A stretch of 64,000 nucleotides of DNA from an uncultured Bacteroidota bacterium (GTDB lineage: Bacteria; Bacteroidota; Bacteroidia; Chitinophagales; Chitinophagaceae), in assembly GCA_963771435.1 (NCBI GenBank), contig CAVYTF010000018.1, positions 88,217 through 152,216 on the forward strand. The letters are read 5' to 3'. The translations under genes were made by a program, and so were the position numbers. A model generated the notes under the pieces. It was not told the DNA's origin. It saw only the letters and a program-made list of their open reading frames with translations, and ran no database searches. Positions 1 through 64,000 of the stretch are shown here, in pieces (positions within the stretch are counted from its first letter, which is position 1; every line of letters starts with the position of its first letter).

Positions 1-18
1 TTAATAAAACAAAGAAAA

Positions 19-993
19 ATGAAAGCAGCAGTAGTTTATCACAGGGGCGAAATGCCACAATACACAGACAATTTTCCTGAACCTGTAGTTCAAAATGAGG
101 ATGAGCTTTTGATCACCGTGAAAGCTGTGGCGATCAAACATCTTGACAAAGCAAGGGCAAGCGGCAAGCATTATTCTGCTGATATGGATAAACAAAGCGC
201 TACAGTAATTGGCGGTGATGGTGTTGGCCTGCTTGAAGATGGCACAAGGGTTTTTGCTTTAGGCGTCAGCGGCATGATGGCAGAAAAAGCAACCATCGAT
301 AAAAACAGGATGGTAAAGTTACCTGATGGCATTGATGATGCTACTGCGGCAGCGTTGCCAAACGCACTTGCTGGTTCTGCATTAGCGCTTCGTTTCAAAG
401 CGGGTATGCAAACCGAGGAAACGGTTTTAATAAATGGTGCTACCGGGTTTACCGGTAAAGTGGCCGTCCAGGTAGCCAAATATTATGGTGCAGGGAAAGT
501 AATTGTTACCGGCAGGAATGAACGATCATTACAATTACTATTAGCATTGGGGGCAAACGAAATAGTTTCCGTGAAACAGGATGATGAAAAATTCATTGCC
601 AAAATAAAAGAGATACATAACAGCACGCCCATTGACATTATTATTGATTACCTGTGGGGGCACACCGCAGAAATGATCCTTGCTGCATTAAAAGGGCACG
701 GCTCTTTTACGCATAAAACAAGATTTATCTCAATTGGTGGTATGACGGGTGACAACATTCAATTATCATCAGAAATTTTAAGAAGTTCTGACCTTCAGTT
801 GCGAGGTTCCGGCATAGGTAGCTGGACAAAAGACGAGTTGCAGAAACTGTTTACTGAAATGATCCCTGAAATGTTTCAACTGGCTGCCGAAAATAAATTA
901 AAAGTTGAAACGGTTAAAGTTGCCCTCGAAGACATTGAAAGAATATGGGAAATGGAAATGCCGGATGGGAAAAGATGGGTGGTAACAATGTGA
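19..993 (+). CDS. Zinc-type alcohol dehydrogenase / NADPH:quinone oxidoreductase (MDR superfamily)
   Basis: 324-aa ORF. It has a GroES-like N-terminus (MKAAVVY...ELLITVKAVAI) and a Rossmann segment (INGATGFTGKVAVQVAKYYGAGKVIVTGR), both typical of MDR quinone oxidoreductases. Confidence 0.8.
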   Translation: MKAAVVYHRGEMPQYTDNFPEPVVQNEDELLITVKAVAIKHLDKARASGKHYSADMDKQSATVIGGDGVGLLEDGTRVFALGVSGMMAEKATIDKNRMVKLPDGIDDATAAALPNALAGSALALRFKAGMQTEETVLINGATGFTGKVAVQVAKYYGAGKVIVTGRNERSLQLLLALGANEIVSVKQDDEKFIAKIKEIHNSTPIDIIIDYLWGHTAEMILAALKGHGSFTHKTRFISIGGMTGDNIQLSSEILRSSDLQLRGSGIGSWTKDELQKLFTEMIPEMFQLAAENKLKVETVKVALEDIERIWEMEMPDGKRWVVTM

Positions 994-1061
994 AAGAAGA
1001 AGGATCGCTAATAAAAAAACACTGATAAAGACGGCCATTGAGTGAAATTAATCCTACTTTT

Positions 1062-1895
1062 ATGGCGCGAAAACTAAAGCCGCATGTCATGAGAGGTTGT
1101 TTTTTATTTATTTCCTGTGCCATTTTAATGGTATGCTTTTCATCCTGCTGGAAAGACGACACACCGCCTGTCGTTTATGTTGGTGGCACAGGCTTGCAGT
1201 TGACCCGTATACAACAGGGCACTGATCCAGCAACAGATACTGTTTTTAAGATCATCTATAACGGAAATAATATTTCGAGGATATACGACAGCATTTTTGC
1301 AGGGTCATTTGCTTTTACTGATGCTCTTAACGTATTCTACAATGGCGACCTATTGCAAAGCGTTTCAGACCTCAATGGGGGCTTGAGCGCAACCTATAGC
1401 TATGATCCCGCAATGCGGTTGAAGGAAATAGACATTAATTTCTTTGGCGAAATTGACAATTATTATTACACCTATACAGGCAATAATGTCTCACAAAAAA
1501 GATGGTTCAGCGATTTTAGCAAGGGCACCAAGCCTGTGTTGTACCAGACATCAAACTACACCGTGACAAATGGTAATATCACTGAAGCAAAAACATACGA
1601 CTCGCTTAACACACTGACCTCAGATGTTACTTTCACTTATAACAGCCAACCCCATGCTGCTCTTTTCAAGCAATTAGCACTTCTTGACCTGGGCGATTTT
1701 TTGTTCCTGAACGATTTTGAAGGTTTCGGGATCGGCGGCTGCGATACTTATTTTAACGCGAATATGATGGCAGGTTATACTAACGGCTCCAACAATACCA
1801 GTTTCCCCAATACCCTGAATGCAAACCAAATGCCTTTAGAGATAATTGATAAGGCCTCTGAATATACGTTTACGTGGCAGTTTTCTTATTGGTAA
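1062..1895 (+). CDS. Hypothetical lipoprotein
   Basis: The ORF is open from TTG 1038, with the first ATG at 1062. A hydrophobic leader ends in FSSC (lipobox-like Cys). I recognise no family. Confidence 0.5.
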   Translation: MARKLKPHVMRGCFLFISCAILMVCFSSCWKDDTPPVVYVGGTGLQLTRIQQGTDPATDTVFKIIYNGNNISRIYDSIFAGSFAFTDALNVFYNGDLLQSVSDLNGGLSATYSYDPAMRLKEIDINFFGEIDNYYYTYTGNNVSQKRWFSDFSKGTKPVLYQTSNYTVTNGNITEAKTYDSLNTLTSDVTFTYNSQPHAALFKQLALLDLGDFLFLNDFEGFGIGGCDTYFNANMMAGYTNGSNNTSFPNTLNANQMPLEIIDKASEYTFTWQFSYW

Positions 1896-1932
1896 AAGCC
1901 TTTTGAGCAACAAAGAGATCTTCGCTCGCCTA

Positions 1933-3780
1933 TCAATAAATGCCATTGTTACTGTTTGTGTTGGATTGCACTATATCGGGCGCGCTTACATAATTGCTGT
2001 TGTACCTGAAAATGAGATCAGTGGAAAGGGTTACCTGGAAGGAATTATTACCCTGTACATATCGTGGGAAATAAATAAGGCGCAGTTCTATGGTTCCAAA
2101 AACGAAATTTTCATTGCGGGTGCGCACTCCGCCGCCAATGGCGCCGTAGAGACCGGAAGAACCCGGTGTGCCGTTTTCATGGGTCAGTAAACTTGCGTTC
2201 CCAAAAGCAAAGGGGGCGAATTTGAAACCTAATAATTTGTAGCGTAAAAAGGAGAATGTTTCTGCGTAGAGGCTTATCCTGTTATTGCCGGTCGCAGAGT
2301 CTGAATTGAAATTCCGCAGGCCATAATTATTATTAATATACAAAGGGTCGAGGCCTATGCGGTTGTATAATCCGGAATAGCTGAAATTTATATATTCCCT
2401 CAATTTCATGTTGCCATATTCAAAAAGCTTACTGAAAAACCCTACACCGGCTAGGAGGGTGGCATCCTGCAGTTGGCCGGCATTTAAAAAGCCGCCCATT
2501 CTCAGGAAGTACTGGGTGAAGCTACCTCCTTTGGTTACAAAATATCGGTTGGCATTTATGCCTGCATAAGACCTGTTTAAATTTAACTGCCTGTACCAAC
2601 CGGTGGTTACCGATACATTATAACCGATGGGAACATCTTCTGTAGTTCCGAATCCATATATGTAGTTGGTCTTGTAAAATTCTTGCCGGAAGAAAGTGAC
2701 CTGCCCCAGCACTGCCTGTTTATCATCGTAGCGGAAATTATAAGTGCCCTGCGTTTGCTCGGGCGATTCAAAAAAACTGTTTTTAAAATAACGCAGTGCC
2801 ACAAAATGTTTGTCTTTAAAAGACTTGTTGAGCTTGTATTTTACAACATCGAGGTTGTAGCCAAGCCATGCATCCTGAATGTTATAACCATAATTGTAAA
2901 AGGAAATAGGCGCCTCCATATAGCTGTTAAAGGTTTGGTTTTTGCCGATGGTGAGCGCACCGGCATAATGGGCGTAAGGCGACACAAGGGGCATTTGCAG
3001 GGAGAACAACAGGTCATGTTCATCTGTCATGCCATTATAGAGGTCAGGCGAAATGGTGGAATAACCTGCGGCAAGATTTATAAAACTGTGCCTTATGCTG
3101 GTTTTAGTGTATAGAAATGAATAGCCCATATCTGGCGAGCGGTTGTTTTGAAGCGCGCTGCTCACCACGACTTTTTGTCCCATGCCCAAGATGTTGGCAT
3201 CGCCGACCGAGACCTGGTAGTTGCCGGGTGCAAAACTAGCTACTGAACCCGTGAGGCTAAAGAGGTCTTTGGTAACAATGACAAGGTCAACAGAATCGGG
3301 GTTGCCGGGGATGGGCGTCACCAATATCCTTGCGTCCTGTATAAACTCCAGGGAGCGGTAATAAGTTTCGTTGTCGGCTACTTTATAAGCATCCAAAGGA
3401 GTGTTTTCTTCCAGGAACAGGTTGTCGCGCACTACCCATTCTTTTGTTTTGGTGTGCAGTTTATTCAGCAGTTTGGTGCCGAAATAATTACTTCTTTTTG
3501 CTGTATCGGTAAAGGACTGGTCAAAACCGAACTCTTTAAAAGTAATATGCCTTATAATTTTACCCTCGTAAGGCAGAAAGGGGGCTTGGCCTTTTGTTTT
3601 GATGACCGCGGAATCGCCGGGGTGCCTTGAAACTGCATTTAGGGCAAACGCGAAAATGTTGTTCAGCCTGCTTTTGTGCGTGGTGGCAGTATCAATTTTT
3701 TGGGCTGATGTGTGCAGGCAAAACAAAACAGCAAAACCAACAAGCAAGAGATGTTTAGATATAAGTATGGAAGCATTCAA
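1933..3780 (-). CDS. Outer-membrane beta-barrel protein (Omp85/surface-antigen-like), function unknown
   Basis: 615-aa ORF with signal peptide MNASILISKHLLLVGFAVLFCLHTSAQ. It has a POTRA-like N-terminal part, aromatic-rich alternating beta-strand composition and a C-terminal aromatic residue. Confidence 0.55.
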   Translation of the reverse strand: MNASILISKHLLLVGFAVLFCLHTSAQKIDTATTHKSRLNNIFAFALNAVSRHPGDSAVIKTKGQAPFLPYEGKIIRHITFKEFGFDQSFTDTAKRSNYFGTKLLNKLHTKTKEWVVRDNLFLEENTPLDAYKVADNETYYRSLEFIQDARILVTPIPGNPDSVDLVIVTKDLFSLTGSVASFAPGNYQVSVGDANILGMGQKVVVSSALQNNRSPDMGYSFLYTKTSIRHSFINLAAGYSTISPDLYNGMTDEHDLLFSLQMPLVSPYAHYAGALTIGKNQTFNSYMEAPISFYNYGYNIQDAWLGYNLDVVKYKLNKSFKDKHFVALRYFKNSFFESPEQTQGTYNFRYDDKQAVLGQVTFFRQEFYKTNYIYGFGTTEDVPIGYNVSVTTGWYRQLNLNRSYAGINANRYFVTKGGSFTQYFLRMGGFLNAGQLQDATLLAGVGFFSKLFEYGNMKLREYINFSYSGLYNRIGLDPLYINNNYGLRNFNSDSATGNNRISLYAETFSFLRYKLLGFKFAPFAFGNASLLTHENGTPGSSGLYGAIGGGVRTRNENFVFGTIELRLIYFPRYVQGNNSFQVTLSTDLIFRYNSNYVSAPDIVQSNTNSNNGIY

Positions 3781-3847
3781 ATTACAGGTTAAGAATTTTC
3801 ATGCTTAATAAAAACAAGGATCATGCCTTGTTTAAAAAAGATGGAAC

Positions 3848-3898
3848 TTTCCGCCGCTCTTCCCTTCCTTCCCAACAGCATTCTTATAAATTTATTGG
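3848..3898 (+). repeat. 51-bp cassette-punctuating element, copy R1 (full)
   Basis: TTTCCGCCGCTCTTCCCTTCCTTCCCAACAGCATTCTTATAAATTTATTGG. Identical to the copies at 4284 and 7610. Confidence 0.9.
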
Positions 3899-3927
3899 AT
3901 TAAAAAAGATGAAACTTTGTGTGGTTC

Positions 3928-4212
3928 TTATTCTTTAGTTTCAATAAAATTAAAAAATAATTTACGGAACACTTCAAGAGAATGATGATCACTTGCAGAA
4001 TAAAAGCGAATTAATCTTGGCCAATTGACATCATCTTTCGATTCAAAATGTTTATTGACGAAATCTCTAAAGTCAGATAAAATATTATTCGTTTCTTCAT
4101 TTGCTGAACCATAATTATAACCAGTAAGAAAAAGACTAAGATCTTCAACATTATTGACACAAAACATCGCTGGACGATCTAATACCGCTTTAATAAATTC
4201 TATAAATTCCAA
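3928..4212 (-). CDS. Small hypothetical protein (cassette ORF, immunity-like size)
   Basis: 94-aa ORF, AT-rich by eye, with no signal peptide. It is bracketed by R1 and R2. Confidence 0.5.
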   Translation of the reverse strand: MEFIEFIKAVLDRPAMFCVNNVEDLSLFLTGYNYGSANEETNNILSDFRDFVNKHFESKDDVNWPRLIRFYSASDHHSLEVFRKLFFNFIETKE

Positions 4213-4283
4213 TTTATTTGAATTTTATTGTTTTAGCACCTTCAAATCTTAACCCAATCTCCTTCCACCAAAAGAGCTACCCC

Positions 4284-4334
4284 TTTCCGCCGCTCTTCCC
4301 TTCCTTCCCAACAGCATTCTTATAAATTTATTGG
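4284..4334 (+). repeat. 51-bp cassette-punctuating element, copy R2 (full)
   Basis: Same 51-mer as at 3848 and 7610. Confidence 0.9.
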
Positions 4335-4367
4335 GTGAGATTGCAAATCTAGAACAGCAAGGATCTT

Positions 4368-5084
4368 TTATTTGAGTGAATAACTTGTCATTTTATTGTA
4401 AAGTATACTATCTTCTTTAGAACTTTCATCAATAAAAACTTTAGTAAGATCATAAGAATCATCTAAGCTTTTTAATGATGTCACCAACCCTATCATCTTT
4501 CGGTCAATAATCTTTGTTTTTTGTTTTGCTTCTTTGAAATCACCCAGGTCATCTACAGCATGAATCAATAAATATGATGAAATCGTCAACGTCTGCTTTA
4601 AAACATCATAATATTGGTAAAGACTTACTGAATGCACACTATCAGGTTCCTGTTCACATTCGCAGCTATAATCCAAAGAAACAAGTATAGTCTTTTTTGT
4701 AGGTGGGTTTATTTTGTAATTATATTCATAAAATCTGCTACAAAAATTACCTCCTTCATTAATTGTGAGAACATCGTCTTTAACATACATATTGCCAAAC
4801 CTACCCAAATGAAAATCTGGAGATGAATCAATGATTGTTAAGTCTCTTCCCGTAGTACTAAATATGAATAATTTCACTTCATGTTCCTTATATCTAATTG
4901 AATCGTAGCCTAAAACCGCAAAATAAACTCCATCTGTAGTTTTTATAGTATCAAATTCATTTATAGCCCATTTTGGTCCAATCATCTTCTTTATCGAATC
5001 AATCAATCCCTTGCTTTGTCCAAACCCATTAAACGGTTTTGAAATAATGGAAAGAATAATAATGGGTAATAAAAAAATTTTCAC
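4368..5084 (-). CDS. Hypothetical secreted protein (cassette ORF)
   Basis: 238-aa ORF with signal-like N-terminus MKIFLLPIIILSIISKPFNGFGQ. AT-rich by eye. I recognise no family. Confidence 0.55.
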   Translation of the reverse strand: MKIFLLPIIILSIISKPFNGFGQSKGLIDSIKKMIGPKWAINEFDTIKTTDGVYFAVLGYDSIRYKEHEVKLFIFSTTGRDLTIIDSSPDFHLGRFGNMYVKDDVLTINEGGNFCSRFYEYNYKINPPTKKTILVSLDYSCECEQEPDSVHSVSLYQYYDVLKQTLTISSYLLIHAVDDLGDFKEAKQKTKIIDRKMIGLVTSLKSLDDSYDLTKVFIDESSKEDSILYNKMTSYSLK

Positions 5085-5122
5085 TGTGTAATGTTTATTT
5101 GTTCCTTAATTACAAATCCCCC

Positions 5123-5143
5123 TTTCCGCCGCTCTTCCCTTCC
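5123..5143 (+). repeat. Cassette-punctuating element, copy R3 (5' half only)
   Basis: TTTCCGCCGCTCTTCCCTTCC, after which the sequence diverges into the 21-bp array. Confidence 0.7.
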
Positions 5144-5159
5144 AAAACCCCCGACTTTG

Positions 5160-5395
5160 TAAAGTTTCACTCAAAGTTTGTAAAGTTTGCCTCAAAAGCT
5201 GCAAAGTCAGGGACAAACTTTATAAAGAAAAAGATTTTTCTTGTAAAGAAAACGAAAAACCTTGTAAAGTTTTCGGGAAAAGCTGCAAAGTCAGAGGCAA
5301 ACTTTGTAAAGAAAACGGGAAATCTTATAAAGAAAATCTTTTTCTTTATAAAGAAAGGGAAAGACTTTATAAAGTTTGGGTGAAAAGCTACAAAG
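5160..5395. repeat. Degenerate tandem array with strict 21-bp register
   Basis: The pentamer YAAAG recurs at 5160, 5181, 5202, 5223, 5244, 5265, 5286, 5307, 5328, 5349, 5370 and 5391, which is 12 consecutive 21-bp steps. The motifs are CTTTGTAAAG/CTTTATAAAG and GCTGCAAAGTC. Confidence 0.9.
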
Positions 5396-5533
5396 TCTGC
5401 CCCGGGAGCTGCAAAACTGCCTTTTTGCCCCTTTGGGAGAAATTTTTTCTAAAAAAATCCACCTGCATATTGTTTAAATTTAAAAAGTTTTTTATTTTTG
5501 TTTTCATTAAATAACCCCCCAAAATTTAAAAAA

Positions 5534-6199
5534 ATGATAAGGCCGTCTCACTGCTCTTTAGCTTTTAAAGACCTGCCCATTGCTGCCAAAACCCTGTTTG
5601 GCCCCGGCGTTTATAACGGCATAGGCAACAACTCAAAAGTATTTGCAAACCCCACTGTGCAGCCTGCTGACCTGCAAGCGGCAAACGACGACCTGATATC
5701 TAAGGCACAGTTGGCGGCGGGTGGCGACCATGGCCTTGTGGCTGCCATGCACGACAGCGAAAACGCCTGGGAAGTTATATACGGCAGTGCGGCATTATTC
5801 GTGGATACAGTGGCACAAGGCACCGAAGCCACTATAAGGCTGGGAGGTTTTGAGCCAACTGATACTGAAATTCCTGATGTTACAAACCCTTTGGCAGCAA
5901 CAATTAAAGTATTAAAGGTGAATGCCGCATTGGGCAGTTTTCATGTAGAATTATTTTCAATGATGCATGTTGCCGGGTTCCTTTATATTGTTTCCACCAC
6001 TGCCGCTGTGCCTGTGTTTGTGAACAACCAATTTTTGTTGTCTGCAAACCCCACGGTGATAGCGATGATAGCAGACACGCACCGCAAAGTTGATTTTTAT
6101 AACCTGCCTGCCAGCCAAACTTTTTATTTAAGCATCGTGGCTTTTAACACAGCGGGCATGGGTGCGGTTACTCAGCCGGTGCTGATAAAAGTGCTGTAA
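5534..6199 (+). CDS. Hypothetical protein, C-terminal Ig/FN3-like beta region
   Basis: The ORF is open from TTG 5498, with the first ATG at 5534. It is GC-richer than the neighbouring cassettes and is followed by a hairpin terminator at about 6222-6255. Confidence 0.55.
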   Translation: MIRPSHCSLAFKDLPIAAKTLFGPGVYNGIGNNSKVFANPTVQPADLQAANDDLISKAQLAAGGDHGLVAAMHDSENAWEVIYGSAALFVDTVAQGTEATIRLGGFEPTDTEIPDVTNPLAATIKVLKVNAALGSFHVELFSMMHVAGFLYIVSTTAAVPVFVNNQFLLSANPTVIAMIADTHRKVDFYNLPASQTFYLSIVAFNTAGMGAVTQPVLIKVL

Positions 6200-6228
6200 G
6201 TTTTGAAAAGATATTTTTGAAAGCTGCT

Positions 6229-6274
6229 GGCTGAAAAGGCTGGCAGCTTTTTTTGTGGGGTATATTTGGTGGGG
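6229..6274 (+). repeat. Leader module L1 (terminator hairpin + T-run + TATATTTG -7 motif)
   Basis: GGCTGAAAAGGCTGGCAGCTTTTTTTGTGGGGTATATTTGG is duplicated at 6948. TATATTTG (6261-6268) matches the Bacteroidota TAnnTTTG -7 consensus and lies 19 nt before ATG 6288. Confidence 0.7.
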
Positions 6275-6287
6275 AAAGAAAGAAATT

Positions 6288-6911
6288 ATGAAACGATATT
6301 TATTATTATTTGCACTTTTAGTAATGAGTAATTGCATTACACACAATAAAGAGTATTTGAATGCTAAAACTATGATGTATCAAAATGTCTCGACAGTATC
6401 AAGTATTGATTTATATCAAGATGGAAATTTGAAGTGTTTAATTGATTCTGTAAAAGGAAAAGAATTTGGAAATCGGTTTTCATTTTATGAAAACTCATAC
6501 TTGTCAAGCTATTGCTTTATGATAGATTCTGCTCGTGCTTCATACATAGAAACATTTGATTCAGTTAGCCATGAAATTATCAGTGTAGAAGGAAATCCGA
6601 TTGTGTATAAAACTATTAATGCAGATAGTTACCATGACTCATTGTTTATTCAATATTTAATTACTACTTTTCCATATGACAACATTGAATTTCAAATTTC
6701 AGACAGTGGAAGAGAATTTAAAAGTATACCTATAAGCAATCCATCTGGTGAATATGTCAGGTTAAAATATTTAAAATCTATCAATTATTTTAAGAATACA
6801 AAATCTATCAGTCGTTTTTATGTAATAGCAAAATTTACGGGGAGATTGAAAGATACAAAAGAAATAAAAACCTATACTGATACTATTGATTTATCTAAAA
6901 GGATACAATAG
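6288..6911 (+). CDS. Hypothetical lipoprotein (cassette ORF)
   Basis: MKRYLLLFALLVMSNC is a lipobox-type leader. AT-rich by eye. It is followed directly by R4. Confidence 0.6.
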   Translation: MKRYLLLFALLVMSNCITHNKEYLNAKTMMYQNVSTVSSIDLYQDGNLKCLIDSVKGKEFGNRFSFYENSYLSSYCFMIDSARASYIETFDSVSHEIISVEGNPIVYKTINADSYHDSLFIQYLITTFPYDNIEFQISDSGREFKSIPISNPSGEYVRLKYLKSINYFKNTKSISRFYVIAKFTGRLKDTKEIKTYTDTIDLSKRIQ

Positions 6912-6913
6912 AA

Positions 6914-6938
6914 AACAGCATTCTTATAAATTTATTGG
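6914..6938 (+). repeat. Cassette-punctuating element, copy R4 (3' half)
   Basis: AACAGCATTCTTATAAATTTATTGG. Confidence 0.75.
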
Positions 6939-6947
6939 TTGGCTGTT

Positions 6948-6990
6948 GGCTGAAAAGGCTGGCGGCTTTTTTTGTGGGGTATATTTGGGG
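6948..6990 (+). repeat. Leader module L2 (duplicate of L1)
   Basis: GGCTGAAAAGGCTGGCGGCTTTTTTTGTGGGGTATATTTGGGG. TATATTTG lies at 6980-6987, 20 nt before ATG 7008. Confidence 0.7.
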
Positions 6991-7007
6991 GAAGAAAATA
7001 AATACTT

Positions 7008-7208
7008 ATGAAGATTATAGATGGAGGTAAAGAAATGTATGAAAAGGAAAAAACTTTAAAAAAAATTAAAGTAGATTTAGAAAATTGGACAACCTATTAT
7101 TCAGATTTAGAAACCGGCGAAAAATGGATAAAAGAATATCCCTTTCCTGAAATGCAAGCAGGTGGACCGCCTCAAATGCGATTACTTGAAAAATTTCCGT
7201 GGGAATAA
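7008..7208 (+). CDS. Small immunity-like protein (Imm27-like: GGxP motif + C-terminal Trp)
   Basis: 66-aa ORF ending ...EKWIKEYPFPEMQAGGPPQMRLLEKFPWE. The GGPP motif and penultimate Trp recall the polymorphic-toxin immunity family I remember as Imm27. Confidence 0.5.
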   Translation: MKIIDGGKEMYEKEKTLKKIKVDLENWTTYYSDLETGEKWIKEYPFPEMQAGGPPQMRLLEKFPWE

Positions 7209-7224
7209 TAAGACCATTTCCCCC

Positions 7225-7250
7225 CAATAAAATTCTTATAAATTCTATGG
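7225..7250 (+). repeat. Cassette-punctuating element, copy R5 (degenerate 3' half)
   Basis: CAATAAAATTCTTATAAATTCTATGG. It overlaps ATG 7247. Confidence 0.5.
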
Positions 7251-7609
7251 AAAAGTCTAATATAATTAAGGAAATAATCTCTATTCCTGCCCGGTTTTAT
7301 TCTGAAGGCAATATTTCATTTTATTCTTTGCTTAAAAAGACGGGATATTTTGAATTGTATAATCAAATTAGTGAGGTTGATATTTTTGAAATGCTTAAAC
7401 AAGATTTAGAGTGTATTACTCAATGGCTCAGTTGGTCAGAAGATAAGCGGGTTACTTATGGTTGGTATTTTAAAGAGAGCCTGAATGGAAACTATATCGT
7501 TGGTCATTTTCCTCCTAAAGAAGATTTTAAAACAATAGAATATTCGGATGTTTCGCAAGCGTGTTCCGTTTTCATTAAACGGGAAATTGAAGACATCAGA
7601 AAAAGTTAA
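7247..7609 (+). CDS. Hypothetical protein (cassette ORF)
   Basis: The ORF is open from GTG 7199, with ATG at 7247 (MEKSNIIKE...). It is 120 aa, AT-rich, and followed directly by R6. Confidence 0.55.
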   Translation: MEKSNIIKEIISIPARFYSEGNISFYSLLKKTGYFELYNQISEVDIFEMLKQDLECITQWLSWSEDKRVTYGWYFKESLNGNYIVGHFPPKEDFKTIEYSDVSQACSVFIKREIEDIRKS

Positions 7610-7660
7610 TTTCCGCCGCTCTTCCCTTCCTTCCCAACAGCATTCTTATAAATTTATTGG
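7610..7660 (+). repeat. 51-bp cassette-punctuating element, copy R6 (full)
   Basis: Same 51-mer as at 3848 and 4284. Confidence 0.9.
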
Positions 7661-7685
7661 TTGGGGGGAAGAGGACAAATAAAAA

Positions 7686-7994
7686 ATGAAACAAAGAATG
7701 AAATCCATTTTATCTATTCTCTTTATTTTATGGTTTTTAATTCCATATTCATTTTTATTTTATAGAAAATGGAATTTGCGAGTAAGGCTTTTATTTATAT
7801 CGTTATTTGAAATTCTCTTTTTATATCTCACAATAATTATTGTTCAAAATTTTAAAGATGATTTACTAAACGGCCCTGCTTTTTTTTATAATATACTTAT
7901 ATGGCCAAGTATTTTTTTAAACTTAGTTGTAATATTAATTATTTGGCTGATAAAAAGAATAAAATCTTTCTACCGAAAAGACACCAATAATTAG
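7686..7994 (+). CDS. Small integral membrane protein (cassette ORF)
   Basis: 102 aa with three hydrophobic segments (ILSILFILWFLIPYSFLFY, LLFISLFEILFLYLTIIIV, IWPSIFLNLVVILIIWLI). Confidence 0.5.
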   Translation: MKQRMKSILSILFILWFLIPYSFLFYRKWNLRVRLLFISLFEILFLYLTIIIVQNFKDDLLNGPAFFYNILIWPSIFLNLVVILIIWLIKRIKSFYRKDTNN

Positions 7995-8003
7995 ATTGTA
8001 TTT

Positions 8004-8037
8004 TTCCTTCCAAACATCATTCTTATAAATTTATTGG
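8004..8037 (+). repeat. Cassette-punctuating element, copy R7 (degenerate)
   Basis: TTCCTTCCAAACATCATTCTTATAAATTTATTGG. It overlaps the stop codon (8031-8033) of the minus-strand decarboxylase gene. Confidence 0.65.
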
Positions 8038-9539
8038 GCAGCCTCCTGTAGGTTTAAATGCATCTTCCTTCCTGCTTTAACCACTATTTGAATCACTTCT
8101 TCTATGTCTTTTTTTGCGGTGCGGAAGTTTACGATGCAGCAGCGCAGGCAATATTTTTCATTTACCACAGCGTTGGATAAAAATACTTCGCCCCCATGCT
8201 GCAAGGCGTTCAGCAGGGCCTCGTTCAATTTGTTTAAATAGGCTTCATTGTTTTGGCCGCCGTTATTTTCGGGCACATACCTGAACGTGGCGATGCTGAG
8301 GTTTTGGGTAATGGCCTCCAGTTCAGGATGCGCACCCGCCAGTTGAAACAAGAGCTTTGAAAGCGCAATATCGTCCACGATCATTTTTTCATAACCAAGC
8401 CTGCCTACCTGCTGCAGCATCATCCAAACCTTCAGTGCCCTGAAGCCGCGTGAATTCTGAAAGCCGTATTCATAATAATTCACCGTGGCAGGTCCGTCGG
8501 TATTGAAGTTATAATACACCGCATGGGAACTGTAGGCCTCCATCAAATGGTTGGGGTCTTTCACAAGAGTGCATCCGGCTTCCAGCGGGCTGTAGAGCCA
8601 TTTGTGCGGATCAACCGCAATGGAATCCGCAGCTTCAATCCCGGCAAAAAGCGGCTTAAGTTCCGGGATAACAGCGGCAGGTATGCCATAAGCACCATCC
8701 ACATGAAACCAGAGATTATAAGTTTTGCAAATGGCAGCAATGGCTTTAAGATCATCAACAGCACCGGTACTTACATCGCCTGCATTGCCGATAACCATCA
8801 ATGGTTTGCAGCCATTTTGTATATCTTCTTTTATAGTTTGTTCCAGTGCATCATTGTCCATCCTGTTGCGGGCATCGGTCGCTATCCAGCGGATGGATCT
8901 TGTGCCAAGGCCGAACAAAACAACGGCTTTTTCTATCCAGGTATGCGTGGTTTTAGGGCAATAAACAAGTAGTTTCTGGGAGTCATTTGATATGCCATGT
9001 TCCTTTATTGTTTTAGGCGCTTTTACCGTTCTTGCCGCAAGGAAAGCGGTAAAGTTTGCCATGTTGCCGCCACTAACCAATATGCCTCCATAAGAAGTGG
9101 GCACGCCGATAAATTCTGCAAGCCATTTCACGGTTTGTTTTTCAATTTCGGTAGCCATAGGGCTTAAAATATTAGCGCCTACATTGGGGTTAACAGCCGA
9201 AGCTAACAGGTCTGCCAATGCACCAATGGGCGCAGGAGAAGAAGTGATGTAACCAAAGAATTTCGGATGGCCGTTAAAAAGAGAATGATCAAACAACAGG
9301 CTTGTCGCTTTGGCAAATAATTCTTCCGCAGGCGTGCTGTTCTCAGGCAATGATGCATTGCCAAGAATGGTTTGCAACTGCTCGGGGGATTCGCCGGGTG
9401 TGACCGGCCTTTCTTTAATACTGCTTATAAAGTCAGCAATTGAATCTACCAACTGGTGGCCGATCTTTTTAAACTCGTCTTTACTGAGTTCAATAGGTGC
9501 TTCGCGATAATCTGTCATATAACAAGGTTTCTGGTTCAA
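8031..9539 (-). CDS. Pyridoxal-phosphate-dependent (group II, aromatic-L-amino-acid/glutamate-type) decarboxylase
   Basis: 502 aa. Contains SGGNMANF, a DPHKW PLP-lysine motif and HVDGAYG, which is the classic group II decarboxylase layout. Confidence 0.85.
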   Translation of the reverse strand: MNQKPCYMTDYREAPIELSKDEFKKIGHQLVDSIADFISSIKERPVTPGESPEQLQTILGNASLPENSTPAEELFAKATSLLFDHSLFNGHPKFFGYITSSPAPIGALADLLASAVNPNVGANILSPMATEIEKQTVKWLAEFIGVPTSYGGILVSGGNMANFTAFLAARTVKAPKTIKEHGISNDSQKLLVYCPKTTHTWIEKAVVLFGLGTRSIRWIATDARNRMDNDALEQTIKEDIQNGCKPLMVIGNAGDVSTGAVDDLKAIAAICKTYNLWFHVDGAYGIPAAVIPELKPLFAGIEAADSIAVDPHKWLYSPLEAGCTLVKDPNHLMEAYSSHAVYYNFNTDGPATVNYYEYGFQNSRGFRALKVWMMLQQVGRLGYEKMIVDDIALSKLLFQLAGAHPELEAITQNLSIATFRYVPENNGGQNNEAYLNKLNEALLNALQHGGEVFLSNAVVNEKYCLRCCIVNFRTAKKDIEEVIQIVVKAGRKMHLNLQEAAQ

Positions 9540-9574
9540 AAGTAGAAACTTATTATGTACGGAAGTGAATAGTT

Positions 9575-10193
9575 TTATTCGGCTTTTTCTTTGAGCAATT
9601 CTTTTATATCATCCTGCAGTTTTGATAGTTCATTTTTTTTCAACCCATCATAAACCTGTCCGCGTACCTGCCCTTTTTTATCCACCAATGCAAAGAATTG
9701 CGTGTGTAAAAACTGGTCATTGATATTTACAACAGCGTTTTTTGGATCATCAAGTAAATAGCTGTTTCGTGCAGCTTTGTAAAGGCTATCTTTTCTTCCC
9801 GTAAGGAAAACCCATTTGTCGGTATTTACTTTTAATAAGTTGGCATAATGTTTTAAAACAGGAGCGGAGTCTGTTCCCGGAATCAGAGGTGTGGGAAACG
9901 ATGATGAGGTCGGGCTCATCTTTAAAAGCTTCATATATCTTTTTCATGTTGTTGTTCATGCGCGGGCAAATGCCCTTGCAGGTAGTAAAAAAATAATTGA
10001 TCACGCAGACTTTGCCGAGCATATCTTTCTCCGTGAACGGCTTGCCATCCTGTGTAGTAAATGAGAAAGGCTGAACGGTGCTCAGTACGGGGAGTTTTGT
10101 CTTCCAGTTATCTGTACCTGCAAAAACAAAGGCAAGAAAAGAGGCGGTAAGCACGATAAAAAAAATAGAGTACCAAAGCAATTTCTTGTTCAT
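9575..10193 (-). pseudogene. SCO1/SenC copper-chaperone thioredoxin-fold protein, frameshifted as given
   Basis: The N-terminal ORF 9786..10193 carries a TM segment and the CxxxC motif (FTTCKGICP). The C-terminal ORF 9575..9934 continues ...DSAPVLKHYA.... The frames join near 9879-9885; removing 1 nt restores a ~205-aa protein. Confidence 0.8.
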
Positions 10194-10303
10194 CTGAAGT
10201 TTTTCGGTTGCGAAATTACATTAGTTCTTTACAAGGGAAAGCAAATTTAACTGTGCTGTTTTTAATAATAAATTCAATCGCTTACATTTGCAACCCGGTA
10301 AAT

Positions 10304-10385
10304 GCGGAGGTGGCGAAACTGGTAGACGCACTACTTTGAGGTGGTAGCGCCGCGAGGCATGGGAGTTCGAATCTCCTCTTCCGCA
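10304..10385 (+). tRNA. tRNA-Leu (anticodon GAG)
   Basis: Folded by hand. Acceptor stem GCGGAGG/CTTCCGC, anticodon stem CTACT/GGTAG, loop TTGAGGT, long variable arm, T-loop GGGAGTTCGAATCTCCT. Confidence 0.9.
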
Positions 10386-10387
10386 CA

Positions 10388-10420
10388 AGCCTTTTCTCAA
10401 ACAGAAAAGGCTTTTTTTTT
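10388..10420 (+). terminator. Rho-independent terminator after tRNA-Leu
   Basis: AGCCTTTTCT-caaac-AGAAAAGGCT followed by T9. Confidence 0.85.
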
Positions 10421-10456
10421 GCCCTTAAATGCAATAGGTTTGCGCCTAAAAAAATT

Positions 10457-11380
10457 ATGTCTTTATTAGTTGTTGGCTCAATGGCTTTTGATGCTATTGA
10501 AACGCCTTTTGGAAAGTCAGATAAAATTGTGGGCGGCTCGGCCACCTATGTGGCTTATGCTGCCAGTAATTTTGTGAAGCCTGTGCAGCAGGTTTCTATT
10601 GTGGGATATGATTTCCCTCAGGAAGAACTGGATAATTTAAAAAGCCGTGGGGTGGAGCTGGAAGGAGTAGAAATTGTGCGGGATAAAAAGTCTTTTTTCT
10701 GGAGTGGCAAGTATCATTTGGATATGAACACACGGGATACGCTTGTGACCGATTTGAACGTGTTGGCAGATTTTAACCCAATTATTCCCGAATCATACCA
10801 GGGTGCTGAGTTTTTGATGCTTGGAAACCTTGTGCCTGCGATTCAAAGGAGCGTGATACAGCAACTGAAAACAAGGCCAAAACTGATTGTTCTGGACACA
10901 ATGAATTTTTGGATGGAAGTAGCCTTGGACGATTTGAAAGATGTGCTGACAATGATCGATGTGCTGCTCGTGAACGACAGCGAGGCGAGGCAACTGACAG
11001 GCGAGTTTTCAATTGTAAAAGCTGCCAATAAAATATTGACGATGGGGCCTAAATACCTCATCATCAAAAAAGGGGAGCATGGCGCTTTATTGTTTCATGA
11101 AAACAATGTGTTCTTTGCACCGGCCTTGCCGCTGGAAGAAGTGTTTGACCCGACTGGGGCGGGAGATACATTTGCGGGAGGGTTTATAGGGCATTTGGCA
11201 AAGACAAAGGACATTAGTTTTGAGAACATGAAAACGGGGATTATTATCGGTTCTGCGATGGCCAGCTTTTGCGTGGAAAAATTTGGAACGGAGCGCCTGA
11301 AGGAAATAAACAAGGCGGATATTGATGACCGCTTGAAAGAGTTTGTTGATTTGGTTAATTTTGAAATTGATCTGGTATAG
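10457..11380 (+). CDS. PfkB-family carbohydrate kinase
   Basis: 307 aa with the C-terminal DPTGAGDTFAGGF motif of the ribokinase/PfkB family. Confidence 0.85.
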   Translation: MSLLVVGSMAFDAIETPFGKSDKIVGGSATYVAYAASNFVKPVQQVSIVGYDFPQEELDNLKSRGVELEGVEIVRDKKSFFWSGKYHLDMNTRDTLVTDLNVLADFNPIIPESYQGAEFLMLGNLVPAIQRSVIQQLKTRPKLIVLDTMNFWMEVALDDLKDVLTMIDVLLVNDSEARQLTGEFSIVKAANKILTMGPKYLIIKKGEHGALLFHENNVFFAPALPLEEVFDPTGAGDTFAGGFIGHLAKTKDISFENMKTGIIIGSAMASFCVEKFGTERLKEINKADIDDRLKEFVDLVNFEIDLV

Positions 11381-11463
11381 CTTTTCTATAACAATAAAAC
11401 GTTCATCAAAAAAACTTTACAAGTCTGTAAAATTTTTTTACTTTCACCACTTAAAAATATATA

Positions 11464-13497
11464 ATGAAACAAAAACTGCTTGCATTGTCTGTCTTGCTGT
11501 CCTTTGCGGGAATATACTCCTGCAAAACGGGTAGCTCGGACAACTCTGAACAAAAATTTATTACTACCGCCAACATGGATTCCTCTGTGAAACCCGGCGA
11601 TGATTTCTTCATGTATGTGAACGGGAAATGGATAAAAAATGCCTTGATCCCGCCAACGGAAAGCGGCGTAGGCTCGTTCCTTGATGTGTATAACGTGACC
11701 AAAGGCCATGTGCACAGCATTCTTGACAGCGTTGCGAAAGGGGGCTTTGAAAAAGGCAGCATTGCACAGAAGGTTGGCGATTTCTATGCATCCGCAATGG
11801 ACTCGGCCGCTATCGAAAAACTTGGTTATGATCCAATAAAACCTCGTTTGCAACAGATCGCGGCATTTACGGACGCAAAAAGCGTTTTAGCATTTGAAGG
11901 GCAGATGCAAACTACCGGTTACCAATATATTGTTGCCTCTGGTATAGGTTCCGACCAGAAGAACAGCAATATGAACATTCTGAATACAGGGCAAGCAGGG
12001 CTTGGTTTGCCTGACAGGGATTATTATTTCAGGACAGACCCTGCAACCGTGGGCATACAGAACGCTTACAAGGCTTACATGAAAAAAACATTTATGATGC
12101 TTGGCGATGATTCTGTAACAGCAGCCAAAAAAGTTGCTGTTGTATATGCACTTGAAACGGAGATAGCAAAAAGCCACCGCACCAATGTTGAGCTTCGTGA
12201 CCCGCAGAGCAATTACAATAAAATGGCTGTTGCCGATATGGACAAAAAAGAACCAAATATTGCCTGGCCTGCACTTTTGAACGAAATGGGCATGAAGGCT
12301 GATTCGGTAAATGTGGGCCAACCTGCTTATTACACGAAATTAAACACATTGCTGAAGACAACACCCATCGATACATGGAAAGCCTATTATGAATTTCATG
12401 TAACGGATGACGCGGCACCAGCCTTAAGCAGTGCCTTCGTAAAAGCTCGTTTCGATTATCAGAAACTCCTGAGCGGACAAAAGGAAATGAGACCCCGTTG
12501 GGAAAGAATGTACCATGCAACGGATGCCAGCCTTGGCGACGCACTTGGTGAATTATATGTGAAAAGATATTTTACTGATGATGCAAAAAAGAGAATGCTT
12601 GACCTTGTGAATAACCTGCAAAAAGCTTTTGAAGCAAGGATAAACAAAGTGGACTGGATGAGCGACAGCACTAAAAAGGTGGCAATTGACAAATTGCACG
12701 GCTTCATTAAAAAGATAGGCTACACCGACAAATGGAGAGATTACAGCAAAGTTACAATCGATAAAAACTCTTATTTCGACAACATCGTCTCCTGCAATAA
12801 AAATGATTACCAGTATCAGTTAAGCAAACTCGGTAAACCTGTTGACAAAACAGAATGGGGCATGACACCTCCAACCATCAACGCTTATTACAATCCTTCT
12901 TTTAATGAAATAGTTTTCCCTGCTGGCATTCTGCAGTTTCCTTTCTTCGACCCCAACGCAGATGATGCTATCAACTACGGCGGCATTGGCATGGTGATAG
13001 GCCATGAAATGACACACGGCTTTGACGACCAGGGTAGCCAATATGATAAAGAAGGTAACCTAAAGAATTGGTGGAGCCATAACGACAGCCTGCAATTCGT
13101 TCAGCGTACTAAAAAGATAATTAACCAGTTTAACGGCTATACCATGCTGGACACAATGCACATCAACGGCGCATTGACCACAGGAGAAAACAGCGCAGAC
13201 CTTGGCGGTATCAACATTGCATATGATGCCTTCAAAATGACCAAAGAAGGCCAGGATACTACAAAAATCGATGGCTTCACGCCGGACCAGCGTTTCTTTA
13301 TTTCCTTCGCACAAGCATGGAGAACCAAACAAACGGATGAAAGCATTCGGTCACAAATGAATCAGGATCCACACTCACCGCCAATTTATCGCGTGAACGG
13401 CCCGCTTTCAAACTGTGACGCATTCTACACTGCATTCAATGTGCAGCCCGGCGATAAAATGTACAAGCCCGAGAGTGAAAGAGTAAAAATTTGGTAA
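11464..13497 (+). CDS. M13-family zinc metallopeptidase (PepO/endothelin-converting-enzyme-like), lipoprotein
   Basis: 677 aa with leader ...LLSFAGIYSC. Contains the HEMTHGFD zinc motif and NAYY, and the C-terminus ERVKIW is typical of M13. Confidence 0.9.
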   Translation: MKQKLLALSVLLSFAGIYSCKTGSSDNSEQKFITTANMDSSVKPGDDFFMYVNGKWIKNALIPPTESGVGSFLDVYNVTKGHVHSILDSVAKGGFEKGSIAQKVGDFYASAMDSAAIEKLGYDPIKPRLQQIAAFTDAKSVLAFEGQMQTTGYQYIVASGIGSDQKNSNMNILNTGQAGLGLPDRDYYFRTDPATVGIQNAYKAYMKKTFMMLGDDSVTAAKKVAVVYALETEIAKSHRTNVELRDPQSNYNKMAVADMDKKEPNIAWPALLNEMGMKADSVNVGQPAYYTKLNTLLKTTPIDTWKAYYEFHVTDDAAPALSSAFVKARFDYQKLLSGQKEMRPRWERMYHATDASLGDALGELYVKRYFTDDAKKRMLDLVNNLQKAFEARINKVDWMSDSTKKVAIDKLHGFIKKIGYTDKWRDYSKVTIDKNSYFDNIVSCNKNDYQYQLSKLGKPVDKTEWGMTPPTINAYYNPSFNEIVFPAGILQFPFFDPNADDAINYGGIGMVIGHEMTHGFDDQGSQYDKEGNLKNWWSHNDSLQFVQRTKKIINQFNGYTMLDTMHINGALTTGENSADLGGINIAYDAFKMTKEGQDTTKIDGFTPDQRFFISFAQAWRTKQTDESIRSQMNQDPHSPPIYRVNGPLSNCDAFYTAFNVQPGDKMYKPESERVKIW

Positions 13498-13524
13498 GAA
13501 TTTATAATTAATAATTTATAATTA

Positions 13525-13564
13525 AAAGAGGAAGCCTTCACACAATGTGAAGGCTTCCTCTTTT
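13525..13564. terminator. Bidirectional hairpin terminator between convergent genes
   Basis: AAAGAGGAAGCCTTCACA-ca-TGTGAAGGCTTCCTCTTTT, a perfect ~16-bp stem with A/T runs on both sides. Confidence 0.85.
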
Positions 13565-13576
13565 ATACGTTCATTC

Positions 13577-15073
13577 TCAAACTCCTAAACTCCACCCATC
13601 GCGGTAAGTGCGCTTTACAAACTGGTTCGCATCATCAAAATTGGTGATCTTCATATTATCCCCATCCCACAACAGTTCAATATATCTCCCGGGGTAATCA
13701 TACGCATCCCTTCTTCCACCTCTTGTCGAATCACCTGTAGTTGGTTTCAATTTTCTTATATCATAGCTGCGGATGGCAAGGTTGCCCATCAGTACACTTT
13801 CTGTCAACGGCCCTGCCACATCAAAGCGCGAGCTCAGCGCATTTGCTTTGCTGCTGCCGTAACCCGCCATTGATGCCTCTATCCAGGAAGTATAGTGCCC
13901 GTCCATCTCTCCGGGGACGCGCTCAATAGTCTGCGGCACCTTAGTAACAGCCGTCTTTGCAGTCGGCAGCAGTTGTGGGTTTAAGCCATAAGTAGAGCAC
14001 ATCATTTTGCCTTTTGTACCTTCAAAGATCACCCCGTTGCCGCCATCACCCATTTTTTCATCAGGCAATAGTTCCTCCGGTCTCCCCGGCTGGATACCCC
14101 CATCCATCCAATGCAGTTTTATATCCGAGTGTCCTGCCTTCTTTCCTTTAAAGGTCAAAATAATATGCGACGAGGTAGGCCCGCTTTCAGGGTCGTAAGC
14201 CTTATGCCATGGCGAGTCATAATGCGTCGCCACACTACATTCCGCACTCTTAGGGTAACACAGTTCCAGCACCTGGAAAGGCTCTGCCATCAGGTGGCAG
14301 GCCATGTCCCCAAGCGCTCCCGTACCATAGTCCCACCAGCCGCGCCAGTTAAACGGTAGAAGCCCGTCAAAATAATTTTTCTTCGGTGCAGTGCCCAGCC
14401 ACAGGTCATAATCAAGTTCCGGTGGTATCGCAGCTTGCACCACCGGCCGCTCAACACCCTGCGGCCACACAGGCCTGTCAGTAAAGCAATATACCGTATG
14501 CACTTCCCCAATCACCCCCGCCCTATACCAGTCTATCAGTTGGCGCACCCCGTCGCCGCTCGCCCCCTGGTTGCCCATTTGCGTCACCACTTTATAGCGG
14601 TGTGCCGCCTGCGTCAGCATCCGCGCCTCATAAATATCATGCGTCAGCGGTTTTTGCACATACACATGCTTCCCAAGCTGCATCGCCGCCATCGCCGCCA
14701 CCGCGTGCGTATGGTCAGGCGTCCCCACAGAAACCGCATCAATTGACTTGCCCTCCTTATCCAGCATCTCCCTGAAATCCTTATAATATTTCACCTTCCC
14801 CAGCAGCTGCTGCGTTTTCACCACCTGCCGGTCATCCACATCGCAGATAGCAGCAAAATTCGCCTTCCCGCTGTTAAAAAAATGTTTGATATCGTCCCCG
14901 CCCTTTCCCCCCGCGCCGATGGATGCGATAACCAGTTTATCACTCGGCGCCGTAAAACCCCTGCCCAACACATGTCGCGGGATAATATAAAAGCCAACAG
15001 AACTTATCGCCGCATTTCTAATAAAGTGCCGGCGCGAATTTGTTTCTTGTAGTTCAGGATTATTTTCAGGCAT
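13577..15073 (-). CDS. Gfo/Idh/MocA-family oxidoreductase with twin-arginine signal
   Basis: 498 aa. Contains a Tat-like SRRHFIRNAAISSVG and a Rossmann segment IASIGAGGKGGDD. Confidence 0.8.
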   Translation of the reverse strand: MPENNPELQETNSRRHFIRNAAISSVGFYIIPRHVLGRGFTAPSDKLVIASIGAGGKGGDDIKHFFNSGKANFAAICDVDDRQVVKTQQLLGKVKYYKDFREMLDKEGKSIDAVSVGTPDHTHAVAAMAAMQLGKHVYVQKPLTHDIYEARMLTQAAHRYKVVTQMGNQGASGDGVRQLIDWYRAGVIGEVHTVYCFTDRPVWPQGVERPVVQAAIPPELDYDLWLGTAPKKNYFDGLLPFNWRGWWDYGTGALGDMACHLMAEPFQVLELCYPKSAECSVATHYDSPWHKAYDPESGPTSSHIILTFKGKKAGHSDIKLHWMDGGIQPGRPEELLPDEKMGDGGNGVIFEGTKGKMMCSTYGLNPQLLPTAKTAVTKVPQTIERVPGEMDGHYTSWIEASMAGYGSSKANALSSRFDVAGPLTESVLMGNLAIRSYDIRKLKPTTGDSTRGGRRDAYDYPGRYIELLWDGDNMKITNFDDANQFVKRTYRDGWSLGV

Positions 15074-15507
15074 AATGCAATTTTTAGATTGTAATAATAC
15101 AAATTATTTTTAAACCAGCGTTGGTTTATCAAGTTTTTTCAGCCCTAATACCCCAAATTTTCGGTAAAGACTCAAGAACACAACGAATGCAAAAGATTTT
15201 TGGGAACCCAATTTGCGCGTAGGAAAAAGCTTATGATAGATTATTTTTTTGATTAAGTCCTATTCATGGACTATTCTTATCAGCTATTCTTTGACCATTT
15301 CTTAATTGGTTGGGGTTGTTTTTCTACACTTCTATATATTTATCCTAAATTGCTGTCCAAAAAAAGTAGGAATCGCGTAATGGTTAATAATAGTTGATTT
15401 TTTGATTTAAAAAATCCCTTCGGTATCTTTTTTGCCTTTTACGTCTACCACTAATGCATTCATGTTTCATTTTCCAATAAAAAGAATCTTAAATAAAAAT
15501 CGAAAGG

Positions 15508-16971
15508 ATGAAGAAAATACTTGTTGTTGATGATGACCGGGATATGTGTCTTTTATTGAACCGTTTTTTAACCCGTAAAGGTTATTCAGTAACTGAAATG
15601 TATGGCGGCAAAAAGGCCCTGGATCATATAGGATCTGAAAAACCTGATTTAATAATCAGTGATTTTCGTTTGGAAGATATGGATGGAATTGCCCTGCTCA
15701 CTAAAGTAAGGGCTACAGACCCTTCCATCCCTTTTATAATTATTACAGGGTATAGCGATATTAAAACTTCTGTAAATGCTATAAAGTTGGGGGCCTTCGA
15801 TTATGTGACCAAACCTCTTTTGCCCGATGAGATCTTAATAACTATACAACAAGCGTTGGCAGAACCTCCTAAAGTTGCAGTTGAAAATAAGGCACTCAAC
15901 AATCATACTCTCAAAACCAAAAAAAATGAGGCTGGCAATATTACCTATTCAGGCTCTTATATTTTTGGGGATTCTGAATCTTTCAAAAAGATCATGACGC
16001 AGGTTGATCTTGTTGCGCCAACTAATTATAGTGTCATCATTTATGGCGAAAGCGGCAGCGGCAAAGAGGCCATTGCACAGGAAGTTCATAAGCGCAGCAA
16101 ACGCAGCAATAAGCCGTTTGTGGCAATTGATTGCGGGGCCCTCTCAAAAGAGCTGGCAGCCAGTGAGTTTTTTGGCCATGAAAAGGGTTCTTTTACAGGA
16201 GCCATCAACCAGAAAATAGGAAGCTTTGAGCTTGCCAACGGGGGTACTGTTTTTCTTGACGAAGTGGCTAATCTCTCTTATGAGATACAGGTTTCCTTGT
16301 TGCGTGTGGTTCAGGAAAGGAAGATGCGCAGGATCGGCGGCCTGAAAGACATAGAACTTGATGTTCGCATCCTTATTGCAAGCAATGAAAAGCTCTGGGA
16401 CGCCGCGCGCAACGGTAAGTTCAGGGAAGATCTTTATCACCGGTTTAATGAGTTTAATATCGACATGCCCCCTTTGCGCCAGCGCAAGGATGATATAATG
16501 ACCTTTGCGGGTCATTTTTTAAGGCTTGCCAACGAGGAGTTAGGAAAAAACATTGCAGGCTTTGCGCCGGAGGTAGAGATGATATTTAAGAACTATATTT
16601 GGTATGGAAACCTTCGGGAACTTAAAAATGTGATCAAAAAAGCGGCGCTTCTTACCGAATCAGGCAGTGTGGAAGCCAGCGCTCTTCCGTTCGAGATATC
16701 TAATTACAGCAAGCTTCAGTTTTCAGAGCCTAACTCCTCCAATGCGAGCGCTCCAGTTGCCCAGAAACAGGAGGATATTACCCCAAAAAAGACCTCAACT
16801 CCTGATAATACCACATTAAAAGAGGTGAGCATTGATGCGGAATATGAACTTATTCTTAAAGCGCTTAAACAGGCCAATTATAACAAGAGCAAGGCCGCAA
16901 AGATCCTGCAAATAGACCGAAAAACCCTCTACAATAAAATGAGCCAGTACCAGGAGTTGAAAGAGATGTGA
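15508..16971 (+). CDS. Sigma-54-dependent response regulator (NtrC family)
   Basis: Receiver domain (DDDRDM...GAFDYVTKP), AAA+ sigma-54 activator domain (GESGSGKE, ESEFFGHEKGSFTGA) and a C-terminal Fis-type HTH (AAKILQIDRKTLYNKM). Confidence 0.9.
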   Translation: MKKILVVDDDRDMCLLLNRFLTRKGYSVTEMYGGKKALDHIGSEKPDLIISDFRLEDMDGIALLTKVRATDPSIPFIIITGYSDIKTSVNAIKLGAFDYVTKPLLPDEILITIQQALAEPPKVAVENKALNNHTLKTKKNEAGNITYSGSYIFGDSESFKKIMTQVDLVAPTNYSVIIYGESGSGKEAIAQEVHKRSKRSNKPFVAIDCGALSKELAASEFFGHEKGSFTGAINQKIGSFELANGGTVFLDEVANLSYEIQVSLLRVVQERKMRRIGGLKDIELDVRILIASNEKLWDAARNGKFREDLYHRFNEFNIDMPPLRQRKDDIMTFAGHFLRLANEELGKNIAGFAPEVEMIFKNYIWYGNLRELKNVIKKAALLTESGSVEASALPFEISNYSKLQFSEPNSSNASAPVAQKQEDITPKKTSTPDNTTLKEVSIDAEYELILKALKQANYNKSKAAKILQIDRKTLYNKMSQYQELKEM

Positions 16972-17016
16972 ACATGGCCCGGTACTTTCTTTGTACGTTA
17001 ACATTAATTGCTCAAA

Positions 17017-18462
17017 ATGAATGAAACCTCGCTAAATCCTGTTCGCATCCTTATCATTGATGATGATGAGGAAGACTTTTTTATCACCAGCGAATACATT
17101 AAAAACATTGACCAAGGGCATAAATTTATAGTCGAGTGGTGTTCGGAATATAAGGAGGCCCTTCATCTTATTTGTAAAGCTGCTCATCATATTTACTTTG
17201 TTGATTATCGCCTCGGCCCAAAAACCGGCCTTGACCTGATCTCTGACGCTGTAAAGAACAATTGCAACGAACCCTTTATACTTCTTACCGGCAAGGGGAG
17301 CAAGGAAATTGATATTAAAACAATGCAGGCAGGGGCGGTAGATTACCTGGTAAAAACTGAACTGAACACTGAAAAACTTGAACGGTGCATCCGTTACGCC
17401 CTTGAAAGGCACCGGTTCCTGCTGGCGCTAAAGGCCAATGAACAAAAGTTTCGCAATATTTTTGAAAGGTCGAAGGACGCTGTTTTTATAACTGATGAAA
17501 ACCTTGTGTTCAAAGATGTGAACGAGGCTACATGCAGGCTGCTTCAGTCAAGCAAAGACGAACTGCTGCAAACAAGCTTGTATGATATGCTTGCAGATGA
17601 GGAGGATCATGCATTAATTGAGCGGTCTTTGGCAGAAAAAGGGGAGGTTGACGATATAGAAGTGGAGTTTTTAACCAAAGACAAGGACAATATTGGCATA
17701 TTGACCATCACGCGGCAAGCAGATCCGGGCAGAGAGGTATTCATGCAGGGCATCATTCACGACATCACCCATCTTAAAAAAGCAGAACGCGCCACGCTGC
17801 AGGCCGAAAAGCTAAAAGCTGCCGGGCGCTTTGTGCAAACCCTTGCCCACGAGGTGCGCAACCCGCTGAACAACATCAATCTTGCCCTGGAACAGTTAAA
17901 TGCAGAAATAAAAGACGAAAACAGCGAAGTATTTTTGGAAATAATAACACGCAACAGCAACCGCATCTCCTCTTTAATTACCGAGCTGCTCAATACCAGC
18001 CGCCCCATAGACACGATGCTGGAAAAAACCTCTTTGCAAAACGTGCTGCAGCAGAGCGTCACGACTGCTATGGACAGGATAACGCTGAACCGGATCCACC
18101 TGCAAACGCATTACGGCAACGACGTGGCATATATAATGGGTGACATTTCCAAACTCAAGATCGCATTTTTAAATATCATCATCAACGCAATAGAAGCCAT
18201 GGAGCCGGACACAGGAATTTTAGCTATTAGCATTGAATCAGATGCACTTCAGCATAAAGTATTACTAAGCGATAACGGTATCGGCATAAGCGAAGAAAAC
18301 CTGACGCACCTTTTTGAACCTTATTTCACCTCAAAGAGAAACGGCATGGGCCTTGGCCTTGCCTCCACCCTAAACATCCTGCAGTCCCATAAAGCCTTGG
18401 TGGAAGTAGATTCCAAAGCGGGAAAAGGGACTACTTTTACTATTTTGTTTCAAAAAGCATAA
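17017..18462 (+). CDS. Hybrid sensor: N-terminal receiver + PAS + histidine kinase (no TM segment)
   Basis: Receiver domain (ILIIDDDEEDF...), PAS domain, H-box LAHEVRNPLNNI, and N/G boxes (DNGIGI, GMGLGL). The ORF is open from TTG 17008, with ATG at 17017. Confidence 0.85.
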   Translation: MNETSLNPVRILIIDDDEEDFFITSEYIKNIDQGHKFIVEWCSEYKEALHLICKAAHHIYFVDYRLGPKTGLDLISDAVKNNCNEPFILLTGKGSKEIDIKTMQAGAVDYLVKTELNTEKLERCIRYALERHRFLLALKANEQKFRNIFERSKDAVFITDENLVFKDVNEATCRLLQSSKDELLQTSLYDMLADEEDHALIERSLAEKGEVDDIEVEFLTKDKDNIGILTITRQADPGREVFMQGIIHDITHLKKAERATLQAEKLKAAGRFVQTLAHEVRNPLNNINLALEQLNAEIKDENSEVFLEIITRNSNRISSLITELLNTSRPIDTMLEKTSLQNVLQQSVTTAMDRITLNRIHLQTHYGNDVAYIMGDISKLKIAFLNIIINAIEAMEPDTGILAISIESDALQHKVLLSDNGIGISEENLTHLFEPYFTSKRNGMGLGLASTLNILQSHKALVEVDSKAGKGTTFTILFQKA

Positions 18463-18500
18463 TACAAAATGGCTTGATCTCATATAAAAGCCTGAAAAAT

Positions 18501-18880
18501 GATCGTGTAACTACGAAAGATGATCGATCATGTTTGAAGGATGATCGTGAATGTTTGAAGGATGATCGTGAATGTTTTAAGGATGATCGTGAATGTTTGA
18601 AGGGTTATCGTGAATGATTGAAGGATGATCGTGAAAGTATGAAGGTTTAATATTAAAGTATGAAGGTTTAATATTAAAGTATGAAGGATCAATATTAAAG
18701 TATGAAGGTTTAATATTAAAGTATGAAGGTTTAATATTAAAGTATGAAGGTTTAATATTAAAGTATGAAGGTTTAATATTAAAGTATGAAGGTTTAATAT
18801 TAAAGTATGAAGGATCAATATTAAAGTATGAAGGTTTAATATTAAAGTATGAAGGATTAATATTAAAGTATGAAGGATTT
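18501..18880. repeat. 21-bp tandem array (two core families in one continuous register)
   Basis: GATGATCGTGAATGTTTGAAG occurs about 7 times, then GTATGAAGGTTTAATATTAAA about 11 times. GAAGG recurs at 18536 + 21n for n = 0-16. Confidence 0.95.
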
Positions 18881-18923
18881 GCGCAAGGATTAGAAAGATA
18901 AAGGTCAATTTATATTGGCCTTA

Positions 18924-19370
18924 TCAAAAGATAAGGAGGAATTTTTCCTTAGGCGGCTGAAAGTTTATTTTCCCCCATTCCATTGCCAAAATTTCCAGGA
19001 TCACTTTTTTAAGTTTAGCGAACGACCCCGGTTTTGAAACATAGTAGGTTGCCCCCTGTTCATAAGTTTTGTTCACCGTTTCCTGCTGCGCCGAAGTAGA
19101 AAAAATAACGATCGGAATATTTTTAAACTTTTTTGTTCGCTTTATTTCTTCCAGGCACTCGAAACCATTTTTGAGGGGCATGTTAAGGTCTAAGAAAATA
19201 ACATCAGGCGGGGGCATGCTTCCTTTCAGCTTATCCATTAATTGAATGCCATCGTTGGCCATGGTCAGCGTTACATCATCATTTACTTCCTTCAGTGCGT
19301 CCTGGAATAAAAGGCGATCGTCAAGGTCGTCATCAGCAAGAAATATCGTTCTTCGTTCAAGGTTTTTCAT
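18924..19370 (-). CDS. Single-domain response regulator (CheY-like receiver)
   Basis: 148 aa with the DDDLDD acidic pocket, the phospho-acceptor context VIFLDLNMP and a conserved K in YYVSKP. Confidence 0.85.
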   Translation of the reverse strand: MKNLERRTIFLADDDLDDRLLFQDALKEVNDDVTLTMANDGIQLMDKLKGSMPPPDVIFLDLNMPLKNGFECLEEIKRTKKFKNIPIVIFSTSAQQETVNKTYEQGATYYVSKPGSFAKLKKVILEILAMEWGKINFQPPKEKFLLIF

Positions 19371-19600
19371 TAAACGAAACTACACCTTTTTTTTTCTTCC
19401 ATCCTGCTTTTGCTCCCCCTCTTTACCGATTATTTCTAACGTTTCATATTATTTTTTCACGGTTTTAAGAATGTTTGGTATCAGAATCAAAACTAACCAC
19501 GCCAAACCGGCGGAATAAGTGGTTTAATTATAAAAATATATTGCTTAATAAAGATCGGTCATTGGTTAGCAGGCAAAAGATCATCTGCCTTATTCTGTAG

Positions 19601-19672
19601 TGGTCCCGACGAGAATCGAACTCATATCTAAAGTTTAGGAAACTCCTATTCTATCCATTGAACTACGGGACC
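19601..19672 (-). tRNA. tRNA-Arg (anticodon CCT)
   Basis: The reverse complement, folded by hand, gives a cloverleaf. Acceptor stem GGTCCCG/CGGGACC, anticodon loop TTCCTAA, T-arm ATGAG-TTCGATT-CTCGT. Confidence 0.85.
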
Positions 19673-19751
19673 GGTTGCCGTAAAAGCGTTGCAAAAATAA
19701 TAGTTTCGCATTTATAGCCTTAACTTTATTGCCTTTTAAATTATATATGCC

Positions 19752-20204
19752 ATGAGAAAGAAGTTATCCGTGATCATTATTGTATCGATCTTCACCTGTA
19801 TTTTTCATCGTTCATACGCACAACAGATCCACTTCAACCATACTACTGTTTATGTTGTAGACCTTGGCAAAAGCACTGCTTTCTACAACAAAGTAATGGA
19901 GCTTGACACTATTCCTGAGCCTTTTCATGATGGCAGGCATACATGGTTTAAAATAGGGCCTCACGCAGAGCTTCACGTAGTATCCGGTGCTGCTGCTGTT
20001 TCACCCCACGATATTAATATTCATCTTGCTTTCAGCGTTTCTTCCCTTCCTGATTTCATGAAGCGTTTGGATGCAATGCATGTCTCCTATGGCAACTGGA
20101 AACAAGATAGCAAAACACCTCAACTACGCCCCGACAAAATAGAGCAGATCTATTTCCAGGATCCGGACGGCTATTGGATTGAAGTGAACAACGATAAGTT
20201 TTAA
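19752..20204 (+). CDS. VOC (glyoxalase/bleomycin-resistance) family protein with signal peptide
   Basis: 150 aa. Contains HTTVYVVDLGKSTAFY and the C-terminal YFQDPDGYWIEV, both characteristic of the VOC fold. Confidence 0.75.
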   Translation: MRKKLSVIIIVSIFTCIFHRSYAQQIHFNHTTVYVVDLGKSTAFYNKVMELDTIPEPFHDGRHTWFKIGPHAELHVVSGAAAVSPHDINIHLAFSVSSLPDFMKRLDAMHVSYGNWKQDSKTPQLRPDKIEQIYFQDPDGYWIEVNNDKF

Positions 20205-20264
20205 GGCTTTGACCTAACTATCGCAACGATCCCCGCTTATCTTTGCGCCTCTCAAAAAACAATT

Positions 20265-20915
20265 ATGAAGTTTTACAGTATCATTATTAAATATCGCTTT
20301 TGGCTTAGCCTGTTTTCACTTGCACTGGCCATTCTTGTAAATATTACTTCTGGTTTTTGGCCATCCTTCGTTTTATATTTTATCGCATTAATTGGTTTAT
20401 TCAGTCATTTTTTTATTGGGCCGTTGCGTTTGGTGCAGGAGCCAATGGAACAGGGAAATGTGGAAGAAGTACAGAAAATACTTGACTCTATATGGTTTCC
20501 TAGCCTGTTGTATAAGCCCATTCGCTCCACTTACTATACGCTGAAAGGGAATATGGCAATGATGAACCAGGATTATGATACCGCAGAGAAGCACTTGAAA
20601 AAAAGCTCCGCTCTTGGAGCTGCAATGCCTGAGGCGGAAGGCGCTAACAAACTACAGCTGGGCATGATGGCTTTGCAAAAGGGGGATTTTAAAAACGGGG
20701 AAAGCTACATTCGTGCAGCTATCCGCGCCGGCATTGCTGATAAAGAAAGTGAGGCGGTCGCCTACCTGAGCATGTGCCAGATATTCATGAACAAGAGGGA
20801 ATTTCGCGCTGCAAAAGATTTTTTTCGCAAGGCAAAAGCCTGTAAACCTACTACCAAACAGGTGCTTGAGCAGATCAAAGAAATAGAAAAATATATTTCA
20901 AGGGTTCCGGGATAG
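20265..20915 (+). CDS. Membrane-anchored TPR-like protein
   Basis: 216 aa with two N-terminal TM segments, then TPR-like helices (DYDTAEKHLKKS..., GDFKNGESYIRAAI, EFRAAKDFFRKA). Confidence 0.55.
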   Translation: MKFYSIIIKYRFWLSLFSLALAILVNITSGFWPSFVLYFIALIGLFSHFFIGPLRLVQEPMEQGNVEEVQKILDSIWFPSLLYKPIRSTYYTLKGNMAMMNQDYDTAEKHLKKSSALGAAMPEAEGANKLQLGMMALQKGDFKNGESYIRAAIRAGIADKESEAVAYLSMCQIFMNKREFRAAKDFFRKAKACKPTTKQVLEQIKEIEKYISRVPG

Positions 20916-20985
20916 CATTAGTAAAGATATATTGATTTATATGCCAATAAAAGTGTTGGTATATGGACCGATGCTTAAAAAGAAA

Positions 20986-21007
20986 GGCCCCTGTAGAAAC
21001 AGGGGCC
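20986..21007. terminator. Hairpin, possible terminator
   Basis: GGCCCCTG-tagaaa-CAGGGGCC. The T-rich tract is on the minus-strand side only. Confidence 0.45.
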
Positions 21008-21212
21008 GTTAACCAAAACTAACTGCTTATGAGAAAATTGACTATTTTTAATATTCAGTGTGTAATTAGAATTACAAACTAAATGCCAAAGATTTTTTTA
21101 AAAAGGTTAATGTTCCAAGACTAACAAGATATTCACTTCAAGCTGCATACTTACTATTAAACGTAAAATTAGAAAGAAGGTTTACTAAAAAAAAGTTAAG
21201 CTAATAAATTAA

Positions 21213-21974
21213 TTACAACTTTACTAGGTAGCTAAGTGTAACGGTCGCTGCACCTGTATTGTTTTTGCCGTCTTCAGAATATTTTTGTATATTCAGGAAA
21301 CCATAATTACCCCCTGCTGTTAACTCGAATTTACCTGTTTTCGTCGCTAATGCTAGGCCCAAGCCTCCTTGTACCCCCACATTAAATTTATGTATCTGGC
21401 TTGTTATATCTACTGTCGTATCAAAATTGGTCGGTTCAGGTAAAGGCAATTGCTCCATTTCTGCAGCGTCTGCATACAATGGGCTTGAACCGCTCGTTAC
21501 TTGCTTTGCATTTAAGAGATAACCTGCATAGGGACCTGCTCCCACAAAAAATGACCACGTTTTATTTAAAGGAAAATTAAAATCGACTATCACAGGCAGT
21601 TCCAGGTAATTTAATTTGGCTACACTGTTATAGGTGGCGTAAAGATAATCAGGTACAGGCTCCCCAACAGCTTCAAAATACTGAGCAAAATTACTTCCCG
21701 GTATTGCCTGAACTCCATCCTTTTTGCCTCCCTGGGATGCATAATTCAATTCTACATGCAACGAGATAAGATGCGAACATTTCTTCTCTGCTACCACTCC
21801 AAAATAAGGCGCCTCGCGGGAAGAATACCCACTACTTACAGGATTGCTTGTGCCCGAGCTTAGGTTGGGAATGCTTAGCCCCCCTTTAACTCCCAAATAG
21901 AATTGTGAAAAGGAAGGTGTTGAAGCTAAGACCAAAAAAACAGCGACAAATAAGAGGTTAAAATTTGTTTTCAT
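21213..21974 (-). CDS. Outer-membrane beta-barrel (porin-family/OmpW-like) protein
   Basis: Start taken at MKTNFNLLFVAVFLVLASTPSFSQ (signal peptide). It has an alternating beta-strand pattern and ends ...TLSYLVKL. Confidence 0.7.
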   Translation of the reverse strand: MKTNFNLLFVAVFLVLASTPSFSQFYLGVKGGLSIPNLSSGTSNPVSSGYSSREAPYFGVVAEKKCSHLISLHVELNYASQGGKKDGVQAIPGSNFAQYFEAVGEPVPDYLYATYNSVAKLNYLELPVIVDFNFPLNKTWSFFVGAGPYAGYLLNAKQVTSGSSPLYADAAEMEQLPLPEPTNFDTTVDITSQIHKFNVGVQGGLGLALATKTGKFELTAGGNYGFLNIQKYSEDGKNNTGAATVTLSYLVKL

Positions 21975-22138
21975 TTTGATTAATTTAAAAGTGAAAATAC
22001 GAAATAAACAGATAAACAATATTGTTAGAAGCAAAGTTTTGAATCAAATATATAAACAGTGATTTACACGCTATTTGCAAATAAACTAAAAAGCCATTTC
22101 TCCAACAAGAAATGGCAAACTTTTTTGATGAAATTATT

Positions 22139-22948
22139 CTACACACCACCCATTACATACATGGCAGTAAGTGTGGGTGTAGGGCTACCTCCTTTCTTTT
22201 CCAGCGTAATAGCAAATGCTTGTGCAGAAGGTATATTTTTCATTTTGCATAAGCCGGTGCAGTTGTCAATAACTCCTGCGTCAATCGGTTTGCCATTAAC
22301 AATTGCCCAAAGCTGGTATTGTTTATCGTTTGCCGCTTGTGGCAAACTGTTTTGAAGTAGGTATACATCCTTTGTTTTTGTATCCCAGTAAATGGTAGCA
22401 AGATCCTCAGGGCTTTTTAACCCTTTCATTTTCACTACTTTCATCAGGGTGTCAGACATCATTAGCATACTCTGGCTCAACTCGTTTGCCTTTGTCTGAA
22501 AAAGATCATTGCTTGCCTGCAAAGTATTTTTCTCTAACAGCAATGCGTCATACTTATCATTAGTGGTGGTATAATTGGTATAATAATAATAATTCATGCC
22601 CGCACTAACTATAAATAAAACAATAGCCGCTGCTGCAATAAACTGCCATCTTTTTATAGAAGCTGAAGCATAATTTTCATTTGAAGGCATAGGAACAACA
22701 ATCGCGTTTTTTTCCTCTTCAAACTCATCTTCTAGAGCCATCATTAATTTCCCCTTAATTTCAGCAGGAGGCGTTACAGCATTTTCAAAAGCAGTTCTTT
22801 CCAGCGATTCAGCAAAATCATCTACTGCCTTTTTTATTTCAGCATATTGGTTACAAAGCAACTCTACTTCAGCAGCTTCTTCAACACTGCTCAAGCCCAG
22901 CACGTAGCTTTCTATGATCCCGCTTTCTATGTATGCTTTTGTATCCAC
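22139..22948 (-). CDS. Anti-sigma factor (RskA-like C-terminal domain)
   Basis: 269 aa. N-terminal anti-sigma helices, a single TM (WQFIAAAAIVLFIVSAGMNYYY) and the C-terminal KQYQLWAIVNGKPIDAGV motif of the RskA family. It lies immediately downstream of the ECF sigma gene. Confidence 0.75.
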   Translation of the reverse strand: MDTKAYIESGIIESYVLGLSSVEEAAEVELLCNQYAEIKKAVDDFAESLERTAFENAVTPPAEIKGKLMMALEDEFEEEKNAIVVPMPSNENYASASIKRWQFIAAAAIVLFIVSAGMNYYYYTNYTTTNDKYDALLLEKNTLQASNDLFQTKANELSQSMLMMSDTLMKVVKMKGLKSPEDLATIYWDTKTKDVYLLQNSLPQAANDKQYQLWAIVNGKPIDAGVIDNCTGLCKMKNIPSAQAFAITLEKKGGSPTPTLTAMYVMGGV

Positions 22949-22952
22949 TTTT

Positions 22953-23519
22953 TTATTTCACTATTTCACGTAATTTAATAAGAGCCGCACGCAGTCTCGT
23001 TTTTACTGTTCCTAAAGGAATATTAAGCATGTTTGAAACTTCTTCCTGTGTGTAGCCCTCAAAATAAGAAAGCTCTATTAAAACTTTATATTCTTCTTTC
23101 AGCAGGTTGACAATTTTTCTTAATCCTATTTTATCAATATTTATATTTGTGCTTTCTCCTGCTTCATATACGGCTTCCGTTAACTCTCGGTTTTTCTGGC
23201 TTTGCTGATAATTTTTACTGCGTAATAGATCAATTGACGAATTTCTGGCAATATTCATCATCCACGTAAATAATTTCCCCTTAGTACTGTCATAGCTTTC
23301 CATCTGCCTCCAAATTTTTACAAATACTTCCTGCAACACATCATCAGCCATATCTTTATCAGGAACGATAGATAATATAACAGTGTATAACGAGCCTGAA
23401 TAATTATCGTACAAATAGCCAAACGCGCTTTGCTGCTTTTGTTTCAGCAAAACTATTAGTTCAGATTCAGAGAGTTTTATTATCTCAGGCAAAATAGCAA
23501 CGCGTTTAAGGGAGATCAA
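22953..23519 (-). CDS. ECF-type RNA polymerase sigma factor (sigma-70 family)
   Basis: 188 aa with region 2 ([13 protein letters not shown]) and region 4 ([25 protein letters not shown]). Confidence 0.85.
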
Positions 23520-23896
23520 CCTACAAGTTTCTCATAATCTGCTGCACTAAGCAAGGCCTCAATATCCGCAGGGTCATTTAGTTTTATTTTCACCATCCAC
23601 CCCTCGCCATAGGCATCAGTATTTACAAGTTCCGGCTTATTTTCCAATATGGCGTTTATTTCTAAAACCGTCCCCGCCACCGGCATAAACAGGTCGCTAA
23701 CGGTTTTCACAGCCTCCACAGTGCCAAAAACCTCTGCAACATTCAGGCTTTTGCCAACTGTTGTAACATCTATATATACAATATCCCCAAGTTCACCCTG
23801 TGCAAAATCCGTAATGCCCACCAATGCAATATCCCCTTCTGTAAGCTTCACCCATTCATGGTCTTTTGTGTACTTAAGCTCGTTCGGAAGATTCAT
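23516..23896 (-). CDS. gcvH: Glycine cleavage system protein H
   Basis: 126 aa. Contains YTKDHEWV and the lipoyl-lysine motif VEAVKTVSD. Confidence 0.9.
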
Positions 23897-24040
23897 AATT
23901 TCTTTTTTATGCTACAAATATATGTATGAAATAATAAGAAAAGGCTCCTAAAACATTCACAACTCACCACGCACCTCCTCACCGTTCACTCCTAACATCT
24001 CTCCATTCTCAATTCTCCATTCTCAATTGACCCTCACTCC

Positions 24041-24763
24041 TCACCATTGACCCTCCCACACCCTCATCTTCATCATTACGTTTCCCAAGGGCCTGTCATG
24101 GCTGTCTCTCGGCAGCTTTGCAATTTTATCAACCACGTCCATCCCTTTTATCACTTCCCCAAATACCGTATAATTCTGGTCAAGGAACGGCGCCCCCCCA
24201 ATTGTTTTATAAGCTTTTCGTTGTGCATCAGTATAAGTAAATGAAGGGTTCGATTGTCTTGCCTGGCATTCCACACCATTTAGCTGTATATCAGTAAACT
24301 GTTTTCCTTGCACAATATAAAACTGGCAGTTACTGCTCGCTTTTTCAGGATTATCGTCCCTCGCCATCGCCAACGCGCCTCTTTTGTGAAACAAAAAAGG
24401 CTTAAATTCAGCGGGTATCTTCTCCCCGCCGGGAATTTCCCCATTGCCCAATTGCACAGAATCCAATGGCGCGTTCTTGCTCGTAGGGTCGCCTCCCTGT
24501 ATCATAAATCCGTCTATCACACGGTGGAACAAAAGGCTATCATAAAACTTCTCTTTCACCAGCTTAATAAAATTATCCCTGTGCAGCGGGGTTGAGTCAT
24601 ATAGCTTTATCACTATATTCCCATAGCTGGTCATAATTTCCACCAACGGCGTTTTAGCGGCAACAGTTTTTTTAGCGGCAATAGGTTTTCCAACAGTTTT
24701 TGTTTGTGCGCCTGCACATAATGCCAGGCAAACGCAAGCAGCAGCAATGATCAGTCTTTTCAT
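24041..24763 (-). CDS. Cyclophilin-type peptidyl-prolyl cis-trans isomerase, secreted
   Basis: 240 aa with a signal peptide. Contains the cyclophilin signature FHRVIDGFMIQGGDP and VFGEV. Confidence 0.9.
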   Translation of the reverse strand: MKRLIIAAACVCLALCAGAQTKTVGKPIAAKKTVAAKTPLVEIMTSYGNIVIKLYDSTPLHRDNFIKLVKEKFYDSLLFHRVIDGFMIQGGDPTSKNAPLDSVQLGNGEIPGGEKIPAEFKPFLFHKRGALAMARDDNPEKASSNCQFYIVQGKQFTDIQLNGVECQARQSNPSFTYTDAQRKAYKTIGGAPFLDQNYTVFGEVIKGMDVVDKIAKLPRDSHDRPLGNVMMKMRVWEGQW

Positions 24764-24777
24764 TTTGCAATAATAAT

Positions 24778-25164
24778 TTAAAATCCTTGTTCCCCGAAGT
24801 AAAGCAAAATATGATCTTTCAAAAAGTTTTCCTGTTCTATAAGTGGCAATGCAGGCAGTTCCTTAAGTTGCTCAAAATGAGGCCAGCCCTCCGCGTCTTT
24901 TTCGCGTAGCTCATAATAACCGCTCGGGCTCAAAACGGTGCATATTGCCACATGCATTAGGTCCTGTTTCTGTTCTTTGGTAATTTTCTCTTGTATAAAA
25001 CCCGTTTCCTGCAGGCCAATTAAAAACAAAACAGCCTCCATGTCAGGTTTCTTCCCAAACCGTTCCAACAACCCTGCCTCCAACCGCCACCACCTCTGCT
25101 GAAGATCATCATTAACAAACATAGCGCGAAGATAAAACACCATCAACAGATAATGATCAACCAC
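24778..25164 (-). CDS. Hypothetical protein
   Basis: 128-aa ORF. The true start may be the internal MFVNDD. I recognise no family. Confidence 0.45.
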   Translation of the reverse strand: MVDHYLLMVFYLRAMFVNDDLQQRWWRLEAGLLERFGKKPDMEAVLFLIGLQETGFIQEKITKEQKQDLMHVAICTVLSPSGYYELREKDAEGWPHFEQLKELPALPLIEQENFLKDHILLYFGEQGF

Positions 25165-25604
25165 AAACTAATTTGGAGCTGTCATCTGTTAATAAGCATC
25201 TATCAGCTTCCGTTCCAAATGTGGCACATTGCCTTCAACAAAACCTTCATCGGTCTTACTCCTGCCATCCGGCAGCCTTTAGCAACAGAACATTATTCAG
25301 CATCACTTAAACCCGCCTCCAGGTCTGCAACTCATTCCATTCGGCAGTACTACCTGGTAACATAACCTACACGAACCAACAACTTGAATAATAGTCCTTA
25401 TTCGCTAACTGTTAAATGTTAAACTGAACTAAAAGAATAGATCAATGATGTAAAAAAGCAAAGCCATACCAAACGCATTACAACCTAATGTGGTAACCCT
25501 CATTTTGCCACTAACAACCAGACAAGGTCAATGTGATTAGGAAAGTAGTAAGCATCCCCTCTTCTCCGAGTCCTTTCTTTTTTGCAGAAAGGGTGGGGGT
25601 AGGT

Positions 25605-28193
25605 TTACCTCGCCAGCACCATCTTCTTCGTATCGATCAGCTTCCCGTCAATCAATAAACTATATTGATACATACCCGCAGCCATTTCACCCCCGCTGAT
25701 AACCTGTTTCCCATACCCGCTATTGGCAAGCGTAAACGTTTTTAATGTATGCCCTGAAATATCTGTTATCATAAGCGCTGCATTATGAAAATCCTGTGGA
25801 ATATAGTAGCTTATATAAGAACTGCCGTTAAATGGGTTAGGTACATTCTGGTCAAGCCTTGGTTGGTCTGTAATAGTTGTCATTTGCTGGCTGCTTATTG
25901 TTCGTTGCATGTTTGATGTAAAGCTATTGCAGCATTGGCTCATGGCTGACTGCATCTGTGTAATGGTGTTTTTTAGATCACTCATTTGTTGCTGCAATGC
26001 AGTAACAGTGTTTTGCAATGGTTCCACAATATTTTTCAAAGAATCGTTCTCTACGGATAATTCCTGCACTGCTTTTACCAGCGGCACTACAAATTCACTG
26101 TAACGCAGGCTATACAGATCCTGCTCATTCTGTGGCTTTACCACACCGCTGAAATCGTAGTTGATCTTTTCTGCTGCATTTTCTACATCCTGGGCAAGAA
26201 AGCCCGTCATCTGCTTTTTTTCAAGGTCATATTTACCCGGAAAATCTACGTCAGCATTCTTCCCGTTGACTGTTTTACCTGCATACATCATTTGATCTTC
26301 TTTGTGTATATCAAGCTTATAGGTCACCGGCCTCAGCAGGTTAATAAAAGCAAGCCCCGGCACATTCTGTTGAATATTATTCTTTATCCGTCGGTCGCTG
26401 TAGGTGCTGAAGTTTACCTCCCCTCTGATAACGGTAACACTTCCATCGCCGATCTCCACCATATTACTTGAACTTGCACTCGAACCAACATCATACCCAA
26501 GCCCGGTCCAATTAGTTAATGTGGCAGTAGTTGGGTAAGCACGGAATCCAATACCGGTATTATAGTTTCCTGTTGTGTTGGTGGAAAGAGCATTTGCTCC
26601 AATAGCCGTATTATTTCCCCCCGTAGTGTTACTGATCATCGCTTGGTAACCGTCCACAGTATTATCGGCACCTGACGTATTTAAATAAAGAGTTTTACTG
26701 CCAATAGCTGTATTTGCTATTCCTGAATTATTACTATACAAAGCGGAATCACCAACGGCAACCTGGTTGCTGATTGTAAGGCTATTAAATAAAGTTTGTA
26801 CTCCGATCGCCACATTACTATAACCCGTGGTATTGTTGTATAATGAATTGAATCCGCTTGCAGTATTAGTATTTCCCGTAGTGTTTTCGTCGAGAGACCC
26901 ACTGCCATCAGCACTATTGTACATTCCTGTGGTATTATAGGAAAGGGCATCTTCTCCGTTTGCAGTATTATAGCTACCGGTAGTGTTGTTATATAGCGCT
27001 GCAAGTCCATTTGCAGTGTTATTATTCCCCGTGGTGTTATAATAAAGAGCTTCTCCCCCGTTTGCAGTATTGTAACTTCCCGTATTGTTGTTTATAAGGG
27101 CATCTTCTCCATTTGCCGTATTATAACTTCCTGTTGTATTAACAAATAGCGCAGATTCCCCATTTGCTGTATTATAATTTCCTGTAGTGTTGAAAAATAG
27201 CGCAGACTCCCCATTTGCCGTATTATCAATTCCTGTAGAGTTTTCATAAAGGGCACCAAAGCCAGTAGCAGTATTATCATCTCCTGTTGTATTGTAATAA
27301 AGACCTTGATAACCATTTGCAGTATTTTCACTTCCGGTAGTGTTTGAATAAAGCGCCTGGTATCCAGTGGCAATATTATAGTTTCCCGCAGTGTTTGAAT
27401 AAAGCGCCTGGTAACCATTGGCGCTGTTATAAACTCCGATTGTGTTTGAATAAAGAGACTGGTAACCTATAGCCACATTGTACGCTCCAGTTATATTTAA
27501 ATATAATGATTGATAACCATCAGCCGTATTCTGGCCTCCGGTAGTGTTTGAATGAAGTGCATTATATCCATTGGCCGTATTTTGGCTTCCGGTGGTGTTT
27601 GAATATAGTGCAGAATAACCTGTTGCTTGATTACCTGCACCCGTTGTATTGGAATACAGCGCCTCATACCCTACCGCCGTAAGATTGCTCACAGTGCTGT
27701 TAAAGAGCGTACCATACCCAACAGCAGTATTGTTGCTGCCGCTTACATTCGTATAAAGCGATTGGCCGCCATTTGCAAGGTTATAACTGCCCGTCGTGTT
27801 ATAATTTAGCGTTTGGCGCCCGATCCCGGTATTGTATTGCCCCGTCGTGTTGTATTGCAATGTTGTAGCCCCGTTCGCAACGTTAAACGAACCCGTAAGG
27901 CTAACTCCCCCTAATGCAGCATATCCAAGTGCGGTATTTTCGATTGGCGGATTACTGCCTGAAGCGTTTTGCAGGCATAGGTATCCAATGCCCGTATTAT
28001 AATGGCTGCCCGTATAAGTACCCTCAACAATACCTCCCTTCCTGCCGTCAAGAACAAAATTTAATGGAAATGCATTTGTAGTGCCCAAAACATTTCCGCT
28101 AACAGCTGCATTACCTGCCAGGCTCCAGCTCTGTGCAAATACAGCCTGTGTTATTACTAATAACAAGGCTCCGAAGAATACAATTTTTTTCAT
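25605..28193 (-). CDS. T9SS-sorted fibre protein, paralog 1 (NTANG/NTTG repeats + S74 tail-fibre chaperone domain + T9SS CTD)
   Basis: Start at MKKIVFFGALLLVITQAVFA/QSW; the ORF extension to 28271 runs through the upstream gene's terminator. It has 17-aa repeats, then SDRRIKNNIQQNVPGLAFINLLRPVTYKLD...GFLAQDVENAAE...LVKAVQEL (Peptidase S74 signature), a coiled coil, and the CTD LDQNVPNPFNGSS...YQYSLLIDGKLIDTKKMV. Confidence 0.85.
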   Translation of the reverse strand: MKKIVFFGALLLVITQAVFAQSWSLAGNAAVSGNVLGTTNAFPLNFVLDGRKGGIVEGTYTGSHYNTGIGYLCLQNASGSNPPIENTALGYAALGGVSLTGSFNVANGATTLQYNTTGQYNTGIGRQTLNYNTTGSYNLANGGQSLYTNVSGSNNTAVGYGTLFNSTVSNLTAVGYEALYSNTTGAGNQATGYSALYSNTTGSQNTANGYNALHSNTTGGQNTADGYQSLYLNITGAYNVAIGYQSLYSNTIGVYNSANGYQALYSNTAGNYNIATGYQALYSNTTGSENTANGYQGLYYNTTGDDNTATGFGALYENSTGIDNTANGESALFFNTTGNYNTANGESALFVNTTGSYNTANGEDALINNNTGSYNTANGGEALYYNTTGNNNTANGLAALYNNTTGSYNTANGEDALSYNTTGMYNSADGSGSLDENTTGNTNTASGFNSLYNNTTGYSNVAIGVQTLFNSLTISNQVAVGDSALYSNNSGIANTAIGSKTLYLNTSGADNTVDGYQAMISNTTGGNNTAIGANALSTNTTGNYNTGIGFRAYPTTATLTNWTGLGYDVGSSASSSNMVEIGDGSVTVIRGEVNFSTYSDRRIKNNIQQNVPGLAFINLLRPVTYKLDIHKEDQMMYAGKTVNGKNADVDFPGKYDLEKKQMTGFLAQDVENAAEKINYDFSGVVKPQNEQDLYSLRYSEFVVPLVKAVQELSVENDSLKNIVEPLQNTVTALQQQMSDLKNTITQMQSAMSQCCNSFTSNMQRTISSQQMTTITDQPRLDQNVPNPFNGSSYISYYIPQDFHNAALMITDISGHTLKTFTLANSGYGKQVISGGEMAAGMYQYSLLIDGKLIDTKKMVLAR

Positions 28194-28235
28194 GGCTTTT
28201 AATTTTAAAACAAGGTAAGGGATTTTTATTAACGA

Positions 28236-28268
28236 AATAAAAAAAGCCACTCCTTTCAGAATGGCTTT
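28236..28268 (-). terminator. Rho-independent terminator of paralog 2
   Basis: The minus strand reads AAAGCCA-ttctgaaaggag-TGGCTTT followed by a T-run, immediately after the stop of 28303..30819. Confidence 0.7.
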
Positions 28269-28302
28269 CAATTCTCAATTCTCAATTTTCAATTATAACT
28301 TC

Positions 28303-30819
28303 TCAATTTGCCTTCACCATCTTCTTCGTATCGATCAACTTCCCGTCTATCAGCAAAGAATACTGGTACATACCCGCTGCCATTTCAGTGCCGCTGATAA
28401 TTTGCCTTCCATACCCGATGTTAGCAAGAGGATATGTTTTTAATGTATGCCCTGAAATATCAGTAACAATAAGAGCTGCATTGTGAGAACCCTGCGGAAT
28501 ATAATAGCTGACATACGAACTCCCGTTAAACGGGTTAGGCACATTCTGGTCAAGCCTCGGCTGGTCAGTAATTGCAGTTACCTGCTTATCACTTCCCGGC
28601 GCCTGCATAGACGAAGAAAAGCTATTACAGCACTGGCTCATCGCTGATTCTATTTGACTGATTTTTGCATTTACATTATCTAACTGTTGTTGTAGCGCTG
28701 TAACTGTGCTTTGCAATGGTTGCATAATGTTCTTCAACGAGTCTATCTGTTGTTGTTTATCGGTATTCGTAGCGCTCAACTCTTGTACTGCCTTCACCAG
28801 CGGCATCACAAACTCAGCATACCGCAAACCATACAAGTCTTTGCTGTTCTTAGCAGCATCAACGCCACTAAAGTTATAGTTCATTTCTTTTGCAACCTTT
28901 TCTACATCCTGCGCTATAAATCCTGTGTAAACAATTTGCTCTTTTGCACTGCGCGCAGCTAATTTCTGCTGTGTAGGTTGTATGACCTTCCCGTCCTTAT
29001 CTTTATGAACAGGCGGCTGTATTATTCTATCAGCAGCATCAAGGTCAAGGTTGTAAGTTATTGGCTGCAATTGGTTAATGAAAGCCAACCCTGGCACATT
29101 TTGCTGTATATTTTTCTTCACCCTGCCATCGCTTATATTGGTCCAGTTTGCATAGCCACCAATACTGGTCTGTTCGCCATCACCTATCCGTACCTGGTTG
29201 GTTGCAGTAATTATTGCGCCTGAGCCAAAGGAGCTTGCATCAGTAAACCCATCTGCATTTACGTCAGCGCCAAGACCATCCGCCGTGAGATTGACTCCTG
29301 TATAATTGTTTTCCAGGGCACTAGCTCCATTGGCCGTGTTACCACTTCCTGTAGTGTTGGATAAAAGGGCATAGTTCCCGGTTGCAGTATTCTGATAACT
29401 CGTAGTATTGGAGCTAAGGGCGCTACAACCATTTGCAGTATTCTGATAACCTGTAGTGTTAGCATAAAGAGCGTAATAACCGTTTGCAATGTTATTAAAC
29501 CCCGTAGTGTTATACTGAAGGGATTGTTGTCCATTTGCAGTGTTATTACTCCCTGTAGTGTTATAATAAAGGGCTTCAGCTCCATTGGCAGTATTATACT
29601 CCCCCTTAGTGTTATAATAAAGGGCTTCATAACCATTGGCAGTGTTGTCTTCCCCGGTAGTGTCGTAGTAAAGGGCTTTATAGCCATTTGCAGTGTTTTG
29701 AAACCCCGTAGTATTGGAATAAAGGGCATTAACTCCAGTCGCAGTGTTGTAACTTCCACTGGTGTTAGCAAAAAGGGCATACGCTCCATATGCAGCATTA
29801 TCATACCCCGACACATTTGAATAAAGAGATTGATAACCGTTTGCAGTGTTTTCAATTCCTGTGGTGTTGGCAGTAAGGGCTGCATATCCATTGGCAGTGT
29901 TGTAATTCCCGGTAGTGTTCGCAGCAAGTGCGTATGCCCCATTGGCTGCGTTATTTTTCCCTGACGCATTTACATAAAGAGACTGATAACCGTTTGCAGT
30001 GTTGTAACTCCCCGTGGTGTTGGAAGCAAGCGCCTGCATCCCATTGGCGGTATTGTTGCTCCCTGTGGTATTATGCAAAAGGGCAGCTCCCCCATTTGCA
30101 GTGTTACTGCTTCCTGTGGTGTTGAAATAAAGCGCTGTATATCCATTCGCCGTGTTTTCAATTCCCGTAGTGTTGGAAGTAAGCGCTGCATAACCATTTG
30201 CAGTATTGTCCCCCCCTGTTGTATTCAAATAAAGGGATTGATAACCGGTAGCTACATTGCCGGCCCCCGTTGTATTTGAGTACAAAGATTCATACCCCAC
30301 TGCCGTAAGATTGCTCACCGTGCTGTTAAAGAGCGTACCATACCCAACAGCAGTATTGTTGCTTCCGGTCACATTCGTATAAAGGGACTGACCGCCATTT
30401 GCAAGGTTATAACTGCCCGTTGTGTTATAATTAAGCGTTTGGCGCCCGATCCCTGTATTATATTGCCCGGTCGTGTTGTATTGCAATGTTGTAGCTCCGT
30501 TCGCAACGTTAAACGAACCCGTAAGGCTAACTCCCCCTAATGCAGCATATCCAAGTGCAGTATTTTCTATCGGTGGGTTACTGCCTGAAGCGTTTTGCAG
30601 GCACAGGTACCCGATGCCCGTATTATAATGGCTGCCCGTATAAGTACCCTCTACAATACCTCCCTTTCTGCCGTCAAGAACAAAGTTTAATGGAAATGCG
30701 TTGGTCGTCCCTAACACATTACCGCTAACAGCTGCATTGCCTGCCAGGCTCCAGCTTTGTGCATAAACAGTCTGCATTGCTATTAATAGCAGTGCTGCGA
30801 AGAATACAATTTTTCTCAT
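28303..30819 (-). CDS. T9SS-sorted fibre protein, paralog 2
   Basis: Start at MRKIVFFAALLLIAMQTVYA/QSW (ATG 30817-30819). Same architecture as paralog 1. The S74 Ser codon (SDGRVKKNI) is at 29131-29133 and the CTD is about 28306-28554. Confidence 0.85.
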   Translation of the reverse strand: MRKIVFFAALLLIAMQTVYAQSWSLAGNAAVSGNVLGTTNAFPLNFVLDGRKGGIVEGTYTGSHYNTGIGYLCLQNASGSNPPIENTALGYAALGGVSLTGSFNVANGATTLQYNTTGQYNTGIGRQTLNYNTTGSYNLANGGQSLYTNVTGSNNTAVGYGTLFNSTVSNLTAVGYESLYSNTTGAGNVATGYQSLYLNTTGGDNTANGYAALTSNTTGIENTANGYTALYFNTTGSSNTANGGAALLHNTTGSNNTANGMQALASNTTGSYNTANGYQSLYVNASGKNNAANGAYALAANTTGNYNTANGYAALTANTTGIENTANGYQSLYSNVSGYDNAAYGAYALFANTSGSYNTATGVNALYSNTTGFQNTANGYKALYYDTTGEDNTANGYEALYYNTKGEYNTANGAEALYYNTTGSNNTANGQQSLQYNTTGFNNIANGYYALYANTTGYQNTANGCSALSSNTTSYQNTATGNYALLSNTTGSGNTANGASALENNYTGVNLTADGLGADVNADGFTDASSFGSGAIITATNQVRIGDGEQTSIGGYANWTNISDGRVKKNIQQNVPGLAFINQLQPITYNLDLDAADRIIQPPVHKDKDGKVIQPTQQKLAARSAKEQIVYTGFIAQDVEKVAKEMNYNFSGVDAAKNSKDLYGLRYAEFVMPLVKAVQELSATNTDKQQQIDSLKNIMQPLQSTVTALQQQLDNVNAKISQIESAMSQCCNSFSSSMQAPGSDKQVTAITDQPRLDQNVPNPFNGSSYVSYYIPQGSHNAALIVTDISGHTLKTYPLANIGYGRQIISGTEMAAGMYQYSLLIDGKLIDTKKMVKAN

Positions 30820-30862
30820 GGCTTTTAATTTTTGAACAAGGTAGGGGATTTTTATTAACGAA

Positions 30863-30894
30863 ATAAAAAAAGCCACCCTTTCAGAATGGCTTTT
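30863..30894 (-). terminator. Rho-independent terminator of paralog 3
   Basis: AAAAGCCA-ttctgaaaggg-TGGCTTTT plus a T-run on the minus strand. Confidence 0.7.
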
Positions 30895-30927
30895 AATTCT
30901 CAATTCTCAATTTTCAATTATAACTTC

Positions 30928-33648
30928 TCAATTTGCCTTCACCATCTTCTTCGTATCGATCAGCCTCCCATCAATAAGCAAAGAATACTGGTACATTCCT
31001 GCCGCCATCTCGCTCCCGCTTATAACCTGCTTCCCGTATCCGCTGTTAGCAAGCGCAAACGTCTTCAATGTATGCCCCGAAATATCCACAACCATCAACT
31101 GTGCATTATGAAACCCTTGTGGAATATAATAGCTGATATACGAACTCCCGTTAAAAGGGTTCGGCACATTCTGGTCAAGTCTGGGCTGGTCTGTAATAGC
31201 CGTAACCTGTTTATCGCTAACCGGCGCCTGCATAGCCGAAGAGAAACTATTACAACACTGGCTCATAGCCGATTGCATTTGGGAAATAGTATTTTTTAGA
31301 TCGTTTAATTGTTGCTGTTGTGCATCAAGCTGTTCTTGTTGTGTATCAACCCTGGTATTCAAAGCTGTATTAGTTTGTTTCAGCGAATCATTCTTCACAC
31401 TCAACTCCTGCACTGCCTTCACCAGCGGCACCACAAACTCAGCATACCGCAAACCATACAGATCCTTACTATTCTTTGCAGCATCAACGCCGCTAAAATT
31501 GTAATTCATACCCTTTGCTGCTTTCTCTACATCCTGCGCTATAAACCCGGTATAAACAATTTGCTCTTTTGCAGTACGCGCAGCTAATTGTTCCTGTGTT
31601 GGCTGTATAACATTTCCTTTAGCATCTTTATGAACATGAGGCTGCACTATCTTGTCCGCAGCATCAAGGTTAAGATTATAAGTAACTGGTTGCAATTGGT
31701 TAATGAATGCAAGCCCCGGTACATTTTGTTGTATATTTTTCTTTACCCTGCCATCACTTATATTGCTCCAACCTACATAACCGCCAATACTGGTCTGGTC
31801 TTCATCCCCAATTACTGTAGAGTAACTTGCTGTAAGATATGCTTGGTAGCCAAAGGCGCTTGCATCAACAAATCCACCTGCATTTACGTCAGCCTCAAAA
31901 CCCACCGCTGTTAGACTATTCCCTGCAATGTTTGAATAAAGGGCTTCAAGTCCATTTGCAGTGTTATAATACCCCGTAGTGTTTTGAGCAAGGGCTAATT
32001 CCCCGTTTGCAGCATTCTGATAACCCGTAGTGTTGAAAGATAGGGCGCTATTACCATTGGCAGTATTATCACTTCCTGTGGTATTGGCAGATAGGGCGTT
32101 ATAACCATCGGCAGTATTATGCCCACCAATAGTATTTGCATAGAGTGTGAGAACACCATTTGCAGTATTATAAGCTCCTATAGTATTATCCTGAAGGGAT
32201 TGTTGTCCATTCGCAGTGTTATTACTCCCCGTAGTGTTATAATAAAGGGCATCAGCTCCATTGGCAGTATTATACTCCCCCGTAGTGTTATAATAAAGGG
32301 CTTCATACCCATTGGCAGTATTGTTCTCCCCCGTAGTATCGTAGTAAAGGGCTTTATAGCCATTTGCAGTATTTTGAAACCCCGTAGTGTTGAAATAAAG
32401 GGCTTCATAACCATTTGCAGTGTTTTGACCCCCCGTGTTATTATAGTAAAGGGCAGCATACCCGCTTGCAGTATTGGCAGTTCCCGTAGTGTTGAAATAT
32501 AGGGCATATATTCCATTTGCGGTATTATTATTCCCTGTCGTATTAAGATAAAGGGCTTGCATCCCGGTTGCAGTGTTGTTGTTTCCCGTCGTATTAGTAA
32601 AAAGAGCTTTATATCCATTTGCAGTGTTGAAGCTCCCCGTAGTGTTGACAGAAAGGGCATAGGCTCCATTGGCAGCGTTATTGCCTCCCGTGGTGTTGGC
32701 AGAAAGGGCATCATACCCATTTGCAGTGTTGTAACTCCCCGTGGTGTTCGCAGCAAGGGCATACGCTCCATTGGCAGCGTTATCATTCCCTGACGCATTT
32801 GTATAAAGAGATTGATAACCGTTTGCGGTATTGTAATTCCCCGTGGTGTTGAAAGCAAGCGCCTGCATCCCATTGCCAGTATTATTGCTTCCCGTGGTAT
32901 TATGCAAAAGGGCGGATACCCCATTTGCAGTATTGCTGCTTCCCGTAGTGTTGAAATAAAGCGCAGATACCCCATTTGCAGTATTACTGCTTCCGGTAGT
33001 GTTGGCATATAGGGCTAAATAACCATTTGCAGTGTTATCCCCTCCAGTTGTATTCAAATAAAGGGATTGATAACCTGTAGCCACATTACCCGTACCAGTC
33101 GTATTCGAATACAACGATTCATACCCTACCGCCGTAAGATTGCTCACCGTGCTGTTAAAGAGCGTACCATACCCAACAGCAGTATTGTTGCTTCCGGTCA
33201 CATTCGTATAAAGGGACTGCCCGCCATTTGCAAGGTTATAACTACCGGTCGTGTTATAATTAAGCGTTTGGCGCCCGATCCCGGTATTGTATTGCCCGGT
33301 CGTGTTGTATTGCAATGTTGTAGCTCCGTTCGCAACGTTAAACGAACCTGTAAGGCTAACTCCCCCTAATGCAGCATATCCAAGTGCAGTATTTTCTATC
33401 GGTGGGTTACTGCCTGAAGCGTTTTGCAGGCACAGGTACCCGATGCCCGTATTATAATGGCTGCCCGTATAAGTACCCTCTACAATACCTCCCTTCCTTC
33501 CGTCAAGAACAAAGTTTAATGGAAAGGCGTTGGTCGTCCCTAACACATTACCGCTAACAGCCGCATTACCTGTCAGGCTCCAGCTCTGTGCATGCACAGT
33601 CTGCATTGCTATTAATAGCAGTGCTGCGAAGAATACAATTTTTCTCAT
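30928..33648 (-). CDS. T9SS-sorted fibre protein, paralog 3 (longest, ~906 aa)
   Basis: Start at MRKIVFFAALLLIAMQTVHA/QSW (ATG 33646-33648). Same architecture as the other paralogs. Confidence 0.85.
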   Translation of the reverse strand: MRKIVFFAALLLIAMQTVHAQSWSLTGNAAVSGNVLGTTNAFPLNFVLDGRKGGIVEGTYTGSHYNTGIGYLCLQNASGSNPPIENTALGYAALGGVSLTGSFNVANGATTLQYNTTGQYNTGIGRQTLNYNTTGSYNLANGGQSLYTNVTGSNNTAVGYGTLFNSTVSNLTAVGYESLYSNTTGTGNVATGYQSLYLNTTGGDNTANGYLALYANTTGSSNTANGVSALYFNTTGSSNTANGVSALLHNTTGSNNTGNGMQALAFNTTGNYNTANGYQSLYTNASGNDNAANGAYALAANTTGSYNTANGYDALSANTTGGNNAANGAYALSVNTTGSFNTANGYKALFTNTTGNNNTATGMQALYLNTTGNNNTANGIYALYFNTTGTANTASGYAALYYNNTGGQNTANGYEALYFNTTGFQNTANGYKALYYDTTGENNTANGYEALYYNTTGEYNTANGADALYYNTTGSNNTANGQQSLQDNTIGAYNTANGVLTLYANTIGGHNTADGYNALSANTTGSDNTANGNSALSFNTTGYQNAANGELALAQNTTGYYNTANGLEALYSNIAGNSLTAVGFEADVNAGGFVDASAFGYQAYLTASYSTVIGDEDQTSIGGYVGWSNISDGRVKKNIQQNVPGLAFINQLQPVTYNLNLDAADKIVQPHVHKDAKGNVIQPTQEQLAARTAKEQIVYTGFIAQDVEKAAKGMNYNFSGVDAAKNSKDLYGLRYAEFVVPLVKAVQELSVKNDSLKQTNTALNTRVDTQQEQLDAQQQQLNDLKNTISQMQSAMSQCCNSFSSAMQAPVSDKQVTAITDQPRLDQNVPNPFNGSSYISYYIPQGFHNAQLMVVDISGHTLKTFALANSGYGKQVISGSEMAAGMYQYSLLIDGRLIDTKKMVKAN

Positions 33649-33693
33649 GGCTTTTAATTTTTGAACAAGGTAGGGGATTTTTATTAACGAAAT

Positions 33694-33723
33694 AAAAAAA
33701 GCCATCCTTTCAGAATGGCTTTC
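33694..33723 (-). terminator. Rho-independent terminator of paralog 4
   Basis: AAAGCCAT-tctgaaagg-ATGGCTTT plus T7 on the minus strand. Confidence 0.75.
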
Positions 33724-33749
33724 AATTCTCAATTTTCAATTATAACTTC

Positions 33750-36005
33750 TCAATTTGCCTTCACCATCTTCTTCGTATCTATCAGCTTCCCATCAATAAG
33801 CAAAGAATACTGGTACATTCCTGCCGCCATCTCGCTTCCGCTGATAACCTGCTTCCCGTATCCGCTGTTAGCAAGCGCAAACGTCTTCAATGTATGCCCC
33901 GAAATATCCACCACCATCAACTGTGCACTATGAAACCCTTGTGGAATATAATAACTGATATACGAACTCCCGTTAAAAGGATTAGGCACATTCTGGTCAA
34001 GCTTTGGTTGGTCAGAGATATTGCTGACTGCTGACTGCATTCCTGAAGAAAAACTATTGCAGCACTGGCTCATTGCCGATTGCATCTGTGCAACAGTGCT
34101 CTTAAGATCATTTAACTGCTGTTGAAGGGTATCGATCTTTGCATCTTTCACCTCATTTATAGCAGATAACTCCTGCACTGCCTTCACCAGCGGCACCACA
34201 AACTCAGCATACCTCAAACCATACAGATCCTTACTGTTCTTTGCAGCATCAACACCACTAAAGTTATAGCTTACTTTTTGCGCTGCTTTCTCCACATCCT
34301 GTGCTATAAAGCCTGTATAAACAATTTGCTCTTTAGCACTGCGCGCAGCCAATTGTTCCTGTGTTGGCTGTATGGTATTGCCTTTAGCATCTTTATGAAC
34401 AGGCGGTTCTACTATCTTGTCCGCAGCATCAAGGTTAAGATTATAAGTAACTGGTTGCAATTGGTTAATAAATGTCAATCCCGGCACATTTTGTAGTATA
34501 TTCTTCTTCACTCTGCCATCACTTATATTGGTCCAGTTTGCATAACCGCCGATACTGGTGATCTGATTATCCCCAATGCGTACCTGGTAACTTGCTGTGG
34601 CAAGTGCATCGTAGCCAAAAGCGCCGGCATCAGTATAACTGGTATCATTTACATTAGCATTATACCCATCGCCGGTGTTATTACTGCCAGAAGTGTTGTA
34701 ATTAAGCGCGCTACCGCCATTTGCAGTGTTATAAATCCCCCTGGTGTTGAATTCAAGGGCGCCCTCTCCATGGGCAGTATTGTAGCCTCCCGTGGTGTTG
34801 AACTGGAGAGCCCCATTTCCATTGGCAGTATTTGAGTTCCCTGTAGTATTATCATAAAGGGCCTCGTTCCCGTTTGCTGTGTTATAATTCCCCGTGCTAT
34901 TGTAACCAAGAGAGTAGGCCCCTGTTGCGGTATTGTAACCTCCCGTGGTGTTCGTGCCCAGGGAAGACACCCCATTTGCAGTATTTTGAGTTCCTGTGGT
35001 GTTGTAATATAGGGCCTCGTTCCCGTTTGCTGTGTTATTACTTCCCGTAGTGTTGTATGCGAGGGCAGACTCCCCGTTGGCAGTGTTTTCGTTTCCTGTA
35101 GTGTTGTTAACAAGAGCCAGGTGTCCATTTGCAGTGTTATAATTACCCGTGGTATTAGACAAAAGCGCAAAATATCCGTTTCCGGTATTGTAACTCCCCG
35201 TGGTGTTATAATAAAGGGCGCTATACCCATCTGCAGTGTTATCATTTCCCGTGGTGTTGGAATACAGCGATTGATAAGCGGTAGCTGCATTATAACTCCC
35301 CGTGGTATTGAAATAAAGGGTCTGGTAACCGGTAGCTGCATTATAACTCCCCGTTGTGTTGCTATAAAGGGCCTTGTTCCCGTTTGCAGTATTTTGATAG
35401 CCTGTAGTATTAAAATAAAGAGATTGATAACCGGTAGCCACATTCCCTGTACCTGTTGTATTTGAATACAGCGCCTCATACCCCACTGCCGTAAGATTGC
35501 TCACCGTGCTGCTATACAGCGTACCGTACCCAACAGCAGTATTGTTGCTGCCGGTCACATTCGTATAAAGGGACTGACCGCCATTTGCAAGGTTATAACT
35601 GCCCGTCGTGTTATAATTAAGCGTTTGGCGCCCGATCCCGGTATTGTATTGCCCTGTCGTGTTGTATTGCAATGTTGTAGCTCCGTTCGCAACATTAAAC
35701 GAACCCGTAAGGCTAATTCCCCCTAATGCAGCATATCCAAGTGCGGTATTTTCTATCGGTGGGTTACTGCCTGAAGCGTTTTGCAGGCATAGGAACCCGA
35801 TACCCGTATTATAATGGCTGCCTGTATAAGTACCCTCAACAATACCCCCTTTCCTGCCGTCAAGAATAAAGTTTAATGGAAAAGCATTGGTAGTGCCCAA
35901 AACATTACCGCTAACAGCTGCATTGCCTGCCAGGCTCCAGCTTTGTGCATGTGCAGCCTGTATCATAATTAGAAACACCGCTGTAAAGAAGATGTTTTTT
36001 TTCAT
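33750..36005 (-). CDS. T9SS-sorted fibre protein, paralog 4 (shortest, 751 aa)
   Basis: MKKNIFFTAVFLIMIQAAHA/QSW. Same N-terminal module, repeats, S74 signature (SDGRVKKNILQNVPGLTFINQLQPVTYNLN), coiled coil and CTD. Confidence 0.85.
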   Translation of the reverse strand: MKKNIFFTAVFLIMIQAAHAQSWSLAGNAAVSGNVLGTTNAFPLNFILDGRKGGIVEGTYTGSHYNTGIGFLCLQNASGSNPPIENTALGYAALGGISLTGSFNVANGATTLQYNTTGQYNTGIGRQTLNYNTTGSYNLANGGQSLYTNVTGSNNTAVGYGTLYSSTVSNLTAVGYEALYSNTTGTGNVATGYQSLYFNTTGYQNTANGNKALYSNTTGSYNAATGYQTLYFNTTGSYNAATAYQSLYSNTTGNDNTADGYSALYYNTTGSYNTGNGYFALLSNTTGNYNTANGHLALVNNTTGNENTANGESALAYNTTGSNNTANGNEALYYNTTGTQNTANGVSSLGTNTTGGYNTATGAYSLGYNSTGNYNTANGNEALYDNTTGNSNTANGNGALQFNTTGGYNTAHGEGALEFNTRGIYNTANGGSALNYNTSGSNNTGDGYNANVNDTSYTDAGAFGYDALATASYQVRIGDNQITSIGGYANWTNISDGRVKKNILQNVPGLTFINQLQPVTYNLNLDAADKIVEPPVHKDAKGNTIQPTQEQLAARSAKEQIVYTGFIAQDVEKAAQKVSYNFSGVDAAKNSKDLYGLRYAEFVVPLVKAVQELSAINEVKDAKIDTLQQQLNDLKSTVAQMQSAMSQCCNSFSSGMQSAVSNISDQPKLDQNVPNPFNGSSYISYYIPQGFHSAQLMVVDISGHTLKTFALANSGYGKQVISGSEMAAGMYQYSLLIDGKLIDTKKMVKAN

Positions 36006-36176
36006 ATTTAATATTTTTTATAATGGGGAATACAGGATAAGAGAAACATTGCTTTTTTGCAATGCCTTAACAATACTAAGCGCTTTATTACTATGAAACA
36101 AATTTTCTTCTTCGCAATATCTCATAACATAGCGTTCGCATAGGAAGGGCATCGCAGTTAATTCAACCATTAACCA

Positions 36177-36420
36177 TTTTCCTATCGAAGGGTGGGACAC
36201 CCATCGAAATTTTCCTATCGATGGGTGTCCCCACCCATCGAAATTTCCTATCGGTGGCAATTGAGCCTAACCGATCAACCATTCAACTAAATATAATTGA
36301 ACGAGCTTTCCTATCGGTGGGTGTCCCACCCATCGAAATGATTTTTTTGCTTTCTGCGCTTTAGAGCCAATTGAGTCTAACCGGTCAACCATTCAACTAA
36401 ATATAATTGAACGAGCTTTG
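36177..36420. repeat. Cluster of 34-bp palindromic units plus a ~54-bp direct repeat
   Basis: TTCCTATCGATGGGTG-tcc-CACCCATCGAAAT-type hairpin units lie at about 36177, 36211, 36245 (interrupted) and 36307. The direct repeat CAATTGAG(C/T)CTAACCG(A/G)TCAACCATTCAACTAAATATAATTGAACGAGCTTT lies at 36259-36310 and 36368-36419. Confidence 0.85.
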
Positions 36421-36439
36421 TCGCAACACGAACCGCAAT

Positions 36440-36901
36440 ATGCTGCAACAACTCATCAGGCGCCAGGTCATAAAAAGCGACATCAAGACCATTTGGTCTT
36501 TTATCAGTTCCCCAAAAAACCTCGCTGCGATAACACCACCAAACATCGGCTTTAGCATACTCAACCAGGCAAACCCCTTAGAAAAAGTGTACGCAGGGCA
36601 GCTTATCCAGTACCATATTTCCCCGCTGCTGAACATTAAGCTATATTGGGTAACCGAAATAACCCACGTCAGAGAAAACGATTATTTTATTGATGAGCAG
36701 CGCTTTGGCCCCTATAAATTTTGGCACCACCAGCATTTTTTAAAACAAGTCAACGGAGGAGTAGAAATGACCGATATAGTACATTACAAACCCCCCTTCG
36801 GCCCAATAGGAACAATTGCAAACAACCTCTTCATCAAAAAACAACTAAAACACATATTTGATTATCGTTATGAAAAGATAGAGGAACTCTTTAATAAATA
36901 A
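36440..36901 (+). CDS. SRPBCC-superfamily (START/polyketide-cyclase-like) ligand-binding protein
   Basis: ATG at 36440; the ORF is open from TTG 36407. Contains ...IWSFISSPKNLAAITPP...YWVTEITHV...FIDEQRFGPYKFWHHQHFL..., typical of this family. Confidence 0.65.
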   Translation: MLQQLIRRQVIKSDIKTIWSFISSPKNLAAITPPNIGFSILNQANPLEKVYAGQLIQYHISPLLNIKLYWVTEITHVRENDYFIDEQRFGPYKFWHHQHFLKQVNGGVEMTDIVHYKPPFGPIGTIANNLFIKKQLKHIFDYRYEKIEELFNK

Positions 36902-37027
36902 TGGTTGTCAACAAGCTTATATTTTTTTATAAAACAAATTCTCAGTAATTTTCAGTTTTTCTCTGATGCCCCTTTTTTAAAGCACAAACTATATATCTTT
37001 TTCTCATTTTATCCTCAAAGAATCACC

Positions 37028-37126
37028 CTTATAGAGACAATATAGAGACCTTATAGAGACTTTATAGAGACCTTACTCCCACTCAAAGCCCACTCAATGT
37101 CCACCTAAAGCCCACTCAAAGCTATA
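37028..37126. repeat. 11-bp-register tandem array (9 units)
   Basis: The units are CTTATAGAGAC, AATATAGAGAC, CTTATAGAGAC, TTTATAGAGAC, CTTACTCCCAC, TCAAAGCCCAC, TCAATGTCCAC, CTAAAGCCCAC, TCAAAGCTATA. Each is exactly 11 bp. Confidence 0.9.
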
Positions 37127-37327
37127 CTTAATCCATAGCAACGCCCTCTCCCCCTCATTTTCACCCCTTGAACAACTGGATCGGCCAATACTTCAAAAAC
37201 ATTCCCTACTTATTTAGCCTTTTTATTTAATTTCATCCTTTCAGATAATGATTGCTGCCATCAAACCAATTTAATTAATATCGTATGGATTCTCTATGCT
37301 AATAACTCTCTGCAGCAATTCAAAACC

Positions 37328-39856
37328 ATGGTAGGCATTCGTTTTCAGTTATATAATAGTTTATTTACCTCCCTGCCCTTCCACCGCATTGAAAAAACGG
37401 GCGTGCTGCTATCCCTGTTCCTCATCCACTGCGAAGAAGGATTCTCCAAAAACCTCAGCCCTATAGACATAATAGATTCCTTTATCAAACAATATACTTC
37501 CATAAAAGAAGAAAAAGAAAGCATTGACCTGCTGTTCAGGTTTGTGCAGTACACAGAAAGGCAGGTCGTATTGTTCGATGCACTGGAAGATGCTGCTTTC
37601 AGCGAAGTAAACGACATGAATGGCCCCGGCACATTAAAACAGTTACAGTCTGAAATAGAGCAACTGCGCAATGAAGACCAACTTGCAACAACCCTCAAAG
37701 ACTTTTCCGTTCGTATCGTGCTCACCGCCCACCCTACTCAATTCTATACCGGAGAGGTCCTGGGCATCATCCATGACCTCTCCGAAGCGCTGGCAGAAGA
37801 AAACCCGGGGTTGATAAATCAGTACCTGCAGCAGCTGGGCAGAACATCTTTCCTGAAAAAACAAAAACCAACTCCTTATGACGAGGCGGTAAGCCTGTTA
37901 TGGTATCTCGAAAATATATTTTATCCTGCCTCAGGCCGCATCTTATCTTTTATAAAGAGCAATATTTTCTCCGGCACTGGCAAAAACCCTGTTATACGAA
38001 TGGGCTTTTGGCCTGGCGGCGACAGGGATGGCAACCCATTTGTAAAAACAGGTACTACCCTAAAAGTAGCAGAGGCTCTTCGCCGTGGCATTTTGGGATG
38101 TTACTATAGGGATGTCCGCAAACTCAAACGCAGGCTCACTTTTAAAGGTGTGGAAAGCATGCTGGAAGCGCTTGAAATAAAACTATATGACTGCCTTTTT
38201 GTTGCCGGCTGCAAAACCACCCTGCTCAAAGATGAGATGCTCCAAACGCTCACTGACATGCGGGAAATACTCATCAGCCAGCACAACAGTTTATTCCTTA
38301 ACCTGCTGGAGAACTTCATCAACAAGGTAGAAATATTCGGTTTGTATTTCGCCACATTGGATATACGGCAGGATAGTTCCGTGCATGAAAAACTAATACT
38401 GGAAGTTGTCTCTAAAACCAAAATACTTCCTGCAAACTATGCCCAGCTTGATTACAAAAAAAAGATGTCAGCCCTTGCAAATATCAACACAGCAATTGAC
38501 GCATCTCTTTTTGAAAATGAATTGTACACCGACATAATTGAAGTGGCCGCCGCAGTTAAAAAAATACAATTACAGAATGGGGAAGAAGGCTGCAACCGGT
38601 ACATCATCAGCCACACCACCAGCGCAATTAATGTAATGGAAGTATATGCCATATTTTTATTGGCAGGATGGGAAAAAGAAACCCTGCAAATAGATATTGT
38701 CCCCCTTTTTGAAACAATCGACGACCTGCAAAACGCCGCCTCAGTAATGCAAACCCTTTATGCTGACAATACATACCACACTCACCTCCACCTGCGCAGC
38801 AATACCCAAACCATTATGCTCGGCTTTTCTGACGGCACAAAAGACGGCGGCTATTTAACCGCCAACTGGGGCATTTATAAAGCAAAAGAATCGCTTACAA
38901 GAGTTTCAAAAGAGCATGGCATTAATGTCGTGTTTTTTGATGGCCGTGGTGGGCCGCCCGCAAGGGGTGGTGGCAAAACGCATAAGTTTTACGCCTCTAT
39001 GGGCAATAACATTTCCAGTAAAGAGATACAATTAACTGTGCAGGGGCAAACAGTAAGTTCAAATTTTGGCACCATCGACTCTGCACAGTTCAACATTGAG
39101 CAACTCATTAACGCAGGCATCTCAAACGAACTTTTTGCTGCAAGAAAAACAGGGCTGACTCAGGCAGAAGAAACATTAATAGATCAATTGTCCCGGGAAA
39201 GTTTTATTGCTTATTCGGCTTTAAAAAAGCATCCCTGCTTTTTAGAATATCTCACCGAAGCAAGCGCTTTAAAATATTACGCCGAAACAAATATCGGCAG
39301 CCGGCCTGCAAAGCGCGGCGCAGGCAAACTCACTTTCAACGACCTGCGCGCCATTCCTTTTGTGGGCGCATGGAGCCAGTTAAAACAAAATGTTCCCGGT
39401 TATTATGGTGTCGGGAGTGCCTTAAATAAACTAAAAGATGCTGGCAAATGGAAAGAGCTGCAAGAATTATATCAGCATTCTTTATTCTTCAAAACCCTAA
39501 TGGACAATTGCGAAATGGCCATGAAGAAAAGCTTTTTCCCGCTCACCTCCTTCCTGTCAACACACAAAAAGTTTGGGGGAATATGGAAGATGATTTTTGA
39601 AGAATATAAACTAACAAAGCAAATGGTGCTGCAACTTGCCGGCCATACAGAATTAATGGAAACTTACCCCGTCGAAAGCCTTTCCGTCCAAATGCGCGAA
39701 CGCATTGTGCTGCCCCTCGCGGCCATTCAGCAATACAGCATAACAAAACTCCGCAGCGCAGGGGAGGGGCAGGCCAGCCCTTTCAAAGACGCCTATGAAA
39801 AGCTCGTCATGCGCTGCTCTTTCGGCCTAATTAATGCAGGAAGAAATTCTGCGTAA
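37328..39856 (+). CDS. ppc: Phosphoenolpyruvate carboxylase
   Basis: 842 aa with VLTAHPTQ, GFSDGTKDGG and FDGRGGPPARGGG motifs. Confidence 0.9.
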   Translation: MVGIRFQLYNSLFTSLPFHRIEKTGVLLSLFLIHCEEGFSKNLSPIDIIDSFIKQYTSIKEEKESIDLLFRFVQYTERQVVLFDALEDAAFSEVNDMNGPGTLKQLQSEIEQLRNEDQLATTLKDFSVRIVLTAHPTQFYTGEVLGIIHDLSEALAEENPGLINQYLQQLGRTSFLKKQKPTPYDEAVSLLWYLENIFYPASGRILSFIKSNIFSGTGKNPVIRMGFWPGGDRDGNPFVKTGTTLKVAEALRRGILGCYYRDVRKLKRRLTFKGVESMLEALEIKLYDCLFVAGCKTTLLKDEMLQTLTDMREILISQHNSLFLNLLENFINKVEIFGLYFATLDIRQDSSVHEKLILEVVSKTKILPANYAQLDYKKKMSALANINTAIDASLFENELYTDIIEVAAAVKKIQLQNGEEGCNRYIISHTTSAINVMEVYAIFLLAGWEKETLQIDIVPLFETIDDLQNAASVMQTLYADNTYHTHLHLRSNTQTIMLGFSDGTKDGGYLTANWGIYKAKESLTRVSKEHGINVVFFDGRGGPPARGGGKTHKFYASMGNNISSKEIQLTVQGQTVSSNFGTIDSAQFNIEQLINAGISNELFAARKTGLTQAEETLIDQLSRESFIAYSALKKHPCFLEYLTEASALKYYAETNIGSRPAKRGAGKLTFNDLRAIPFVGAWSQLKQNVPGYYGVGSALNKLKDAGKWKELQELYQHSLFFKTLMDNCEMAMKKSFFPLTSFLSTHKKFGGIWKMIFEEYKLTKQMVLQLAGHTELMETYPVESLSVQMRERIVLPLAAIQQYSITKLRSAGEGQASPFKDAYEKLVMRCSFGLINAGRNSA

Positions 39857-39875
39857 ACACTCATAATAATAAAAA

Positions 39876-39894
39876 AGCCACTTGAGAGTGGCTT
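39876..39894. terminator. Hairpin between convergent genes (T-run on minus strand)
   Basis: AGCCACT-tgag-AGTGGCT, preceded by A6 on the plus strand. Confidence 0.6.
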
Positions 39895-39909
39895 AGTTCT
39901 ATACATTTT

Positions 39910-40632
39910 TTATCCCACCTTCACCGGCGGTGGTGCAGGTGCCACTTTATCCTTTCCCCGCGCCCGCAGGTTATCCGTTTTGCGCACCTGTTCATAGCCC
40001 GCAACAAAACTATTTTCCGCATCGTCATCATCGTCCGCCATCCCTTCTATCAGTTTATCCAGCAGTTCCAGCTTTGTATGCGTGTCAGCAAAATAAGGTT
40101 TAAACCAAGCCGTGCTCGCGCTGCGCACCCCCCGAACCTCCTTTATAGCAGGTATTTCCGGCGTCACCAGGTCGATCGCATCCTGCGCCGCACCCACGCC
40201 CGTCGTTGTAATTTTATAATCAGGGTTTGGTGCAGGCAGCGTCGCCAGCGCAGCATTCGCCTGTGTCACAATATTATTGCAAACCAGCAAAGCAGCCTCT
40301 TCCCCAAGCTCTTCCAGCGCGCTTCTTGAATAGTGAACCGCATCCCGCATGATAATATTGCCCACTCCGCTCGCATAGTTATACACCCTCACGCCCAGCT
40401 TATAAGCCAGGTCAAGCATCGTTTCATAATCAATATTTTTCTGGTCGGTCACCCCCGTTGTGCCATTTGCCTGCTGCACAGTGGCCGCCGCATCAATATT
40501 TCCTTTTGAAGTAGTAAAAGCTTTAACTCCTGCGCTCACTACCGAGTTCCCGCCCCACACAAGTGAGTTGTCGTTCAGATATTTGATCGTCGCATTCAGC
40601 ATCGCCAGCGTATTTAGTTGAGGCCTTGTCAT
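39910..40632 (-). CDS. Hypothetical protein (acidic DDDDD patch, Pro-rich C-terminus)
   Basis: 240-aa ORF with good coding-like composition. I recognise no family. Its 5' end faces the 42-bp minisatellite. Confidence 0.55.
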   Translation of the reverse strand: MTRPQLNTLAMLNATIKYLNDNSLVWGGNSVVSAGVKAFTTSKGNIDAAATVQQANGTTGVTDQKNIDYETMLDLAYKLGVRVYNYASGVGNIIMRDAVHYSRSALEELGEEAALLVCNNIVTQANAALATLPAPNPDYKITTTGVGAAQDAIDLVTPEIPAIKEVRGVRSASTAWFKPYFADTHTKLELLDKLIEGMADDDDDAENSFVAGYEQVRKTDNLRARGKDKVAPAPPPVKVG

Positions 40633-40738
40633 GGTTATTCTATTTAAAAACGAAAGTAATTATATAAAACAAACTTAAAAAATATTTATTCGCTCTCTCA
40701 AAATCGTTTTTTAACTGCGGAGACACGTAAAAGATATG

Positions 40739-41695
40739 CAGAGATAGCTGCATGGTCATAAGAGATGCCTGCATGATGCTCAGAGATAGCTGCAAGGCAC
40801 TAAGAGATGCTTGCATGACGTGCAGAGCAGACTACATGGCAGTAAGAGACAACTAAATGATGCAAAGAGCTGACTACATGGCAGTAAGAGACGCCTAAAT
40901 GATGCTCAGAGAAGATTTTGGGGTTATAAAAGACACCTCCATCATGCCCAAAGAAGAATTTGGGGCTATAAGAGACACCTGCCTGATGTGCACAGAAGAA
41001 TTTGGGGTTATAAGAGACGCCTGCCTGATGTACGCAGAAGAATTTGGGGCTATAAGAGACACCTGCCTGATGTGCACAGAAGAATTTGGGGTTATAAGAG
41101 ACGCCTGCCTGATGTACGCAGAAGAATTTGGGGTTATAAGAGACGCCTGCCTGGTGTACGCAGAAGATTTTGAGGTTATAAAAGACACCTCCATCATGCC
41201 CAAAGAAGATTTTGGGGTTATAAGAGACACCTGCCTGGTGTACGCAGAAGAATTTGGGGTTATAAAAGACGCCTGCCTGATGTACGCAGAAGAATTTGGG
41301 GTTATAAGAGACACCTGCCTGGTGTACGCAGAAGAATTTGGGGTTATAAGAGACGCCTGCCTAATGTACGCAGAAGAATTTGGGGTAATAAGAGACGCCT
41401 GCCTGGTGTACGCAGAAGAATTTGGGGCTATAAGAGACACCTGCCTGATGTACGCAGAAGAATTTGGGGTTATAAGAGACGCCTGCCTAATGTACGCAGA
41501 AGAATTTGGGGTTATAAGAGACGCCTGCCTAATGTACGCAGAAGAATTTGGGGCTATAAGAGACACCTGCCTGATGTGCACAGAAGAATTTGGGGTTATA
41601 AGAGACGCTTATGAGATGCAAAGAGATAGCTTTATGTTAATAAGAAACACCTTTATCATAATAAGAGATGATTTTGGGCGATGCAGAAAAGCCTC
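40739..41695. repeat. 42-bp minisatellite (~23 units, ~0.96 kb), decaying at both ends
   Basis: The core is CAGAAGAATTTGGGG(T/C)TATAAGAGAC(G/A)CCTGCCTGATGT(A/G)C(G/A). CAGAAG starts at 41035 and 41077 in the core, at exact 42-bp spacing. The flank units (CAGAGATAGCTGCATGG...) keep the same 42-bp period. Confidence 0.95.
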
Positions 41696-41732
41696 CCATA
41701 ACCTTATAGGCAACCGATCAAAGCACAGCCAA

Positions 41733-43655
41733 TTATATTTTCGCCTTTTTTATCTCATCCACCACCGATGGATCCAAAAGAGTAGTAGTGTCGCCCAGGT
41801 TTTCTGTTTCGCCTTCAGCAATTTTCCTCAGTATCCTGCGCATTATTTTCCCGCTCCTTGTCTTTGGCAGGCCGGTTACAAACTGGATCTTATCAGGTTT
41901 GGCGATCGCCCCGATAACGCGCGTAACAGTTTGCAGAATATCTCTTTTTGTTAATGATTCATCCTCTTTTGAGCCGTTATAAATAATATAAGCATAAATA
42001 CCCTGCCCTTTTATGTCGTGCGGGTAACCAACCACCGCGCTTTCCACCACCCCCTCGTGCATATTGATGGCGTTTTCCACTTCGGCAGTCCCAATGCGGT
42101 GGCCGCTCACGTTAAGCACATCATCCACCCTGCCGGTAATGCGGTAATTGCCGTCTTTATCTTTCATAGCCCCATCGCCGGTAAAATATAAACCCGGGTA
42201 ATTGCTGAAATAATTCTTTTTACACCGCTCATGGTCGCCGTAAGTCGTCCTGATAATAGATGGCCATGGCGCTTTTATGCATAGGTTGCCACTGATGGTT
42301 TCATCCCCCTGTGCAATTATTTCTTTACCATTCTCATCAACAAGCACGGGTTCAATTCCCGGCAGCGGCAGCGTAGCCCAGGAGGGTTTTGCAGGAGTAA
42401 TGCCAGCCAAATTTGAAATTAAAATGCCACCCGTTTCTGTCTGCCACCAAGTATCCACAATGGGGCAATTTCTTTTGCCAATGTTTTCATCATACCAATG
42501 CCAGGCCTCTTCGTTAATAGGCTCGCCCACAGTTCCCAACACTTTCAGAGAAGACAGATCTTTATCTTTTAATGGCTCTAAACCAAAAGCCATAAGGCTT
42601 CGTATAGCGGTGGGCGCAGTGTAGAGGATGTTTACTTTGTGCTTATCAATAATATCCCAAAGCCTTCCTGCATCCGGCCAGGTGGGGATTCCTTCAAACA
42701 TCAATGAAGTAGCGCCTGCACTCAGAGGGCCATAAACAATATAGCTGTGCCCGGTGATCCAGCCAATATCAGCAGTGCAAAAGAAAATATCACCCGGCTG
42801 GTACTGAAATACATTTATGAAAGTATAATTAGTATAGACCATGTAGCCGGCGCTGCTATGCACCACACCCTTAGGTTTACCTGTGGAGCCGGAAGTGTAT
42901 AAAATGAACAACGGATCTTCGGCATCCATCTCTTCTGCCGGGCAATCTTGCAAGCCTTTTGCTTCTATTTTTTTTATTTCCTCATCCCACCATAGATCGC
43001 GGCCTTTTATCATGCTTACCGGAGAATGCGTCCTTCTGTAAACGATGACGCATTTTATTGTTTTGTTTCCTACAAGCGCATCGTCTATCACATTTTTTAG
43101 AGGAATATCTTTTGCTCCGCGAAAAGCGCCATCGCAGGTAATGATATATTCGGTTTTAGCATCGTCAAGCCTGTCTGCAATGCTTTGCGCACTGAAACCA
43201 CCAAACACCACGGAATGAATGGCGCCTATCCTTGCACAAGCAAGCACGGCAACAGCCAGTTCAGGTATCATTCCCATATAAATGCAAACCCTGCCGCCTT
43301 TTTTAACTCCATTATTTTTAAGAACATTGGCAAACAGGCAAATTTTAAGATAGAGTTCTCGGTAAGTGATTATGTGATGTTTTTCTTTAGGATCATTCGG
43401 TTCCCAAATAATGGCTGGAGTATCGGCATTTTTTTCCAGGTGCCTGTCTAAGCAGTTTTCAGTGATGTTCAGCTTTGCGCCTTTGAACCATTCTGTTTTG
43501 AGTTCGGTAAAATTCCATTCTAATACTTTATCCCATTTTTTTTTCCAGGAAAAACTTTTTGCTATTTTGCTCCAAAATATTTCAGGGCTTTTTATACTTT
43601 CTTCATACGCTTCGCGGTATTGTTTTTCTGATTTTAGCTGATGATCAAACGGCAT
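41733..43655 (-). CDS. acs: Acetyl-CoA synthetase (AMP-forming)
   Basis: 640 aa. Contains YTSGSTGKPKGV, and both the N-terminal (YREAYEESI...FW) and C-terminal (SGKIMRRILRKIA) regions are typical of Acs. Confidence 0.92.
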   Translation of the reverse strand: MPFDHQLKSEKQYREAYEESIKSPEIFWSKIAKSFSWKKKWDKVLEWNFTELKTEWFKGAKLNITENCLDRHLEKNADTPAIIWEPNDPKEKHHIITYRELYLKICLFANVLKNNGVKKGGRVCIYMGMIPELAVAVLACARIGAIHSVVFGGFSAQSIADRLDDAKTEYIITCDGAFRGAKDIPLKNVIDDALVGNKTIKCVIVYRRTHSPVSMIKGRDLWWDEEIKKIEAKGLQDCPAEEMDAEDPLFILYTSGSTGKPKGVVHSSAGYMVYTNYTFINVFQYQPGDIFFCTADIGWITGHSYIVYGPLSAGATSLMFEGIPTWPDAGRLWDIIDKHKVNILYTAPTAIRSLMAFGLEPLKDKDLSSLKVLGTVGEPINEEAWHWYDENIGKRNCPIVDTWWQTETGGILISNLAGITPAKPSWATLPLPGIEPVLVDENGKEIIAQGDETISGNLCIKAPWPSIIRTTYGDHERCKKNYFSNYPGLYFTGDGAMKDKDGNYRITGRVDDVLNVSGHRIGTAEVENAINMHEGVVESAVVGYPHDIKGQGIYAYIIYNGSKEDESLTKRDILQTVTRVIGAIAKPDKIQFVTGLPKTRSGKIMRRILRKIAEGETENLGDTTTLLDPSVVDEIKKAKI

Positions 43656-43799
43656 ATTATGTATTTAATTTTGAGCGATAAATTTACAAACTAGTTTTGT
43701 ATTTGCGTTTTCGGCGCAACAGTCTATATTTGGCGCGCCCATAAAAATTTAAAAGGTAAAAAAAAATTTGCGCAATTTCGCATTTTATAGAGGAAAAAC

Positions 43800-44081
43800 A
43801 TGATCCTGCATTTAATAGAAAGGTACACTACGCTTTACTGGATAATTTTCATTGGATTTATAGCTATAAAAATTATTTTTTCCATTGCAGTTGAGGGCAG
43901 GATACATGGTATGATCGATATTTTCGTCGTCCTTTTTAAATGGTATGATCATGTAACGCGCGCGATGGCAGAATCAAAGGATATTTCATCCCGGATGCGG
44001 ATATTGAATCTTATTACCATCGGTATGGTTATATCTTTATTAATAGTATTATTGGTTGGTTTAATGAGATCCTATCTTTAA
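43800..44081 (+). CDS. Small hypothetical membrane protein
   Basis: 93 aa with two hydrophobic segments. Support is the ORF alone. Confidence 0.3.
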   Translation: MILHLIERYTTLYWIIFIGFIAIKIIFSIAVEGRIHGMIDIFVVLFKWYDHVTRAMAESKDISSRMRILNLITIGMVISLLIVLLVGLMRSYL

Positions 44082-44107
44082 GTATTTTTATCCAGCAATT
44101 TTATAAA

Positions 44108-45019
44108 ATGTCTATTGAAGTTTCGCAATTACTAAAAATATATGGGGAACAGAAAGCGGTAAATGATATTTCTTTTGCTATTAGAAAAGGAGAAATAACT
44201 GGCTTCCTTGGGCCAAACGGCGCAGGTAAAAGCACAACTATGAAAATTATTACAGGCTATCTTTTACCTGACGCAGGCAATGCTAAGATTTGTGACCTTG
44301 ATGTAACAAAATATCCAATTGAAGTAAAAAAGAAAATAGGGTATCTGCCTGAATCCAATCCATTGTATTATGAAATGTACGTAAAAGAATATCTTGGATT
44401 TGTAGCAAACGTGCATAAGACAGAAAACCCAAAACAAAAAATTGAAAATGTTATAGAATTGACCGGATTGCAAATTGAGCAGCATAAAAAAATAGGTCAA
44501 TTATCCAAGGGTTATAAACAACGTGTTGGGCTTGCTGTATCGCTTGTGCATGACCCTGAAGTACTAATTTTAGATGAACCTACAAACGGTCTTGATCCAA
44601 ACCAGATCGTTGAAATAAGGAACATAATAAAAGAACAGGGTAAAAGCAAAACAGTTTTGTTTTCGTCGCATATTTTGCAGGAGGTTCAGGCAATTTGCGA
44701 CCGTGTTATTATTATTAATAAAGGAAGGATCGTTGCTGATGATACAATAGGAAACTTAAAGCAAAACAACAAAAACAATATTGTAAAAATTACTTTCCGA
44801 GAGGCTATCGATGCTTCAAAATTGCAACAGGTAACAAGTGCAAGGGACATTTTAAAGGAAACCGATCATACCTGGAAACTTATTTCTGCCAACACTTCTG
44901 AAACCAGGAAACAATTACTACAATTAGCTTTAGAGCAAAATTTGAATGTCATCTCTCTGCAAACTGAAGGCAATAGTTTGGAAGAAATTTTTAGTTCGCT
45001 CACTCAAAATGAAAATTAA
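44108..45019 (+). CDS. ABC transporter ATP-binding protein (GldA-like)
   Basis: Walker A GPNGAGKST, signature LSKGYKQRV and Walker B LILDEPT. Its size and N-terminus resemble the gliding-motility GldA. No permease gene is adjacent. Confidence 0.75.
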   Translation: MSIEVSQLLKIYGEQKAVNDISFAIRKGEITGFLGPNGAGKSTTMKIITGYLLPDAGNAKICDLDVTKYPIEVKKKIGYLPESNPLYYEMYVKEYLGFVANVHKTENPKQKIENVIELTGLQIEQHKKIGQLSKGYKQRVGLAVSLVHDPEVLILDEPTNGLDPNQIVEIRNIIKEQGKSKTVLFSSHILQEVQAICDRVIIINKGRIVADDTIGNLKQNNKNNIVKITFREAIDASKLQQVTSARDILKETDHTWKLISANTSETRKQLLQLALEQNLNVISLQTEGNSLEEIFSSLTQNEN

Positions 45020-45020
45020 G

Positions 45021-45686
45021 ATGCTTCAAAACACTACATTAAAATTTATTGGCGAGTTAAAAGAAAATAATAACAAAGACTGGTTTGAGTCCAACAGAAA
45101 GCAATATGAATCAGCTAAGGAAAATTTTGGCGAAACCGTGAATGAACTAATTGCAGGGTTAAGCAAAAAAGATGAGGATATTGCTACGCTCACTGCAAAA
45201 GACTGCATGTTCCGCATCAATCGTGATGTGCGTTTCAGTAAAGACAAATCGCCTTATAAAACTAATTTTGGAGCAAGCATCAATCGCGGCGGAAAGAAGA
45301 GCTTTTTTGCCGGGTATTATTTTCATTGCGAGCCGGGGAAGAGTTTTGCAGGAGGCGGTTTATGGATGCCAGAAACGGAACACTTAAAAAAAATAAGACA
45401 GGAAATTGATTACAACTGGGAAGATTTTAAGAAGATCATCAAAAGCAAAAGTTTTGTAAATACATATGGCGACCTAAATAAAAATGAAGAAGCCACCTTA
45501 AACCGCGAACCAAAAGGGTATGATAAAATGAATCCCGCAATTGAATATATAAAACTAAAATGCTGGATTGCCACTAAACCTATAGCCGATGCGGACTTAA
45601 CTGGAACCGGTGCAACAAAAAAAATACTTTCTGCTTTCAATGCTTTGCTTCCCTTAATTAAATTTTTAAACAGGGCAATCGAATAA
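45021..45686 (+). CDS. DUF2461 (TIGR02453) family protein
   Basis: MLQNTTLKFIGELKENNNKDWFESNRKQYE is the typical family N-terminus. An alternative ATG lies at 45009. Confidence 0.7.
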   Translation: MLQNTTLKFIGELKENNNKDWFESNRKQYESAKENFGETVNELIAGLSKKDEDIATLTAKDCMFRINRDVRFSKDKSPYKTNFGASINRGGKKSFFAGYYFHCEPGKSFAGGGLWMPETEHLKKIRQEIDYNWEDFKKIIKSKSFVNTYGDLNKNEEATLNREPKGYDKMNPAIEYIKLKCWIATKPIADADLTGTGATKKILSAFNALLPLIKFLNRAIE

Positions 45687-45785
45687 AGCCACTTTTCGAT
45701 AAACGAAAAACAAATACATACAGGCGTCCTATGGAATAATTGTTCCATTGCATTTTCTATTTTTGCATTTGAATAAATTGTTAGT

Positions 45786-46385
45786 ATGATAAAAACAGGC
45801 AACCCGGTAATAAGCATTTATACCGAAATGACACCCAATCCCGAAACAATGAAATTTGTCGCAAACAAATTATTGTATCCAGGCAAAAGCATTGATTTCC
45901 CTGATGAAACAACATCCGCCCCATCACCACTTGCAAAAGAATTGTTTGGTTTTCCGTTTATAAAAAGTGTTTTTATTGCAAGCAACTTTATTACGATCAC
46001 AAAGACCGCTGATACGGAGGACTGGCAGGATGTGATACCTGCAATAAAGCAATTTTTGAAAGATTACCTTGAAGGTGGCGGCATAATAATTAATGAAGAA
46101 GAAGTAGCAAAAGTAAAACAGGGATCCAGTAATGTTGTTGCTGCAGACGATGATGATGTTGTAAAACGTGTAAAAGAATTGCTTGATAATTATGTAAAAC
46201 CAGCCGTAGAAATGGACGGTGGCGCAATACAATTTAAAAGTTATAATTCCGGCACAGTAAATTTAATGTTGCAGGGAAGCTGTAGTGGTTGCCCATCTTC
46301 CATAATAACTTTGAAAGCCGGCATTGAAGGGATGATGAAACGGATGATCCCTGAAGTTAAGGAAGTAGTTGCAGAAGCGGAGTAA
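45786..46385 (+). CDS. NifU/Nfu-type Fe-S cluster assembly protein
   Basis: Nfu_N-like N-terminus (TPNPETMKF) and a C-terminal NifU domain with the CSGCPSS motif. Confidence 0.85.
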   Translation: MIKTGNPVISIYTEMTPNPETMKFVANKLLYPGKSIDFPDETTSAPSPLAKELFGFPFIKSVFIASNFITITKTADTEDWQDVIPAIKQFLKDYLEGGGIIINEEEVAKVKQGSSNVVAADDDDVVKRVKELLDNYVKPAVEMDGGAIQFKSYNSGTVNLMLQGSCSGCPSSIITLKAGIEGMMKRMIPEVKEVVAEAE

Positions 46386-46414
46386 TTTTGTTTTTTGAGT
46401 GAATAAATAAAAAA

Positions 46415-46439
46415 AACGCCCTGAAGTTCAGGGCGTTTT
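46415..46439. terminator. Bidirectional terminator between convergent genes
   Basis: AACGCCCTGA-agt-TCAGGGCGTT, flanked by A8 and T4. Confidence 0.8.
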
Positions 46440-46452
46440 AATTTCAAACATT

Positions 46453-46809
46453 TTAAAAGAAAAATTGCTCAGAAACTATTTTGCCGTCCTCCACTTTATA
46501 CACACAAATTTCTTCCATCATGCTCCTTTCCATTCCTTTCATTTTGGCATCCAGGCTCTAGGCAATAGAGAAATACTTGCCTGCAACAACCGGGTCGGAG
46601 ATGGTAGAGCCATGAAACTCTTCCAGCATAGAATTAAACGTTTTGCTTTTTTCAAGAATGCCGTTAAGGCCTTTTACTTCTTTAGCGCCCATTGATTCGT
46701 TAGGCTCAATGCTTTCGGCATCTTCGGCAAATAATTCTTTTTGTGCTTCTTCAATTTTTCCTTGGCGGCAAAGTTCCACCAATTGGTTTGCGACTTCTTG
46801 TGTTGTCAT
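46453..46809 (-). pseudogene. SnoaL-like/NTF2-fold protein interrupted by an in-frame TAG
   Basis: The 83-aa ORF 46558..46809 ends ...VAGKYFSIA. After the TAG (46558-46560) the same frame continues SLDAKMKGMERSMMEEICVYKVEDGKIVSEQFFF to TAA at 46453, which is the expected C-terminal beta strands of the fold. Confidence 0.7.
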
Positions 46810-46908
46810 AAAATTTTTTTTAAAATGAATAAATTAGAGCTCTAAAGTAGATATTATCTGAAACATTCTTTTGTTTTTCAAAATGAACAACAAGTTAATT
46901 TTTTTAGC

Positions 46909-47556
46909 TTGAATACCCTCGCAGCGTATCTTCATGCCATGCACGAAGTTTACAACCAATTCGTCAGCGAATTGCAGCAAACCACCTTGCTTGAATACAT
47001 TGGCGTCATTGCCGGCATTGCAAGCGTTTGGTTTTCAAGAAAAGAAAATATCCTCGTCTATCCCGTGGGGTTAATAAACACCATCATTTATATTTATATC
47101 AGCATCAAAGGAAGCCTCTTTGGCGAAGCAAGCGTTAATCTTTATTACACCATCATGAGCATATACGGATGGTTTTTATGGGCAAAAAAAGACAACAAAA
47201 AACAAACAGTCTTGCACATAACTTACAGCACTAGGAAAGAATGGATCTTTCAATTGCTCTTTTTCGCAGCATTTTATGTGGCCATTTTCTTCGCTCTCTC
47301 CTTTTTGAAAACCGCGTTTGAATCAAACACCATCCCCTGGGCAGACGCGTTTGCAAGCGCCACAGCCTATACCGGCATGTGGCTCATGGCAAAGAAAAAA
47401 ATAGAAAGCTGGTATTGGTGGATTGCCACAAACATTGTATCTATCCCCCTTTATTTTGTAAAACACTACGCCTTCACAAGCGTTCAGTACATTGTTTTTC
47501 TCATCCTCGCTTTTATGGGATTAGTTTCATGGATGAAAAAAGTAAAACTTAAATGA
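46909..47556 (+). CDS. pnuC: Nicotinamide riboside transporter PnuC
   Basis: 215 aa and multi-TM. Contains ...WFSRKENILVYPVGLINTIIYIYI... and ...ESWYWWIATNIVSIPLYF.... TTG start as in the ORF track. Confidence 0.8.
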   Translation: MNTLAAYLHAMHEVYNQFVSELQQTTLLEYIGVIAGIASVWFSRKENILVYPVGLINTIIYIYISIKGSLFGEASVNLYYTIMSIYGWFLWAKKDNKKQTVLHITYSTRKEWIFQLLFFAAFYVAIFFALSFLKTAFESNTIPWADAFASATAYTGMWLMAKKKIESWYWWIATNIVSIPLYFVKHYAFTSVQYIVFLILAFMGLVSWMKKVKLK

Positions 47557-48102
47557 GCAATATAAAAAAAATAGTCGTCATCGGGCCAGAAAGCACAGGC
47601 AAAAGCACCCTCTGTATACAACTTGCAGAGCATTACAAAACCCGCTGGTGCCCTGAGTTTGCAAGAGAATATCTTTTAAAAAACGGAATTAATTATGCTT
47701 ATGAAGATCTGCTCACCATCGCCAAAGGCCAACTCTCCCTCGAAAGGATCAACCAACCATCAACCAACAACCACCAACCATCAACTTTTATTCATTGACA
47801 CCGACCTCTACGTCATGAAAGTTTGGTGCGAATTCGTTTTCAACCAATGCCATCAATACATCTTAAATGAGATTGCGCAAAGAAAATACGACCTCTATCT
47901 CTTCTGCAATATTGACCTGCCCTGGATAAAAGACGAACTCCGTGAGTATCCCGATGAAGCCCCCCGCAAGGAACTCTATAACATCTATAAAGACATTCTC
48001 ATAAACCAAAACACCCCTTGGGTGGAAATAAGCGGCAACTATGAAGACCGTTTAAACAAAGCCATCGCGGCTGTAGAAAAATATTGTAGTAATATAAATT
48101 AA
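47553..48102 (+). pseudogene. NadR-type AAA ATPase / ribosylnicotinamide-kinase-like protein, frameshifted within a CAAC-rich stutter
   Basis: ORF 47553..47798 carries Walker A (VVIGPESTGKST). ORF 47695..48102 continues LLFIDTDLYVMKVWCEF.... The frames must join inside 47748-47785; removing 1 nt gives about 182 aa. Confidence 0.75.
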
Positions 48103-49213
48103 TTATTCAGCATCAGCGGCATCACCAGCATCAGCAATTCTTCCCCTTCATTCTGTTCCATCGGCTTCAAGATCCCCGCCTTCGTTGGTGTTGACAATTC
48201 TATCTTCACCTCATCGCCCTCTGCCGCGCTCAGCATCTCAATCAAAAACTTAGCGTTAAAAGCAATTTGCAGGTCTTCCCCATCATATTGGCAACCCATC
48301 GTTTCCTTCCCTTCAAAACTAAAATCAACATCCTGCGCAGTTAGTTGCAGCTCGCTTCCGCTTATGGATAACGCCACTTGGTTCGTGCTCTTATTGCTAA
48401 ACACGCTCAGTCGCCGCAACGCGTTCTGAAAATCCATTTTATTCACCACTAATTTATACGGGTTATCCGTCGGTATCACCACTTTATAGTCAGGGAAACG
48501 CGCATCGATCAATCGGCAAATAAGCTGTGTTGCCCCATGCTTCACAAATAAGTGATTACTATTATAGCTTATCGTCAGTTCATCTTCATTCGCCGGCAGC
48601 GCGCTTTTCAAAAGGTTCAGCGGCTTTTTCGGCACAATAAAACTATCCACCTTTGGGCATTTCACATTCATTTTCTTCAGCCGCACCAGCCTGTGCGCAT
48701 CCGTCGCCACAAACTGCGCCGAGTCCTTCGCCAGCTCAAAAAACACCCGGTCATCGCCGGCCTCAGGTCATCCGTGCTCACCGCAAACAGCGTCTTCGTT
48801 ACCGCGTCAAGCAGGTCGCCGCTCGTCATCTCAAAACTGTTCGTCACGTCAGCCACCGGCTCTTTCGGAAAATTATCCGGGTTTTCCCCCATCACTTTAT
48901 ACTTCCCGTTACTGCTCGTTATCTCGATCCCAAAATTCTTGTCAATACTAAATGTCAGCGGCTGCTCAGAAATATTCTTCAGCGAGTCCATCAAAATTTT
49001 CGCAGGCATACACACCCTCCCGTCCGCCTTGCTTTCCACGTCCATCTGCACCTTCATCACCGTTTCCAGGTCCGTCGCCACAATGTTTAATTTCTTATCA
49101 GTTATTTCAAATAAAAAATCTTCCAGTATCGGCAATACTGTGTTCGCGTTAATAACGCCGCTTATTTGCTGCAGGTGCTTTAGTAATGAAGCAGAGGATA
49201 CTATAAATTTCAT
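48099..49213 (-). pseudogene. dnaN: DNA polymerase III beta sliding clamp, frameshifted as given
   Basis: The N-terminal part MKFIVSSASLLKHLQQISGVI...DDLRPAMTG (49213 down to about 48750) continues in another frame as FFELAKDSAQFVATDAHRLV... to 48099. Adding 1 nt near 48744-48749 (CCC/A6 context) gives a 371-aa clamp. Confidence 0.85.
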
Positions 49214-49373
49214 GATCGTGAATGATTTTTTGCGATGCAACAAACCTACTGCAAAATGTTAAGTTTGGCAACACGCAATTTTATTTGCAGTTTTATCCTC
49301 CAAAAATGTGAATTACTTGTGGTAAAATTCTCCTCAATCCCCAATCATCAAATCAGACATCATCAAATCAGCA

Positions 49374-49829
49374 ATGAATTCTCCTGAGCAAAAAATAAAA
49401 CACTACTGCCGTTACCAGGAAAGGAGTCACTCCGAGGTAAAAGAAAAGCTCTATAGTTTGGGTTTAAGGAAAGATATGGTCGAAGAATTTATCGCGAAAT
49501 TGATAGAAGAAGATTTGTTGAACGAAGAACGCTTCGCCCGTCAGTTTGCAAGAGGAAAATTTTCATTAAAAAATTGGGGCAAAATAAAGATCAGGTATGA
49601 GCTCAGGCAAAGAAAAGTAAGCCTATATAATATAAACCTCGGTTTAGAAGAAATTGATGAAAAAAAATACAAAGCAACCATACAAAAACTCGCTTCGCAA
49701 AAATGGAAACTCTTAAAAAGGGAATCACTCCCCAACAGGCAGGCAAAAACAACCCGTTACCTCCTCCAAAAAGGCTTCGAAAGCAATTTAATACAACAGG
49801 TGGTCAAAGAAATCGCCGTTATCCAATAG
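49374..49829 (+). CDS. recX: Regulatory protein RecX
   Basis: 151 aa. Contains YCRYQERSHSEVKEKL...DLLNEERFARQFARGKF, typical RecX three-helix repeats. Confidence 0.8.
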   Translation: MNSPEQKIKHYCRYQERSHSEVKEKLYSLGLRKDMVEEFIAKLIEEDLLNEERFARQFARGKFSLKNWGKIKIRYELRQRKVSLYNINLGLEEIDEKKYKATIQKLASQKWKLLKRESLPNRQAKTTRYLLQKGFESNLIQQVVKEIAVIQ

Positions 49830-49840
49830 CTTAAATTTAA

Positions 49841-50069
49841 TTTAGTACTCAAAAACAAGTATTTAATATTCAAAAACATATATTTAACAATTAAAAACAG
49901 CTATTTAATAAGCTAAAACGACTATTTAATAATCAAAATCAAGTATTTAATAATCAAAATCAAATATTTAATATTTAAAAACGGATATTTAATAATCAAA
50001 AACAATCATTTAATAAAGTAAATCAAGTATTTAACAATCAAAAACGACTATTTAACAATCAAAAACAGC
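49841..50069. repeat. 21-bp tandem array (10 in-phase units + 1 partial)
   Basis: Units start at 49860 + 21n. Each is TATTTAAYAATCAAAAAC plus a 3-nt variable tail (ata, agc, gac, aag, aaa, gga, aat, aag, gac, agc). Confidence 0.95.
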
Positions 50070-50181
50070 ATGATTCTAAATAAAGCCCCTAAAAAACGCC
50101 TCATACAGGTAAAATAATAATAGAATTATTTGATATGCCTATAAATTATCCCCTTAACTTATTTTTGCAAAAAAATTCCAC

Positions 50182-51258
50182 ATGCCTCAGTTTCGCAATT
50201 TCAAAATGGTAAGCTACGTCGTGTACGGCCGCGGAAGTTTCAACCAATTAGACGAGATTTTAACCCCTCAACGCAAAGGCGCTGCCCCTATCATCTTTTT
50301 AATAGACCATTTTTTTGAAAATAAACCTTTGGCCAGCCGAATCCCCGTCCGTGAAAATGACAAGATCATCTTTGCCGATGTCACTCACGAACCAAAAACA
50401 ACGCAGGTTGATAAACTTGCCGCCTCCCTCAAAGAAGAATTTGGCACCATCAGCGGCATCATCGGCATTGGCGGCGGCAGCGTCATGGACCTCGCCAAAG
50501 CCGTTTCCCTCATGATGACAAACCCGGATTCCTCGGCCGATTACCAGGGGTGGGACTTGGTAAAAAACCCCGGCGTTTACAAAGCAGGCATCCCTACCCT
50601 CAGCGGAACCGGCGCTGAAGTCAGCCGCACCTGTGTCCTCACCGGCCCAACCCGCAAGCTTGGCATGAACTCCGATTTTACCCCCTTCGACCAAATAATT
50701 ATCGACCCCGAATTAACCGCCAACGCCCCTGCAAACCAACGCTTTTACACCGGAATGGACTGCTACATCCATTGCATCGAAAGCCTGCAGGGAACTTTTT
50801 TAAACGAATTCAGCAAAAGCTATGGCGAAAAAGCCCTCCAGCTTTGCCAGGAAATTTTCCTCCAAAAAGATATTTGGGATGAAGAAAGCGATAACAAATT
50901 AATGATGGCTTCCTACGCCGGCGGAATGAGCATTGCTTATAGCCAGGTCGGCGTTGCTCATGCAGTAAGTTATGGTTTGGGTTATTTATTAGGCACAAAA
51001 CACGGCATCGGCAATTGCATCGTCATGAATCATTTAGATGAATATTACCCTAAAGGTGCCGCCGAATTTAAAAGAATGGTAGCCAAAAATAACATTGATA
51101 TTCCGCAGGGCATTTGCAAGGGCCTCACTGATGAACAATTTGAAACCATGATAAACGTCGCCCTTGGCATGAAACCCCTCTGGGAAAACGCTTTAGGAAA
51201 AGACTGGGAAAGAATAATGACAAGTGAGAAACTCCGTGCCCTTTATGAAAAGCTATAA
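50182..51258 (+). CDS. Iron-containing alcohol dehydrogenase family protein (group III ADH / KdnB-like)
   Basis: 358 aa. Contains GIGGGSVMDLAK, the metal-binding His context (YTGMDCYIHCIES) and GVAHAVSYGLG. Confidence 0.75.
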   Translation: MPQFRNFKMVSYVVYGRGSFNQLDEILTPQRKGAAPIIFLIDHFFENKPLASRIPVRENDKIIFADVTHEPKTTQVDKLAASLKEEFGTISGIIGIGGGSVMDLAKAVSLMMTNPDSSADYQGWDLVKNPGVYKAGIPTLSGTGAEVSRTCVLTGPTRKLGMNSDFTPFDQIIIDPELTANAPANQRFYTGMDCYIHCIESLQGTFLNEFSKSYGEKALQLCQEIFLQKDIWDEESDNKLMMASYAGGMSIAYSQVGVAHAVSYGLGYLLGTKHGIGNCIVMNHLDEYYPKGAAEFKRMVAKNNIDIPQGICKGLTDEQFETMINVALGMKPLWENALGKDWERIMTSEKLRALYEKL

Positions 51259-51324
51259 GTTATTCCATTAATAAAAGAGAGCATCAATCTATTTGATGCT
51301 CTCTTTTATATTAATTCAAATCAT

Positions 51325-51819
51325 TTAGTTCATCTCATCTGCGCTCGGCCCGTACATCCCCGGGATAGGCACATTAAGCAAACGAAGAAAAACACCAAGC
51401 TGTGCGCGGTGATGGATCATGTGGCTTATAACCATTCCTCGTATAACACCAATACGCGGCATCGTAAAAATAACATGCTCCCCGTTCCTTAATGTCCACG
51501 GTTCCAGCAGGTTTTCATCTGATGCGCCTTTCATTGCTTCTGTTGCTTCCTTTGCATTTTTATCAAACGCTGCCACTATCTGCTCCGCTGTTTCAAACTT
51601 TGGCGGAGCATAAGGGTTTTTTGAGAAGTCAAGTTCAGTTGTGTTAACGGTCATCGTCAGCCATTCAGGCAGCGTGGCAATATGCGTGGCAAGCCGCAGC
51701 ACGGTCATCGATTTTTCATGGGGCTTCCATGAGAAAAACTCTTCTGGAACACGTTCCAGCATTTTATGCGTGTTGCCAAATTCAAATTCGACCTGGGGCA
51801 AAGAAGTTTGTGCTATCAT
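51325..51819 (-). CDS. DinB-superfamily protein
   Basis: Start taken at MIAQTSLPQVEFEF. The HxxxH-type helices (LRLATHIATLPEW, ISHMIHHRAQL) are typical of the DinB fold. Confidence 0.7.
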   Translation of the reverse strand: MIAQTSLPQVEFEFGNTHKMLERVPEEFFSWKPHEKSMTVLRLATHIATLPEWLTMTVNTTELDFSKNPYAPPKFETAEQIVAAFDKNAKEATEAMKGASDENLLEPWTLRNGEHVIFTMPRIGVIRGMVISHMIHHRAQLGVFLRLLNVPIPGMYGPSADEMN

Positions 51820-51847
51820 TATATTTATTTTTTGGCAAAGTACTACT

Positions 51848-53063
51848 TTAAGCTTTAAAACCATCCAGCCATTTGGCGGAGCTTAATTGTTTTTTTATAC
51901 GTGCAATATCCCCAAAGGCTGTCACTAATATATCACTGTTATTCTCTGCAAGGTCTTTTTTAAATCCATTGCCGCTTTCCATAATAAATTCGGCCATCTG
52001 CTGGCCTATAACCTGCATCAGGTCAAACTTTGTTGTATCCGCCATATCAATATTTCCCAAAACATCTTCCCCCAGGTCGTGCAGCCATTTGGTGTGATAT
52101 TTATGTTCGTCCAGCACACCCGTGTTAGGTATTTTATGGATAGATGCCGGGTCAATAGATATCTGGAAACGCCTGAAGTCAATAACATCCCTTATCATGG
52201 GCGAGCGTAATGCATCTACCTGCATGGCGCTGGCATCCTGCCCCATGGCGGTCATCAGCCAGTTTAACCAGAAAACAATATCAAGGCCATGCGGGTTAAT
52301 GGTTTGAGTAGGTTTAATGAATTGCCTCGAAATGCCCGTACCAAAACTAAACAAGGCGATCTGAGAAATTTTATAAGCAGAAGAAACTCTCATCCTTATC
52401 AGGCGTGCTGTACGACACGGCCTCCATAAAAGCAGCCAGAGATGGATTATTATAGGTAGTGGTACCACCGTCCACAAACCTTTCCAGCGGGTAGAAATAA
52501 GTGGGCGCGCTCATGGTTGCCTCCATTGCTGCGCGCAGCAGCACATCTTTATAGGTGCCATAGTAACTTCCGTCGCTTTGTTTAAAACACGAGAAAAAGG
52601 TCTCTTCGTCCCCGGCCATGTCGTGCGAAGTGATCATCACATCAATATTGTTTGCCGCACAAGCATTTGCCAGCGTTGCATCATCAACAATGCCTTTCAG
52701 CAGGCTACGGTATTTTTCTTTTGTAAAGGCAGGGGGATTTACATACCGGTTTCCCAAAAGCCGTTTGTCAAACACTTCGGTCACGAGGGTTTCATACTTC
52801 TTCTCAATATCAACAGCAGTATGCCCTGTACAAATTAACCCCGTGATGATGCCGCCAGTGGAAGTGCCTGCCACCATGTCAAACAGTTCATAACAGGGGA
52901 TGCCTGCAACTTCCTCCAGCTTTTTCAGGAGTTGAATGGTTAGTATACCCCTCATGCCGCCGCCGTCAAGGCAAAGTATCGCACGGTGCTGTGTGTCGAT
53001 GCCGAGATTTTGGAAAGCCTGCAGCCTTGCCGCACTCATTTCGTTGCCCAATGGTTTAGCCAT
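51848..53063 (-). pseudogene. Patatin-like phospholipase, frameshifted as given
   Basis: The N-terminal ORF 52371..53063 has DGGGMRG and GTSTGG. The C-terminal ORF 51848..52477 continues ...SSAYKISQIALFSFGTG.... The join is near 52384-52395 (AAA run); removing 1 nt gives about 404 aa. Confidence 0.8.
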
Positions 53064-53255
53064 AGTTTATAGTTTTTGTTTTAGGGCAATAAAGCTAAGA
53101 CTCTCTTTGATTCAAAAAGCGCAGTGTGGATAAGTGAGGCTCTAAATAAGGCGGCAAGGAGGAATGACGGAGGAAGGGGTAGCGAAGGGTGGAAAACAGG
53201 GTTCTTTATGAATGAGATGCCTGTGCATGATCCCCCTAACCATTTAAAATAAAAA

Positions 53256-53287
53256 AGGGCACTCAAAATTGAGTACCCTTTTTTTAA
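53256..53287. terminator. Bidirectional terminator downstream of atpA
   Basis: AAGGGCACTCAA-aa-TTGAGTACCCTT (one mismatch), flanked by A6 and T7. Confidence 0.75.
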
Positions 53288-53300
53288 TAGTTATGAGTAT

Positions 53301-54879
53301 CTATTTGTATTGTGGTATCAACCCTTTTGCCAATTCAACCATTTTCTTGATGCCATCTTCAGGTAAACTACCTTTCTTAAACTCTGCAAGTACATCAGGA
53401 TATTGGTTCTGCATTTCCAGCAGGAAATGTTCTTCAAAAGCCTTTACATTTTTAACCGCTACTTCACGTATCAAACCTTGCGTACCTAGATAAATAATAG
53501 CAACCTGCTTTTCAACCGACATAGGGGAATACTGCAACTGCTTTAATATTTCAACGTTGCGCGCACCCTTGTCAATAACTAATTTAGTAGCAGCATCAAG
53601 GTCACCGCCAAATTTAGAGAACGCTTCCATTTCACGGTATAAAGCCTGGTCAAGTTTGAGCGTACCTGCTACTTTCTTCATTGACTTTATCTGTGCATTC
53701 CCACCCACACGGCTTACAGATATACCTACATTAATAGCCGGTCGGATACCTGAGTTGAACAGGTTGCCTTCCAAAAATATCTGTCCGTCGGTAATAGAGA
53801 TAACATTTGTAGGAATATAGGCTGAAACATCACCAGCCTGTGTTTCAATAATAGGCAATGCTGTTAAACTTCCTCCGCCTTTTACCAAATGCCTGATAGA
53901 CTCAGGAAGGTCATTCATGTTTTTGGCTACATCATCGTTGGTAATGATCTTGGCAGCGCGTTCCAGCAAACGGCTATGTAAATAAAACACATCACCGGGA
54001 TATGCTTCACGTCCCGGCGGGCGGCGGAGCAACAATGATACTTCACGATAAGCAACAGCCTGTTTGCTCAGATCATCATAAATGATCAAAGCAGGCCTTC
54101 CGGTATCACGGAAAAACTCTCCAATTGCCGCTCCTGCAAACGGTGCATAGAACTGTAGCGGTGCAGGGTCGCTTGCAGATGCTGCAACAATAGTTGTGAA
54201 AGCCAATGCGCCATAATCCTGCAATGTTTTCATCACACCTGCAATGGTCGATGCCTTTTGTCCTATTGCAACATAAATACAATACACTGGTTTCCCTGCA
54301 TCATAAAATTCTTTCTGGTTAATGATAGTATCAATGCAGATAGCTGTTTTGCCTGTCTGCCTGTCACCGATCACAAGTTCGCGCTGGCCACGGCCAATAG
54401 GTATCATCGCATCAATTGCTTTGATACCCGTCTGCAACGGTTCTTTCACCGGCTCGCGGTAAATAACCCCAGGAGCTTTACGCTCAAGTGGCATTTCATA
54501 TAACTCTCCTGCTATCGGTCCCTTGCCGTCAATGGGGTTGCCCAGTGTGTTAATTACACGTCCAACCAAACCTTCGCCCACTTTTATAGAAGCGATCTGG
54601 CGTGTACGCTTTACTGTAGTATCCTTCCTTTATGTCGCCACTTTCCCCCATCAACACTACACCCACATTATCTTCTTCAAGGTTCAGGGCGATTGCCTTT
54701 GTGCCGTTTTCAAACTCCACCAACTCCCCGCTGCTTACGTTGTTTAATCCATAAACACGGGCAATGCCATCGCCTACTTGTAGCACTGTTCCTACTTCTT
54801 CCAAATCAGCCGCAGCATTAAAATTGCTAAGCTGTTGCCTAAGTATCGCCGAAATTTCATCTGGCTTTATCTCAACCAT
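53301..54879 (-). pseudogene. atpA: F1 ATP synthase alpha subunit, frameshifted as given
   Basis: The N-terminal ORF 54550..54879 ([17 protein letters not shown]...GESGDIKEG) continues in another frame as [35 protein letters not shown]... with Walker A GDRQTGKT. The join is near 54615-54625; removing 1 nt gives about 525 aa. Confidence 0.9.
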
Positions 54880-54989
54880 ATTTTAAAGTTTAAAGTTTAG
54901 CCCCAACTCTAAGTAAGTTAGGAATTCATCATTTATTTATCGTACTAAAAACATATTCCATCCCAGTTCCCCTTTAGGGGTTAGGGGTA

Positions 54990-55553
54990 TTACCTAATAT
55001 GATGCACATATACATTCTCGTCAAACTGCTTTTTAATATCCCGCAGGTCCCTTGCTACGCTTGCATCCACAAGATTATTATTAAATTCCAGAACAAATCC
55101 TCCTATCAGGCTTTCATTCGCCTTGGTTTCCATTTCTATATTTTCCAGCCCTGCCTCAGTTTTCACTTTACTGATTATATCATTCCTCAATTCATCACCT
55201 ATAGCAATAGCCGTTGTCAACTTCACTTTGTGTATTCCTTTTATAGCATTGTACTGACTAACAACTTCATTCACAATCTCAGGCAGATCGCTTTCACGTC
55301 CTTTTGCAACAAGCAGTTTAGTAAATGCAGTTGTTATTTCACTCACTTTGTCGTTTGTAACAGCGCCTATCACTGCATTTTTCTTATCAGCTTTGATAAT
55401 TGGGCTGCGCAACAAATTCACAAACTCTTTGCTGGCTTTGCAAACTGCCTGCAAATACTGCATGTCATTATAAATTGCTTCCAACTGATCCCTTTCAATT
55501 GCAAGGTCAATAAGGCTTTTTGCGTATCGTGCTGCTAAACGTGGATTAGGCAT
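54990..55553 (-). CDS. atpH: F1 ATP synthase delta subunit
   Basis: 187 aa. MPNPRLAARYAKSLIDLA... is the OSCP/delta pattern, and the gene sits between atpF and atpA. Confidence 0.85.
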   Translation of the reverse strand: MPNPRLAARYAKSLIDLAIERDQLEAIYNDMQYLQAVCKASKEFVNLLRSPIIKADKKNAVIGAVTNDKVSEITTAFTKLLVAKGRESDLPEIVNEVVSQYNAIKGIHKVKLTTAIAIGDELRNDIISKVKTEAGLENIEMETKANESLIGGFVLEFNNNLVDASVARDLRDIKKQFDENVYVHHIR

Positions 55554-55564
55554 TTCTTTTCAGA

Positions 55565-56059
55565 TTAATTCAATTTCACTCCGTCCGCAAGTTGTTTTAT
55601 ATAACTTTCCTGTGCGCCTTTGTCAGATAATTCCTTACGCAACACTTTTTCCGCTACCTCGATCACCAATTTCCCTACTTGGTTCTTAACATCTGTCAAT
55701 GCTGCATTCTTTTGTTGCTGTATGGCCTGCTGTGCTTCAGAAACAATGCGTTCATATTCTGACTTCGCCTTATCCTTCGCCTCATTGATCATTTTATCAG
55801 AGGTCTCTTTCGCTTCTCTCACCATCACTGCCCTCTCTTCACGTGCTTTTGCAAGCACATTTTCATTCTCACTTTTCAACTGCGCCATCTCTGCCTTTAT
55901 CTTTTCAGCAGAAGCAATAGCATCATTGATACCGTTTTCCCTTTCTTTCAGAGAAGACAGGATAGGCTTCCATGCAAACTTCTTCAATATAAAAAACACG
56001 ATGATAAAAGCAAGCAATGTCCACAGTATCAAACCAAAAGCCGGGTTCATCAGATCCAT
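55565..56059 (-). CDS. atpF: F0 ATP synthase subunit b
   Basis: 164 aa with one N-terminal TM, then a long charged helix. Position in the operon supports the call. Confidence 0.85.
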   Translation of the reverse strand: MDLMNPAFGLILWTLLAFIIVFFILKKFAWKPILSSLKERENGINDAIASAEKIKAEMAQLKSENENVLAKAREERAVMVREAKETSDKMINEAKDKAKSEYERIVSEAQQAIQQQKNAALTDVKNQVGKLVIEVAEKVLRKELSDKGAQESYIKQLADGVKLN

Positions 56060-56154
56060 AAAAACAAATTAACTATGAGCTAATAATTTTTCAAATTTAT
56101 TGCTGCACCCTCGCCCTGTGCTCAGGTGCAGCAATGATTTTTCAGGAAAGCCGC

Positions 56155-57593
<1,439 letters not shown>

Positions 57594-57765
57594 ACCCTTT
57601 ATAAATTTGCGGCAAAGATAGGGTTTGGTAAATGAAAAAAGGAATTTACAACCTCAATTCTGCAAGAATTTTATATAAATAAATGAAATAGAAGATATTA
57701 CAAACCATTATAGATGCGTTTAGCAAGAAATCTAAATCTTCTTTTTTCGGACTTTCCTTAAACCA

Positions 57766-58413
57766 TTAAGTAGATGAACGCATTAAGCTTGCTTCTTTAA
57801 AGAGATTATCAAAACGGTCAATTTGTTTTGTCCAACTTACAATGCCTGAATTGATCCAGTTGAGTATTTCCAGGATGTTATTATGGTTTGTTGCCAATGC
57901 AACCAGATCATTACAAATTGGTTCATAATGAAAAATACGGTTTCTGAATTTTCTAACATGATTCAACTTATAAGAAATTTTATCCCTGCTTTTGTTATGC
58001 TTGTCCAGCAATGGGAAAGCATACATTAAAGGTTTCCAAAGTTCCTTTGCAAACTGCTTATTAAAAAGAGCCGTCCAGAAGCCAAAAGTAAGCTCTGCTA
58101 CAACTTTATCTGCTGTCATGTAATTTTGTGCTGCTATTATTTTTCTCTTGGCAATGTTGATTTGGTCAATTAATTCAGGTTGGTTCAACCGGGAAAACCA
58201 GTCTGCCGTCTTATAATGTATTGCAAACGAATTGTGTATCGAATTCCTAAGCGTTATTTCCAGGTTGGAAAGTAACGGGTAAAACGATTCTGCGATCTGG
58301 CTATTAAGCCGGTAATATTCAATAGCTTTTGCTTTATCTGTTGGGAATAGGTTGTAGTAAGTGCCAAGCCTTTTCGCCGAAAGCAGTTTCTCCAGATCAT
58401 AAATATCCATCAA
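57766..58413 (-). CDS. Abi_2-like (AbiD/AbiF-type) abortive-infection family protein
   Basis: 215 aa. Contains LSAKRLGTYY...YRLNSQIAESFYPLLSNLEITLRNSIHN... and later FRNRIFHYEPI, the pattern I associate with Pfam Abi_2. Confidence 0.6.
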   Translation of the reverse strand: MMDIYDLEKLLSAKRLGTYYNLFPTDKAKAIEYYRLNSQIAESFYPLLSNLEITLRNSIHNSFAIHYKTADWFSRLNQPELIDQINIAKRKIIAAQNYMTADKVVAELTFGFWTALFNKQFAKELWKPLMYAFPLLDKHNKSRDKISYKLNHVRKFRNRIFHYEPICNDLVALATNHNNILEILNWINSGIVSWTKQIDRFDNLFKEASLMRSST

Positions 58414-58677
58414 TTACCTTTAAAAGAGTTGCTGCAAATGTAATTAAAGCCGTATATTTGCAATGCGATACCCGGTAAATCCTCTCTCCCGCATGGGATG
58501 ATGAAACCGGGTTTTTGTTTTTCCAAAAATCCCTTTTGGACCTTAGAAGTACCAAAACCAGCACTCACTCTAAAATATTTTTAAGAGAATCTTACTAAAA
58601 ATGAATATTGAGAGCTTACAAGTTTTTAATCTCATTACCATTCCCTTATCAATCCGAATCATTAGTTTTGAAAAGAT

Positions 58678-59631
58678 ATGTCATACCCAATAAAGTTCTA
58701 TTTAGGAGTAACTGACAATAAGTGGTACGATTTCTTAGCATTCAAAAATCGGGAAGATGTAAATTTTTGGCAGCCAGGTGGGAATACAATTTTTAAAGTA
58801 ATTCCATCTGGAGCACCTTTTCTTTTTAAGCTAAAAAGCCCTATTAATGCGATAGGTGGCATCGGTTTTTTTTCAAGTCACACATTTTTACCTATTTCTG
58901 TTGCTTGGGATGCTTTCGGAAATGGGAACGGTTGTTCATCGTTTAATGAACTCCAAAATATGATTTCCCAATATAAAAAGGATAAAACTAGTTTAAATCC
59001 AACAATAGGATGTATTGTTCTTACTAATCCTATCTTTTTTAAAAGAGAAGATTGGATATCTGTTCCTGAAGATTGGAAGAATAATACAGTTCAGGGCAAG
59101 TCTTATACAACAGATACTTTTATTGGTAATGAGCTTTGGATAAAAGTTAACCGTTTGCTTCAAAAATATTTATATCATGTGCAGGATGAAGCTAAAAATC
59201 AATTAATACTGGAAGATACAGAATCTCCTATGTATGGTAATTCAGTATTAACTAAAGTAAGATTGGGACAAGGGGCTTTCAGAATATTAGTAACCGACGC
59301 ATACAATCGAAAATGTGCTATTTCTGGTGAAAAAACGTTGCCAGTTTTAGAAGCTGCACATATTAAGCCTTATGCAGACTCTGGCCCCCATTTTATTTCA
59401 AATTCTTTATTGCTTCGATCAGACTTGCATAAACTATTTGATGCAGGTTATATAACAATAACACAAGATTTAAAAGTTGAAGTAAGTAAACGAATTAAAG
59501 AAGAATATCAAAATGGGAAAGAGTATTACAAATTTCATGGAAGCGAAATTTATAACTTACCAAACAGAATAAAAGATAATCCTGAAACCAGATTTGTTGC
59601 TTGGCATAATGAAATCATTTATAAAGGCTAA
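58678..59631 (+). CDS. HNH nuclease (HNH_2-type) with ~190-aa uncharacterised N-terminal domain
   Basis: The C-terminal part is GQGAFRILVTDAYNRKCAISGEKTLPVLEAAHIKPY...NSLLLRSDLHKLFDAGYITI, the HNH_2 motif pattern. The N-terminal part (NFWQPGG...PFLFKLKSPINAIGGIGFF) is unassigned. Confidence 0.7.
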   Translation: MSYPIKFYLGVTDNKWYDFLAFKNREDVNFWQPGGNTIFKVIPSGAPFLFKLKSPINAIGGIGFFSSHTFLPISVAWDAFGNGNGCSSFNELQNMISQYKKDKTSLNPTIGCIVLTNPIFFKREDWISVPEDWKNNTVQGKSYTTDTFIGNELWIKVNRLLQKYLYHVQDEAKNQLILEDTESPMYGNSVLTKVRLGQGAFRILVTDAYNRKCAISGEKTLPVLEAAHIKPYADSGPHFISNSLLLRSDLHKLFDAGYITITQDLKVEVSKRIKEEYQNGKEYYKFHGSEIYNLPNRIKDNPETRFVAWHNEIIYKG

Positions 59632-59836
59632 CGTAAATTTCTCTTATTACAAATCGTTCTTGCAATTTTCCAGTCGTTATGCAAGCCTTCTGGCAGTTAT
59701 CGTCCATAACAGTAATTTCGTCGCAAAATGTTTCAGCCTAAAAACACTATCTGGTTTCTCCTAACAGAATAAATAATAGAATAATGTGTGTTATATAAGT
59801 CTTTCTAAACATGCAATATTTAGCCCTCTTGGCTTT

Positions 59837-60205
59837 TTACTTATAAATAATTTTCAAAAACTCTTCTGGAGCATAAACAGGCAACGAAGCAATAGACTGT
59901 TTTTGTAGCTGCTTATCCTGTGTAATAAAGTAGTCAATTTTATGGTGCAGGGCTGTATAATATTGCAAAGTATGTTCTATATCCTTTATGGTAGAGTGCA
60001 GGGCATTTAATACTATTTCATGGTTTATATCAATAACAGAAACATCCGCCAGCAACGTCAAAAGCAATTCCTTAGCCTTTGCATTCCCGTAAGTCTTAGT
60101 TAACCAATAACCAACTATATGAACAATAGAAGGAGTAATAAACGCTTTGATCTTATCATTAACAGCCAATTCAATGATCTCTTTTGCTACATCATATTTC
60201 CCCAT
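59837..60205 (-). pseudogene. 5'-truncated duplicate of the PIN-domain toxin gene
   Basis: About 355 bp are near-identical by eye (roughly 95%) to 60321-60680. It lacks the N-terminal FIDAN catalytic Asp region and has EDALQYY changed to EHTLQYY. No antitoxin partner is present. Confidence 0.65.
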
Positions 60206-60320
60206 GCTTGGCGTAGTCTCCTTGACTACGTCACAATGTAGGCAAATCTCTGATTTGTCTACCCCTCAGGCGTAAACCTCCCCGATCTCGTGCAGGCCTC
60301 AATACTAACTCCCACCAGAC

Positions 60321-60740
60321 TTATAAACAACCTTTCAAAAACTCTTCTGGAGCATAAACAGGCAACGAAGCAATAGACTGTTTTTGTAACTGCTTGTCCT
60401 GTGTTATAAAATAGTCAACTTTATGGTGCAGGGCTGTATAATATTGCAAAGCATCTTCTGTATTCTTTATGGCAGAGTGCAGGGCATTTAATACTATTTC
60501 GTGGCTTATATCAATAACAGAAACATCTGCCAGCAACGTCAACAGCAATTCCTTAGCCTTTGCATTCCCGTAAGTCTTAGTTAACCAATAACCAACTATA
60601 TGAACAATAGAAGGAGTAATAAACGCTTTGATCTTATCATTAACAGCCAATTCAATGATCTCTTTTGCTACATCATATTTCTCTCGTTTAAGACTGAGGT
60701 CAAGCAGTATGTTGGCATCAATAAATACTTTAGAGGCCAT
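60321..60740 (-). CDS. PIN-domain toxin (VapC-like)
   Basis: 139 aa with conserved acidic residues in VFIDANILLD, TEDALQYY and ITQDK. It overlaps the upstream antitoxin ORF by 11 nt. Confidence 0.75.
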   Translation of the reverse strand: MASKVFIDANILLDLSLKREKYDVAKEIIELAVNDKIKAFITPSIVHIVGYWLTKTYGNAKAKELLLTLLADVSVIDISHEIVLNALHSAIKNTEDALQYYTALHHKVDYFITQDKQLQKQSIASLPVYAPEEFLKGCL

Positions 60741-60972
60741 ACTTCTTTGATTGTTCCTCGTAAAACAATTCTTTAAGGTCGGCCTTAGCGTCTATATTTG
60801 GTTTCTCCAGTTTTTCAACAAGGCTTATAATGTTTTTCCTCCTCGTCGGCTTTGCAATTGTTTTAAAATAATTTTCCACCAGTTCAGAAACGCTGGTTTT
60901 TTCACTGGAAGCGTAAGCTTTTATATTATCCAGCAAGTTACCATCAATTGTAAGGTTTAATCTGGTTTTCAT
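60730..60972 (-). CDS. Antitoxin partner of the PIN toxin (RHH/DUF6364-like)
   Basis: 80 aa from ATG 60970-60972. MKTRLNLTIDGNLLDNIKAYASSEKTSVSELVENYF is a ribbon-helix-helix-like N-terminus. Classic antitoxin-then-toxin overlap. Confidence 0.65.
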   Translation of the reverse strand: MKTRLNLTIDGNLLDNIKAYASSEKTSVSELVENYFKTIAKPTRRKNIISLVEKLEKPNIDAKADLKELFYEEQSKKYGL

Positions 60973-61308
60973 AAGCCAAATATACGCATATTTTAATATA
61001 ATGCGCATCAAATCCCACTACGTTTATTTAGGTTCTTATTATCAGTGTGTTATTTTTGCTTTCAAAAACATAGTATTCAGCTTTTCTTTCGCTGCATGGT
61101 CTCATCGCCAAGCCTTGTGTGTAGGATCAGGCGTTACATTGCCATTTATTATGCCCCTCGCACAATCCTTCCGGTAGTTTATGCCTACAGCAGAACAAAA
61201 TTTCCTTTTTCATATTTCACCTCATACTCCATTAAAAAGCTTTAACCCTCTTCCTTAATTCATCCCATCAAAACTATAGATAAATATTTATTTTTCTATT
61301 TTTACCAC

Positions 61309-61385
61309 TTCCCAACGTCCTACTAATTCCCACCAGGTTCCCACCTAATGTCCACTCAATGCCGACTCACTCCCACTTAACGCAA
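61309..61385. repeat. 11-bp-register degenerate array (7 units, CCCAC/CCAC-rich)
   Basis: The units are TTCCCAACGTC, CTACTAATTCC, CACCAGGTTCC, CACCTAATGTC, CACTCAATGCC, GACTCACTCCC, ACTTAACGCAA. The word content is related to the 37072-37115 array. Confidence 0.75.
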
Positions 61386-61462
61386 GGTCTCGTTCGCTAT
61401 GTTCTTTCTTTTAAAATAATAGAAACTTTGCTCATTATCTATTAAGTCCTTATCTTACCACC

Positions 61463-62740
61463 ATGATCGCACAAATCGCTTTTATTGCTCTTGCAGCCAT
61501 TGCCGTTATTTTATTCAGTAGAAAGGTAAAAGAGATTAGAAGAAATATTTTGCTTGGGCGCGATGAAGACTTTTCAGACAACAAACCCAAACGCTGGAAA
61601 AACCTGCTGCTGTTAGCTTTCGGGCAAAAGAAAATGTTCAGGAACCCGCTTGTGGCTTTGCTGCACTTCATGATCTATGCTGGGTTTATTATCATCAATC
61701 TGGAAGTGTTGGAAATATTCCTGGACGGTATATTCGGCACCCACCGCTTATTTTCTCAGCCGCTTGGCTTCCTTTATTCATGGCTGATAAATGGCTTTGA
61801 ATTTCTCGCAGTCCTTATACTGGCAGCCTGTATCATTTTCCTTGCAAGAAGAAACATACTAAAGCTTAAACGCTTTATCAGCAAAGACCTGGACGGCTGG
61901 CCAAGAAGCGACGCCAATTATATTCTTATTGCAGAAATTATTTTAATGACCCTGTTTTTAACCATGAATGCAACTGAATCTTCTCAACACTTTTTCTTTT
62001 CGTCAAGGCTGCATCCTATATTCAAGGGCTATAGCGCCGCCACTTTAGAAAACATTACACTCACCTGCTGGTGGCTTCACATCACAGGCATATTCATCTT
62101 TCTTAATTACCTGCCTTATTCAAAACATTTGCACATCATTCTTGCCTTTCCCAACGCTTATTACGCACGGCTTGAACCCGAAGGCAAAATGAAGAACATG
62201 CCGGAGATACAAAAGGAAGTATTATATGCCATGCAGCCCGAAACCGCACCCACTAACGGTCCTGAAGAAGAACATAAAAAGTTCGGAGCAAAAGATGTCT
62301 TTGATCTAAGCTGGAAAAACCTCATGGATGCTTATGCCTGCACAGAGTGTGGCAGATGCACTGCCGCCTGCCCTGCAAACATTACCGGCAAAGCTTTAAG
62401 CCCTCGTTTAATAATGATGAAAACACGCGACCGGTTAGAGGCAGTTGGTAAAAATATAGACGCAAACAAAACATTTCAGGATGATGGAAAAACCTTGCTG
62501 CACGATTATATCTTGCCTGAAGAACTGCGTGCCTGCACCACCTGCAATGCTTGCGTGGAAGAATGCCCCGTAAGCATTTCTCCGCTTGAAATTATTACCC
62601 AGCTTCGCCGCTATTTGGTCATGGAAGAAAGCAATGCCCCGCAGGAATGGAACGGCATGTTCAGCAACATAGAAAACAATTTTGCCCCCTGGAAGTTTTC
62701 ACCTGATGAAAGAGACAAATGGGCAAAGGAAATGGCTTAA
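61463..62740 (+). CDS. Membrane-bound (Fe-S)-binding oxidoreductase subunit (NarI/DsrM-like TM domain + 2x[4Fe-4S] ferredoxin motifs)
   Basis: 425 aa with about 5 TM helices, then CTECGRCTAACP and CTTCNACVEECP. Confidence 0.75.
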   Translation: MIAQIAFIALAAIAVILFSRKVKEIRRNILLGRDEDFSDNKPKRWKNLLLLAFGQKKMFRNPLVALLHFMIYAGFIIINLEVLEIFLDGIFGTHRLFSQPLGFLYSWLINGFEFLAVLILAACIIFLARRNILKLKRFISKDLDGWPRSDANYILIAEIILMTLFLTMNATESSQHFFFSSRLHPIFKGYSAATLENITLTCWWLHITGIFIFLNYLPYSKHLHIILAFPNAYYARLEPEGKMKNMPEIQKEVLYAMQPETAPTNGPEEEHKKFGAKDVFDLSWKNLMDAYACTECGRCTAACPANITGKALSPRLIMMKTRDRLEAVGKNIDANKTFQDDGKTLLHDYILPEELRACTTCNACVEECPVSISPLEIITQLRRYLVMEESNAPQEWNGMFSNIENNFAPWKFSPDERDKWAKEMA

Positions 62741-63840
62741 AAGCCTCCGGTTGTTTCGGGCGTATTTGATGATAGCACCAGCATATACTTCTTCTTCATT
62801 CTCAAAAACTTTACTTCATAAAACCTGTAAGAAATATCCGCAAGTAATATTGAAAGCGGTGGCGTAGCAATACAAATGATCCATATCAAATATTCTTTAG
62901 GCACCAGCACCTTTTCTTTAAACACCCGAAGAAACACCCACATCATAATTGGGTGCCAGACATATAGCCCGTATGATATCTTGCCTAAATAATTCAATAC
63001 TTTATTTTCAGTTTTAAGAAAATAGCTCTTGTTTTCAATGAGAGCAATGACAATTATTACAGCCAGGAAACCCATCAATGCATCATGAAAATAGAATACG
63101 TTTATTGTATCAGTAAAAAGCAGCAGTATCATAGACAAAGCAATTAGCTGGCAAGCTTTATTAAAGCAAAATGAAAAATATTTTTGTCTTTTAAAATAAA
63201 CAAGCGCTGCTAAACTGCCGATCATGATACCTTGAAATTCACCGGCGCACCAAAAAAATACATGCGCTGCCTTGTTCACAATATTGTTTCCCGTAAATAT
63301 TGGCATCGATAGAATTATAAGTAGCAAAATAGAAAGCCATAGAATTTTCTTCTTTAGATATTTAAATGCAAACGGCCAGAAAAGATAAAATTGTTCTTCA
63401 ACGCCCAGGCTCCAGTAATGCACAAAATAAAATGGCGCAGTAGTCAGTAGCCCGGGAATATTCCCTCCAAAAAAAATATAATAAAGAAAATAATGCTGTA
63501 TGAAATTGTCGTGCATTACTAAAGAAATAAAACCGGCAACGATAAGGTACAAAAAATAAACAGGCCATATACGAAGCATCCTTCTTTGATAAAACTTTTT
63601 TATAGAAATACTACCGTACGCTTCCTTTTCCTTCAGCAACAAATAAGTGATCAAAAAGCCGCTGATAACAAAGAAGATATTAACTGCATCAATTGCCTGG
63701 TGCCTGTCAAATAAAAGGTCCATCCAGCGCGGTATTACAATTTGAAACCTGTACAATCCCTTTGTCACATGGTTCAGCACCACAAGCATGGCGGCAATTC
63801 CTCTCAAACCATTTATTCCAGGCAGGTAAATCTTTTTCAT
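62737..63840 (-). CDS. Acyltransferase family 3 (membrane O-acyltransferase)
   Basis: 367 aa and multi-TM. The N-terminal LPGINGLRGIAAMLVVLNH is the family signature. Confidence 0.8.
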   Translation of the reverse strand: MKKIYLPGINGLRGIAAMLVVLNHVTKGLYRFQIVIPRWMDLLFDRHQAIDAVNIFFVISGFLITYLLLKEKEAYGSISIKKFYQRRMLRIWPVYFLYLIVAGFISLVMHDNFIQHYFLYYIFFGGNIPGLLTTAPFYFVHYWSLGVEEQFYLFWPFAFKYLKKKILWLSILLLIILSMPIFTGNNIVNKAAHVFFWCAGEFQGIMIGSLAALVYFKRQKYFSFCFNKACQLIALSMILLLFTDTINVFYFHDALMGFLAVIIVIALIENKSYFLKTENKVLNYLGKISYGLYVWHPIMMWVFLRVFKEKVLVPKEYLIWIICIATPPLSILLADISYRFYEVKFLRMKKKYMLVLSSNTPETTGGF

Positions 63841-63959
63841 TCCGCTTTAAAATAATAATTCAGACAAGAATAATGATTTTAATTCATTTCTCGTCATTGA
63901 AACAACTACAATCCATCACCTTGTCATTTTGCATTACTTTTGGAAAAAGGTTTAAAAAC

Positions 63960-64000
63960 ATGCAAATACCCACAATGGCTGAAATGACGATGAACAATGG
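63960..64000 (+). CDS. Partial 5' end, probably the CCG-domain (Fe-S)-binding partner subunit
   Basis: MQIPTMAEMTMNN... resembles the N-terminus I recall for the small partner of the 61463 gene family. Only 13 codons are visible. Confidence 0.35.
   Translation, partial: MQIPTMAEMTMNN

What the first reader, a model, noticed from the sequence alone, without database searches (positions are those of the whole stretch)
3848..8037. AT-rich array of small orphan ORFs punctuated by seven same-orientation copies of a ~51-bp element, resembling an integron or rAID-like immunity-gene array without a visible recombinase
Six small ORFs of 66-238 aa have no housekeeping identity. They comprise two lipoprotein or secreted proteins, one membrane protein and one Imm27-like protein.

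They are separated by copies of TTTCCGCCGCTCTTCCCTTCCTTCCCAACAGCATTCTTATAAATTTATTGG. Three copies are identical full-length (3848, 4284, 7610). Four are partial or degenerate (5123, 6914, 7225, 8004).

All copies lie in the same orientation, although two ORFs are on the minus strand and four on the plus strand. The last copy supplies the stop codon of the flanking decarboxylase gene.

The element contains a polypyrimidine tract and the 10-bp palindrome ATAAATTTAT. The pattern is cassette, repeat, cassette.

This resembles integron attC arrays and the recombinase-associated acquired interbacterial defence (rAID) immunity arrays described in gut Bacteroidales. However, the repeat has no attC-like symmetry, and no integrase, recombinase or toxin gene lies within reach.
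Basis: partly seen in the sequence, partly recalled or inferred. Interest (0 to 1): 0.7.

Follow-up and report, generated by a model that had tools for sequence, protein, structure and literature searches.

The report
Repeat-jointed island of orphan immunity genes
A soil- or water-type Chitinophagaceae bacterium carries a small, strain-variable island of antitoxin-like "immunity" genes stitched together by copies of one conserved 51-base sequence. It looks like a new relative of the immunity-gene arrays of gut Bacteroidales, but no recombinase is visible.

Summary
One 51-nt sequence occurs three times exactly (3848, 4284, 7610). Four partial copies lie at 5123, 6914, 7217 and 8004. All are on the + strand, and none lies in the other ~60 kb.

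The island (GC 0.33, window 0.41) sits between an outer-membrane protein gene and a PLP decarboxylase gene, whose stop codon lies in the last copy.

- **Cargo:** the 66-aa ORF is Imm27. Homologues of the 120-aa ORF follow 278-aa ORFs on two other contigs; in the one with DNA that ORF is an Rhs toxin tip.
- **Strain variation:** a relative (L021, decarboxylase 92% identical) has the same repeat at the same place, 45/45 nt identical, around different genes. Synteny ends exactly at the repeat edge. More distant relatives show no such island and no repeat where checked.
- **What the repeat is not:** it has no hairpin, so it is not attC-like. No recombinase was found in 37 ORFs scanned across the window.

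Best reading: an accessory island of orphan immunity genes whose modules are joined, and probably exchanged, at a conserved junction sequence. It is rAID- or integron-like in logic but a member of neither. The recombination step is inferred, not shown.

The rest of the source genome could not be searched.

The parts
3848..3898 (+). R1, full 51-nt junction repeat, 68 nt upstream of the outer-membrane protein gene start
   Evidence: Exact match. Flanked by a 16-nt direct duplication TTAAAAAAGATGRAAC at 3832-3847 and 3900-3915.
3928..4212 (-). w94, a 94-aa ORF (TTG start) of an uncharacterised ~100-aa family
   Evidence: 219 cluster representatives at E<=1e-3, some as multi-copy fusions. No Pfam or PDB match. 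GC 0.28.
4284..4334 (+). R2, full 51-nt junction repeat
   Evidence: Exact match.
4368..5084 (-). w238, a 238-aa ORF with an N-terminal signal-peptide-like segment (by inspection)
   Evidence: ORF list. No family match. GC 0.30.
5123..5143 (+). R3, left 21 nt of the repeat only, continuous with the C/T-rich leader of the next module
   Evidence: Sequence diverges from the 51-mer after position 21.
5153..5415 (.). Array of about 13 units of 21 bp with the palindromic core CTTTRTAAAG, upstream of w221
   Evidence: (families D1, D2). Homologues of w221 in L021, L025 and L026 each have their own 21-bp array of different sequence.
5534..6199 (+). w221, a 221-aa ORF with host-like GC (0.48); the distant homologue is named an FN3-domain protein. 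Not immunity-like.
   Evidence: Only 3 relatives in the 5.8-billion-protein set. Broken into 118 + 84 aa in L021. Structure model of low confidence.
6223..6272 (+). 50-nt junction: terminator hairpin plus a TATATTTG (-7 type) box, 27 nt before the w208 start
   Evidence: (family D6). Also follows the w221 homologue in L021 and L025.
6288..6911 (+). w208, a lipoprotein-like ORF (signal peptide ending in Cys, by inspection); only weak similarity to the MORN_2 protein of L021
   Evidence: BLASTP E 0.001 to l223 in a small database. GC 0.27.
6914..6938 (+). R4, right 25 nt of the repeat only
6942..6991 (+). Second copy of the 50-nt terminator/promoter junction, 28 nt before the Imm27 start
   Evidence: D6, 94% identity; terminator-like site 6941-6967.
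7008..7208 (+). 66-aa Imm27-family immunity protein gene
   Evidence: Pfam PF15590, E 3.4e-11, 43.3 bits against a cut-off of 27.3.
7217..7250 (+). R5, decayed copy that reads as the 51-mer with an internal ~18-nt deletion; its end supplies the ATG of w120
   Evidence: D4, 71%. 13-nt exact core ATTCTTATAAATT.
7247..7609 (+). w120, a 120-aa ORF; immunity protein by position in other genomes. No toxin gene precedes it here.
   Evidence: 23 homologues. In L029 the homologue starts 3 nt after a 278-aa Rhs-core-end/toxin-tip ORF. On the P0134 contig (no DNA) a 278-aa ORF again lies directly upstream. In L030 it lies in an array with Imm26. Confident model (pLDDT 93) with no PDB fold match.
7610..7660 (+). 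R6, full 51-nt junction repeat. Starts directly after the w120 stop; its TAAATTTA lies 37 nt before the w102 start.
7686..7994 (+). w102, a 102-aa ORF with about three hydrophobic helices (by inspection)
   Evidence: GC 0.22.
8004..8037 (+). R7, right 34 nt of the repeat with 2 mismatches; contains the stop codon and last codon of the decarboxylase. Synteny with L021 ends at its left edge.
   Evidence: L021 2823-5084 aligns to window 10274-8004.
8031..9539 (-). PLP-dependent (aromatic-amino-acid type) decarboxylase gene; core flank
   Evidence: Pfam Pyridoxal_deC, E 2.8e-63. Homologues in Chitinophagaceae.
1933..3780 (-). 615-aa outer-membrane-protein-like gene; left flank, GC 0.44
   Evidence: No Pfam match. 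Signal peptide by inspection.

Best explanation
This is an accessory, strain-variable island of orphan polymorphic-toxin immunity genes. The host is an uncultured Chitinophagaceae bacterium. The island lies between the 3' end of a PLP decarboxylase gene and the upstream region of an outer-membrane protein gene.

**Modules.** Most modules are one small AT-rich gene, and several have their own promoter box. One module is a two-gene unit built around an FN3-like gene with a 21-bp binding-site-like array.

**Junctions.** The modules are joined by direct copies of a non-coding, unstructured 51-nt sequence. It consists of a C/T-rich (CTTCC)n-like left part and an AT-rich right part holding the palindrome ATAAATTTAT.

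**Proposed mechanism.** The junction sequence is most likely the place where modules are added, lost and swapped. Two routes are possible: a site-specific recombinase encoded elsewhere in the genome, or recombination across the short identical repeats. Its right end may also act as a weak promoter box for the next + strand gene.

**Proposed function.** The genes would protect the cell against toxins delivered by neighbouring bacteria, of Rhs and other polymorphic-toxin types.

**Shown:** the repeats, their restriction to the island within the window, variation of content between relatives, break of synteny at a repeat edge, and an immunity identity for two ORFs.

**Inferred:** that recombination happens at the repeat, that a recombinase acts in trans, and that the genes protect.
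For: - **Repeat real and local.** Three exact and four partial direct copies lie within 4.2 kb; none lies in the other ~60 kb; 0 are expected by chance.
- **Same repeat in a relative.** L021 (decarboxylase 92% aa, DNA 87% over 2275 nt) carries the repeat at the decarboxylase stop and again 2.5 kb away. Its ORFs are unrelated except for a broken w221 homologue.
- **Synteny breaks at the repeat.** The window/L021 alignment stops exactly at the left edge of R7.
- **Repeat unusually conserved.** The long copy is 45/45 identical between the two genomes, and 51/51 among three copies in the window. At 87% flank identity, a neutral 45-mer would stay unchanged with probability about 0.87^45 = 0.002 (my arithmetic).
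- **Island is accessory.** Relatives at 78-81% aa (L022-L024) show no such island and no shared gene order; L022, the one compared at DNA level, has no repeat.
- **Cargo is immunity-type.** Imm27. The w120 family lies 3 nt after an Rhs-core-end/toxin-tip ORF in L029, and a 278-aa ORF again lies directly upstream on a second contig. It also lies with Imm26 in L030. A MORN_2 (YwqK-type) protein occurs in L021.
- **Same architecture elsewhere.** The islands holding w120 homologues in L029 and L030 are also bounded or punctuated by private same-orientation repeats, which are absent from their flanks.
- **Foreign composition.** Six ORFs have GC 0.22-0.32, against 0.41 for the window.
Against: - No recombinase was found among 37 ORFs scanned across the 64 kb.
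- The repeat has no inverted-arm core, only a 10-bp palindrome, and no hairpin (z-scores -0.2 to +1.4).
- No excised or rearranged form was observed. The only runs that could be laid on the window did not contain the island.
- Only two genomes carry the repeat. The rest of the source genome could not be searched, so copy number and other contexts are unknown.
- The collection scans were negative, but my patterns included end bases that vary in L021, so those negatives are weak.
- The copy next to the decarboxylase lacks the left part. The simplest model, insertion of a cassette carrying a full site at that position, predicts the opposite.
- The left half is continuous with the leader of the w221 module. 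The 51-mer may therefore be a chimera rather than a dedicated site.
- Four of the seven ORFs have no functional evidence.
Confidence: 0.55

Rival explanations
1. The repeat is an expression signal, not a recombination site. It would be a portable promoter, 5'-UTR or 3'-end module that came with the genes or was copied between intergenic regions. The island would grow by ordinary horizontal transfer and illegitimate recombination, with breakpoints only loosely tied to the repeat.
For: - The right end TAAATTTA is one base from the Bacteroidota -7 box TAnnTTTG (established knowledge). It lies 37 nt before the w102 start.
- R5 supplies the ATG of w120. The repeat supplies the TAA stop of the decarboxylase and of l223 in L021.
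- A second conserved junction, the 50-mer, is clearly a terminator plus a consensus -7 box.
- The minus strand of the repeat (TGTTGGGAAGGAAGGGAAGAG) resembles the purine-rich leaders that follow -7 boxes here and in L025.
Against: - Orientation is constant whatever the direction of the neighbouring genes.
- R1, R2 and R7 point into the 3' ends of convergent genes, where a promoter would only make antisense RNA.
- No consensus TAnnTTTG lies inside the repeat, and there is no terminator-like hairpin.
- A weak expression signal does not explain 45/45 identity across genomes whose flanks differ by 13%.
- It does not explain synteny ending exactly at the repeat edge.
Confidence: 0.2
2. The repeats are att-site scars of serial integration. 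Larger integrative elements would have inserted one after another into an attachment site at the 3' end of the decarboxylase gene. Each insertion duplicated the site, and the elements then decayed to their small cargo genes, losing their integrases.
For: - The copy next to the decarboxylase overlaps the gene's stop codon and is present in both genomes.
- All copies are direct.
- R3 and R4 look like attL- and attR-type halves around a 1.77-kb insert.
- In L029 an Rhs/immunity block is flanked by direct repeats in the way an inserted island would be.
Against: - The units are 300-840 bp, each trimmed to within a few bases of a single ORF. Repeated decay to such precise units is unlikely.
- There is no integrase remnant in any frame of the island (ORF list; Pfam).
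- Three copies are 100% identical, which does not fit old, decayed elements.
Confidence: 0.15
3. The 51-mer is a small non-autonomous selfish repeat of MITE or REP type. It has inserted several times into an AT-rich island and has nothing to do with how the genes got there.
For: - R1 is flanked by a 16-nt direct duplication, which looks like a target duplication.
- The copies are identical, as after a recent burst.
Against: - There are no terminal inverted repeats and no hairpin.
- No flank duplication occurs at R2, R6 or L021's long copy.
- All seven copies point the same way.
- None lies in the other ~60 kb of the window.
- Half-site scans of species-representative genomes and JGI metagenomes gave only chance hits. 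This is weak evidence, as noted above.
- The copies lie exactly between genes and at the synteny break.
Confidence: 0.08

Closest known systems
rAID (recombinase-associated acquired interbacterial defence) arrays of gut Bacteroidales
   Same: - Arrays of short, low-GC genes that encode orphan immunity proteins.
- Conserved intergenic sequence motifs.
- Content differs between strains.
- Same phylum (Bacteroidota).

The rAID features are as summarised in PMC12247911.
   Different: - No tyrosine recombinase at the head of the array or anywhere in 64 kb.
- Genes on both strands (5 plus, 2 minus).
- Host is an environmental Chitinophagaceae bacterium, not Bacteroidales.
- The junction sequence is private to this lineage.
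- One module is not immunity-like.
- A link to a type VI secretion system is unknown.
Integrons and CALINs (clusters of attC sites lacking an integron integrase)
   Same: - Cassette, repeat, cassette layout.
- Repeats in a single orientation.
- Small accessory genes.
- An array without an adjacent integrase, as in CALINs.
- Some stop codons lie inside the repeat.
   Different: - The repeat is identical between cassettes, whereas attC sites vary in sequence and keep a folded imperfect palindrome. No such fold is present here.
- Several modules carry their own promoter.
- No intI or attI.
Orphan toxin-tip/immunity arrays downstream of rhs and cdi loci
   Same: - Accumulation of immunity genes.
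- The 120-aa family is found in just such Rhs-tip/immunity pairs elsewhere (L029, and L030 with a toxin remnant).
   Different: - In those arrays the repeated segment is coding: the conserved end of the toxin core, used for homologous recombination.
- Here the repeat is non-coding and no toxin fragment remains. Homology to L029 begins only 9 nt before the immunity start codon.
Xer/dif-type modules (pdif modules of Acinetobacter plasmids)
   Same: Small gene modules bounded by short conserved sites, with the recombinase encoded elsewhere.
   Different: - pdif sites are 28 bp, with two 11-bp inverted arms, and alternate in orientation around a module.
- Here there are no such arms and all copies are direct.

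Membership tests
Integron | IntI tyrosine recombinase gene next to the array | tested here: not met
   No integrase or recombinase domain in the 7 island ORFs or in 30 other window ORFs scanned with Pfam. The rest of the genome was not available.
Integron | attC sites: imperfect palindromes that fold as single-stranded hairpins | tested here: not met
   Both strands of three copies were folded as DNA: -1.5 to -5.7 kcal/mol, z-scores -0.2 to +1.4 against shuffles. The only symmetry is a 10-bp palindrome.
Integron | Cassettes co-oriented and mostly promoterless, expressed from Pc | tested here: not met
   Two of seven ORFs are on the minus strand. Consensus TAnnTTTG boxes lie 27-41 nt before three starts.
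Integron | Cassette content varies between close relatives | tested here: met
   Window against L021.
rAID | Predicted tyrosine recombinase at the head of the array | tested here: not met
   None in the window. The left flank is an outer-membrane protein gene and the right flank a decarboxylase gene.
rAID | [quoted passage not shown] | tested here: inconclusive
   Sizes of 66-238 aa and GC 0.22-0.32 fit for six ORFs. However, two ORFs are on the other strand and w221 has GC 0.48.
rAID | Conserved intergenic sequence motifs | tested here: met
   The 51-mer and the 50-nt terminator/promoter junction (family D6).
rAID | Genes encode orphan immunity proteins against contact-dependent toxins | tested here: inconclusive
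   Imm27. w120 qualifies by conserved position after a 278-aa ORF, shown to be an Rhs toxin tip in L029. The other ORFs have no evidence. Protection itself is not testable here.
Rhs/CDI orphan array | Repeated segment encodes the conserved end of the toxin core, and toxin-tip fragments precede the immunity genes | tested here: not met
   Three of the repeat's six reading frames contain a stop codon, it has no Rhs motif, and no long ORF runs through it. There is no toxin remnant upstream of w120.
MITE / REP element | Terminal inverted repeats or a palindromic hairpin, with dispersal over the genome | tested here: inconclusive
   No inverted ends or hairpin, and no copy in the other ~60 kb. Genome-wide count is not testable with what was available.
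Xer/dif (pdif) modules | 28-bp site with two 11-bp inverted arms around a 6-bp spacer; sites alternate in orientation | tested here: not met
   The inverted-repeat search found no such arms in the element, and all copies are direct.

The most novel reading that the evidence does not exclude
A cassette-capture system for immunity genes that is distinct from both integrons and rAID. In it, a double-stranded 51-nt junction (a CTTCC-rich tract plus an AT palindrome) is recognised by a recombinase encoded far from the array, or is used without any dedicated recombinase. This would let Chitinophagaceae collect single immunity genes, trimmed precisely to the ORF, at the end of a housekeeping gene.
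Probability: 0.2. Interest if true: 0.75.

Novelty: new variant of a known kind. Interest (0 to 1): 0.5.

Why it matters
How orphan-immunity arrays are built is an open question. [quoted passage not shown]

This locus offers a compact case outside the gut Bacteroidales:
- seven short junction copies, three of them identical;
- single-gene modules trimmed to the ORF;
- a close relative with the same junction around different genes;
- no recombinase nearby.

That makes the junction easy to test for recombination. It would also show whether such defensive gene collections are common in soil and water Bacteroidota. The work additionally gives a testable toxin/immunity pairing for an uncharacterised 120-aa family with a confidently predicted fold that has no solved relative.

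Tried and rejected
- **Collection scans.** The right-half 20-mer in 185,579 species genomes gave 2 chance hits. The left 19-mer in JGI metagenomes gave 17 hits, none extending beyond about 22-30 nt. Both halves gave 0 hits in viral contigs. The runs found with the neighbouring DNA (X1-X3) hold sequence matching the window to the right of tRNA-Leu (from 10448) but not the island, and only distant decarboxylase homologues. PDB sequence searches gave nothing for w94, w120, w238 or w221.\n- **Structure.** The w120 model is confident but has no PDB fold match (best E 0.08). The w221 model is too poor to search (pLDDT 44).\n- **Other libraries.** Rfam found only two tRNAs in the window. There was no DNA match to plasmids or phages.\n- **Literature.** The original rAID paper was not held.\n- **Rejected readings.** An attC-like site (no fold), a dif-like site (no arms), a coding repeat, and an intrinsic terminator.

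Full report
**Observation**

The 51-mer TTTCCGCCGCTCTTCCCTTCCTTCCCAACAGCATTCTTATAAATTTATTGG occurs exactly at 3848, 4284 and 7610 on the + strand. Shuffled sequence gives no match. Its left 21 nt recur at 5123. Its right 20 nt recur exactly at 6919 and 8018. A decayed copy lies at 7217-7250. No copy, half or whole, lies elsewhere in the 64 kb.

The region 3848-8037 has GC 0.33, against 0.41 for the window. Six of its seven ORFs have GC 0.22-0.32. The decarboxylase ORF (8031-9539, minus strand; Pfam Pyridoxal_deC, E 2.8e-63) ends with TAA at 8031-8033, inside the last copy.

Four corrections apply:
- There are seven ORFs, not six.
- The copies at 5123 and 6914 are the left 21 nt and right 25 nt of the element, bracketing a 1.77-kb two-gene module.
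- The copy at 7217 reads as TTTCC + CCCAA..., that is, the 51-mer with an internal ~18-nt deletion and a few substitutions.
- A second conserved junction exists. It is a 50-nt terminator hairpin plus a TATATTTG box at 6223-6272 and 6942-6991.

**Host and setting**

The closest decarboxylase homologues carry names from Parafilimonas, Ginsengibacter, Panacibacter and Ferruginibacter, all Chitinophagaceae. The rest of the window is housekeeping: ATP synthase, PEP carboxylase, acetyl-CoA synthetase, two-component regulators and RecX. Pfam found no recombinase or integrase domain in the 7 island ORFs or in 30 other ORFs. The two tRNA genes lie at 10304 and 19600.

**Cargo**

- The 66-aa ORF (7008-7208) is Imm27 (E 3.4e-11, above the curated cut-off).
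- The 120-aa ORF (7247-7609) has 23 homologues at 50-67% identity, mostly on short metagenome contigs.
  - In L029 the homologue starts 3 nt after a 278-aa ORF. That ORF opens with the end of the Rhs core (YQYNGKE...GL.W.DYGARWYD..IGRW..VDPLAD...SPYAY.WNNP...DPDG) followed by about 190 residues of unique tip.
  - A 402-aa Rhs fragment with a different tip, followed by a MORN_2-like ORF, lies just upstream. Together these make two toxin-tip/immunity pairs.
  - A second contig (P0134; gene table only, no DNA) again has a 278-aa ORF directly before the homologue.
  - In L030 the homologue follows a remnant of the same toxin end (...GYRLNNEGTQMIK*). It sits in an array of eight small ORFs that includes Imm26.
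  - In the window, homology to L029 begins only 9 nt before the ATG. The gene here is therefore an orphan with no toxin remnant.
  - Its predicted fold is confident (pLDDT 93) but matches nothing solved.
- The 94-aa ORF belongs to an uncharacterised family of about 100-aa proteins. It has 219 cluster representatives, some fused in up to seven copies. It has no Pfam or PDB relative.
- The 238-aa and 208-aa ORFs have signal-peptide or lipoprotein-like N-termini, and the 102-aa ORF has three hydrophobic helices (all by inspection). None has a family.
- The 221-aa ORF (5534-6199) is different in kind. Its GC is 0.48, it has only three relatives in 5.8 billion proteins, and the distant one is named an FN3-domain protein.

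**Comparison between strains**

L021 is a JGI metagenome contig whose decarboxylase is 92% identical in protein and 87% in DNA over 2275 nt. It has the same upstream SCO1/SenC gene.

- The right 35 nt of the repeat sit at its decarboxylase stop, and a 45-nt copy lies 2.5 kb further on. That copy is 100% identical to the window's full copies.
- Between and beyond these copies lie different genes: 111-, 103-, 223- (MORN_2, E 3.8e-15) and 121-aa ORFs, and a partial ORF with a weak, sub-threshold match to phage lysozyme. The only shared gene is a broken w221 homologue.
- The window/L021 alignment ends exactly at the left edge of the decarboxylase-proximal copy (window 8004).
- The stop codon of L021's 223-aa gene lies in the repeat at the same TAA that the decarboxylase uses.
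- Relatives at 78-81% protein identity (L022-L024) show no such island and no shared gene order; L022, the one compared at DNA level, has no repeat.

The ORFs are therefore accessory, and the repeat is far better conserved than its surroundings. At 87% flank identity, a neutral 45-mer would remain unchanged with probability about 0.002 (my arithmetic). The decarboxylase-proximal copy behaves more like flank: 2 differences in 35 nt between the two genomes.

**What the repeat is not**

- Folded as single-stranded DNA on either strand, it is no more stable than shuffles (z-scores -0.2 to +1.4). It is therefore not attC-like and not an intrinsic terminator.
- It has no pair of inverted arms of the dif or tyrosine-recombinase core type, only the 10-bp palindrome ATAAATTTAT.
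- Three of its six reading frames contain a stop codon, no long ORF runs through it, and it has no Rhs-like coding content.
- It matches no Rfam family and no plasmid or phage record.

**What it may also do**

Bacteroidota promoters use a -7 box TAnnTTTG (established knowledge). Consensus boxes lie 27-28 nt before the w208 and Imm27 starts, inside the 50-mer, and 41 nt before w221. The repeat's TAAATTTA is one base off consensus and lies 37 nt before the w102 start. The minus strand of the repeat resembles the purine-rich leaders that follow such boxes here and in L025. A secondary role in expression is possible.

Such a role does not explain the constant orientation, since three copies face the 3' ends of convergent genes. 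It also does not explain the conservation.

**Origin of the element**

The left 21 nt at 5123 are continuous with the C/T-rich leader that precedes the 21-bp array of the w221 module. L025 and L021 have C/T-rich leaders in the same position, with weak similarity. The right 35 nt are the native flank of the decarboxylase in both genomes.

The 51-mer can thus be read in two ways:
- as a junction of these two sequences across the shared CTTCC; or
- as an intact site into which the w221 module was inserted between positions 21 and 27.

I could not decide between these readings. The simplest model is a cassette with a full site inserting next to the decarboxylase. That model predicts a full copy at that position, which is not what is seen.

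R1 is flanked by a 16-nt duplication. Its 12-mer core occurs otherwise only in L021's 21-bp array. This is unexplained.

**Wider pattern**

In L029 and L030 the islands that hold w120 homologues are likewise bounded or punctuated by same-orientation repeats of unrelated sequence. These repeats are absent from the flanking housekeeping DNA. Repeat-jointed toxin/immunity islands therefore recur, each with a private junction.

**Conclusion**

The locus is an accessory island of orphan immunity genes, joined and most likely exchanged at a conserved junction sequence. It works like rAID arrays and integrons in logic: small accessory modules, a conserved junction and strain variation.

It fails the defining tests of both. 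There is no recombinase in reach, no attC fold and no co-orientation. It also differs from Rhs/CDI orphan arrays, because its repeat is non-coding.

Recombination at the repeat is inferred, not shown. Copy number in the rest of the genome is unknown. My collection scans were negative but weak, because the patterns included end bases that vary.

Noticed in passing
window 18515-18876, 40740-41669, 49840-50067 (and 5153-5415): Intergenic tandem arrays with a 21-bp (or 42-bp) period are frequent in this genome: four loci in 64 kb, each with a different unit, some 90-95% uniform over 11-17 units. Their role is unknown. Candidates are binding-site arrays or variable-number repeats.
   Followed up: partly
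window 5153-6199; L021 5805-6850; L025 272-1318; L026 9694-10672: Every homologue of the 221-aa FN3-like ORF is preceded by its own 21-bp array with a different palindromic core: CTTTRTAAAG, AAAGATGCATCTTT, AAAAGA..TCTTTT and GCAAAA...TTTTGC. This holds even for the 36%-identical one in an ordinary chromosomal setting. The gene and the array seem to evolve together.
   Followed up: partly
window 3832-3847 and 3900-3915; L021 6764-6775 and 6807-6818: R1 is flanked by a 16-nt direct duplication. Its 12-mer AAAAGATGRAAC occurs nowhere else in the window, but it does occur in the units of L021's 21-bp array, in the same orientation.
   Followed up: partly
window 9575-10193: The SCO1/SenC gene is split into two overlapping ORFs (119 and 135 aa), whereas L021 has one 205-aa gene. 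This is a frameshift or a sequencing error.
   Followed up: no
window 10274-10450 (tRNA-Leu at 10304-10386): Synteny with L021 ends at 10274. A contig of run X1 matches the window from 10448 rightwards, but X1 has nothing matching 1500-10228. The tRNA-Leu gene looks like a rearrangement point between relatives.
   Followed up: partly
window 25605-36005: Four adjacent large minus-strand ORFs (888, 866, 934 and 751 aa) are full of 51-bp (17-residue) periodic repeats. They are probably paralogous repeat-rich surface proteins.
   Followed up: no
window 57766-59631: A weak Abi_2-like ORF (E 5e-4, below Pfam's cut-off) and an HNH endonuclease ORF sit beside the ATP synthase operon. This may be a small defence or selfish insert.
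   Followed up: no
L029 7190-10814: Two Rhs-tip/immunity pairs lie in a row: 402 aa + MORN_2-like 219 aa, then 278 aa + 119 aa. The block is flanked by GC-rich direct repeats that are absent from the rest of the 20-kb locus.
   Followed up: partly
L030 1-5100: An array of eight small ORFs, including Imm26 and a w120 homologue, is punctuated by three copies of a ~200-240-nt direct repeat.
   Followed up: partly
window 40895-41954: Long ORFs on both strands (228 and 351 aa) overlap a 42-bp x 16.6 tandem array. They are probably artefacts of the repeat rather than genes.
   Followed up: no

Follow-up and report, generated by a model that had tools for sequence, protein, structure and literature searches.

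Tandem arrays with units of whole helical turns recur upstream of orphan genes in Chitinophagaceae

Bacterial promoters are usually pictured with few operator sites; the direct repeats of OmpR and PhoB are spaced 10–11 bp from centre to centre. At the Bordetella fha and ptx promoters, dimers of phosphorylated BvgA (BvgA~P) occupy one face of the helix every 22 bp, in arrays that run upstream from the -35 element and whose single sites are weak and variable in sequence (PMC7250471). The F-plasmid partition site sopC consists of 12 repeats of 43 bp (i.e., four turns, on one face), and sopC and related partition sites are long direct-repeat arrays with a short motif inside the unit and a copy number of 3–17 among relatives (PMC3177203). 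LytTR sites are direct repeats 11–13 bp apart (a 21–22-bp period) about 10 bp upstream of the promoter, with a geometry that stays constant while the repeat sequence differs among paralogous systems (PMC6193735). In Bacteroidota, including the genomes considered here, TAACTGA heptamer repeats are intergenic, multi-copy and of unexplained function, with a 7-bp unit that often abuts the start codon and is not helically phased (PMC4679880).

We analysed a 64,000-nucleotide stretch of DNA (hereafter the window) from a soil/freshwater bacterium of the family Chitinophagaceae, in which four non-coding tandem arrays (A1–A4; Table 1) keep a 21- or 42-bp register exactly and free of indels over 225–966 bp. 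BvgA~P arrays resemble these in their two-turn spacing on one face, their upstream course and their weak, variable single sites, but comprise three to six sites with no true tandem repeats and a known regulator, whereas 10–46 near-tandem units occur here. The long direct-repeat array, four-turn unit, internal short motif and varying copy number likewise recall sopC, yet sopC is plasmid-borne beside sopAB, while the arrays here are chromosomal, lie by orphan-gene promoters and have no par genes nearby. The LytTR (21–22 bp) and OmpR/PhoB (10–11 bp) spacings agree with the array periods, and constant geometry over differing sequence is a further likeness to LytTR; LytTR sites hold only two repeats, however, and some of our arrays have palindromic cores. 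With 10–46 units, the arrays do not match the two (rarely up to four) repeats that LytTR/OmpR-type sites have just upstream of the -35 element; only A3 adjoins a -33-like element, and the window yielded no gene of the LytTR or OmpR type. The heptamer repeats share intergenic position, multiple copies and unexplained function with the arrays but differ in unit, start-codon contact and phasing, and this class (STRR/TAACTGA type) was rejected, the basic period here being 21 bp.

Table 1. Repeat arrays, promoter-like motifs and orphan genes in the window.
Feature	Coordinates	Strand	Description
Array A1	5155..5428		12–13 units of 21 bp, between divergent genes
Bacteroidota-type promoter-like motif	5470..5500	+	TTG, 19-nt spacer, TATTTTTG; regex consensus match only; between A1 and gene
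hyp221, orphan gene	5534..6199	+	helical N-terminal half, FN3-like C-terminal half
Array A2	18494..18892		19 units of 21 bp, GAAGG in each
Two 11-bp arrays, one continuous register	37029..37127		TTATAGAGACN x4, then CCCACTCAAWG x4–5; 9 units in total
hyp240, orphan gene	39910..40632	-	family of ~225-aa all-helical proteins
Promoter-like motif	40671..40702	-	TTTG, 21-nt spacer, TAAGTTTG; consensus match only
Array A3	40739..41704		23 units of 42 bp = 46 units of 21 bp
Array A4	49840..50075		10–11 units of 21 bp, TATTTAAYAATCAAAAACNNN
Weak 11-bp array	61309..61385		TCCCACYNAAN, ~7 units

Units and registers were defined with Tandem Repeats Finder and a register print. Not one indel interrupts the ~1.85 kb of A1–A4, even with units only 55–75% alike, and autocorrelation peaks at lag 21 or 42 (identity 0.59–0.87 vs. 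medians of 0.24–0.37), so that the initial annotation's report of four arrays in exact 21- or 42-bp register holds. As to the units, the YAAAG seen 12 times in A1 belongs to a fuller conserved core, YTTTRYAAAG (often the palindrome CTTTATAAAG, with the other ~11 bp variable and an 84-bp higher-order repeat); A2 does place two 21-mers (GAAGGATGATCGTGAATGTTT and GAAGGTTTAATATTAAAGTAT, 13/21 identical to each other) in one continuous phase with GAAGG in every unit; the roughly 23 units of 42 bp in A3 are equivalently 46 of 21 bp, in which AGAGA recurs at each 21-bp step on the + strand (TCTCT in the orientation of hyp240); and the 10 units counted in A4 are 10–11. That the core sequences are unrelated was also borne out, as similarity between units of different arrays was non-significant (119 comparisons, lowest p 0.03), and dispersal of the REP/BIME type was not found, each core motif being confined to its own array. 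An assembly artefact is excluded: A4 appears unchanged in an independent short-read assembly, and homologous arrays are present in other samples. Contigs of that assembly terminate within A1 and A3, and the arrays offer an explanation for breaks at certain promoters when these genomes are assembled from short reads.

The claim that three arrays end ~100–140 bp upstream of a gene start stands, given distances to the ATG of 126, 106 and 106–114 bp for A1, A3 and A4. A4 begins 11 bp past the recX stop codon and ends before a KdnB-like Fe-ADH gene (ATG at 50182). Upstream placement is nonetheless no general rule, since A2 lies between the 3′ ends of convergent genes for a hybrid histidine kinase (+) and a receiver-only response regulator (-), and two arrays in related genomes (the 21-bp array L133-21 and an 11-bp array in L114) also lie between convergent genes.

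We surveyed 2.57 Mb of independent DNA from 160 related Chitinophagaceae loci, comparing multi-copy arrays (units of at least 10 bp) with duplications of fewer than three copies. All seven multi-copy arrays have whole-turn periods (11, 11, 11, 21, 21, 41 and 42 bp), whereas the low-copy duplications spread broadly over 10–60 bp, with 28/247 in the helical set (Fisher p = 5e-7). The idea had been staked beforehand on an excess of whole-turn periods, and in this related DNA the excess is there. The 41-bp period fits helical turns and is a multiple of neither 3 nor 7; the repeats met most often in the family have units of 7 and 8 bp and so fall outside multiples of 10.5 bp. Because low-copy duplications show no such bias, the filter acts on expansion or persistence. 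Random slippage alone does not account for the bias, as the initial annotation had said. The arrays are genuine non-coding tandem direct repeats whose unit is fixed at whole helical turns (11, 21 or 41–42 bp).

Position and period are conserved despite sequence turnover. Counterparts of A1 and A3 precede homologues with 86, 79, 52 and 36% amino-acid identity, with a 21-bp period and an end ~95–136 bp before the ATG; such arrays occur in ~0.16% of upstream regions, a background rate from which four of four gives a rough estimate of p ~6e-12. Specifically, the hyp221 homologues in L173 (79%) and L174 (36%) have 21-bp arrays whose ends lie 117 and 103 bp ahead of the ATG, that in L173 at the homologous position, and the hyp240 homologues in L164 (86%) and L165 (52%) have 21/42-bp arrays that stop 121 and 95 bp short of it. 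Most of the unit sequence has been replaced: between A1 and L173, units are only 37% alike, a random level, while the genes are 81% identical in DNA. What is retained is a core, CTTTT/AAAAG dyads in A1, L173 and L174, and TCTC[T/G] and GCTATCTC in A3, L164 and L165. Within A3 the promoter-proximal part (40739–40912) is old and common to L164, while the distal 42-bp block (16.6 copies) is an expansion specific to this lineage; the last, degenerate A3 unit adjoins the -33 element of the promoter-like motif, and this region is kept in L164. The far-side neighbour of the array differs in L164, so the array travels with the 5′ region of the gene. As regards variation of the contingency-locus or VNTR kind, the window and L164 have different numbers and types of unit. 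Exceptions to the register do occur, namely local spacings of 19–22 bp in L174 and one 1-bp deletion in L164. That arrays are held before the same genes while their sequence changes suggests an undescribed kind of gene-control element; the initial annotation knew of no element class that fits, and we likewise found none, nor any published description of such arrays. Tandem arrays of 250–1000 bp with an exact two-turn period that stay before the same genes in several species, although their sequence is replaced, would be a bacterial example of selection on the period of a repeat and not on its sequence, a property usually discussed for eukaryotic satellites and plasmid centromeres. The arrays offer a concrete, testable handle on Bacteroidota DNA-binding or architectural proteins, and their copy number is a possible “rheostat” of gene expression.

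We tentatively favor, at somewhat short of an even chance, the reading that the arrays are lattices of protein-binding sites, phased on one face of the helix next to promoters, with the period under selection and slippage renewing the units. Each unit would bear a short core, the 21-bp spacing would align the cores on one face, and dimers or oligomerising proteins could bind side by side, cooperating over 200–1000 bp. As the cores differ (TCTCT in the hyp240 family, CTTTT/AAAAG dyads in the hyp221 family), the proteins involved are probably distinct sequence-specific factors with a common binding geometry, which would be akin to that of response-regulator dimers every 22 bp or of LytTR-type direct repeats 21–22 bp apart; this would explain how unrelated sequences come to have one period. 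Slippage or unequal exchange would gain, lose and homogenise units, and selection would discard variants that break the period. The conservation of A1 and A3 upstream of homologous genes, with cores kept and units replaced, fits arrays of protein-binding sites, and between array and gene there are promoter-like -33/-7 motifs. A1 and A3, directly upstream of Bacteroidota-type promoter-like motifs of two orphan gene families, probably set promoter activity. The period bias, the constancy of position and period under sequence turnover and the retained cores are observed, whereas protein binding, the identity of any protein and an effect on transcription are inferences. Against this reading, the Pfam search revealed no regulator gene adjoining any array; A2, L133-21 and the L114 array, between convergent genes, have no promoter to serve; the core motifs are short (4–8 bp); and known transcription-factor sites have 2–6 units as opposed to 10–46 here. 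The absence of A4 from close relatives and the exceptions to the register in L174 and L164 count against it as well, and where A/T-tract half-sites are shared, the cause could be DNA shape and not base readout.

A bolder version, which we consider rather unlikely, sees in the arrays a family-wide, undescribed type of “phase-ruled” cis-element in Chitinophagaceae: satellite-like arrays of 10–46 units in which only helical period and short core are conserved, with an architectural protein or paralogous family that would read helical phase, not full sequence, and form long one-faced filaments switching orphan genes, the abundant 7- and 8-bp arrays being a second product of the process that generates these repeats.

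About as unlikely is that DNA mechanics suffices with no dedicated protein: phased units would sum small bends or a preferred bending direction, making the arrays curved or easily wrapped DNA (e.g., upstream curved activators or plectoneme pins) whose sequence drifts while the period is kept. This explains one period among unrelated sequences and the fast turnover of units. In 6/13 array segments, predicted curvature exceeds that of all 126 background windows (maximum 10.5 deg/turn)—A1 11.3, A4 11.5, L153 14.2, L173 15.6, distal L164 14.1 and L165 13.7 deg/turn—and these six fall in the top 0–20% of column-permuted controls under the Bolshoy–Trifonov wedge model. For A2, L133-21 and the proximal parts of A3 and L164, by contrast, the prediction is less curvature than in permuted controls, and the signal, which depends on the model, weakens under the De Santis parameter set. 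The intrinsic curvature suggested initially thus holds, as a prediction, for about half of the arrays and is not shared by all. Mere shape, moreover, would not require that cores such as GCTATCTC be kept between genes with only 52% identity.

A little less probable still are functionless minisatellites, i.e., slippage-prone arrays that arise randomly and survive where harmless, whole-turn units being tolerated because neighbouring sites stay in phase. Tandem repeats are generally enriched in prokaryotic intergenic regions (PMC12418385). The lineage-specific distal A3 block is in keeping with this, as is the variation of copy number and unit type among close relatives. A4 behaves similarly: it is not present in relatives whose downstream gene is 96–86% identical, and is therefore recent and cannot be needed for the alcohol-dehydrogenase gene. 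Yet A2 and L133-21, though under no phase constraint between convergent genes, show this period too; homologues with identities as low as 36–52% still have upstream arrays, at a constant 95–136 bp from the ATG; and the period bias is missing from low-copy duplications.

That the arrays are higher-order units of the 7-bp repeats abundant in Chitinophagaceae (21 = 3 × 7, 42 = 6 × 7) is improbable. Heptamers are the commonest multi-copy repeat in the relatives (41 arrays in 2.57 Mb), some with higher-order periods of 14, 21 or 35 bp, and lag-7/lag-14 identity is raised in A2 (0.47 vs. a median of 0.32) and A4 (0.43 vs. 0.37). The lag-7 signal is absent from A1 and A3, however, neither the 11-bp nor the 41-bp period is divisible by 7, and no multi-copy array has a basic period of 28 or 35 bp, the sole 14-bp array (in L016) being built from 7-bp units. 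Arrays of 8 bp exist too, so that 7 is not a strict ruler.

Still less credible is action at the RNA level, by way of a protein sponge or structured UTR, or in the form of heptad-repeat peptides, an option raised by 21 bp being 7 codons. A2, A3 and A4 do start 11–35 bp past a co-directional gene's stop codon, and no clear terminator intervenes; open frames extend through A1, A2 and A3, and A2 units include GAAGGAUGA, which resembles a CsrA site; but folding z-scores are inconsistent (-13.8 to +3), the arrays have no Rfam matches, variable columns lack a 3-bp pattern, substitutions are mostly non-synonymous, 11 and 41 are not multiples of 3, and promoter-like motifs lie downstream of A1 and A3.

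Chromosomally integrated plasmid or phage iterons or sopC/parC-like centromeres are the least plausible source. Direct repeats at whole helical turns (21, 42 and 11 bp) do occur here, and their period and copy number come close to those of parC (10 × 11 bp). Period and copy number are also near those of sopC and of 22-bp iterons (PMC3177203), but scanning 57 ORF translations found no rep, parA, parB or parR in the window, whose context is housekeeping (atp operon, dnaN, recX, PEP carboxylase, acetyl-CoA synthetase), and there is no DnaA-box cluster. The flanking orphan genes have no PHROG matches, and no relative of hyp221 was found in viral contigs; hyp221 has no Pfam match, and hyp240 neither a Pfam nor a PDB fold match. 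An oriC was rejected on DnaA-box matches (17 vs. 18.8 expected) and the absence of a GC-skew switch. Predicted static curvature, RNA folding, coding, a replication origin and plasmid iterons do not explain all arrays.

The two arrays initially described as 11-bp fared unequally: that at 37 kb, ~160–200 bp upstream of the PEP carboxylase gene, stands, with two unit types in register, while that at 61 kb, 78 bp upstream of an Fe-S protein gene, is only weak. The consensus of the latter is similar to the CCCACTCAAWG units at 37078. A “stutter” at 47748–47785, initially read as repeating at 11 and 21 bp, is actually a 7-bp coding repeat within a nadR-like gene, and a 33-bp repeat at 36176 contains a palindrome and belongs to another kind of element.

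Four non-coding tandem arrays of the window (A1-A4; see the table) keep an exact 21- or 42-bp register, as the initial annotation had read from the sequence: Tandem Repeats Finder, the register print-out and autocorrelation all recover it, the autocorrelation maximum falling at lag 21 or 42 (identity 0.59-0.87 vs. medians of 0.24-0.37). Zero indels are required to hold the register, with unit identity in A1 and A4 of just 55-75%, and the phase is unbroken where the unit type switches in A2 and A3. The 42-bp unit of A3 consists of two diverged 21-mers, which sets AGAGA at 21-bp intervals. The core sequences had been described as unrelated, and between arrays no significant similarity of units was found (119 circular comparisons, lowest p = 0.03), each core motif being confined to its own array when the window was scanned for regulon-wide sites. 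Inside A2, the two 21-mers are probably diverged relatives and not unrelated (13/21 positions equal, manual count from the register print-out), and the same probably holds for the two unit types of A3 (~28/42, counted likewise). Two 11-bp registers are also real, whereas a supposed 11/21-bp stutter at 47748-47785 is actually a 7-bp coding repeat within the nadR-like gene.

Tandem arrays of the window and of related loci (window positions unless a locus is named; A1-A4 from Tandem Repeats Finder and a fixed-register print-out)
Feature	Coordinates	Units	Setting	Array end to ATG
A1	5155-5428	12-13 x 21 bp	flanked by divergent orphan genes	126 bp
A2	18494-18892	19 x 21 bp	flanked by 3' ends of hybrid histidine kinase gene and receiver-only regulator gene	
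A3	40739-41704	23 x 42 bp	flanked by stop codon of acetyl-CoA synthetase gene and start of orphan gene 39910-40632	106 bp
A4	49840-50075	10-11 x 21 bp	flanked by recX and Fe-alcohol-dehydrogenase-family gene	106-114 bp
11-bp array	37029-37127	two unit types in a single register		
11-bp array	61309-61385	weak		
L164 array		~22 x 21 bp anchored on TCTCT, one 1-bp deletion	before hyp240 homologue (86% protein identity)	121 bp
L165 array		11.5 x 21 bp (42-bp higher order), TTTTGCYWTCTCGGCATCGCA	before hyp240 homologue (52% protein identity)	95 bp
L173 array		12-13 x 21 bp, perfect register	before hyp221 homologue (79% protein identity)	117 bp
L174 array		~9 units, spacings 19-22 bp	before hyp221 homologue (36% protein identity)	103 bp
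L133 arrays	950-2220 and 17206-17575	9 bp x 4.4, 21 bp x 12.4, 41 bp x 7.3	21-bp array in a 1.27-kb gene-free gap, convergent genes either side	
7-bp arrays, window	28266-28309, 30891-30934, 33722-33755, 23950-24060, 13495-13525			
7-bp arrays, relatives (examples)	L007 269-367, L016 9804-9952, L029 9498-9585, L057 3574-3641			

The arrays are not assembly artefacts, since short-read contigs of run ERR11523676, which match the window at 99.9-100%, contain A4 complete and break off inside A1 and A3. Alignment of short-read contig L001 with the window shows four gaps in 6.3 kb, the array registers nonetheless being intact. In several housekeeping genes the reading frame is broken into two overlapping ORFs (atpA, 53301-54879; dnaN, 48099-49243; SCO1-like, 9575-10193; nadR-like, 47554-48102), most likely through residual single-base indel errors of the assembly. 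The window comes from the chromosome of an undescribed member of the Chitinophagaceae. Its gene content is of housekeeping type (ATP synthase operon, dnaN, recX, PEP carboxylase, acetyl-CoA synthetase, gcvH), and its acetyl-CoA synthetase finds a best identity of 81% in the genome collection and in the metagenome collection alike. A1 lies inside a low-GC island (4000-8000; GC 33.5% vs. 41% for the window) that carries orphan genes and an Imm27 immunity-protein gene and was probably acquired horizontally. No paralogy was found among the array-flanking genes. The gaps measured for A1, A3 and A4 agree with the earlier statement that three arrays end ~100-140 bp upstream of a gene start.

We surveyed repeat periods in 2.57 Mb of DNA (160 loci of related Chitinophagaceae), taking 10-11, 21-22, 31-33 and 41-44 bp as the "helical" set. 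Duplications of <3 copies have broadly spread periods, with peaks at 12, 13, 15 and 18 bp. Among arrays of at least four copies, short units dominate (7 bp, n = 41; 8 bp, n = 7; 9 bp, a few), and above 9 bp the only periods are 11, 11, 11, 21, 21, 41 and 42 bp, followed by coding repeats of 246-276 bp. Apart from a 14-bp array in L016, which is built of 7-bp units and was tallied with the heptamers, no such array occurs at 12-20, 22-40 or 43-100 bp in these 2.57 Mb. The excess at ~10.5-bp multiples on which the initial annotation had staked its reading is thus present in relatives: for units of at least 10 bp, 7/7 multi-copy arrays fall in the helical set vs. 28/247 low-copy duplications (Fisher p = 5e-7). 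As low-copy duplications are broad in period and multi-copy arrays helical, the filter acts on expansion or persistence and not on the initial duplication; and as the bias is that of the relatives' loci, it is the family, and not this window in particular, that favours units of one, two or four turns. The window is nevertheless unusually rich in these arrays: its 64 kb contain at least six multi-copy examples (four of 21/42 bp, two of 11 bp), vs. four of 21/41/42 bp in the 2.57 Mb of relatives. The metagenomic relative L133 has three arrays in 19 kb, so array-rich genomes may be a recurring state in the family; its 41-bp array is compatible with helical turns and not with multiples of 3 or 7.

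We located homologues of the orphan genes downstream of A3 (hyp240, minus strand) and A1 (hyp221, 5534-6199, plus strand) and read their contigs. Each of the four is preceded by an array (see the table); with upstream regions of this kind at ~0.16% (a rough estimate), four of four would arise by chance with p ~6e-12. Homologues keep the period, the rough size, the spacing from the gene and a short core motif. TCTC[T/G] is common to A3, L164 and L165; units of the latter two also share the longer 8-mer GCTATCTC with the oldest units of A3, those nearest the promoter. CTTTT/AAAAG dyads are common to A1, L173 and L174, and L173 shares with A1 its 42- and 84-bp higher orders. The remaining sequence turns over: L164 is collinear with the window at 85% over gene, promoter and promoter-proximal A3, and the distal array parts differ, the window having expanded a single 42-bp unit 16.6-fold; A1 and L173 units agree no better than at random (37%), and the gene DNA is 81% identical. 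We assign the array to the 5' region of hyp240, since its far-side neighbour is an isocitrate/isopropylmalate dehydrogenase-like gene in L164 and acetyl-CoA synthetase in the window. The acetyl-CoA synthetase 3' end was rejected as a positional partner: most relatives have ordinary terminators there, and synteny is not conserved on that side. Consensus matches to the Bacteroidota-type promoter lie between A1 and hyp221 (TTG-N19-TATTTTTG) and between A3 and hyp240 (TTTG-N21-TAAGTTTG), where the last degenerate A3 unit adjoins the -33 element. A search of the 160 loci for further hyp240 and hyp221 relatives near arrays found none, nor did one of viral contigs for hyp221. The hyp240 protein belongs to a sizeable family (~225 aa, 249 related protein clusters) with no Pfam, PDB-sequence or PDB-fold match; its confident AlphaFold model (pLDDT 94) is all-helical, and we rejected it as a DNA-binding protein.

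These patterns lead us to propose, tentatively, that the arrays present protein-binding sites in a phased lattice along the same face of the helix, from which we infer protein binding and a regulatory effect. Turn-based spacing of bound proteins would yield the observed periods without a common sequence. Two turns would be the shortest whole-turn spacing roomy enough for a dimer, one turn would suit head-to-tail monomers and four turns larger complexes; different cores would imply different proteins of the same geometry. Units would be renewed and homogenised through slippage and unequal exchange, and selection would maintain the period. Published precedents for the geometry are BvgA, whose dimers sit at 22-bp intervals (PMC7250471), sopC, with 12 x 43 bp (PMC3177203), and LytTR sites, direct repeats with a spacing of 21-22 bp whose sequence depends on the system (PMC6193735).

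Of the two main alternatives, a purely mechanical role of the DNA seems unlikely to us. Under two dinucleotide wedge models, A1, A4, L153, L173, distal L164 and L165 are predicted to be more curved than every background window, but A2, the L133 21-bp array, proximal A3 and proximal L164 straighter than column-permuted controls, so predicted intrinsic curvature, one of the options named in the initial annotation, is not common to all arrays. That the arrays are tolerated minisatellites without function we hold to be less probable still. A4 is recent and dispensable, as it is missing from relatives with 96, 88 and 86% identity in the downstream gene: in L168 (88%) and L169 (86%) recX and the downstream gene lie ~36 bp apart or overlap, and L167 (96%) lacks recX too. 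Set beside this are the period and position kept before the hyp240 and hyp221 homologues. Heptamer ancestry is plausible for A2 and A4, judging from lag-7 signals, and not for A1 and A3, which give none. Plasmid iterons or centromeres fit in geometry and fail on context, rep and par genes being absent from the window. Coding repeats are contradicted by variable columns with no codon-position pattern and by the 11- and 41-bp periods; a common RNA structure by heterogeneous fold z-scores, Rfam giving just two tRNAs in the window and nothing in the arrays; a replication origin, dnaN nearby notwithstanding, by DnaA boxes at chance level and no GC-skew switch; and sigma-54 promoters or enhancer sites by matches at chance level, those inside A1 lacking the GG doublet.

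Helical phasing of site arrays is known in principle; long chromosomal arrays adjoining promoters, with the period conserved while the sequence turns over, are new, and our literature searches turned up no account of them in Bacteroidota. Repeats of heptamers have been described before and are unexplained (PMC4679880). Here 7-bp arrays, highly diverse in sequence, are the family's commonest multi-copy repeat (41 with at least four copies in 2.57 Mb); often two arrays with complementary heptamers are separated by a few tens of bp and could form long hairpins; 8-bp arrays were also seen (L078, L081). TCAATTC-type arrays fill the ~30-bp gaps separating four tandem paralogous genes (25605-36005, minus strand; 751-934 aa) composed of 51-bp (17-aa) coding repeats, which resemble tail-fibre-like surface proteins given the Peptidase_S74 (endosialidase chaperone) domain in both paralogues scanned (888 and 751 aa). 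A small defence-like cluster at 57766-60740 comprises an Abi-like protein, an HNH endonuclease and two PIN-domain proteins. Another kind of element, unrelated to the 21-bp class, is the 33-bp repeat at 36176. Within 36170-36420 its palindrome-bearing unit (TCGATGGGTG..CACCCATCGA) is present 2.4 times and again at 36307; it lies with a ~105-bp duplicated block upstream of ORF 36407-36901 and looks like an operator.

Follow-up and report, generated by a model that had tools for sequence, protein, structure and literature searches.

The window, by which we mean the whole 64-kb stretch of DNA analysed here, contains four tandem minus-strand ORFs that encode putative secreted fibres. The ORF list places the array at 25605-36005, as the initial annotation had it, a span of 10.4 kb or 16% of the window. 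The features are listed in the order in which they would be transcribed.

36173-36419, strand not given: repeat cluster of three 33-nt palindromic units and two 52-nt direct repeats
33750-36005, minus strand: fibre gene D (751 aa, 24 repeat frames), first in the direction of transcription
35946-36005, minus strand: gene D signal peptide
35751-35945, minus strand: gene D N-cap
34524-35750, minus strand: gene D 17-aa repeat shaft
34167-34523, minus strand: gene D S74 domain
34506-34523, minus strand: gene D predicted autocleavage motif SDGRVK, with Ser as the nucleophile and Lys five residues on
34014-34166, minus strand: gene D Gln-rich coil and linker
34059-34067, minus strand: gene D conserved QCC motif at the coiled-coil end
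33753-34013, minus strand: gene D T9SS C-terminal domain (CTD)
33697-33723, minus strand: terminator-like hairpin and T-run after gene D
30928-33648, minus strand: fibre gene C (906 aa, 32 repeat frames)
31402-31758, minus strand: gene C S74 domain
31741-31758, minus strand: gene C equivalent of the predicted autocleavage motif
31252-31260, minus strand: gene C QCC motif
30931-31191, minus strand: gene C CTD
30868-30894, minus strand: copy of the hairpin after gene C
28303-30819, minus strand: fibre gene B (838 aa, 28 repeat frames)
28777-29133, minus strand: gene B S74 domain
29116-29133, minus strand: gene B equivalent of the predicted autocleavage motif
28627-28635, minus strand: gene B QCC motif
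28306-28566, minus strand: gene B CTD
28242-28269, minus strand: copy of the hairpin after gene B
25605-28193, minus strand: fibre gene A (862 aa, 30 repeat frames)
26058-26399, minus strand: gene A S74 domain
26382-26399, minus strand: gene A predicted autocleavage motif SDRRIK
25929-25937, minus strand: gene A QCC motif
25608-25868, minus strand: gene A CTD

All four proteins follow the same order, from a signal peptide through a 65-aa N-cap, the 17-aa repeats, the S74 domain and a Gln-rich helix to a type-A CTD, which confirms the common architecture that had been proposed for them; gene A is the most diverged of the paralogues. The MKK/MRK codons are the likely true starts of A, B, C and D, since the TTG-extended ORFs of A, B and C run across the terminator hairpin of the gene upstream. 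By inspection, the N-terminus (MKK..AHA, then QSW) has the Sec signal peptide expected of T9SS cargo, with a basic n-region (MKK or MRK), a hydrophobic core and an AxA site followed by Gln. The near-identical N-terminal module of about 190 aa described in the initial annotation is borne out by residues 1-204, which are 89-99% identical in pairwise comparison. Gene conversion is not the sole cause of this likeness, because synonymous divergence in the region amounts to 0.14-0.59. Comparison of the paralogues gives dN/dS of 0-0.05 for the N-cap in spite of that divergence, and values below 0.15 in every module that could be aligned demonstrate purifying selection. Genes D, C and B are followed by separate terminator-containing spacers, in which the hairpins lie within a conserved segment of 101-109 nt that also holds the 5' region of the next gene. 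The palindrome and direct-repeat cluster, located 170-400 nt upstream of gene D, could be a candidate regulatory site or a small repeat element, and is a putative part of the locus.

The S74 domain is recognised in all four proteins by PF13884 (Peptidase_S74) at 30.4-36.2 bits, above the cut-off of 22, in line with the initial annotation. The first position of the Pfam model coincides with the Ser of SDGRVK or SDRRIK, and the S, D, R and K of this motif are invariant in 45 homologues of roughly 45-55% identity and conserved in phage fibres. The domain lies directly C-terminal to the 17-aa repeat beta-solenoid, as expected of an intramolecular chaperone (ICA) domain. The Gln-rich coiled coil that had been noted downstream of it also holds, with 14-19% Gln across the proteins and a single helix predicted by AF2 (residues 604-648 in D); the QCC pair at its end may serve as an interchain disulfide staple.

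The shaft is built from a repeat with the consensus NTAnGyxALyxNTTGxx, which is perfectly in register except that the last three or so frames are degenerate; the frame numbers given above were counted from residue 86 to the cleavage site. Both the AF2 monomer and a second model of the N-terminal part predict a regular beta-solenoid with pLDDT above 90, a single-chain fold so confident on its own that it says nothing for a trimer. Foldseek searches of the PDB with the full-length model returned mostly Ig-like matches to the CTD that were uninformative on the shaft, and the separate N-terminal model was made for the shaft search because of this dominance of the CTD. Its nearest PDB folds are the trimeric YadA-like heads of BoaA and BpaC (probability 0.97-1.0, TM up to 0.54, none at E <= 0.001), and at E <= 0.001 it resembles 74 viral structure models, many of which carry an S74 or ICA label. 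Searches of the PDB by sequence, with a single protein and with a 45-sequence profile, gave nothing meaningful.

The initial annotation had viewed the fibres as a combination of YadA/Hep_Hag-like repeats with a phage S74 domain. The S74 domain and its phage ancestry stand, but the YadA/Hep_Hag graft does not: the YadA_head/Hep_Hag HMM matches neither the four full proteins (E <= 0.1) nor the isolated repeat region of A (E <= 10), and the 17-aa repeat already precedes S74 in phage tail fibres. A YadA_head match in the homologue P0101 was discounted as support, as it falls on a separate 14-aa repeat segment. Phage tail-fibre proteins, from phages of Methylophilales, Pelagibacter and Roseobacter, share 35-37% identity with residues ~66-631, which make up about 75% of the protein (lowest E 6e-47), and end just past the S74 helix. 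There are tblastn matches in 78 phage records, and PHROG tail and virion families match at E 1e-44 to 1e-96, among them phrog_4636 (tail spike, E 7e-61 and 5e-82), phrog_23837, phrog_6002 and phrog_1980. Together with the viral structure models, these alignments and families bear out the descent from phage tail fibres. Since phage tail fibres carry the 17-aa repeat before S74, the shaft and the chaperone are a single viral fibre cassette, to which the signal peptide, the N-cap, the longer coil and the CTD are the bacterial additions.

The strong PHROG tail and virion matches could also be taken to mean that the genes encode structural tail fibres of a particle encoded elsewhere (a prophage, a tailocin or an extracellular contractile injection system) and assembled in the cytoplasm, and S74 genes and LuxR-type regulators have been reported to accompany extracellular contractile injection system loci as accessory genes (PMC8213781). 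Such an origin is highly improbable for the window array, as all four proteins, unlike phage fibres, possess both a cleavable Sec signal peptide and a T9SS CTD, while the flanks consist of housekeeping genes, with no phage or contractile-sheath genes around the array within the 64-kb window and no particle or injection-system genes recurring in 79 related loci. Homology to tail fibres and tailspikes is present, whereas a position in a phage module and freedom from export signals are not.

The evidence for a type-A T9SS CTD of about 80 aa, as proposed in the initial annotation, comes from profiles and from structure. When the last 87 aa were scanned alone for A, B and D (C left out), TIGR04183 scored 23.4-26.4 bits against a cut-off of 23, a marginal match that is absent from the scan of the full-length proteins, whereas PF18962, which is present in many homologues, remained at 18-19.5 bits, below its cut-off of 27. 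The AF2 model of D predicts an Ig-like beta-sandwich at the very C-terminus, with strands at residues 680-749 (pLDDT 83-88), and its fold resembles 8glk_D, the CTD of NucA in a T9SS complex (Foldseek TM 0.69); the assignment is upheld on both counts. Routing through the T9SS is not universal in the family, as the homologues P0019 and P0101 are devoid of the CTD. No T9SS core genes occur within the 64-kb window, and a GldA equivalog at 44108-45019 (431.8 bits, cut-off 402.6) identifies the host as a gliding-type member of the Bacteroidota.

Matches to the C-terminal cassette number 20,849 cluster representatives at 50% identity, and in all of the best 150 of these the full cassette forms one contiguous C-terminal block. 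The standing of the design was overstated in the initial annotation: it is not rare, and NCBI and JGI already name the family, if only generically. The database name is "tail fiber domain-containing protein", and JGI labels some homologues 'trimeric autotransporter adhesin'. PF26696 is annotated in many homologues, where it covers another N-terminal module (NTFPSTGSAGIGT...GFYYY), one that is missing from the four window proteins. The relatives belong mostly to the Chitinophagaceae and are often arranged in tandem arrays. Cultured bacteria with homologues include Limnovirga soli KCS-6, at two loci, and Gaetbulibacter sp. M235, at one. A two-component system lies directly ahead of the family gene in 16 of 79 related loci, and no other conserved partner gene was found in these loci. 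None adjoins the window array: the closest sensor and regulator genes, at 15508-18462, lie at a distance of 7 kb and show no more than generic similarity. The view that the class is functionally uncharacterised agrees with the searchable literature, in which neither a functional study of the family nor a paper on S74 combined with a T9SS CTD was found; one proteome paper has a 362-aa "tail fiber domain-containing protein" of Tannerella forsythia merely among the proteins identified.

The initial annotation put forward adhesin, weapon scaffold and decoy as possible roles. The clear homology to phage receptor-binding fibres, the multi-copy tandem arrays with variable shafts and the frequent putative control by dedicated two-component systems in relatives would suit a role against phages or competitors, with shed fibres imitating phage receptor-binding proteins and so blocking receptors of the producer or of its neighbours, as decoys or for exclusion, or acting as scaffolds for other secreted factors. 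We consider this quite improbable. PADLOC models give no defence-family match for the fibres, HMM scans detect no toxin or enzyme domains in any of the four proteins, the 79 loci lack a conserved partner besides the two-component systems, and selection in the alignable modules is purifying rather than arms-race-like.

The reading that we prefer, with a probability of roughly 55%, is that the locus encodes T9SS-exported, S74-assembled fibres that free themselves from their own sorting signal, a viral cassette turned into T9SS cargo. Each chain would be exported by Sec and cut after AxA to leave an N-terminal Gln. Three chains, perhaps stapled by the conserved Cys-Cys pair, would be united in the periplasm through the S74 chaperone domain and the Gln-rich coil. 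The trimer would then nucleate the folding of three beta-roll shafts that run parallel and complete one turn with every 17-aa repeat; their predicted length is about 11-15 nm and varies with the paralogue. The type-A CTDs would then carry the assembly through the T9SS translocon, after which the Ser/Lys dyad may cut at SD(G/R)R(V/I)K and part the mature fibre from the chaperone-coil-CTD fragment; the mature chain would then be expected to close with ...WTNI, immediately ahead of the Ser. Because cleavage separates the fibre from this fragment, the fibre would be shed or held at the cell non-covalently only. For a docking surface common to all four, the best candidate is the N-terminal module, which hardly varies between them, while the variable surface positions and numbers of the repeats would yield four adhesin-like fibres that differ in length and binding specificity. 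The sequence of these steps leaves a genuine gap in the model, since self-cleavage ahead of export would strip the sorting signal from the fibre.

This difficulty disappears if the proteins are permanently anchored adhesins, in which S74 folds and trimerises the chains without cutting, a PorU-type sortase removes the CTD once T9SS export is complete and joins the new C-terminus to anionic LPS, and the coil serves as a stalk that keeps the shaft and the N-terminal head at a distance from the cell. The polarity matches that of trimeric autotransporters, with the sorting and anchor end at the C-terminus, a coiled-coil stalk and the beta-roll at the N-terminal side, and in Porphyromonas gingivalis type-A CTD cargo is known to be bound covalently to A-LPS (review of T9SS effectors). 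We nevertheless judge anchoring without cleavage unlikely, as the Ser/Lys dyad and the Asp and Arg of the motif do not vary among the 45 divergent homologues and recur in phage fibres, an invariance that is hard to explain if catalysis is dispensable. In endosialidase, folding survives the Ser-to-Ala mutation.

Self-releasing fibres at this locus may, more tentatively, exemplify a widespread class of oligomeric T9SS cargo in which S74 assembles a periplasmic trimer and then, once export is done, acts as a release switch that severs the fibre from its secretion signal, with arrays that vary length and specificity and, in many relatives, two-component control. If so, the T9SS moves pre-assembled trimeric fibres, and bacteria have re-used a viral self-cleaving chaperone for building and releasing surface fibres; both points would broaden what the T9SS is thought able to do. 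With a predicted cleavage site placed between the passenger and its sorting signal, the sequence of folding, export and cutting becomes a well-defined problem. The family, with tens of thousands of members among the Bacteroidota of soil, freshwater and gut, may represent a major and overlooked type of surface or extracellular structure that would serve adhesion, aggregation or interplay with phages. Even if its members are plain adhesins, genes labelled just "tail fiber domain-containing protein" gain a proper description.

Phage fibres and tailspikes that bear an intramolecular chaperone at the C-terminus are among the closest known systems; the K1F endosialidase and the T5 L-shaped tail fibre pb1 are classic cases. 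The succession seen in the window proteins, an NTAxGxxALxxNTTGxx repeat followed directly by an SDxRxK S74 domain and a short helix, is also that of Methylophilales phage Venkman gp55, Pelagibacter phage HTVC111P gp52 and the fibre of Roseobacter phage CRP-1. However, the phage fibres lack the signal peptide, the WxLxGN N-cap and the T9SS CTD, their coil is very short, and their genes sit among tail genes whereas the window genes sit among housekeeping genes. The S74 genes linked to contractile injection systems, for which S74 is proposed to be a tail-fibre equivalent, often have adjacent LuxR/GerE regulators and histidine kinases (PMC8213781), as do the loci of the relatives; unlike those systems, neither the window nor the 79 related loci contain injection-system genes, and the signal peptide and CTD of the window proteins suggest stand-alone export.

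The trimeric autotransporter adhesins (type Vc), represented by the heads of BoaA (3s6l), BpaC (7o23) and YadA (1p9h), resemble the window proteins in polarity, in that the C-terminal end serves export and a coiled coil forms the stalk. Their heads, single-chain parallel beta-rolls built from a short repeat rich in Asn, Gly and Ala, are the solved folds nearest to the shaft model, though short of E <= 0.001. The repeat period is 17 in the window proteins and 14 in YadA-like heads, and unlike type Vc adhesins the window proteins have no YadA_head HMM match. Nor is there a match to the YadA-type beta-barrel anchor domain, the C-terminus of the window proteins being a T9SS CTD, and export would rely on this predicted sorting domain rather than on the self-insertion of type Vc adhesins. 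Like the window proteins, the T9SS type-A cargo proteins RgpB, ChiA and NucA start with a Sec signal peptide and close with a beta-sandwich of about 80 aa, and the window CTD carries the PNPF, GxY and K..K motifs as type-A cargo does. Known type-A cargo is described as monomeric enzymes or adhesins, and the words trimer, oligomer, fibre and fiber never occur in a 2023 review of T9SS effectors. The passenger of the window proteins is instead a viral-type fibre, and unlike ordinary type-A cargo they carry a predicted self-cleaving domain between passenger and CTD.

The four tandem fibre genes A–D occupy 25605-36005 on the minus strand as long ORFs arranged head to tail and transcribed in the order D, C, B, A. 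[quoted passage not shown]

33750-36005, minus strand: gene D, 751 aa
30928-33648, minus strand: gene C, 906 aa
28303-30819, minus strand: gene B, 838 aa
25605-28193, minus strand: gene A, 862 aa

The mechanical ORFs of A, B and C begin at TTG, with extensions (28194-28271, 30820-30903 and 33649-33732) that translate the terminator hairpin of the upstream gene and are therefore not real; translation truly begins at the MKK/MRK codons. The public homologue P0002 has this false N-terminal extension too (MKAILKGVAFFISLIK...), so gene callers err likewise in the databases. The three intergenic spacers are nearly identical (101-109 nt), and each holds a 12-bp hairpin and a T-run, in that order, ahead of the A/T-rich 5' region belonging to the following gene; this arrangement suggests that A–D are transcribed as separate units and not as a single operon. 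A cluster of repeats lies ahead of the first gene:

36173-36419: three 33-nt palindromic units and two 52-nt direct repeats, 170-400 nt upstream of gene D

The palindromic unit (TTTCCTATCGrtGGGTG...CACCCATCGAAAT) is absent elsewhere in the window, and the cluster may be a set of operators or else a small repeat element. Several plus-strand ORFs were seen inside the fibre genes, as were alternative-frame ORFs of 236-276 aa inside the repeat regions (29259-29969, 32178-33008 and 34649-35479), all most likely a by-product of repetitive, stop-poor composition and not genes.

All four proteins share one layout, as the initial annotation had described. Residues 1-20 are by inspection a typical Sec signal with an AxA cut and Gln at +1, followed by a non-repeat N-cap (residues 21-85, QSWSLAGNAAVSGNVLGTTN...). 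Repeats of a 17-residue unit, NTAnGyxALyxNTTGxx, start at residue 86 and keep exactly in phase, with zero indels, for 24 (D), 28 (B), 30 (A) or 32 (C) frames up to the predicted cleavage site, the last three or so being degenerate. The S74 domain, the intramolecular chaperone auto-processing (ICA) domain of phage fibres, starts with SDGRVK (SDRRIK in A) and ends with LVKAVQEL; the Pfam model scores 30-36 bits in A–D against a cut-off of 22 and starts exactly at the Ser, which upholds the earlier S74 assignment for all four. The stretch after it spans 51-70 residues, is 14-19% Gln and carries, where the coiled coil ends, a conserved QCC motif that recurs in the close relatives P0002, P0003, P0007 and P0026 and is not family-wide:

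34059-34067, minus strand: QCC motif of D
31252-31260, minus strand: QCC motif of C
28627-28635, minus strand: QCC motif of B
25929-25937, minus strand: QCC motif of A

The last 87 residues, with PNPF, GxY and K..K motifs, constitute the C-terminal domain (CTD). In the monomer model of D (mean pLDDT 73.5) the shaft forms a regular beta-solenoid from a single chain, each repeat making one turn (pLDDT >90 over residues ~170-400), the S74 region is mixed alpha/beta at moderate confidence, and one long helix (residues 604-648) precedes the CTD sandwich. Assuming about 4.8 Å per turn the shafts would measure some 11-15 nm, and the fibre is probably a trimer, by analogy with S74 fibres and YadA-like heads, for which this is established.

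Sequence and structure comparisons point the same way, to shaft and S74 chaperone as a single viral cassette. Of 50,697 phage records searched in translation, 78 matched, the best being gp55 of Methylophilales phage Venkman (query residues 66-631, 36.7% identity, E 6e-47), with Roseobacter phage CRP-1 and gp52 of Pelagibacter phage HTVC111P ("putative tail fiber protein") among the other top matches, which are tail-module proteins. The translations of gp55 and gp52 contain the same 17-aa repeat (NTAxGxxALxxNTTGxx), followed by SDxRDK, GL.F.N..PV, GF.AQ and LV.A..EL, and end a few residues past the LV.A..EL helix. PHROG tail spike, tail fibre and virion structural families match at E 1e-44 to 1e-96, and a model of residues 21-494 (without S74) finds 74 viral structure models at E <= 0.001 (best E 6e-16, TM 0.66, 40% identity), many of them annotated as S74 or ICA proteins from uncultured phages. 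The cassette has a very broad viral distribution, and its bacterial additions are the signal peptide, N-cap, longer coil and CTD. Matches in BFVD also include Tupanvirus, Bodo saltans virus, Medusavirus, Gaeavirus and Edafosvirus, giant viruses of eukaryotes that share the shaft fold, frequently together with S74.

The interpretation in the initial annotation was largely right, in that phage ancestry stands, but the Hep_Hag/YadA-like origin it gave the repeats does not: the YadA_head/Hep_Hag models had zero match in the full proteins A–D and in the isolated repeat region of A, and the 17-aa repeat is already present in phage tail fibres. Among solved structures, the BpaC and BoaA heads, which are YadA-like, rank first against the 21-494 model, but none reaches E <= 0.001, and the YadA resemblance is therefore real but distant, a likeness of fold and not the source of the repeats.

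The CTD call is marginal by HMM, since TIGR04183 (T9SS type-A) passes only on the isolated last 87 residues of A, B and D (23.4-26.4 bits against a cut-off of 23; unreported in the full-length scan) and Pfam PF18962 stays below its cut-off at the fibre C-termini. Many homologues are annotated with PF18962, and the CTD is modelled as a beta-sandwich (pLDDT 83-88) that superposes on the NucA CTD in a T9SS complex (8glk_D, TM 0.69); these annotations and the predicted fold back the sorting domain proposed earlier. On testable features A–D belong to the S74/ICA family and, marginally, to the T9SS type-A cargo. The 64-kb window contains no T9SS core genes and no phage, tailocin or injection-system genes. 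The following features were found outside the array, of which the GldA equivalog offers indirect support for a gliding, T9SS-type Bacteroidota host:

44108-45019, plus strand: GldA equivalog (gliding-motility ABC transporter ATPase), 431.8 bits, cut-off 402.6
21213-23519, minus strand: ECF sigma factor, anti-sigma (RskA_C) and outer-membrane beta-barrel protein, 2-4 kb downstream of A
58678-59631, plus strand: weak, sub-threshold similarity to a restriction endonuclease binding phosphorothioated DNA, 77 bits, cut-off 180

That A–D, as relatives of phage tail proteins, are fibres of a particle encoded elsewhere is very improbable, since signal peptide, CTD and genomic context all contradict it.

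Paralogue amino-acid identity by region
Residues 1-204: 89-99%
CTD: 85-97%
S74: 54-92%
Repeats: 44-63%
Coil: 40-59%
50 residues before the cut site: 31-62%

All alignable modules are under purifying selection (dN/dS 0.01-0.14), and the fibre genes do not appear to be decaying. The mature N-cap has hardly changed (dN 0-0.02) despite a dS of 0.14-0.59; recent gene conversion as the sole cause of the near-identical N-terminus was thus rejected, which points to a constraint common to A–D, for example one shared partner or a capping role.

Going by established knowledge of the parts, Sec would export each chain, the S74 domain and coil would nucleate trimerisation, the three beta-rolls would fold from C to N, the T9SS would recognise the CTD, and autoproteolysis would occur at the Ser. 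Cys-Cys knots staple chains in other trimeric fibres, and the Cys-Cys pair at the coil end could likewise join the three CTD-bearing chains by an interchain disulfide. The Ser, Asp, Arg and Lys of the cut motif are invariant in 45 homologues at ~45-55% identity, and in the phages, which argues that cutting itself, not folding alone, is under selection. A non-cleaving, LPS-anchored adhesin working like a trimeric autotransporter would sit uneasily with this invariance and is rather unlikely. For self-cleaving, T9SS-exported fibres, the predicted cut would sever the shaft from the CTD, so that cleavage would have to wait for export, or the fragments stay together across the outer membrane; a released fibre would be shed or held only non-covalently. 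If the fibre re-docks at all, the nearly invariant N-cap is, speculatively, the likeliest surface for it.

The rarity implied by the initial annotation was overstated. A word-indexed protein search returned at least 7,933 homologues at E <= 0.001 (7,933 of 8,000 scored candidates), and an exhaustive search of cluster representatives with the last 281 residues (the final 25 shaft residues, S74, coil and CTD) matched 20,849 at E <= 0.001, 10,148 at <= 1e-10 and 2,120 at <= 1e-30; in all of the best 150 of the 20,849 the cassette forms a single block at the C-terminal end of the protein. A–D themselves are ordinary members of this very large family, for which the only names are "tail fiber domain-containing protein" at NCBI and "trimeric autotransporter adhesin" or "hypothetical protein" at JGI. 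Relatives in species-representative genomes, the closest only 56% identical, are mostly Chitinophagaceae (Parafilimonas, Ferruginibacter, Segetibacter, Limnovirga soli KCS-6), with others in Bacteroidales, Saprospiraceae, Ignavibacteria and Chlorobiota. Tandem arrays are a habit of the family (2-6 copies in 27 of 78 loci), which also mixes different N-terminal and export modules: at least two members, P0019 and P0101, end after the S74 helix/coil without a CTD, and P0101 has a separate 14-aa repeat stretch matching YadA_head.

The sole recurrent neighbour over 79 loci is a two-component system, within 10 kb at 35. At 16 of the 79 (L002, L004, L005, L008, L012-L014, L036, L039, L040, L052, L056, L059, L062, L064 and L077) a fibre gene is preceded on the same strand, at less than 700 nt, by the end of a two-component gene, in most cases that of the response regulator; the sensor kinases vary (Reg_prop + Y_Y_Y, or TPR) and the response regulators are of LuxR/GerE or LytTR types. 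No two-component system adjoins the array in the window, which is flanked by an unknown ORF, a peptidyl-prolyl isomerase, GcvH, the above set of ECF sigma factor, anti-sigma factor and beta-barrel protein, and PEP carboxylase. An anti-phage or competitive role for the fibres is quite improbable, with zero PADLOC match.

The component parts are known and databases already list the family, and the literature search found no paper treating S74 together with a T9SS CTD, in agreement with the earlier view that the class is functionally uncharacterised. The words trimer, oligomer, fibre and fiber are absent from a review of T9SS effectors (2023), and a "tail fiber domain-containing protein" of Tannerella forsythia appears, without comment, in the list of proteins identified by one proteome paper. 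S74 genes and LuxR regulators have been described as accessory genes of extracellular contractile injection system loci (PMC8213781). How a fibre predicted to cleave itself would retain its sorting signal until export is a specific, testable question. Compared with known systems, A–D stand apart from trimeric autotransporters in two defining features, the anchor and a head-repeat HMM match, both of which they lack, and from virion fibres in their context, the fibre genes lying outside a phage module.

Follow-up and report, generated by a model that had tools for sequence, protein, structure and literature searches.

Four long genes with conserved ends and dissimilar centres stand in tandem within a 64,000-nucleotide stretch of DNA (the window) from an uncultured Chitinophagaceae bacterium, and the question that they raise is how such a mosaic arose. 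A first-pass annotation of the sequence had pointed to unequal crossover and gene conversion between the repeated modules, and had read the locus as a built-in diversity generator for a surface structure. Here, our analyses revealed that both kinds of exchange have acted in the past, and they suggest that the mosaic is probably the product of ordinary recombination over evolutionary time.

The array comprises four intact genes on the minus strand, g1 to g4, encoding products of 862, 838, 906 and 751 aa (Table 1). The four paralogs of 751 to about 906 aa that had been described at the outset were thus recovered with all reading frames intact, and the direct repeats, placed 2.3-2.8 kb apart, were found at spacings of 2626, 2829 and 2357 nt. 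The region upstream of g4 has a sequence of its own. Since the array is flanked by housekeeping genes, with no phage genes nearby, a prophage or tailocin setting was rejected.

Table 1. Features of the fibre-gene array (positions in the window)
Feature	Start	End	Strand	Remarks
g1 fibre gene	25605	28193	-	862 aa; ATG 28193, stop 25605; 29 units; last in array
g2 fibre gene	28303	30819	-	838 aa; ATG 30819, stop 28303; 27 repeat units
g3 fibre gene	30928	33648	-	906 aa; ATG 33648, stop 30928; 31 repeat units
g4 fibre gene	33750	36005	-	751 aa; ATG 36005, stop 33750; 23 units; first in array
Conserved 5′ module of g1	27663	28193	-	signal peptide, N cap, repeat units 1-7
Conserved 5′ module of g2	30289	30819	-	
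Conserved 5′ module of g3	33118	33648	-	96.6% identical to g2 module
Conserved 5′ module of g4	35475	36005	-	
Variable 51-nt repeat core of g1	26511	27662	-	
Variable repeat core of g2	29239	30288	-	collinear with g3 core save four single-unit gaps
Variable repeat core of g3	31864	33117	-	
Variable repeat core of g4	34629	35474	-	
Peptidase_S74 of g1	26169	26399	-	type I variant; motif S-D-R-R-I-K
Peptidase_S74 of g2	28885	29133	-	PF13884 match
Peptidase_S74 of g3	31519	31758	-	PF13884 match
Peptidase_S74 of g4	34275	34523	-	putative catalytic Ser495 codon 34521-34523, within S-D-G-R-V-K
T9SS type A sorting domain of g1	25605	25856	-	nearest relative is the C5 paralog
T9SS type A sorting domain of g2	28303	28554	-	
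T9SS type A sorting domain of g3	30928	31179	-	
T9SS type A sorting domain of g4	33750	34001	-	96% nt identity to g3 counterpart
Spacer g2 to g1	28194	28302	-	heptamers, terminator hairpin 28242-28269, leader
Spacer g3 to g2	30820	30927	-	heptamers, terminator hairpin 30868-30894, leader
Spacer g4 to g3	33649	33749	-	heptamer repeats, terminator hairpin 33697-33723 with T-run, conserved leader

Each protein displays the same domain order: a predicted signal peptide, an N cap with seven invariant solenoid turns, variable turns, Peptidase_S74, a coiled coil and a T9SS type A sorting domain. The signal peptide was recognised by inspection (MKK or MRK, a hydrophobic stretch and an A-x-A site followed by Q), while PF13884 matched all four proteins at 30.4-36.2 bits (cut-off 22; E 5e-7 to 7e-9). 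The S74 motif reads SDGRVK in g2-g4 and SDRRIK in g1, and S495, D496, R498 and K500 of this S-D-x-R-x-K motif, with its catalytic Ser-Lys dyad, are invariant across 67 homologues. Downstream of S74, about 170-190 more residues form the coiled coil, a Cys-Cys linker and the sorting domain (CTD). The CTD scored 24.9 bits with TIGR04183 (cut-off 23) when scanned alone (last 89 aa). With PF18962 the score was 18.3, below the threshold of 27. A fold search of the PDB matched the Ig-like CTD alone, weakly, to the T9SS substrate CTD 8glk_D (TM 0.62) and returned no match for the solenoid; a PDB sequence search, run with a single protein or with a 67-sequence profile, likewise returned no match. T9SS machinery is encoded in the genome, as seen from SprA_N (E 2e-155, in a 2420-aa frame) and GldM (E 4e-23). 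The AF2 model contains a solenoid with pLDDT above 90, and pLDDT is 37-54 at aa 11-60. The N module and core (579 aa) matched no Pfam family even at E≤10; phage tail fibres matched aa 66-631, that is, solenoid and S74, at 35-37% identity, and the fold matches were models of phage S74 fibres. A YadA-like head or Hep_Hag reading (e.g. PF05658) was rejected on the basis of the missing Pfam match, the 17-residue period and the lack of an autotransporter anchor. Taken together, the domain content suggests that the four products are exported, phage-tail-fibre-like surface fibres, which would undergo self-cleavage, trimerise and be displayed on the cell.

Alignment of the four genes confirmed conserved flanks around variable cores. 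Over codons 22-177, the 5′ modules are 92.5-96.8% identical between genes, and the signal-peptide codons 67-95%, so that their high conservation is upheld and the initial figure of over 95% throughout is not. The last ~300 bp, which had been called similarly conserved, are so in g3/g4 (96%) but not in the other pairs (76-84% over the last ~250-300 nt). Within the array, the N module displays a dN of 0.003-0.017 against a dS of 0.13-0.38 (dN/dS 0.01-0.06), and for g2/g3 its dS is 0.13, as compared with 0.53 in the core. The lower N-module dS could partly reflect constraints other than conversion. The 3′ end of one gene, the spacer and the 5′ end of the next form one continuous junction block; these blocks are 89-97% identical overall and lie 2.4-2.8 kb apart, the g4-g3 and g3-g2 junctions being 96.8% identical across 884 nt.

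Between the flanks run beta-solenoid units of 51 nt (17 aa), numbering 29, 27, 31 and 23 in g1 to g4, with the turn consensus N-T-A-N-G-x-x-A-L-x-x-N-T-T-G-x-x and six variable positions per turn. The cores differ in both length and sequence, as had been noted, with similarity at background level (62 ± 8% nt) except for g2/g3. In the latter pair, core dN/dS is 0.09 at scaffold positions and 0.76 at variable positions; a search for positive selection at the variable repeat positions found values of 0.47-0.76, never above 1. Neighbouring units within one core match at only 63-83%, which argues against recent amplification.

The three spacers contain the ATTGAGA heptamers, a hairpin (12-bp stem, then T7) and the leader that had been assigned to them; the hairpin and the heptamers are, however, not specific to this family, as both are post-stop motifs found genome-wide downstream of many unrelated genes. 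Similarly, a terminator and leader of its own was expected for each gene, and each element is present in three of the four: g4 lacks the shared leader, and g1 the shared terminator. Over 60 nt, the leader of the g2-g1 spacer does not differ at all (100% identity) from the leader of C29a, a paralog located on another contig. A sigma-70 promoter scan performed no better than shuffles (37 sites vs 30.8 ± 5.2), and the leader holds only an imperfect word, TACCTTGT, resembling TAnnTTTG, the -7 consensus of Bacteroidota, so that independent transcription of each gene from a promoter in its leader is no more than a possibility.

Evidence for exchange was obtained from several directions. PHI was significant for the C-terminal block (p≤0.001) and the N block (p=0.013); on the four array genes alone it was not significant (p=0.52, 27 informative sites), and the signal needs the wider family or the C-terminal block. 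AU tests rejected a g3+g4 clade for the N module (p=0.02) and, for the CTD, a g2+g3 grouping (p=0.007) as well as a monophyletic array (p=0.0005), these p-values being optimistic since the clades were picked after the identity tables had been seen. A three-sequence breakpoint test supported g3 as a chimera, g2-like to about nt 1789 and g4-like beyond (chi2=116, p=0.001). The nearest paralog shifts from segment to segment, across contigs too. The S74 tree groups g1 with C29a (100/100), and the type I S74 neck module of g1 is otherwise found only in the last gene of the C29 array. Moreover, g1 and C29b, again on the other contig, share a 93-nt exact tract despite N modules that are only 87% identical. 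The chimeric g3, the duplicated junction blocks, the shifting nearest relatives, the incongruent trees and PHI together establish that unequal crossover and gene conversion acted between the repeated modules in the past, as the first-pass annotation had anticipated.

Could the same pattern arise with no exchange at all, from old tandem duplicates whose flanks were conserved by stronger purifying selection than their cores? The low N-module dN/dS would fit, as would the conserved/variable boundary, whose position hardly varies (repeat units 7-9) among the ten paralogs with this N module, as would be expected of a functional boundary. However, protein-level selection cannot explain an N-module dS that is 2- to 4-fold below the values for other parts of these gene pairs, nor non-coding spacers that are 95-100% identical, between contigs too, and the significant PHI and breakpoint tests and incongruent module trees speak against it as well; we regard this explanation as scarcely tenable. 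A partial assembly artefact, in which the metagenome assembler joined paralogs or co-existing strains across exact repeats of 40-146 nt, might be suspected in an assembly of 30 contigs with 83% completeness and with exact tracts of up to 146 nt between paralogs. Yet all four reading frames and every 17-residue register are intact, the two arrays (C18 and C29) sit inside contigs of 187 kb and 159 kb, and the mosaic boundaries are frequently found in diverged stretches, at which an assembler would not jump between templates. In addition, a complete single-contig genome of the same genus (G001) likewise combines a conserved N module with variable cores, rendering an artefact highly improbable.

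The remaining alternative is an active, high-frequency generator, in which ongoing crossover and cassette conversion would keep supplying a population with new variants or copy numbers, in the manner of antigenic or phase variation. Its substrates are present in the junction blocks, past events of exactly this kind are visible, and the 51-nt repeat cores are prone to gain and loss of units. Nevertheless, dS in the shared module places the last exchanges far back in time, exact tracts within the array reach no more than 41-146 nt at their longest, and the dissimilarity of adjacent core units shows no recent amplification. Every copy is a full gene with a start codon and a predicted signal peptide (and, in three, a terminator), in place of a layout of silent cassettes and an expression site. 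Cassette-type antigenic variation of the pilE/pilS, vlsE or msp2 type was accordingly rejected, all four copies being complete ORFs with start, signal peptide and CTD. A diversity-generating retroelement was rejected because no reverse transcriptase (PF00078) was matched in the assembly, at its given completeness. A shufflon or invertase was also rejected, as a search for recombinases of family PF00589 found three matches, on C17, C3 (277 kb) and C21, and none on the array contigs C18 and C29. With dN/dS of about 0.5-0.8 at the variable positions, the proposal of a built-in diversity generator was not borne out, and we consider such a generator improbable.

The array belongs to a family of about 22 paralogs in several tandem arrays, which occupies roughly 1.9% of the 3.4-Mb assembly. 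Its N module (type A, 156 aa) is common to ten of these paralogs, and the genome has at least two further N types. Fourteen CTDs of this genome group together in the CTD tree (100/100), which is a further sign of exchange, since their clade spans three N-module types, of which at least type C is present in the same-genus genome too. No relative of the type A module above about 60% identity was found in the genome and metagenome contig collections scanned, and the g4 protein cluster has one member, from one contig. The locus has no syntenic counterpart in G001, where ppc and PPIase (68-76% identical in protein) lie 690 kb apart. There are thousands of homologues with the same S74 and Por_Secre_tail content.

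Our findings are best accounted for by ordinary homologous recombination over evolutionary time, which probably made the conserved-flank/variable-core mosaic of a fibre family that resembles the mosaic adhesive trimers (MATs) and evolves in a concerted, birth-and-death manner. Unequal crossover between neighbours would have duplicated the 0.88-kb junction block, creating g3 as a g2/g4 chimera, while short conversion tracts would have passed between paralogs, including arrays on different contigs, and the cores would have gained and lost whole 51-nt units. The N module and the scaffold positions would be held constant by strong purifying selection, leaving the exposed repeat positions to drift. 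After export and S74 self-cleavage, the mature fibre may be presented on the cell by its conserved N end, with the variable distal shaft available to bind, a logic known from phage tail fibres and Bdellovibrio MAT fibres, and the array would then represent a standing repertoire of binding specificities rather than a switching device.

More tentatively, the shared N module might be a lineage-specific docking adaptor, through which ten different fibres would attach to a single surface anchor once exported by the T9SS and self-cleaved by S74, a possibility that we hold to be rather doubtful. Self-cleavage would here remove the chaperone, the coiled coil and the sorting tag; gene conversion would homogenise the adaptor and the genome-specific sorting domain, with diversification confined to the shafts; and the same-genus genome would have evolved an adaptor of its own. 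If true, this would constitute MAT-like multi-specificity recognition in a phylum other than that of Bdellovibrio, and by a different secretion route.

As a recombination phenomenon the locus is familiar, with no sign of a new mechanism. Its interest lies in providing a quantified example of evolution in a large, experimentally unstudied family of Bacteroidota surface fibres; our literature search on S74 together with T9SS found no experimental paper. Should the fibres serve in adhesion or recognition, a large binding repertoire would take up about 2% of the genome. A self-cleaving domain located upstream of an export tag further raises a testable question, namely the order of export and cleavage.

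Gene conversion leading to concerted evolution is well known from surface-protein families such as Neisseria opa, Helicobacter hop/bab and Anaplasma msp2. The fibre array shares with them the conserved flanks and variable centres, a nearest relative that shifts along the gene and module variants homogenised within one genome. Unlike them, it has neither silent cassettes nor a single expression site, and its exchanges are old.

Among phage proteins, a C-terminal Peptidase_S74 chaperone is found in tail fibres and tailspikes such as the K1F endosialidase and the T5 L-shaped tail fibre. Apart from the sequence identity of solenoid and S74, the catalytic motif is conserved, and both groups combine a conserved N end and a variable distal part with recombinational mosaicism. 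The genes described here differ in being chromosomal, among housekeeping genes, and present in about 22 copies per genome, and in encoding a T9SS sorting domain along with a predicted Sec signal peptide. The same S74 and Por_Secre_tail content characterises the proteins that NCBI names 'Tail fiber domain-containing protein' in Chitinophagaceae and other Bacteroidota, a name that is an annotation label only.

The MAT fibres of Bdellovibrio bacteriovorus, in particular the S74 subgroup (e.g. Bd3182), offer a further comparison (Caulton et al. 2024, PMC10769870). MATs were called 'mosaic in nature': one of their ends is conserved so that the fibre is retained, and the opposite end has diversified. 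Behind the signal peptide, all members of the superfamily carry a conserved N-terminal domain, rich in beta structure and ~130 aa long; Bacteroidota and T9SS are absent from that paper (PMC10769870). In the MAT S74 members S74 is the last domain, whereas here it is followed by a coiled coil and a T9SS sorting domain, and the conserved N end is an N cap with seven turns, one of at least three N types, rather than a single ~130-aa domain common to all. A trimeric surface fibre is suggested in our case by S74 and by the similarity to phage fibres. Many MAT members carry an S74 chaperone with an SDxxxK motif, both families comprise about 20 chromosomal, phage-like fibres with a signal peptide (predicted here), and in both a conserved region directly after the signal peptide is followed by a variable remainder.

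Four fibre genes (g1-g4) lie head to tail on the minus strand at positions 25605-36005 of the window. Longer TTG-initiated frames returned by the ORF finder extend into the spacers of the array; the ATG codons of the four genes, each followed by MKK or MRK and a hydrophobic signal sequence, are the plausible translation starts. The array is flanked by housekeeping genes (encoding cyclophilin, gcvH, an ECF sigma/anti-sigma pair, ppc and acs), with no phage genes among its neighbours, and no close relative was found in the species genomes, metagenome contigs and protein clusters searched. Judging by how the nearest homologues are named, the source appears to be a Chitinophagaceae-like Bacteroidota. 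Long alternative-frame ORFs also run on the same strand through the repeat cores, most likely not genes but a side effect of the 51-nt periodicity. Upstream of g4, the divergent intergenic region contains 33-nt tandem units built around a 10-bp palindrome (TCGATGGGTG...CACCCATCGA), and these palindromic units were caught twice by the terminator scan.

Coordinates of the fibre genes and associated features (window positions unless prefixed; G000, source assembly; G001, complete genome of the same genus)
Feature	Position	Strand	Remarks
g4	33750-36005	-	751 aa
g3	30928-33648	-	906 aa
g2	28303-30819	-	838 aa
g1	25605-28193	-	862 aa
Alternative-frame ORFs in repeat cores	29259-29969, 32178-33008, 34649-35479	-	236-276 aa
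Adjacent cysteine codons of SAMSQCCNSF	28627-28632		in g2
Type I neck plus S74 module of g1	26169-26560
C29a, paralog with type I neck	G000:C29:13853-16534
Heptamer arrays in the window	28270-28305, 30895-30930, 33725-33750, about 24000-24030
Heptamer arrays on other contigs	G000:C28:97372, C13:7680, C30:84915
Region of 33-nt palindromic units	36176-36340
Terminator-scan hits in these units	36218-36241, 36314-36336	+
Split type A member	G000:C17:79082-80970		two overlapping frames, 314 and 315 aa
Same-layout array L177	G001:C1:954000-970000

All four proteins match Peptidase_S74 (S74) above the Pfam cut-off and carry the catalytic S-D-x-R-x-K motif, which is invariant among 67 aligned homologues. 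The stretch from the signal peptide to S74 is composed of 17-residue units with the consensus N-T-A-N-G-x-x-A-L-x-x-N-T-T-G-x-x (29 units in g1, 27 in g2, 31 in g3 and 23 in g4), which match none of the Pfam repeat families and which AlphaFold2 models as a regular beta-solenoid with pLDDT >90. Variability is confined to unit positions 6, 7, 10, 11, 16 and 17, with entropies of ~2.6-3.4 bits versus 0.1-1.4 bits for most others and an intermediate 2.1 bits at position 4. The solenoid and S74 together (aa 66-631) share 35-37% identity with annotated phage tail fibres and show fold matches to phage and giant-virus fibre models; searching the PDB by sequence gave no match. When scanned alone, the last ~85 residues match the NCBIfam T9SS type A sorting domain (24.9 bits against a cut-off of 23), while staying below the Pfam cut-off for the sorting domain. 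The modelled fold of this tail resembles 8glk_D, a T9SS substrate sorting domain seen bound to the translocon, and both SprA and GldM are encoded in the source genome. Between the coiled coil and the sorting domain, all type A paralogs contain an invariant SAMSQCCNSF with two adjacent cysteines, in proteins that are otherwise nearly cysteine-free.

The first-pass annotation had described conserved flanks around variable cores, and when identity was plotted in sliding windows along the four gene units, it showed a conserved 5' region, a diverged centre and a partly conserved 3' region. The observation is real, but its numbers were overstated. The 5' (N) module, put at over 95% identity, is indeed conserved but measures 92.5-96.8% across codons 22-177 and 67-95% across the signal-peptide codons. 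Equal conservation of the last ~300 bp holds only for g3/g4, whose C-terminal sorting domains (CTD) are 96% identical, and not for the other pairs, which reach 80-82% over the CTD and 76-83% in 100-nt windows over the last ~300 nt. The N module is not a separate domain, as the repeat array already begins at residue 66: units 1-7 are 78-100% identical among g1-g4 (mostly 87-100%, unit 7 being the lowest), and from unit 8 or 9 on identity is at the level seen between unrelated units (62 +/- 8%). Collinear cores are found in g2/g3 only, interrupted by four single-unit gaps and reaching 82-96% identity in patches, and adjacent units inside one core are only 63-83% alike.

The three spacers share a hairpin with a 12-bp stem followed by seven T, together with a ~50-nt leader, and a second array on contig C29 carries the same spacer. 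The terminator and leader initially proposed for each gene are present in the three spacers; at the array's ends, the sequences upstream of g4 and downstream of g1 differ. The accompanying ATTGAGA stutter and hairpin, although present in the spacers, are not specific to the family and also occur behind many unrelated genes. Tandem heptamer arrays of the AATTGAG/AATGGAG type number ~50 in the genome versus 17 in a reversed-sequence control; 23 of them lie no more than ~85 nt downstream of a long frame's stop codon. A terminator hairpin of the GGCCATCCTGAAAGGGGTGGC type often comes next, in several cases behind unrelated genes. The heptamer array looks like a genome-wide post-stop motif.

Both selection and exchange are at work on the array. 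Within it, the N module (dN 0.003-0.017, dS 0.13-0.38) is under strong purifying selection. In the collinear core of g2/g3, dN/dS is 0.09 at scaffold positions and 0.76 at the variable positions, which are under relaxed, not positive, selection. As for exchange, dS in the N module is 2- to 4-fold below the values that a gene pair shows elsewhere; g2/g3, for example, have a dS of 0.13 there, against 0.53 in the core and about 1.0 in S74. The non-coding spacers are 95-100% identical, between contigs too. An exact tract of 93 nt spans the leader and signal peptide of g1 and the paralog C29b, the N modules of which are only 87% identical. Moreover, the nearest paralog switches segment by segment along the genes. 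Along g1, it is C29a/b (leader and signal peptide; 93-100%, with C29a at 98-100%), C29a (S74), the paralogs on contigs C9 and C5 (linker) and that on C5 (first half of the CTD). Along g3, it moves from g2 (5' half) to C29c (second half of S74; 93%), C29b (coiled coil; 88%) and g4 (CTD; 96-97%). The PHI test gave p<=0.001 for the C-terminal block and p=0.013 for the N block of ten genes, and was not significant when restricted to g1-g4. The three modules yield conflicting maximum-likelihood trees, and AU tests rejected g3+g4 in the N module (p=0.02), g2+g3 in the CTD (p=0.007), and array monophyly with both the CTD (p=0.0005) and S74 data (p=3e-6), these p-values being optimistic because the clades were picked after the identity tables were seen.

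A three-sequence breakpoint test on g3 revealed a gene that is g2-like to ~nt 1789 (270/330 informative sites) and g4-like beyond (122/187 sites; chi2=116, permutation p=0.001). Across 884 contiguous nt, the block running from the g4 CTD through the spacer into the g3 N module and the corresponding block from the g3 CTD to the g2 N module show 96.8% identity; the g2/g1 junction is only 89% identical to each of them. A chimeric g3 with a duplicated junction block is what a single unequal crossover in a shorter array, joining a g2-like gene to a g4-like one, is expected to produce. Since the breakpoint and the duplicated block fit such an event, the mechanism named in the first-pass annotation, unequal crossover and gene conversion, has acted here as evolutionary history. 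The copies have diverged since (dS ~0.13-0.15), making the crossover an old event.

The broader proposal of a built-in diversity generator was not supported. No reverse transcriptase was found in the assembly (3.42 Mb in 30 contigs, 83% complete), the only three tyrosine recombinases in it lie on contigs other than C18 and C29, the longest exact tracts within the array are short (41-146 nt), and the units are diverged. With four complete genes, the array is not a silent-cassette system. There is no sign of a generator that is programmed or acts fast.

The source genome encodes ~22 paralogs, totalling ~65 kb of open frames, with arrays on C18 (the contig of the window, which spans its positions 88217-152216), C29, C3 and elsewhere. 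The type A N module occurs in ten of them: g1-g4, three paralogs on C29, a single one on each of C5 and C9, and a frameshifted copy on C17. The frameshift of this last copy lies near the end of a short repeat core, and the copy is either a pseudogene, fitting birth-and-death turnover, or a sequencing error. The neck and S74 module exists as two deeply diverged types (dN ~0.43 between them), the rarer of which, type I, is confined to g1 and C29a, the genes that close their respective arrays. The rare neck at this position in both arrays, together with the leader common to g1 and C29a, suggests that the arrays derive from one segmental duplication.

The same-genus genome harbours arrays of the same layout (L177, L178 and L179). 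Three tandem genes there have N modules that are nearly identical to one another and particular to that genome (start MKxKLLL...NPSAAKLAKANAQLSNL), and its T9SS sorting domain likewise has a version of its own throughout the genome. In the sorting-domain tree, 14 domains of the source genome form a 100/100 clade with members of N types A, B and C; the last of these is clearly present in the same-genus genome too, and the N types therefore predate the species split. The sorting domain has been homogenised, or has spread, within the source genome, and homogenisation of the N modules and tags appears to have run independently in the two species. The sorting-domain pattern could in part reflect co-evolution with the T9SS of the species itself.

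Beyond the observed domain content, mosaic history and selection pattern, we propose that the fibre proteins would cross the inner membrane by Sec, that S74 would aid folding and trimerisation of the fibre, and that the outer membrane would be crossed by the T9SS via the C-terminal tag. Self-cleavage at the conserved Ser would then leave the N module, which is conserved, and the shaft, which varies, as the mature fibre, the same logic as in phage tail fibres and the mosaic adhesive trimer (MAT) fibres of Bdellovibrio. The paper on MAT fibres (PMC10769870) attributes their probable retention on the cell to a conserved region that follows the signal peptide, with diversification at the opposite end; Bacteroidota and the T9SS are not mentioned in it. 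The proteins described here do not end with S74, as the S74 members of the MAT family do, and their common N module is present in only 10 of the ~22 paralogs. They are MAT-like in their proposed logic and not established members of that family.
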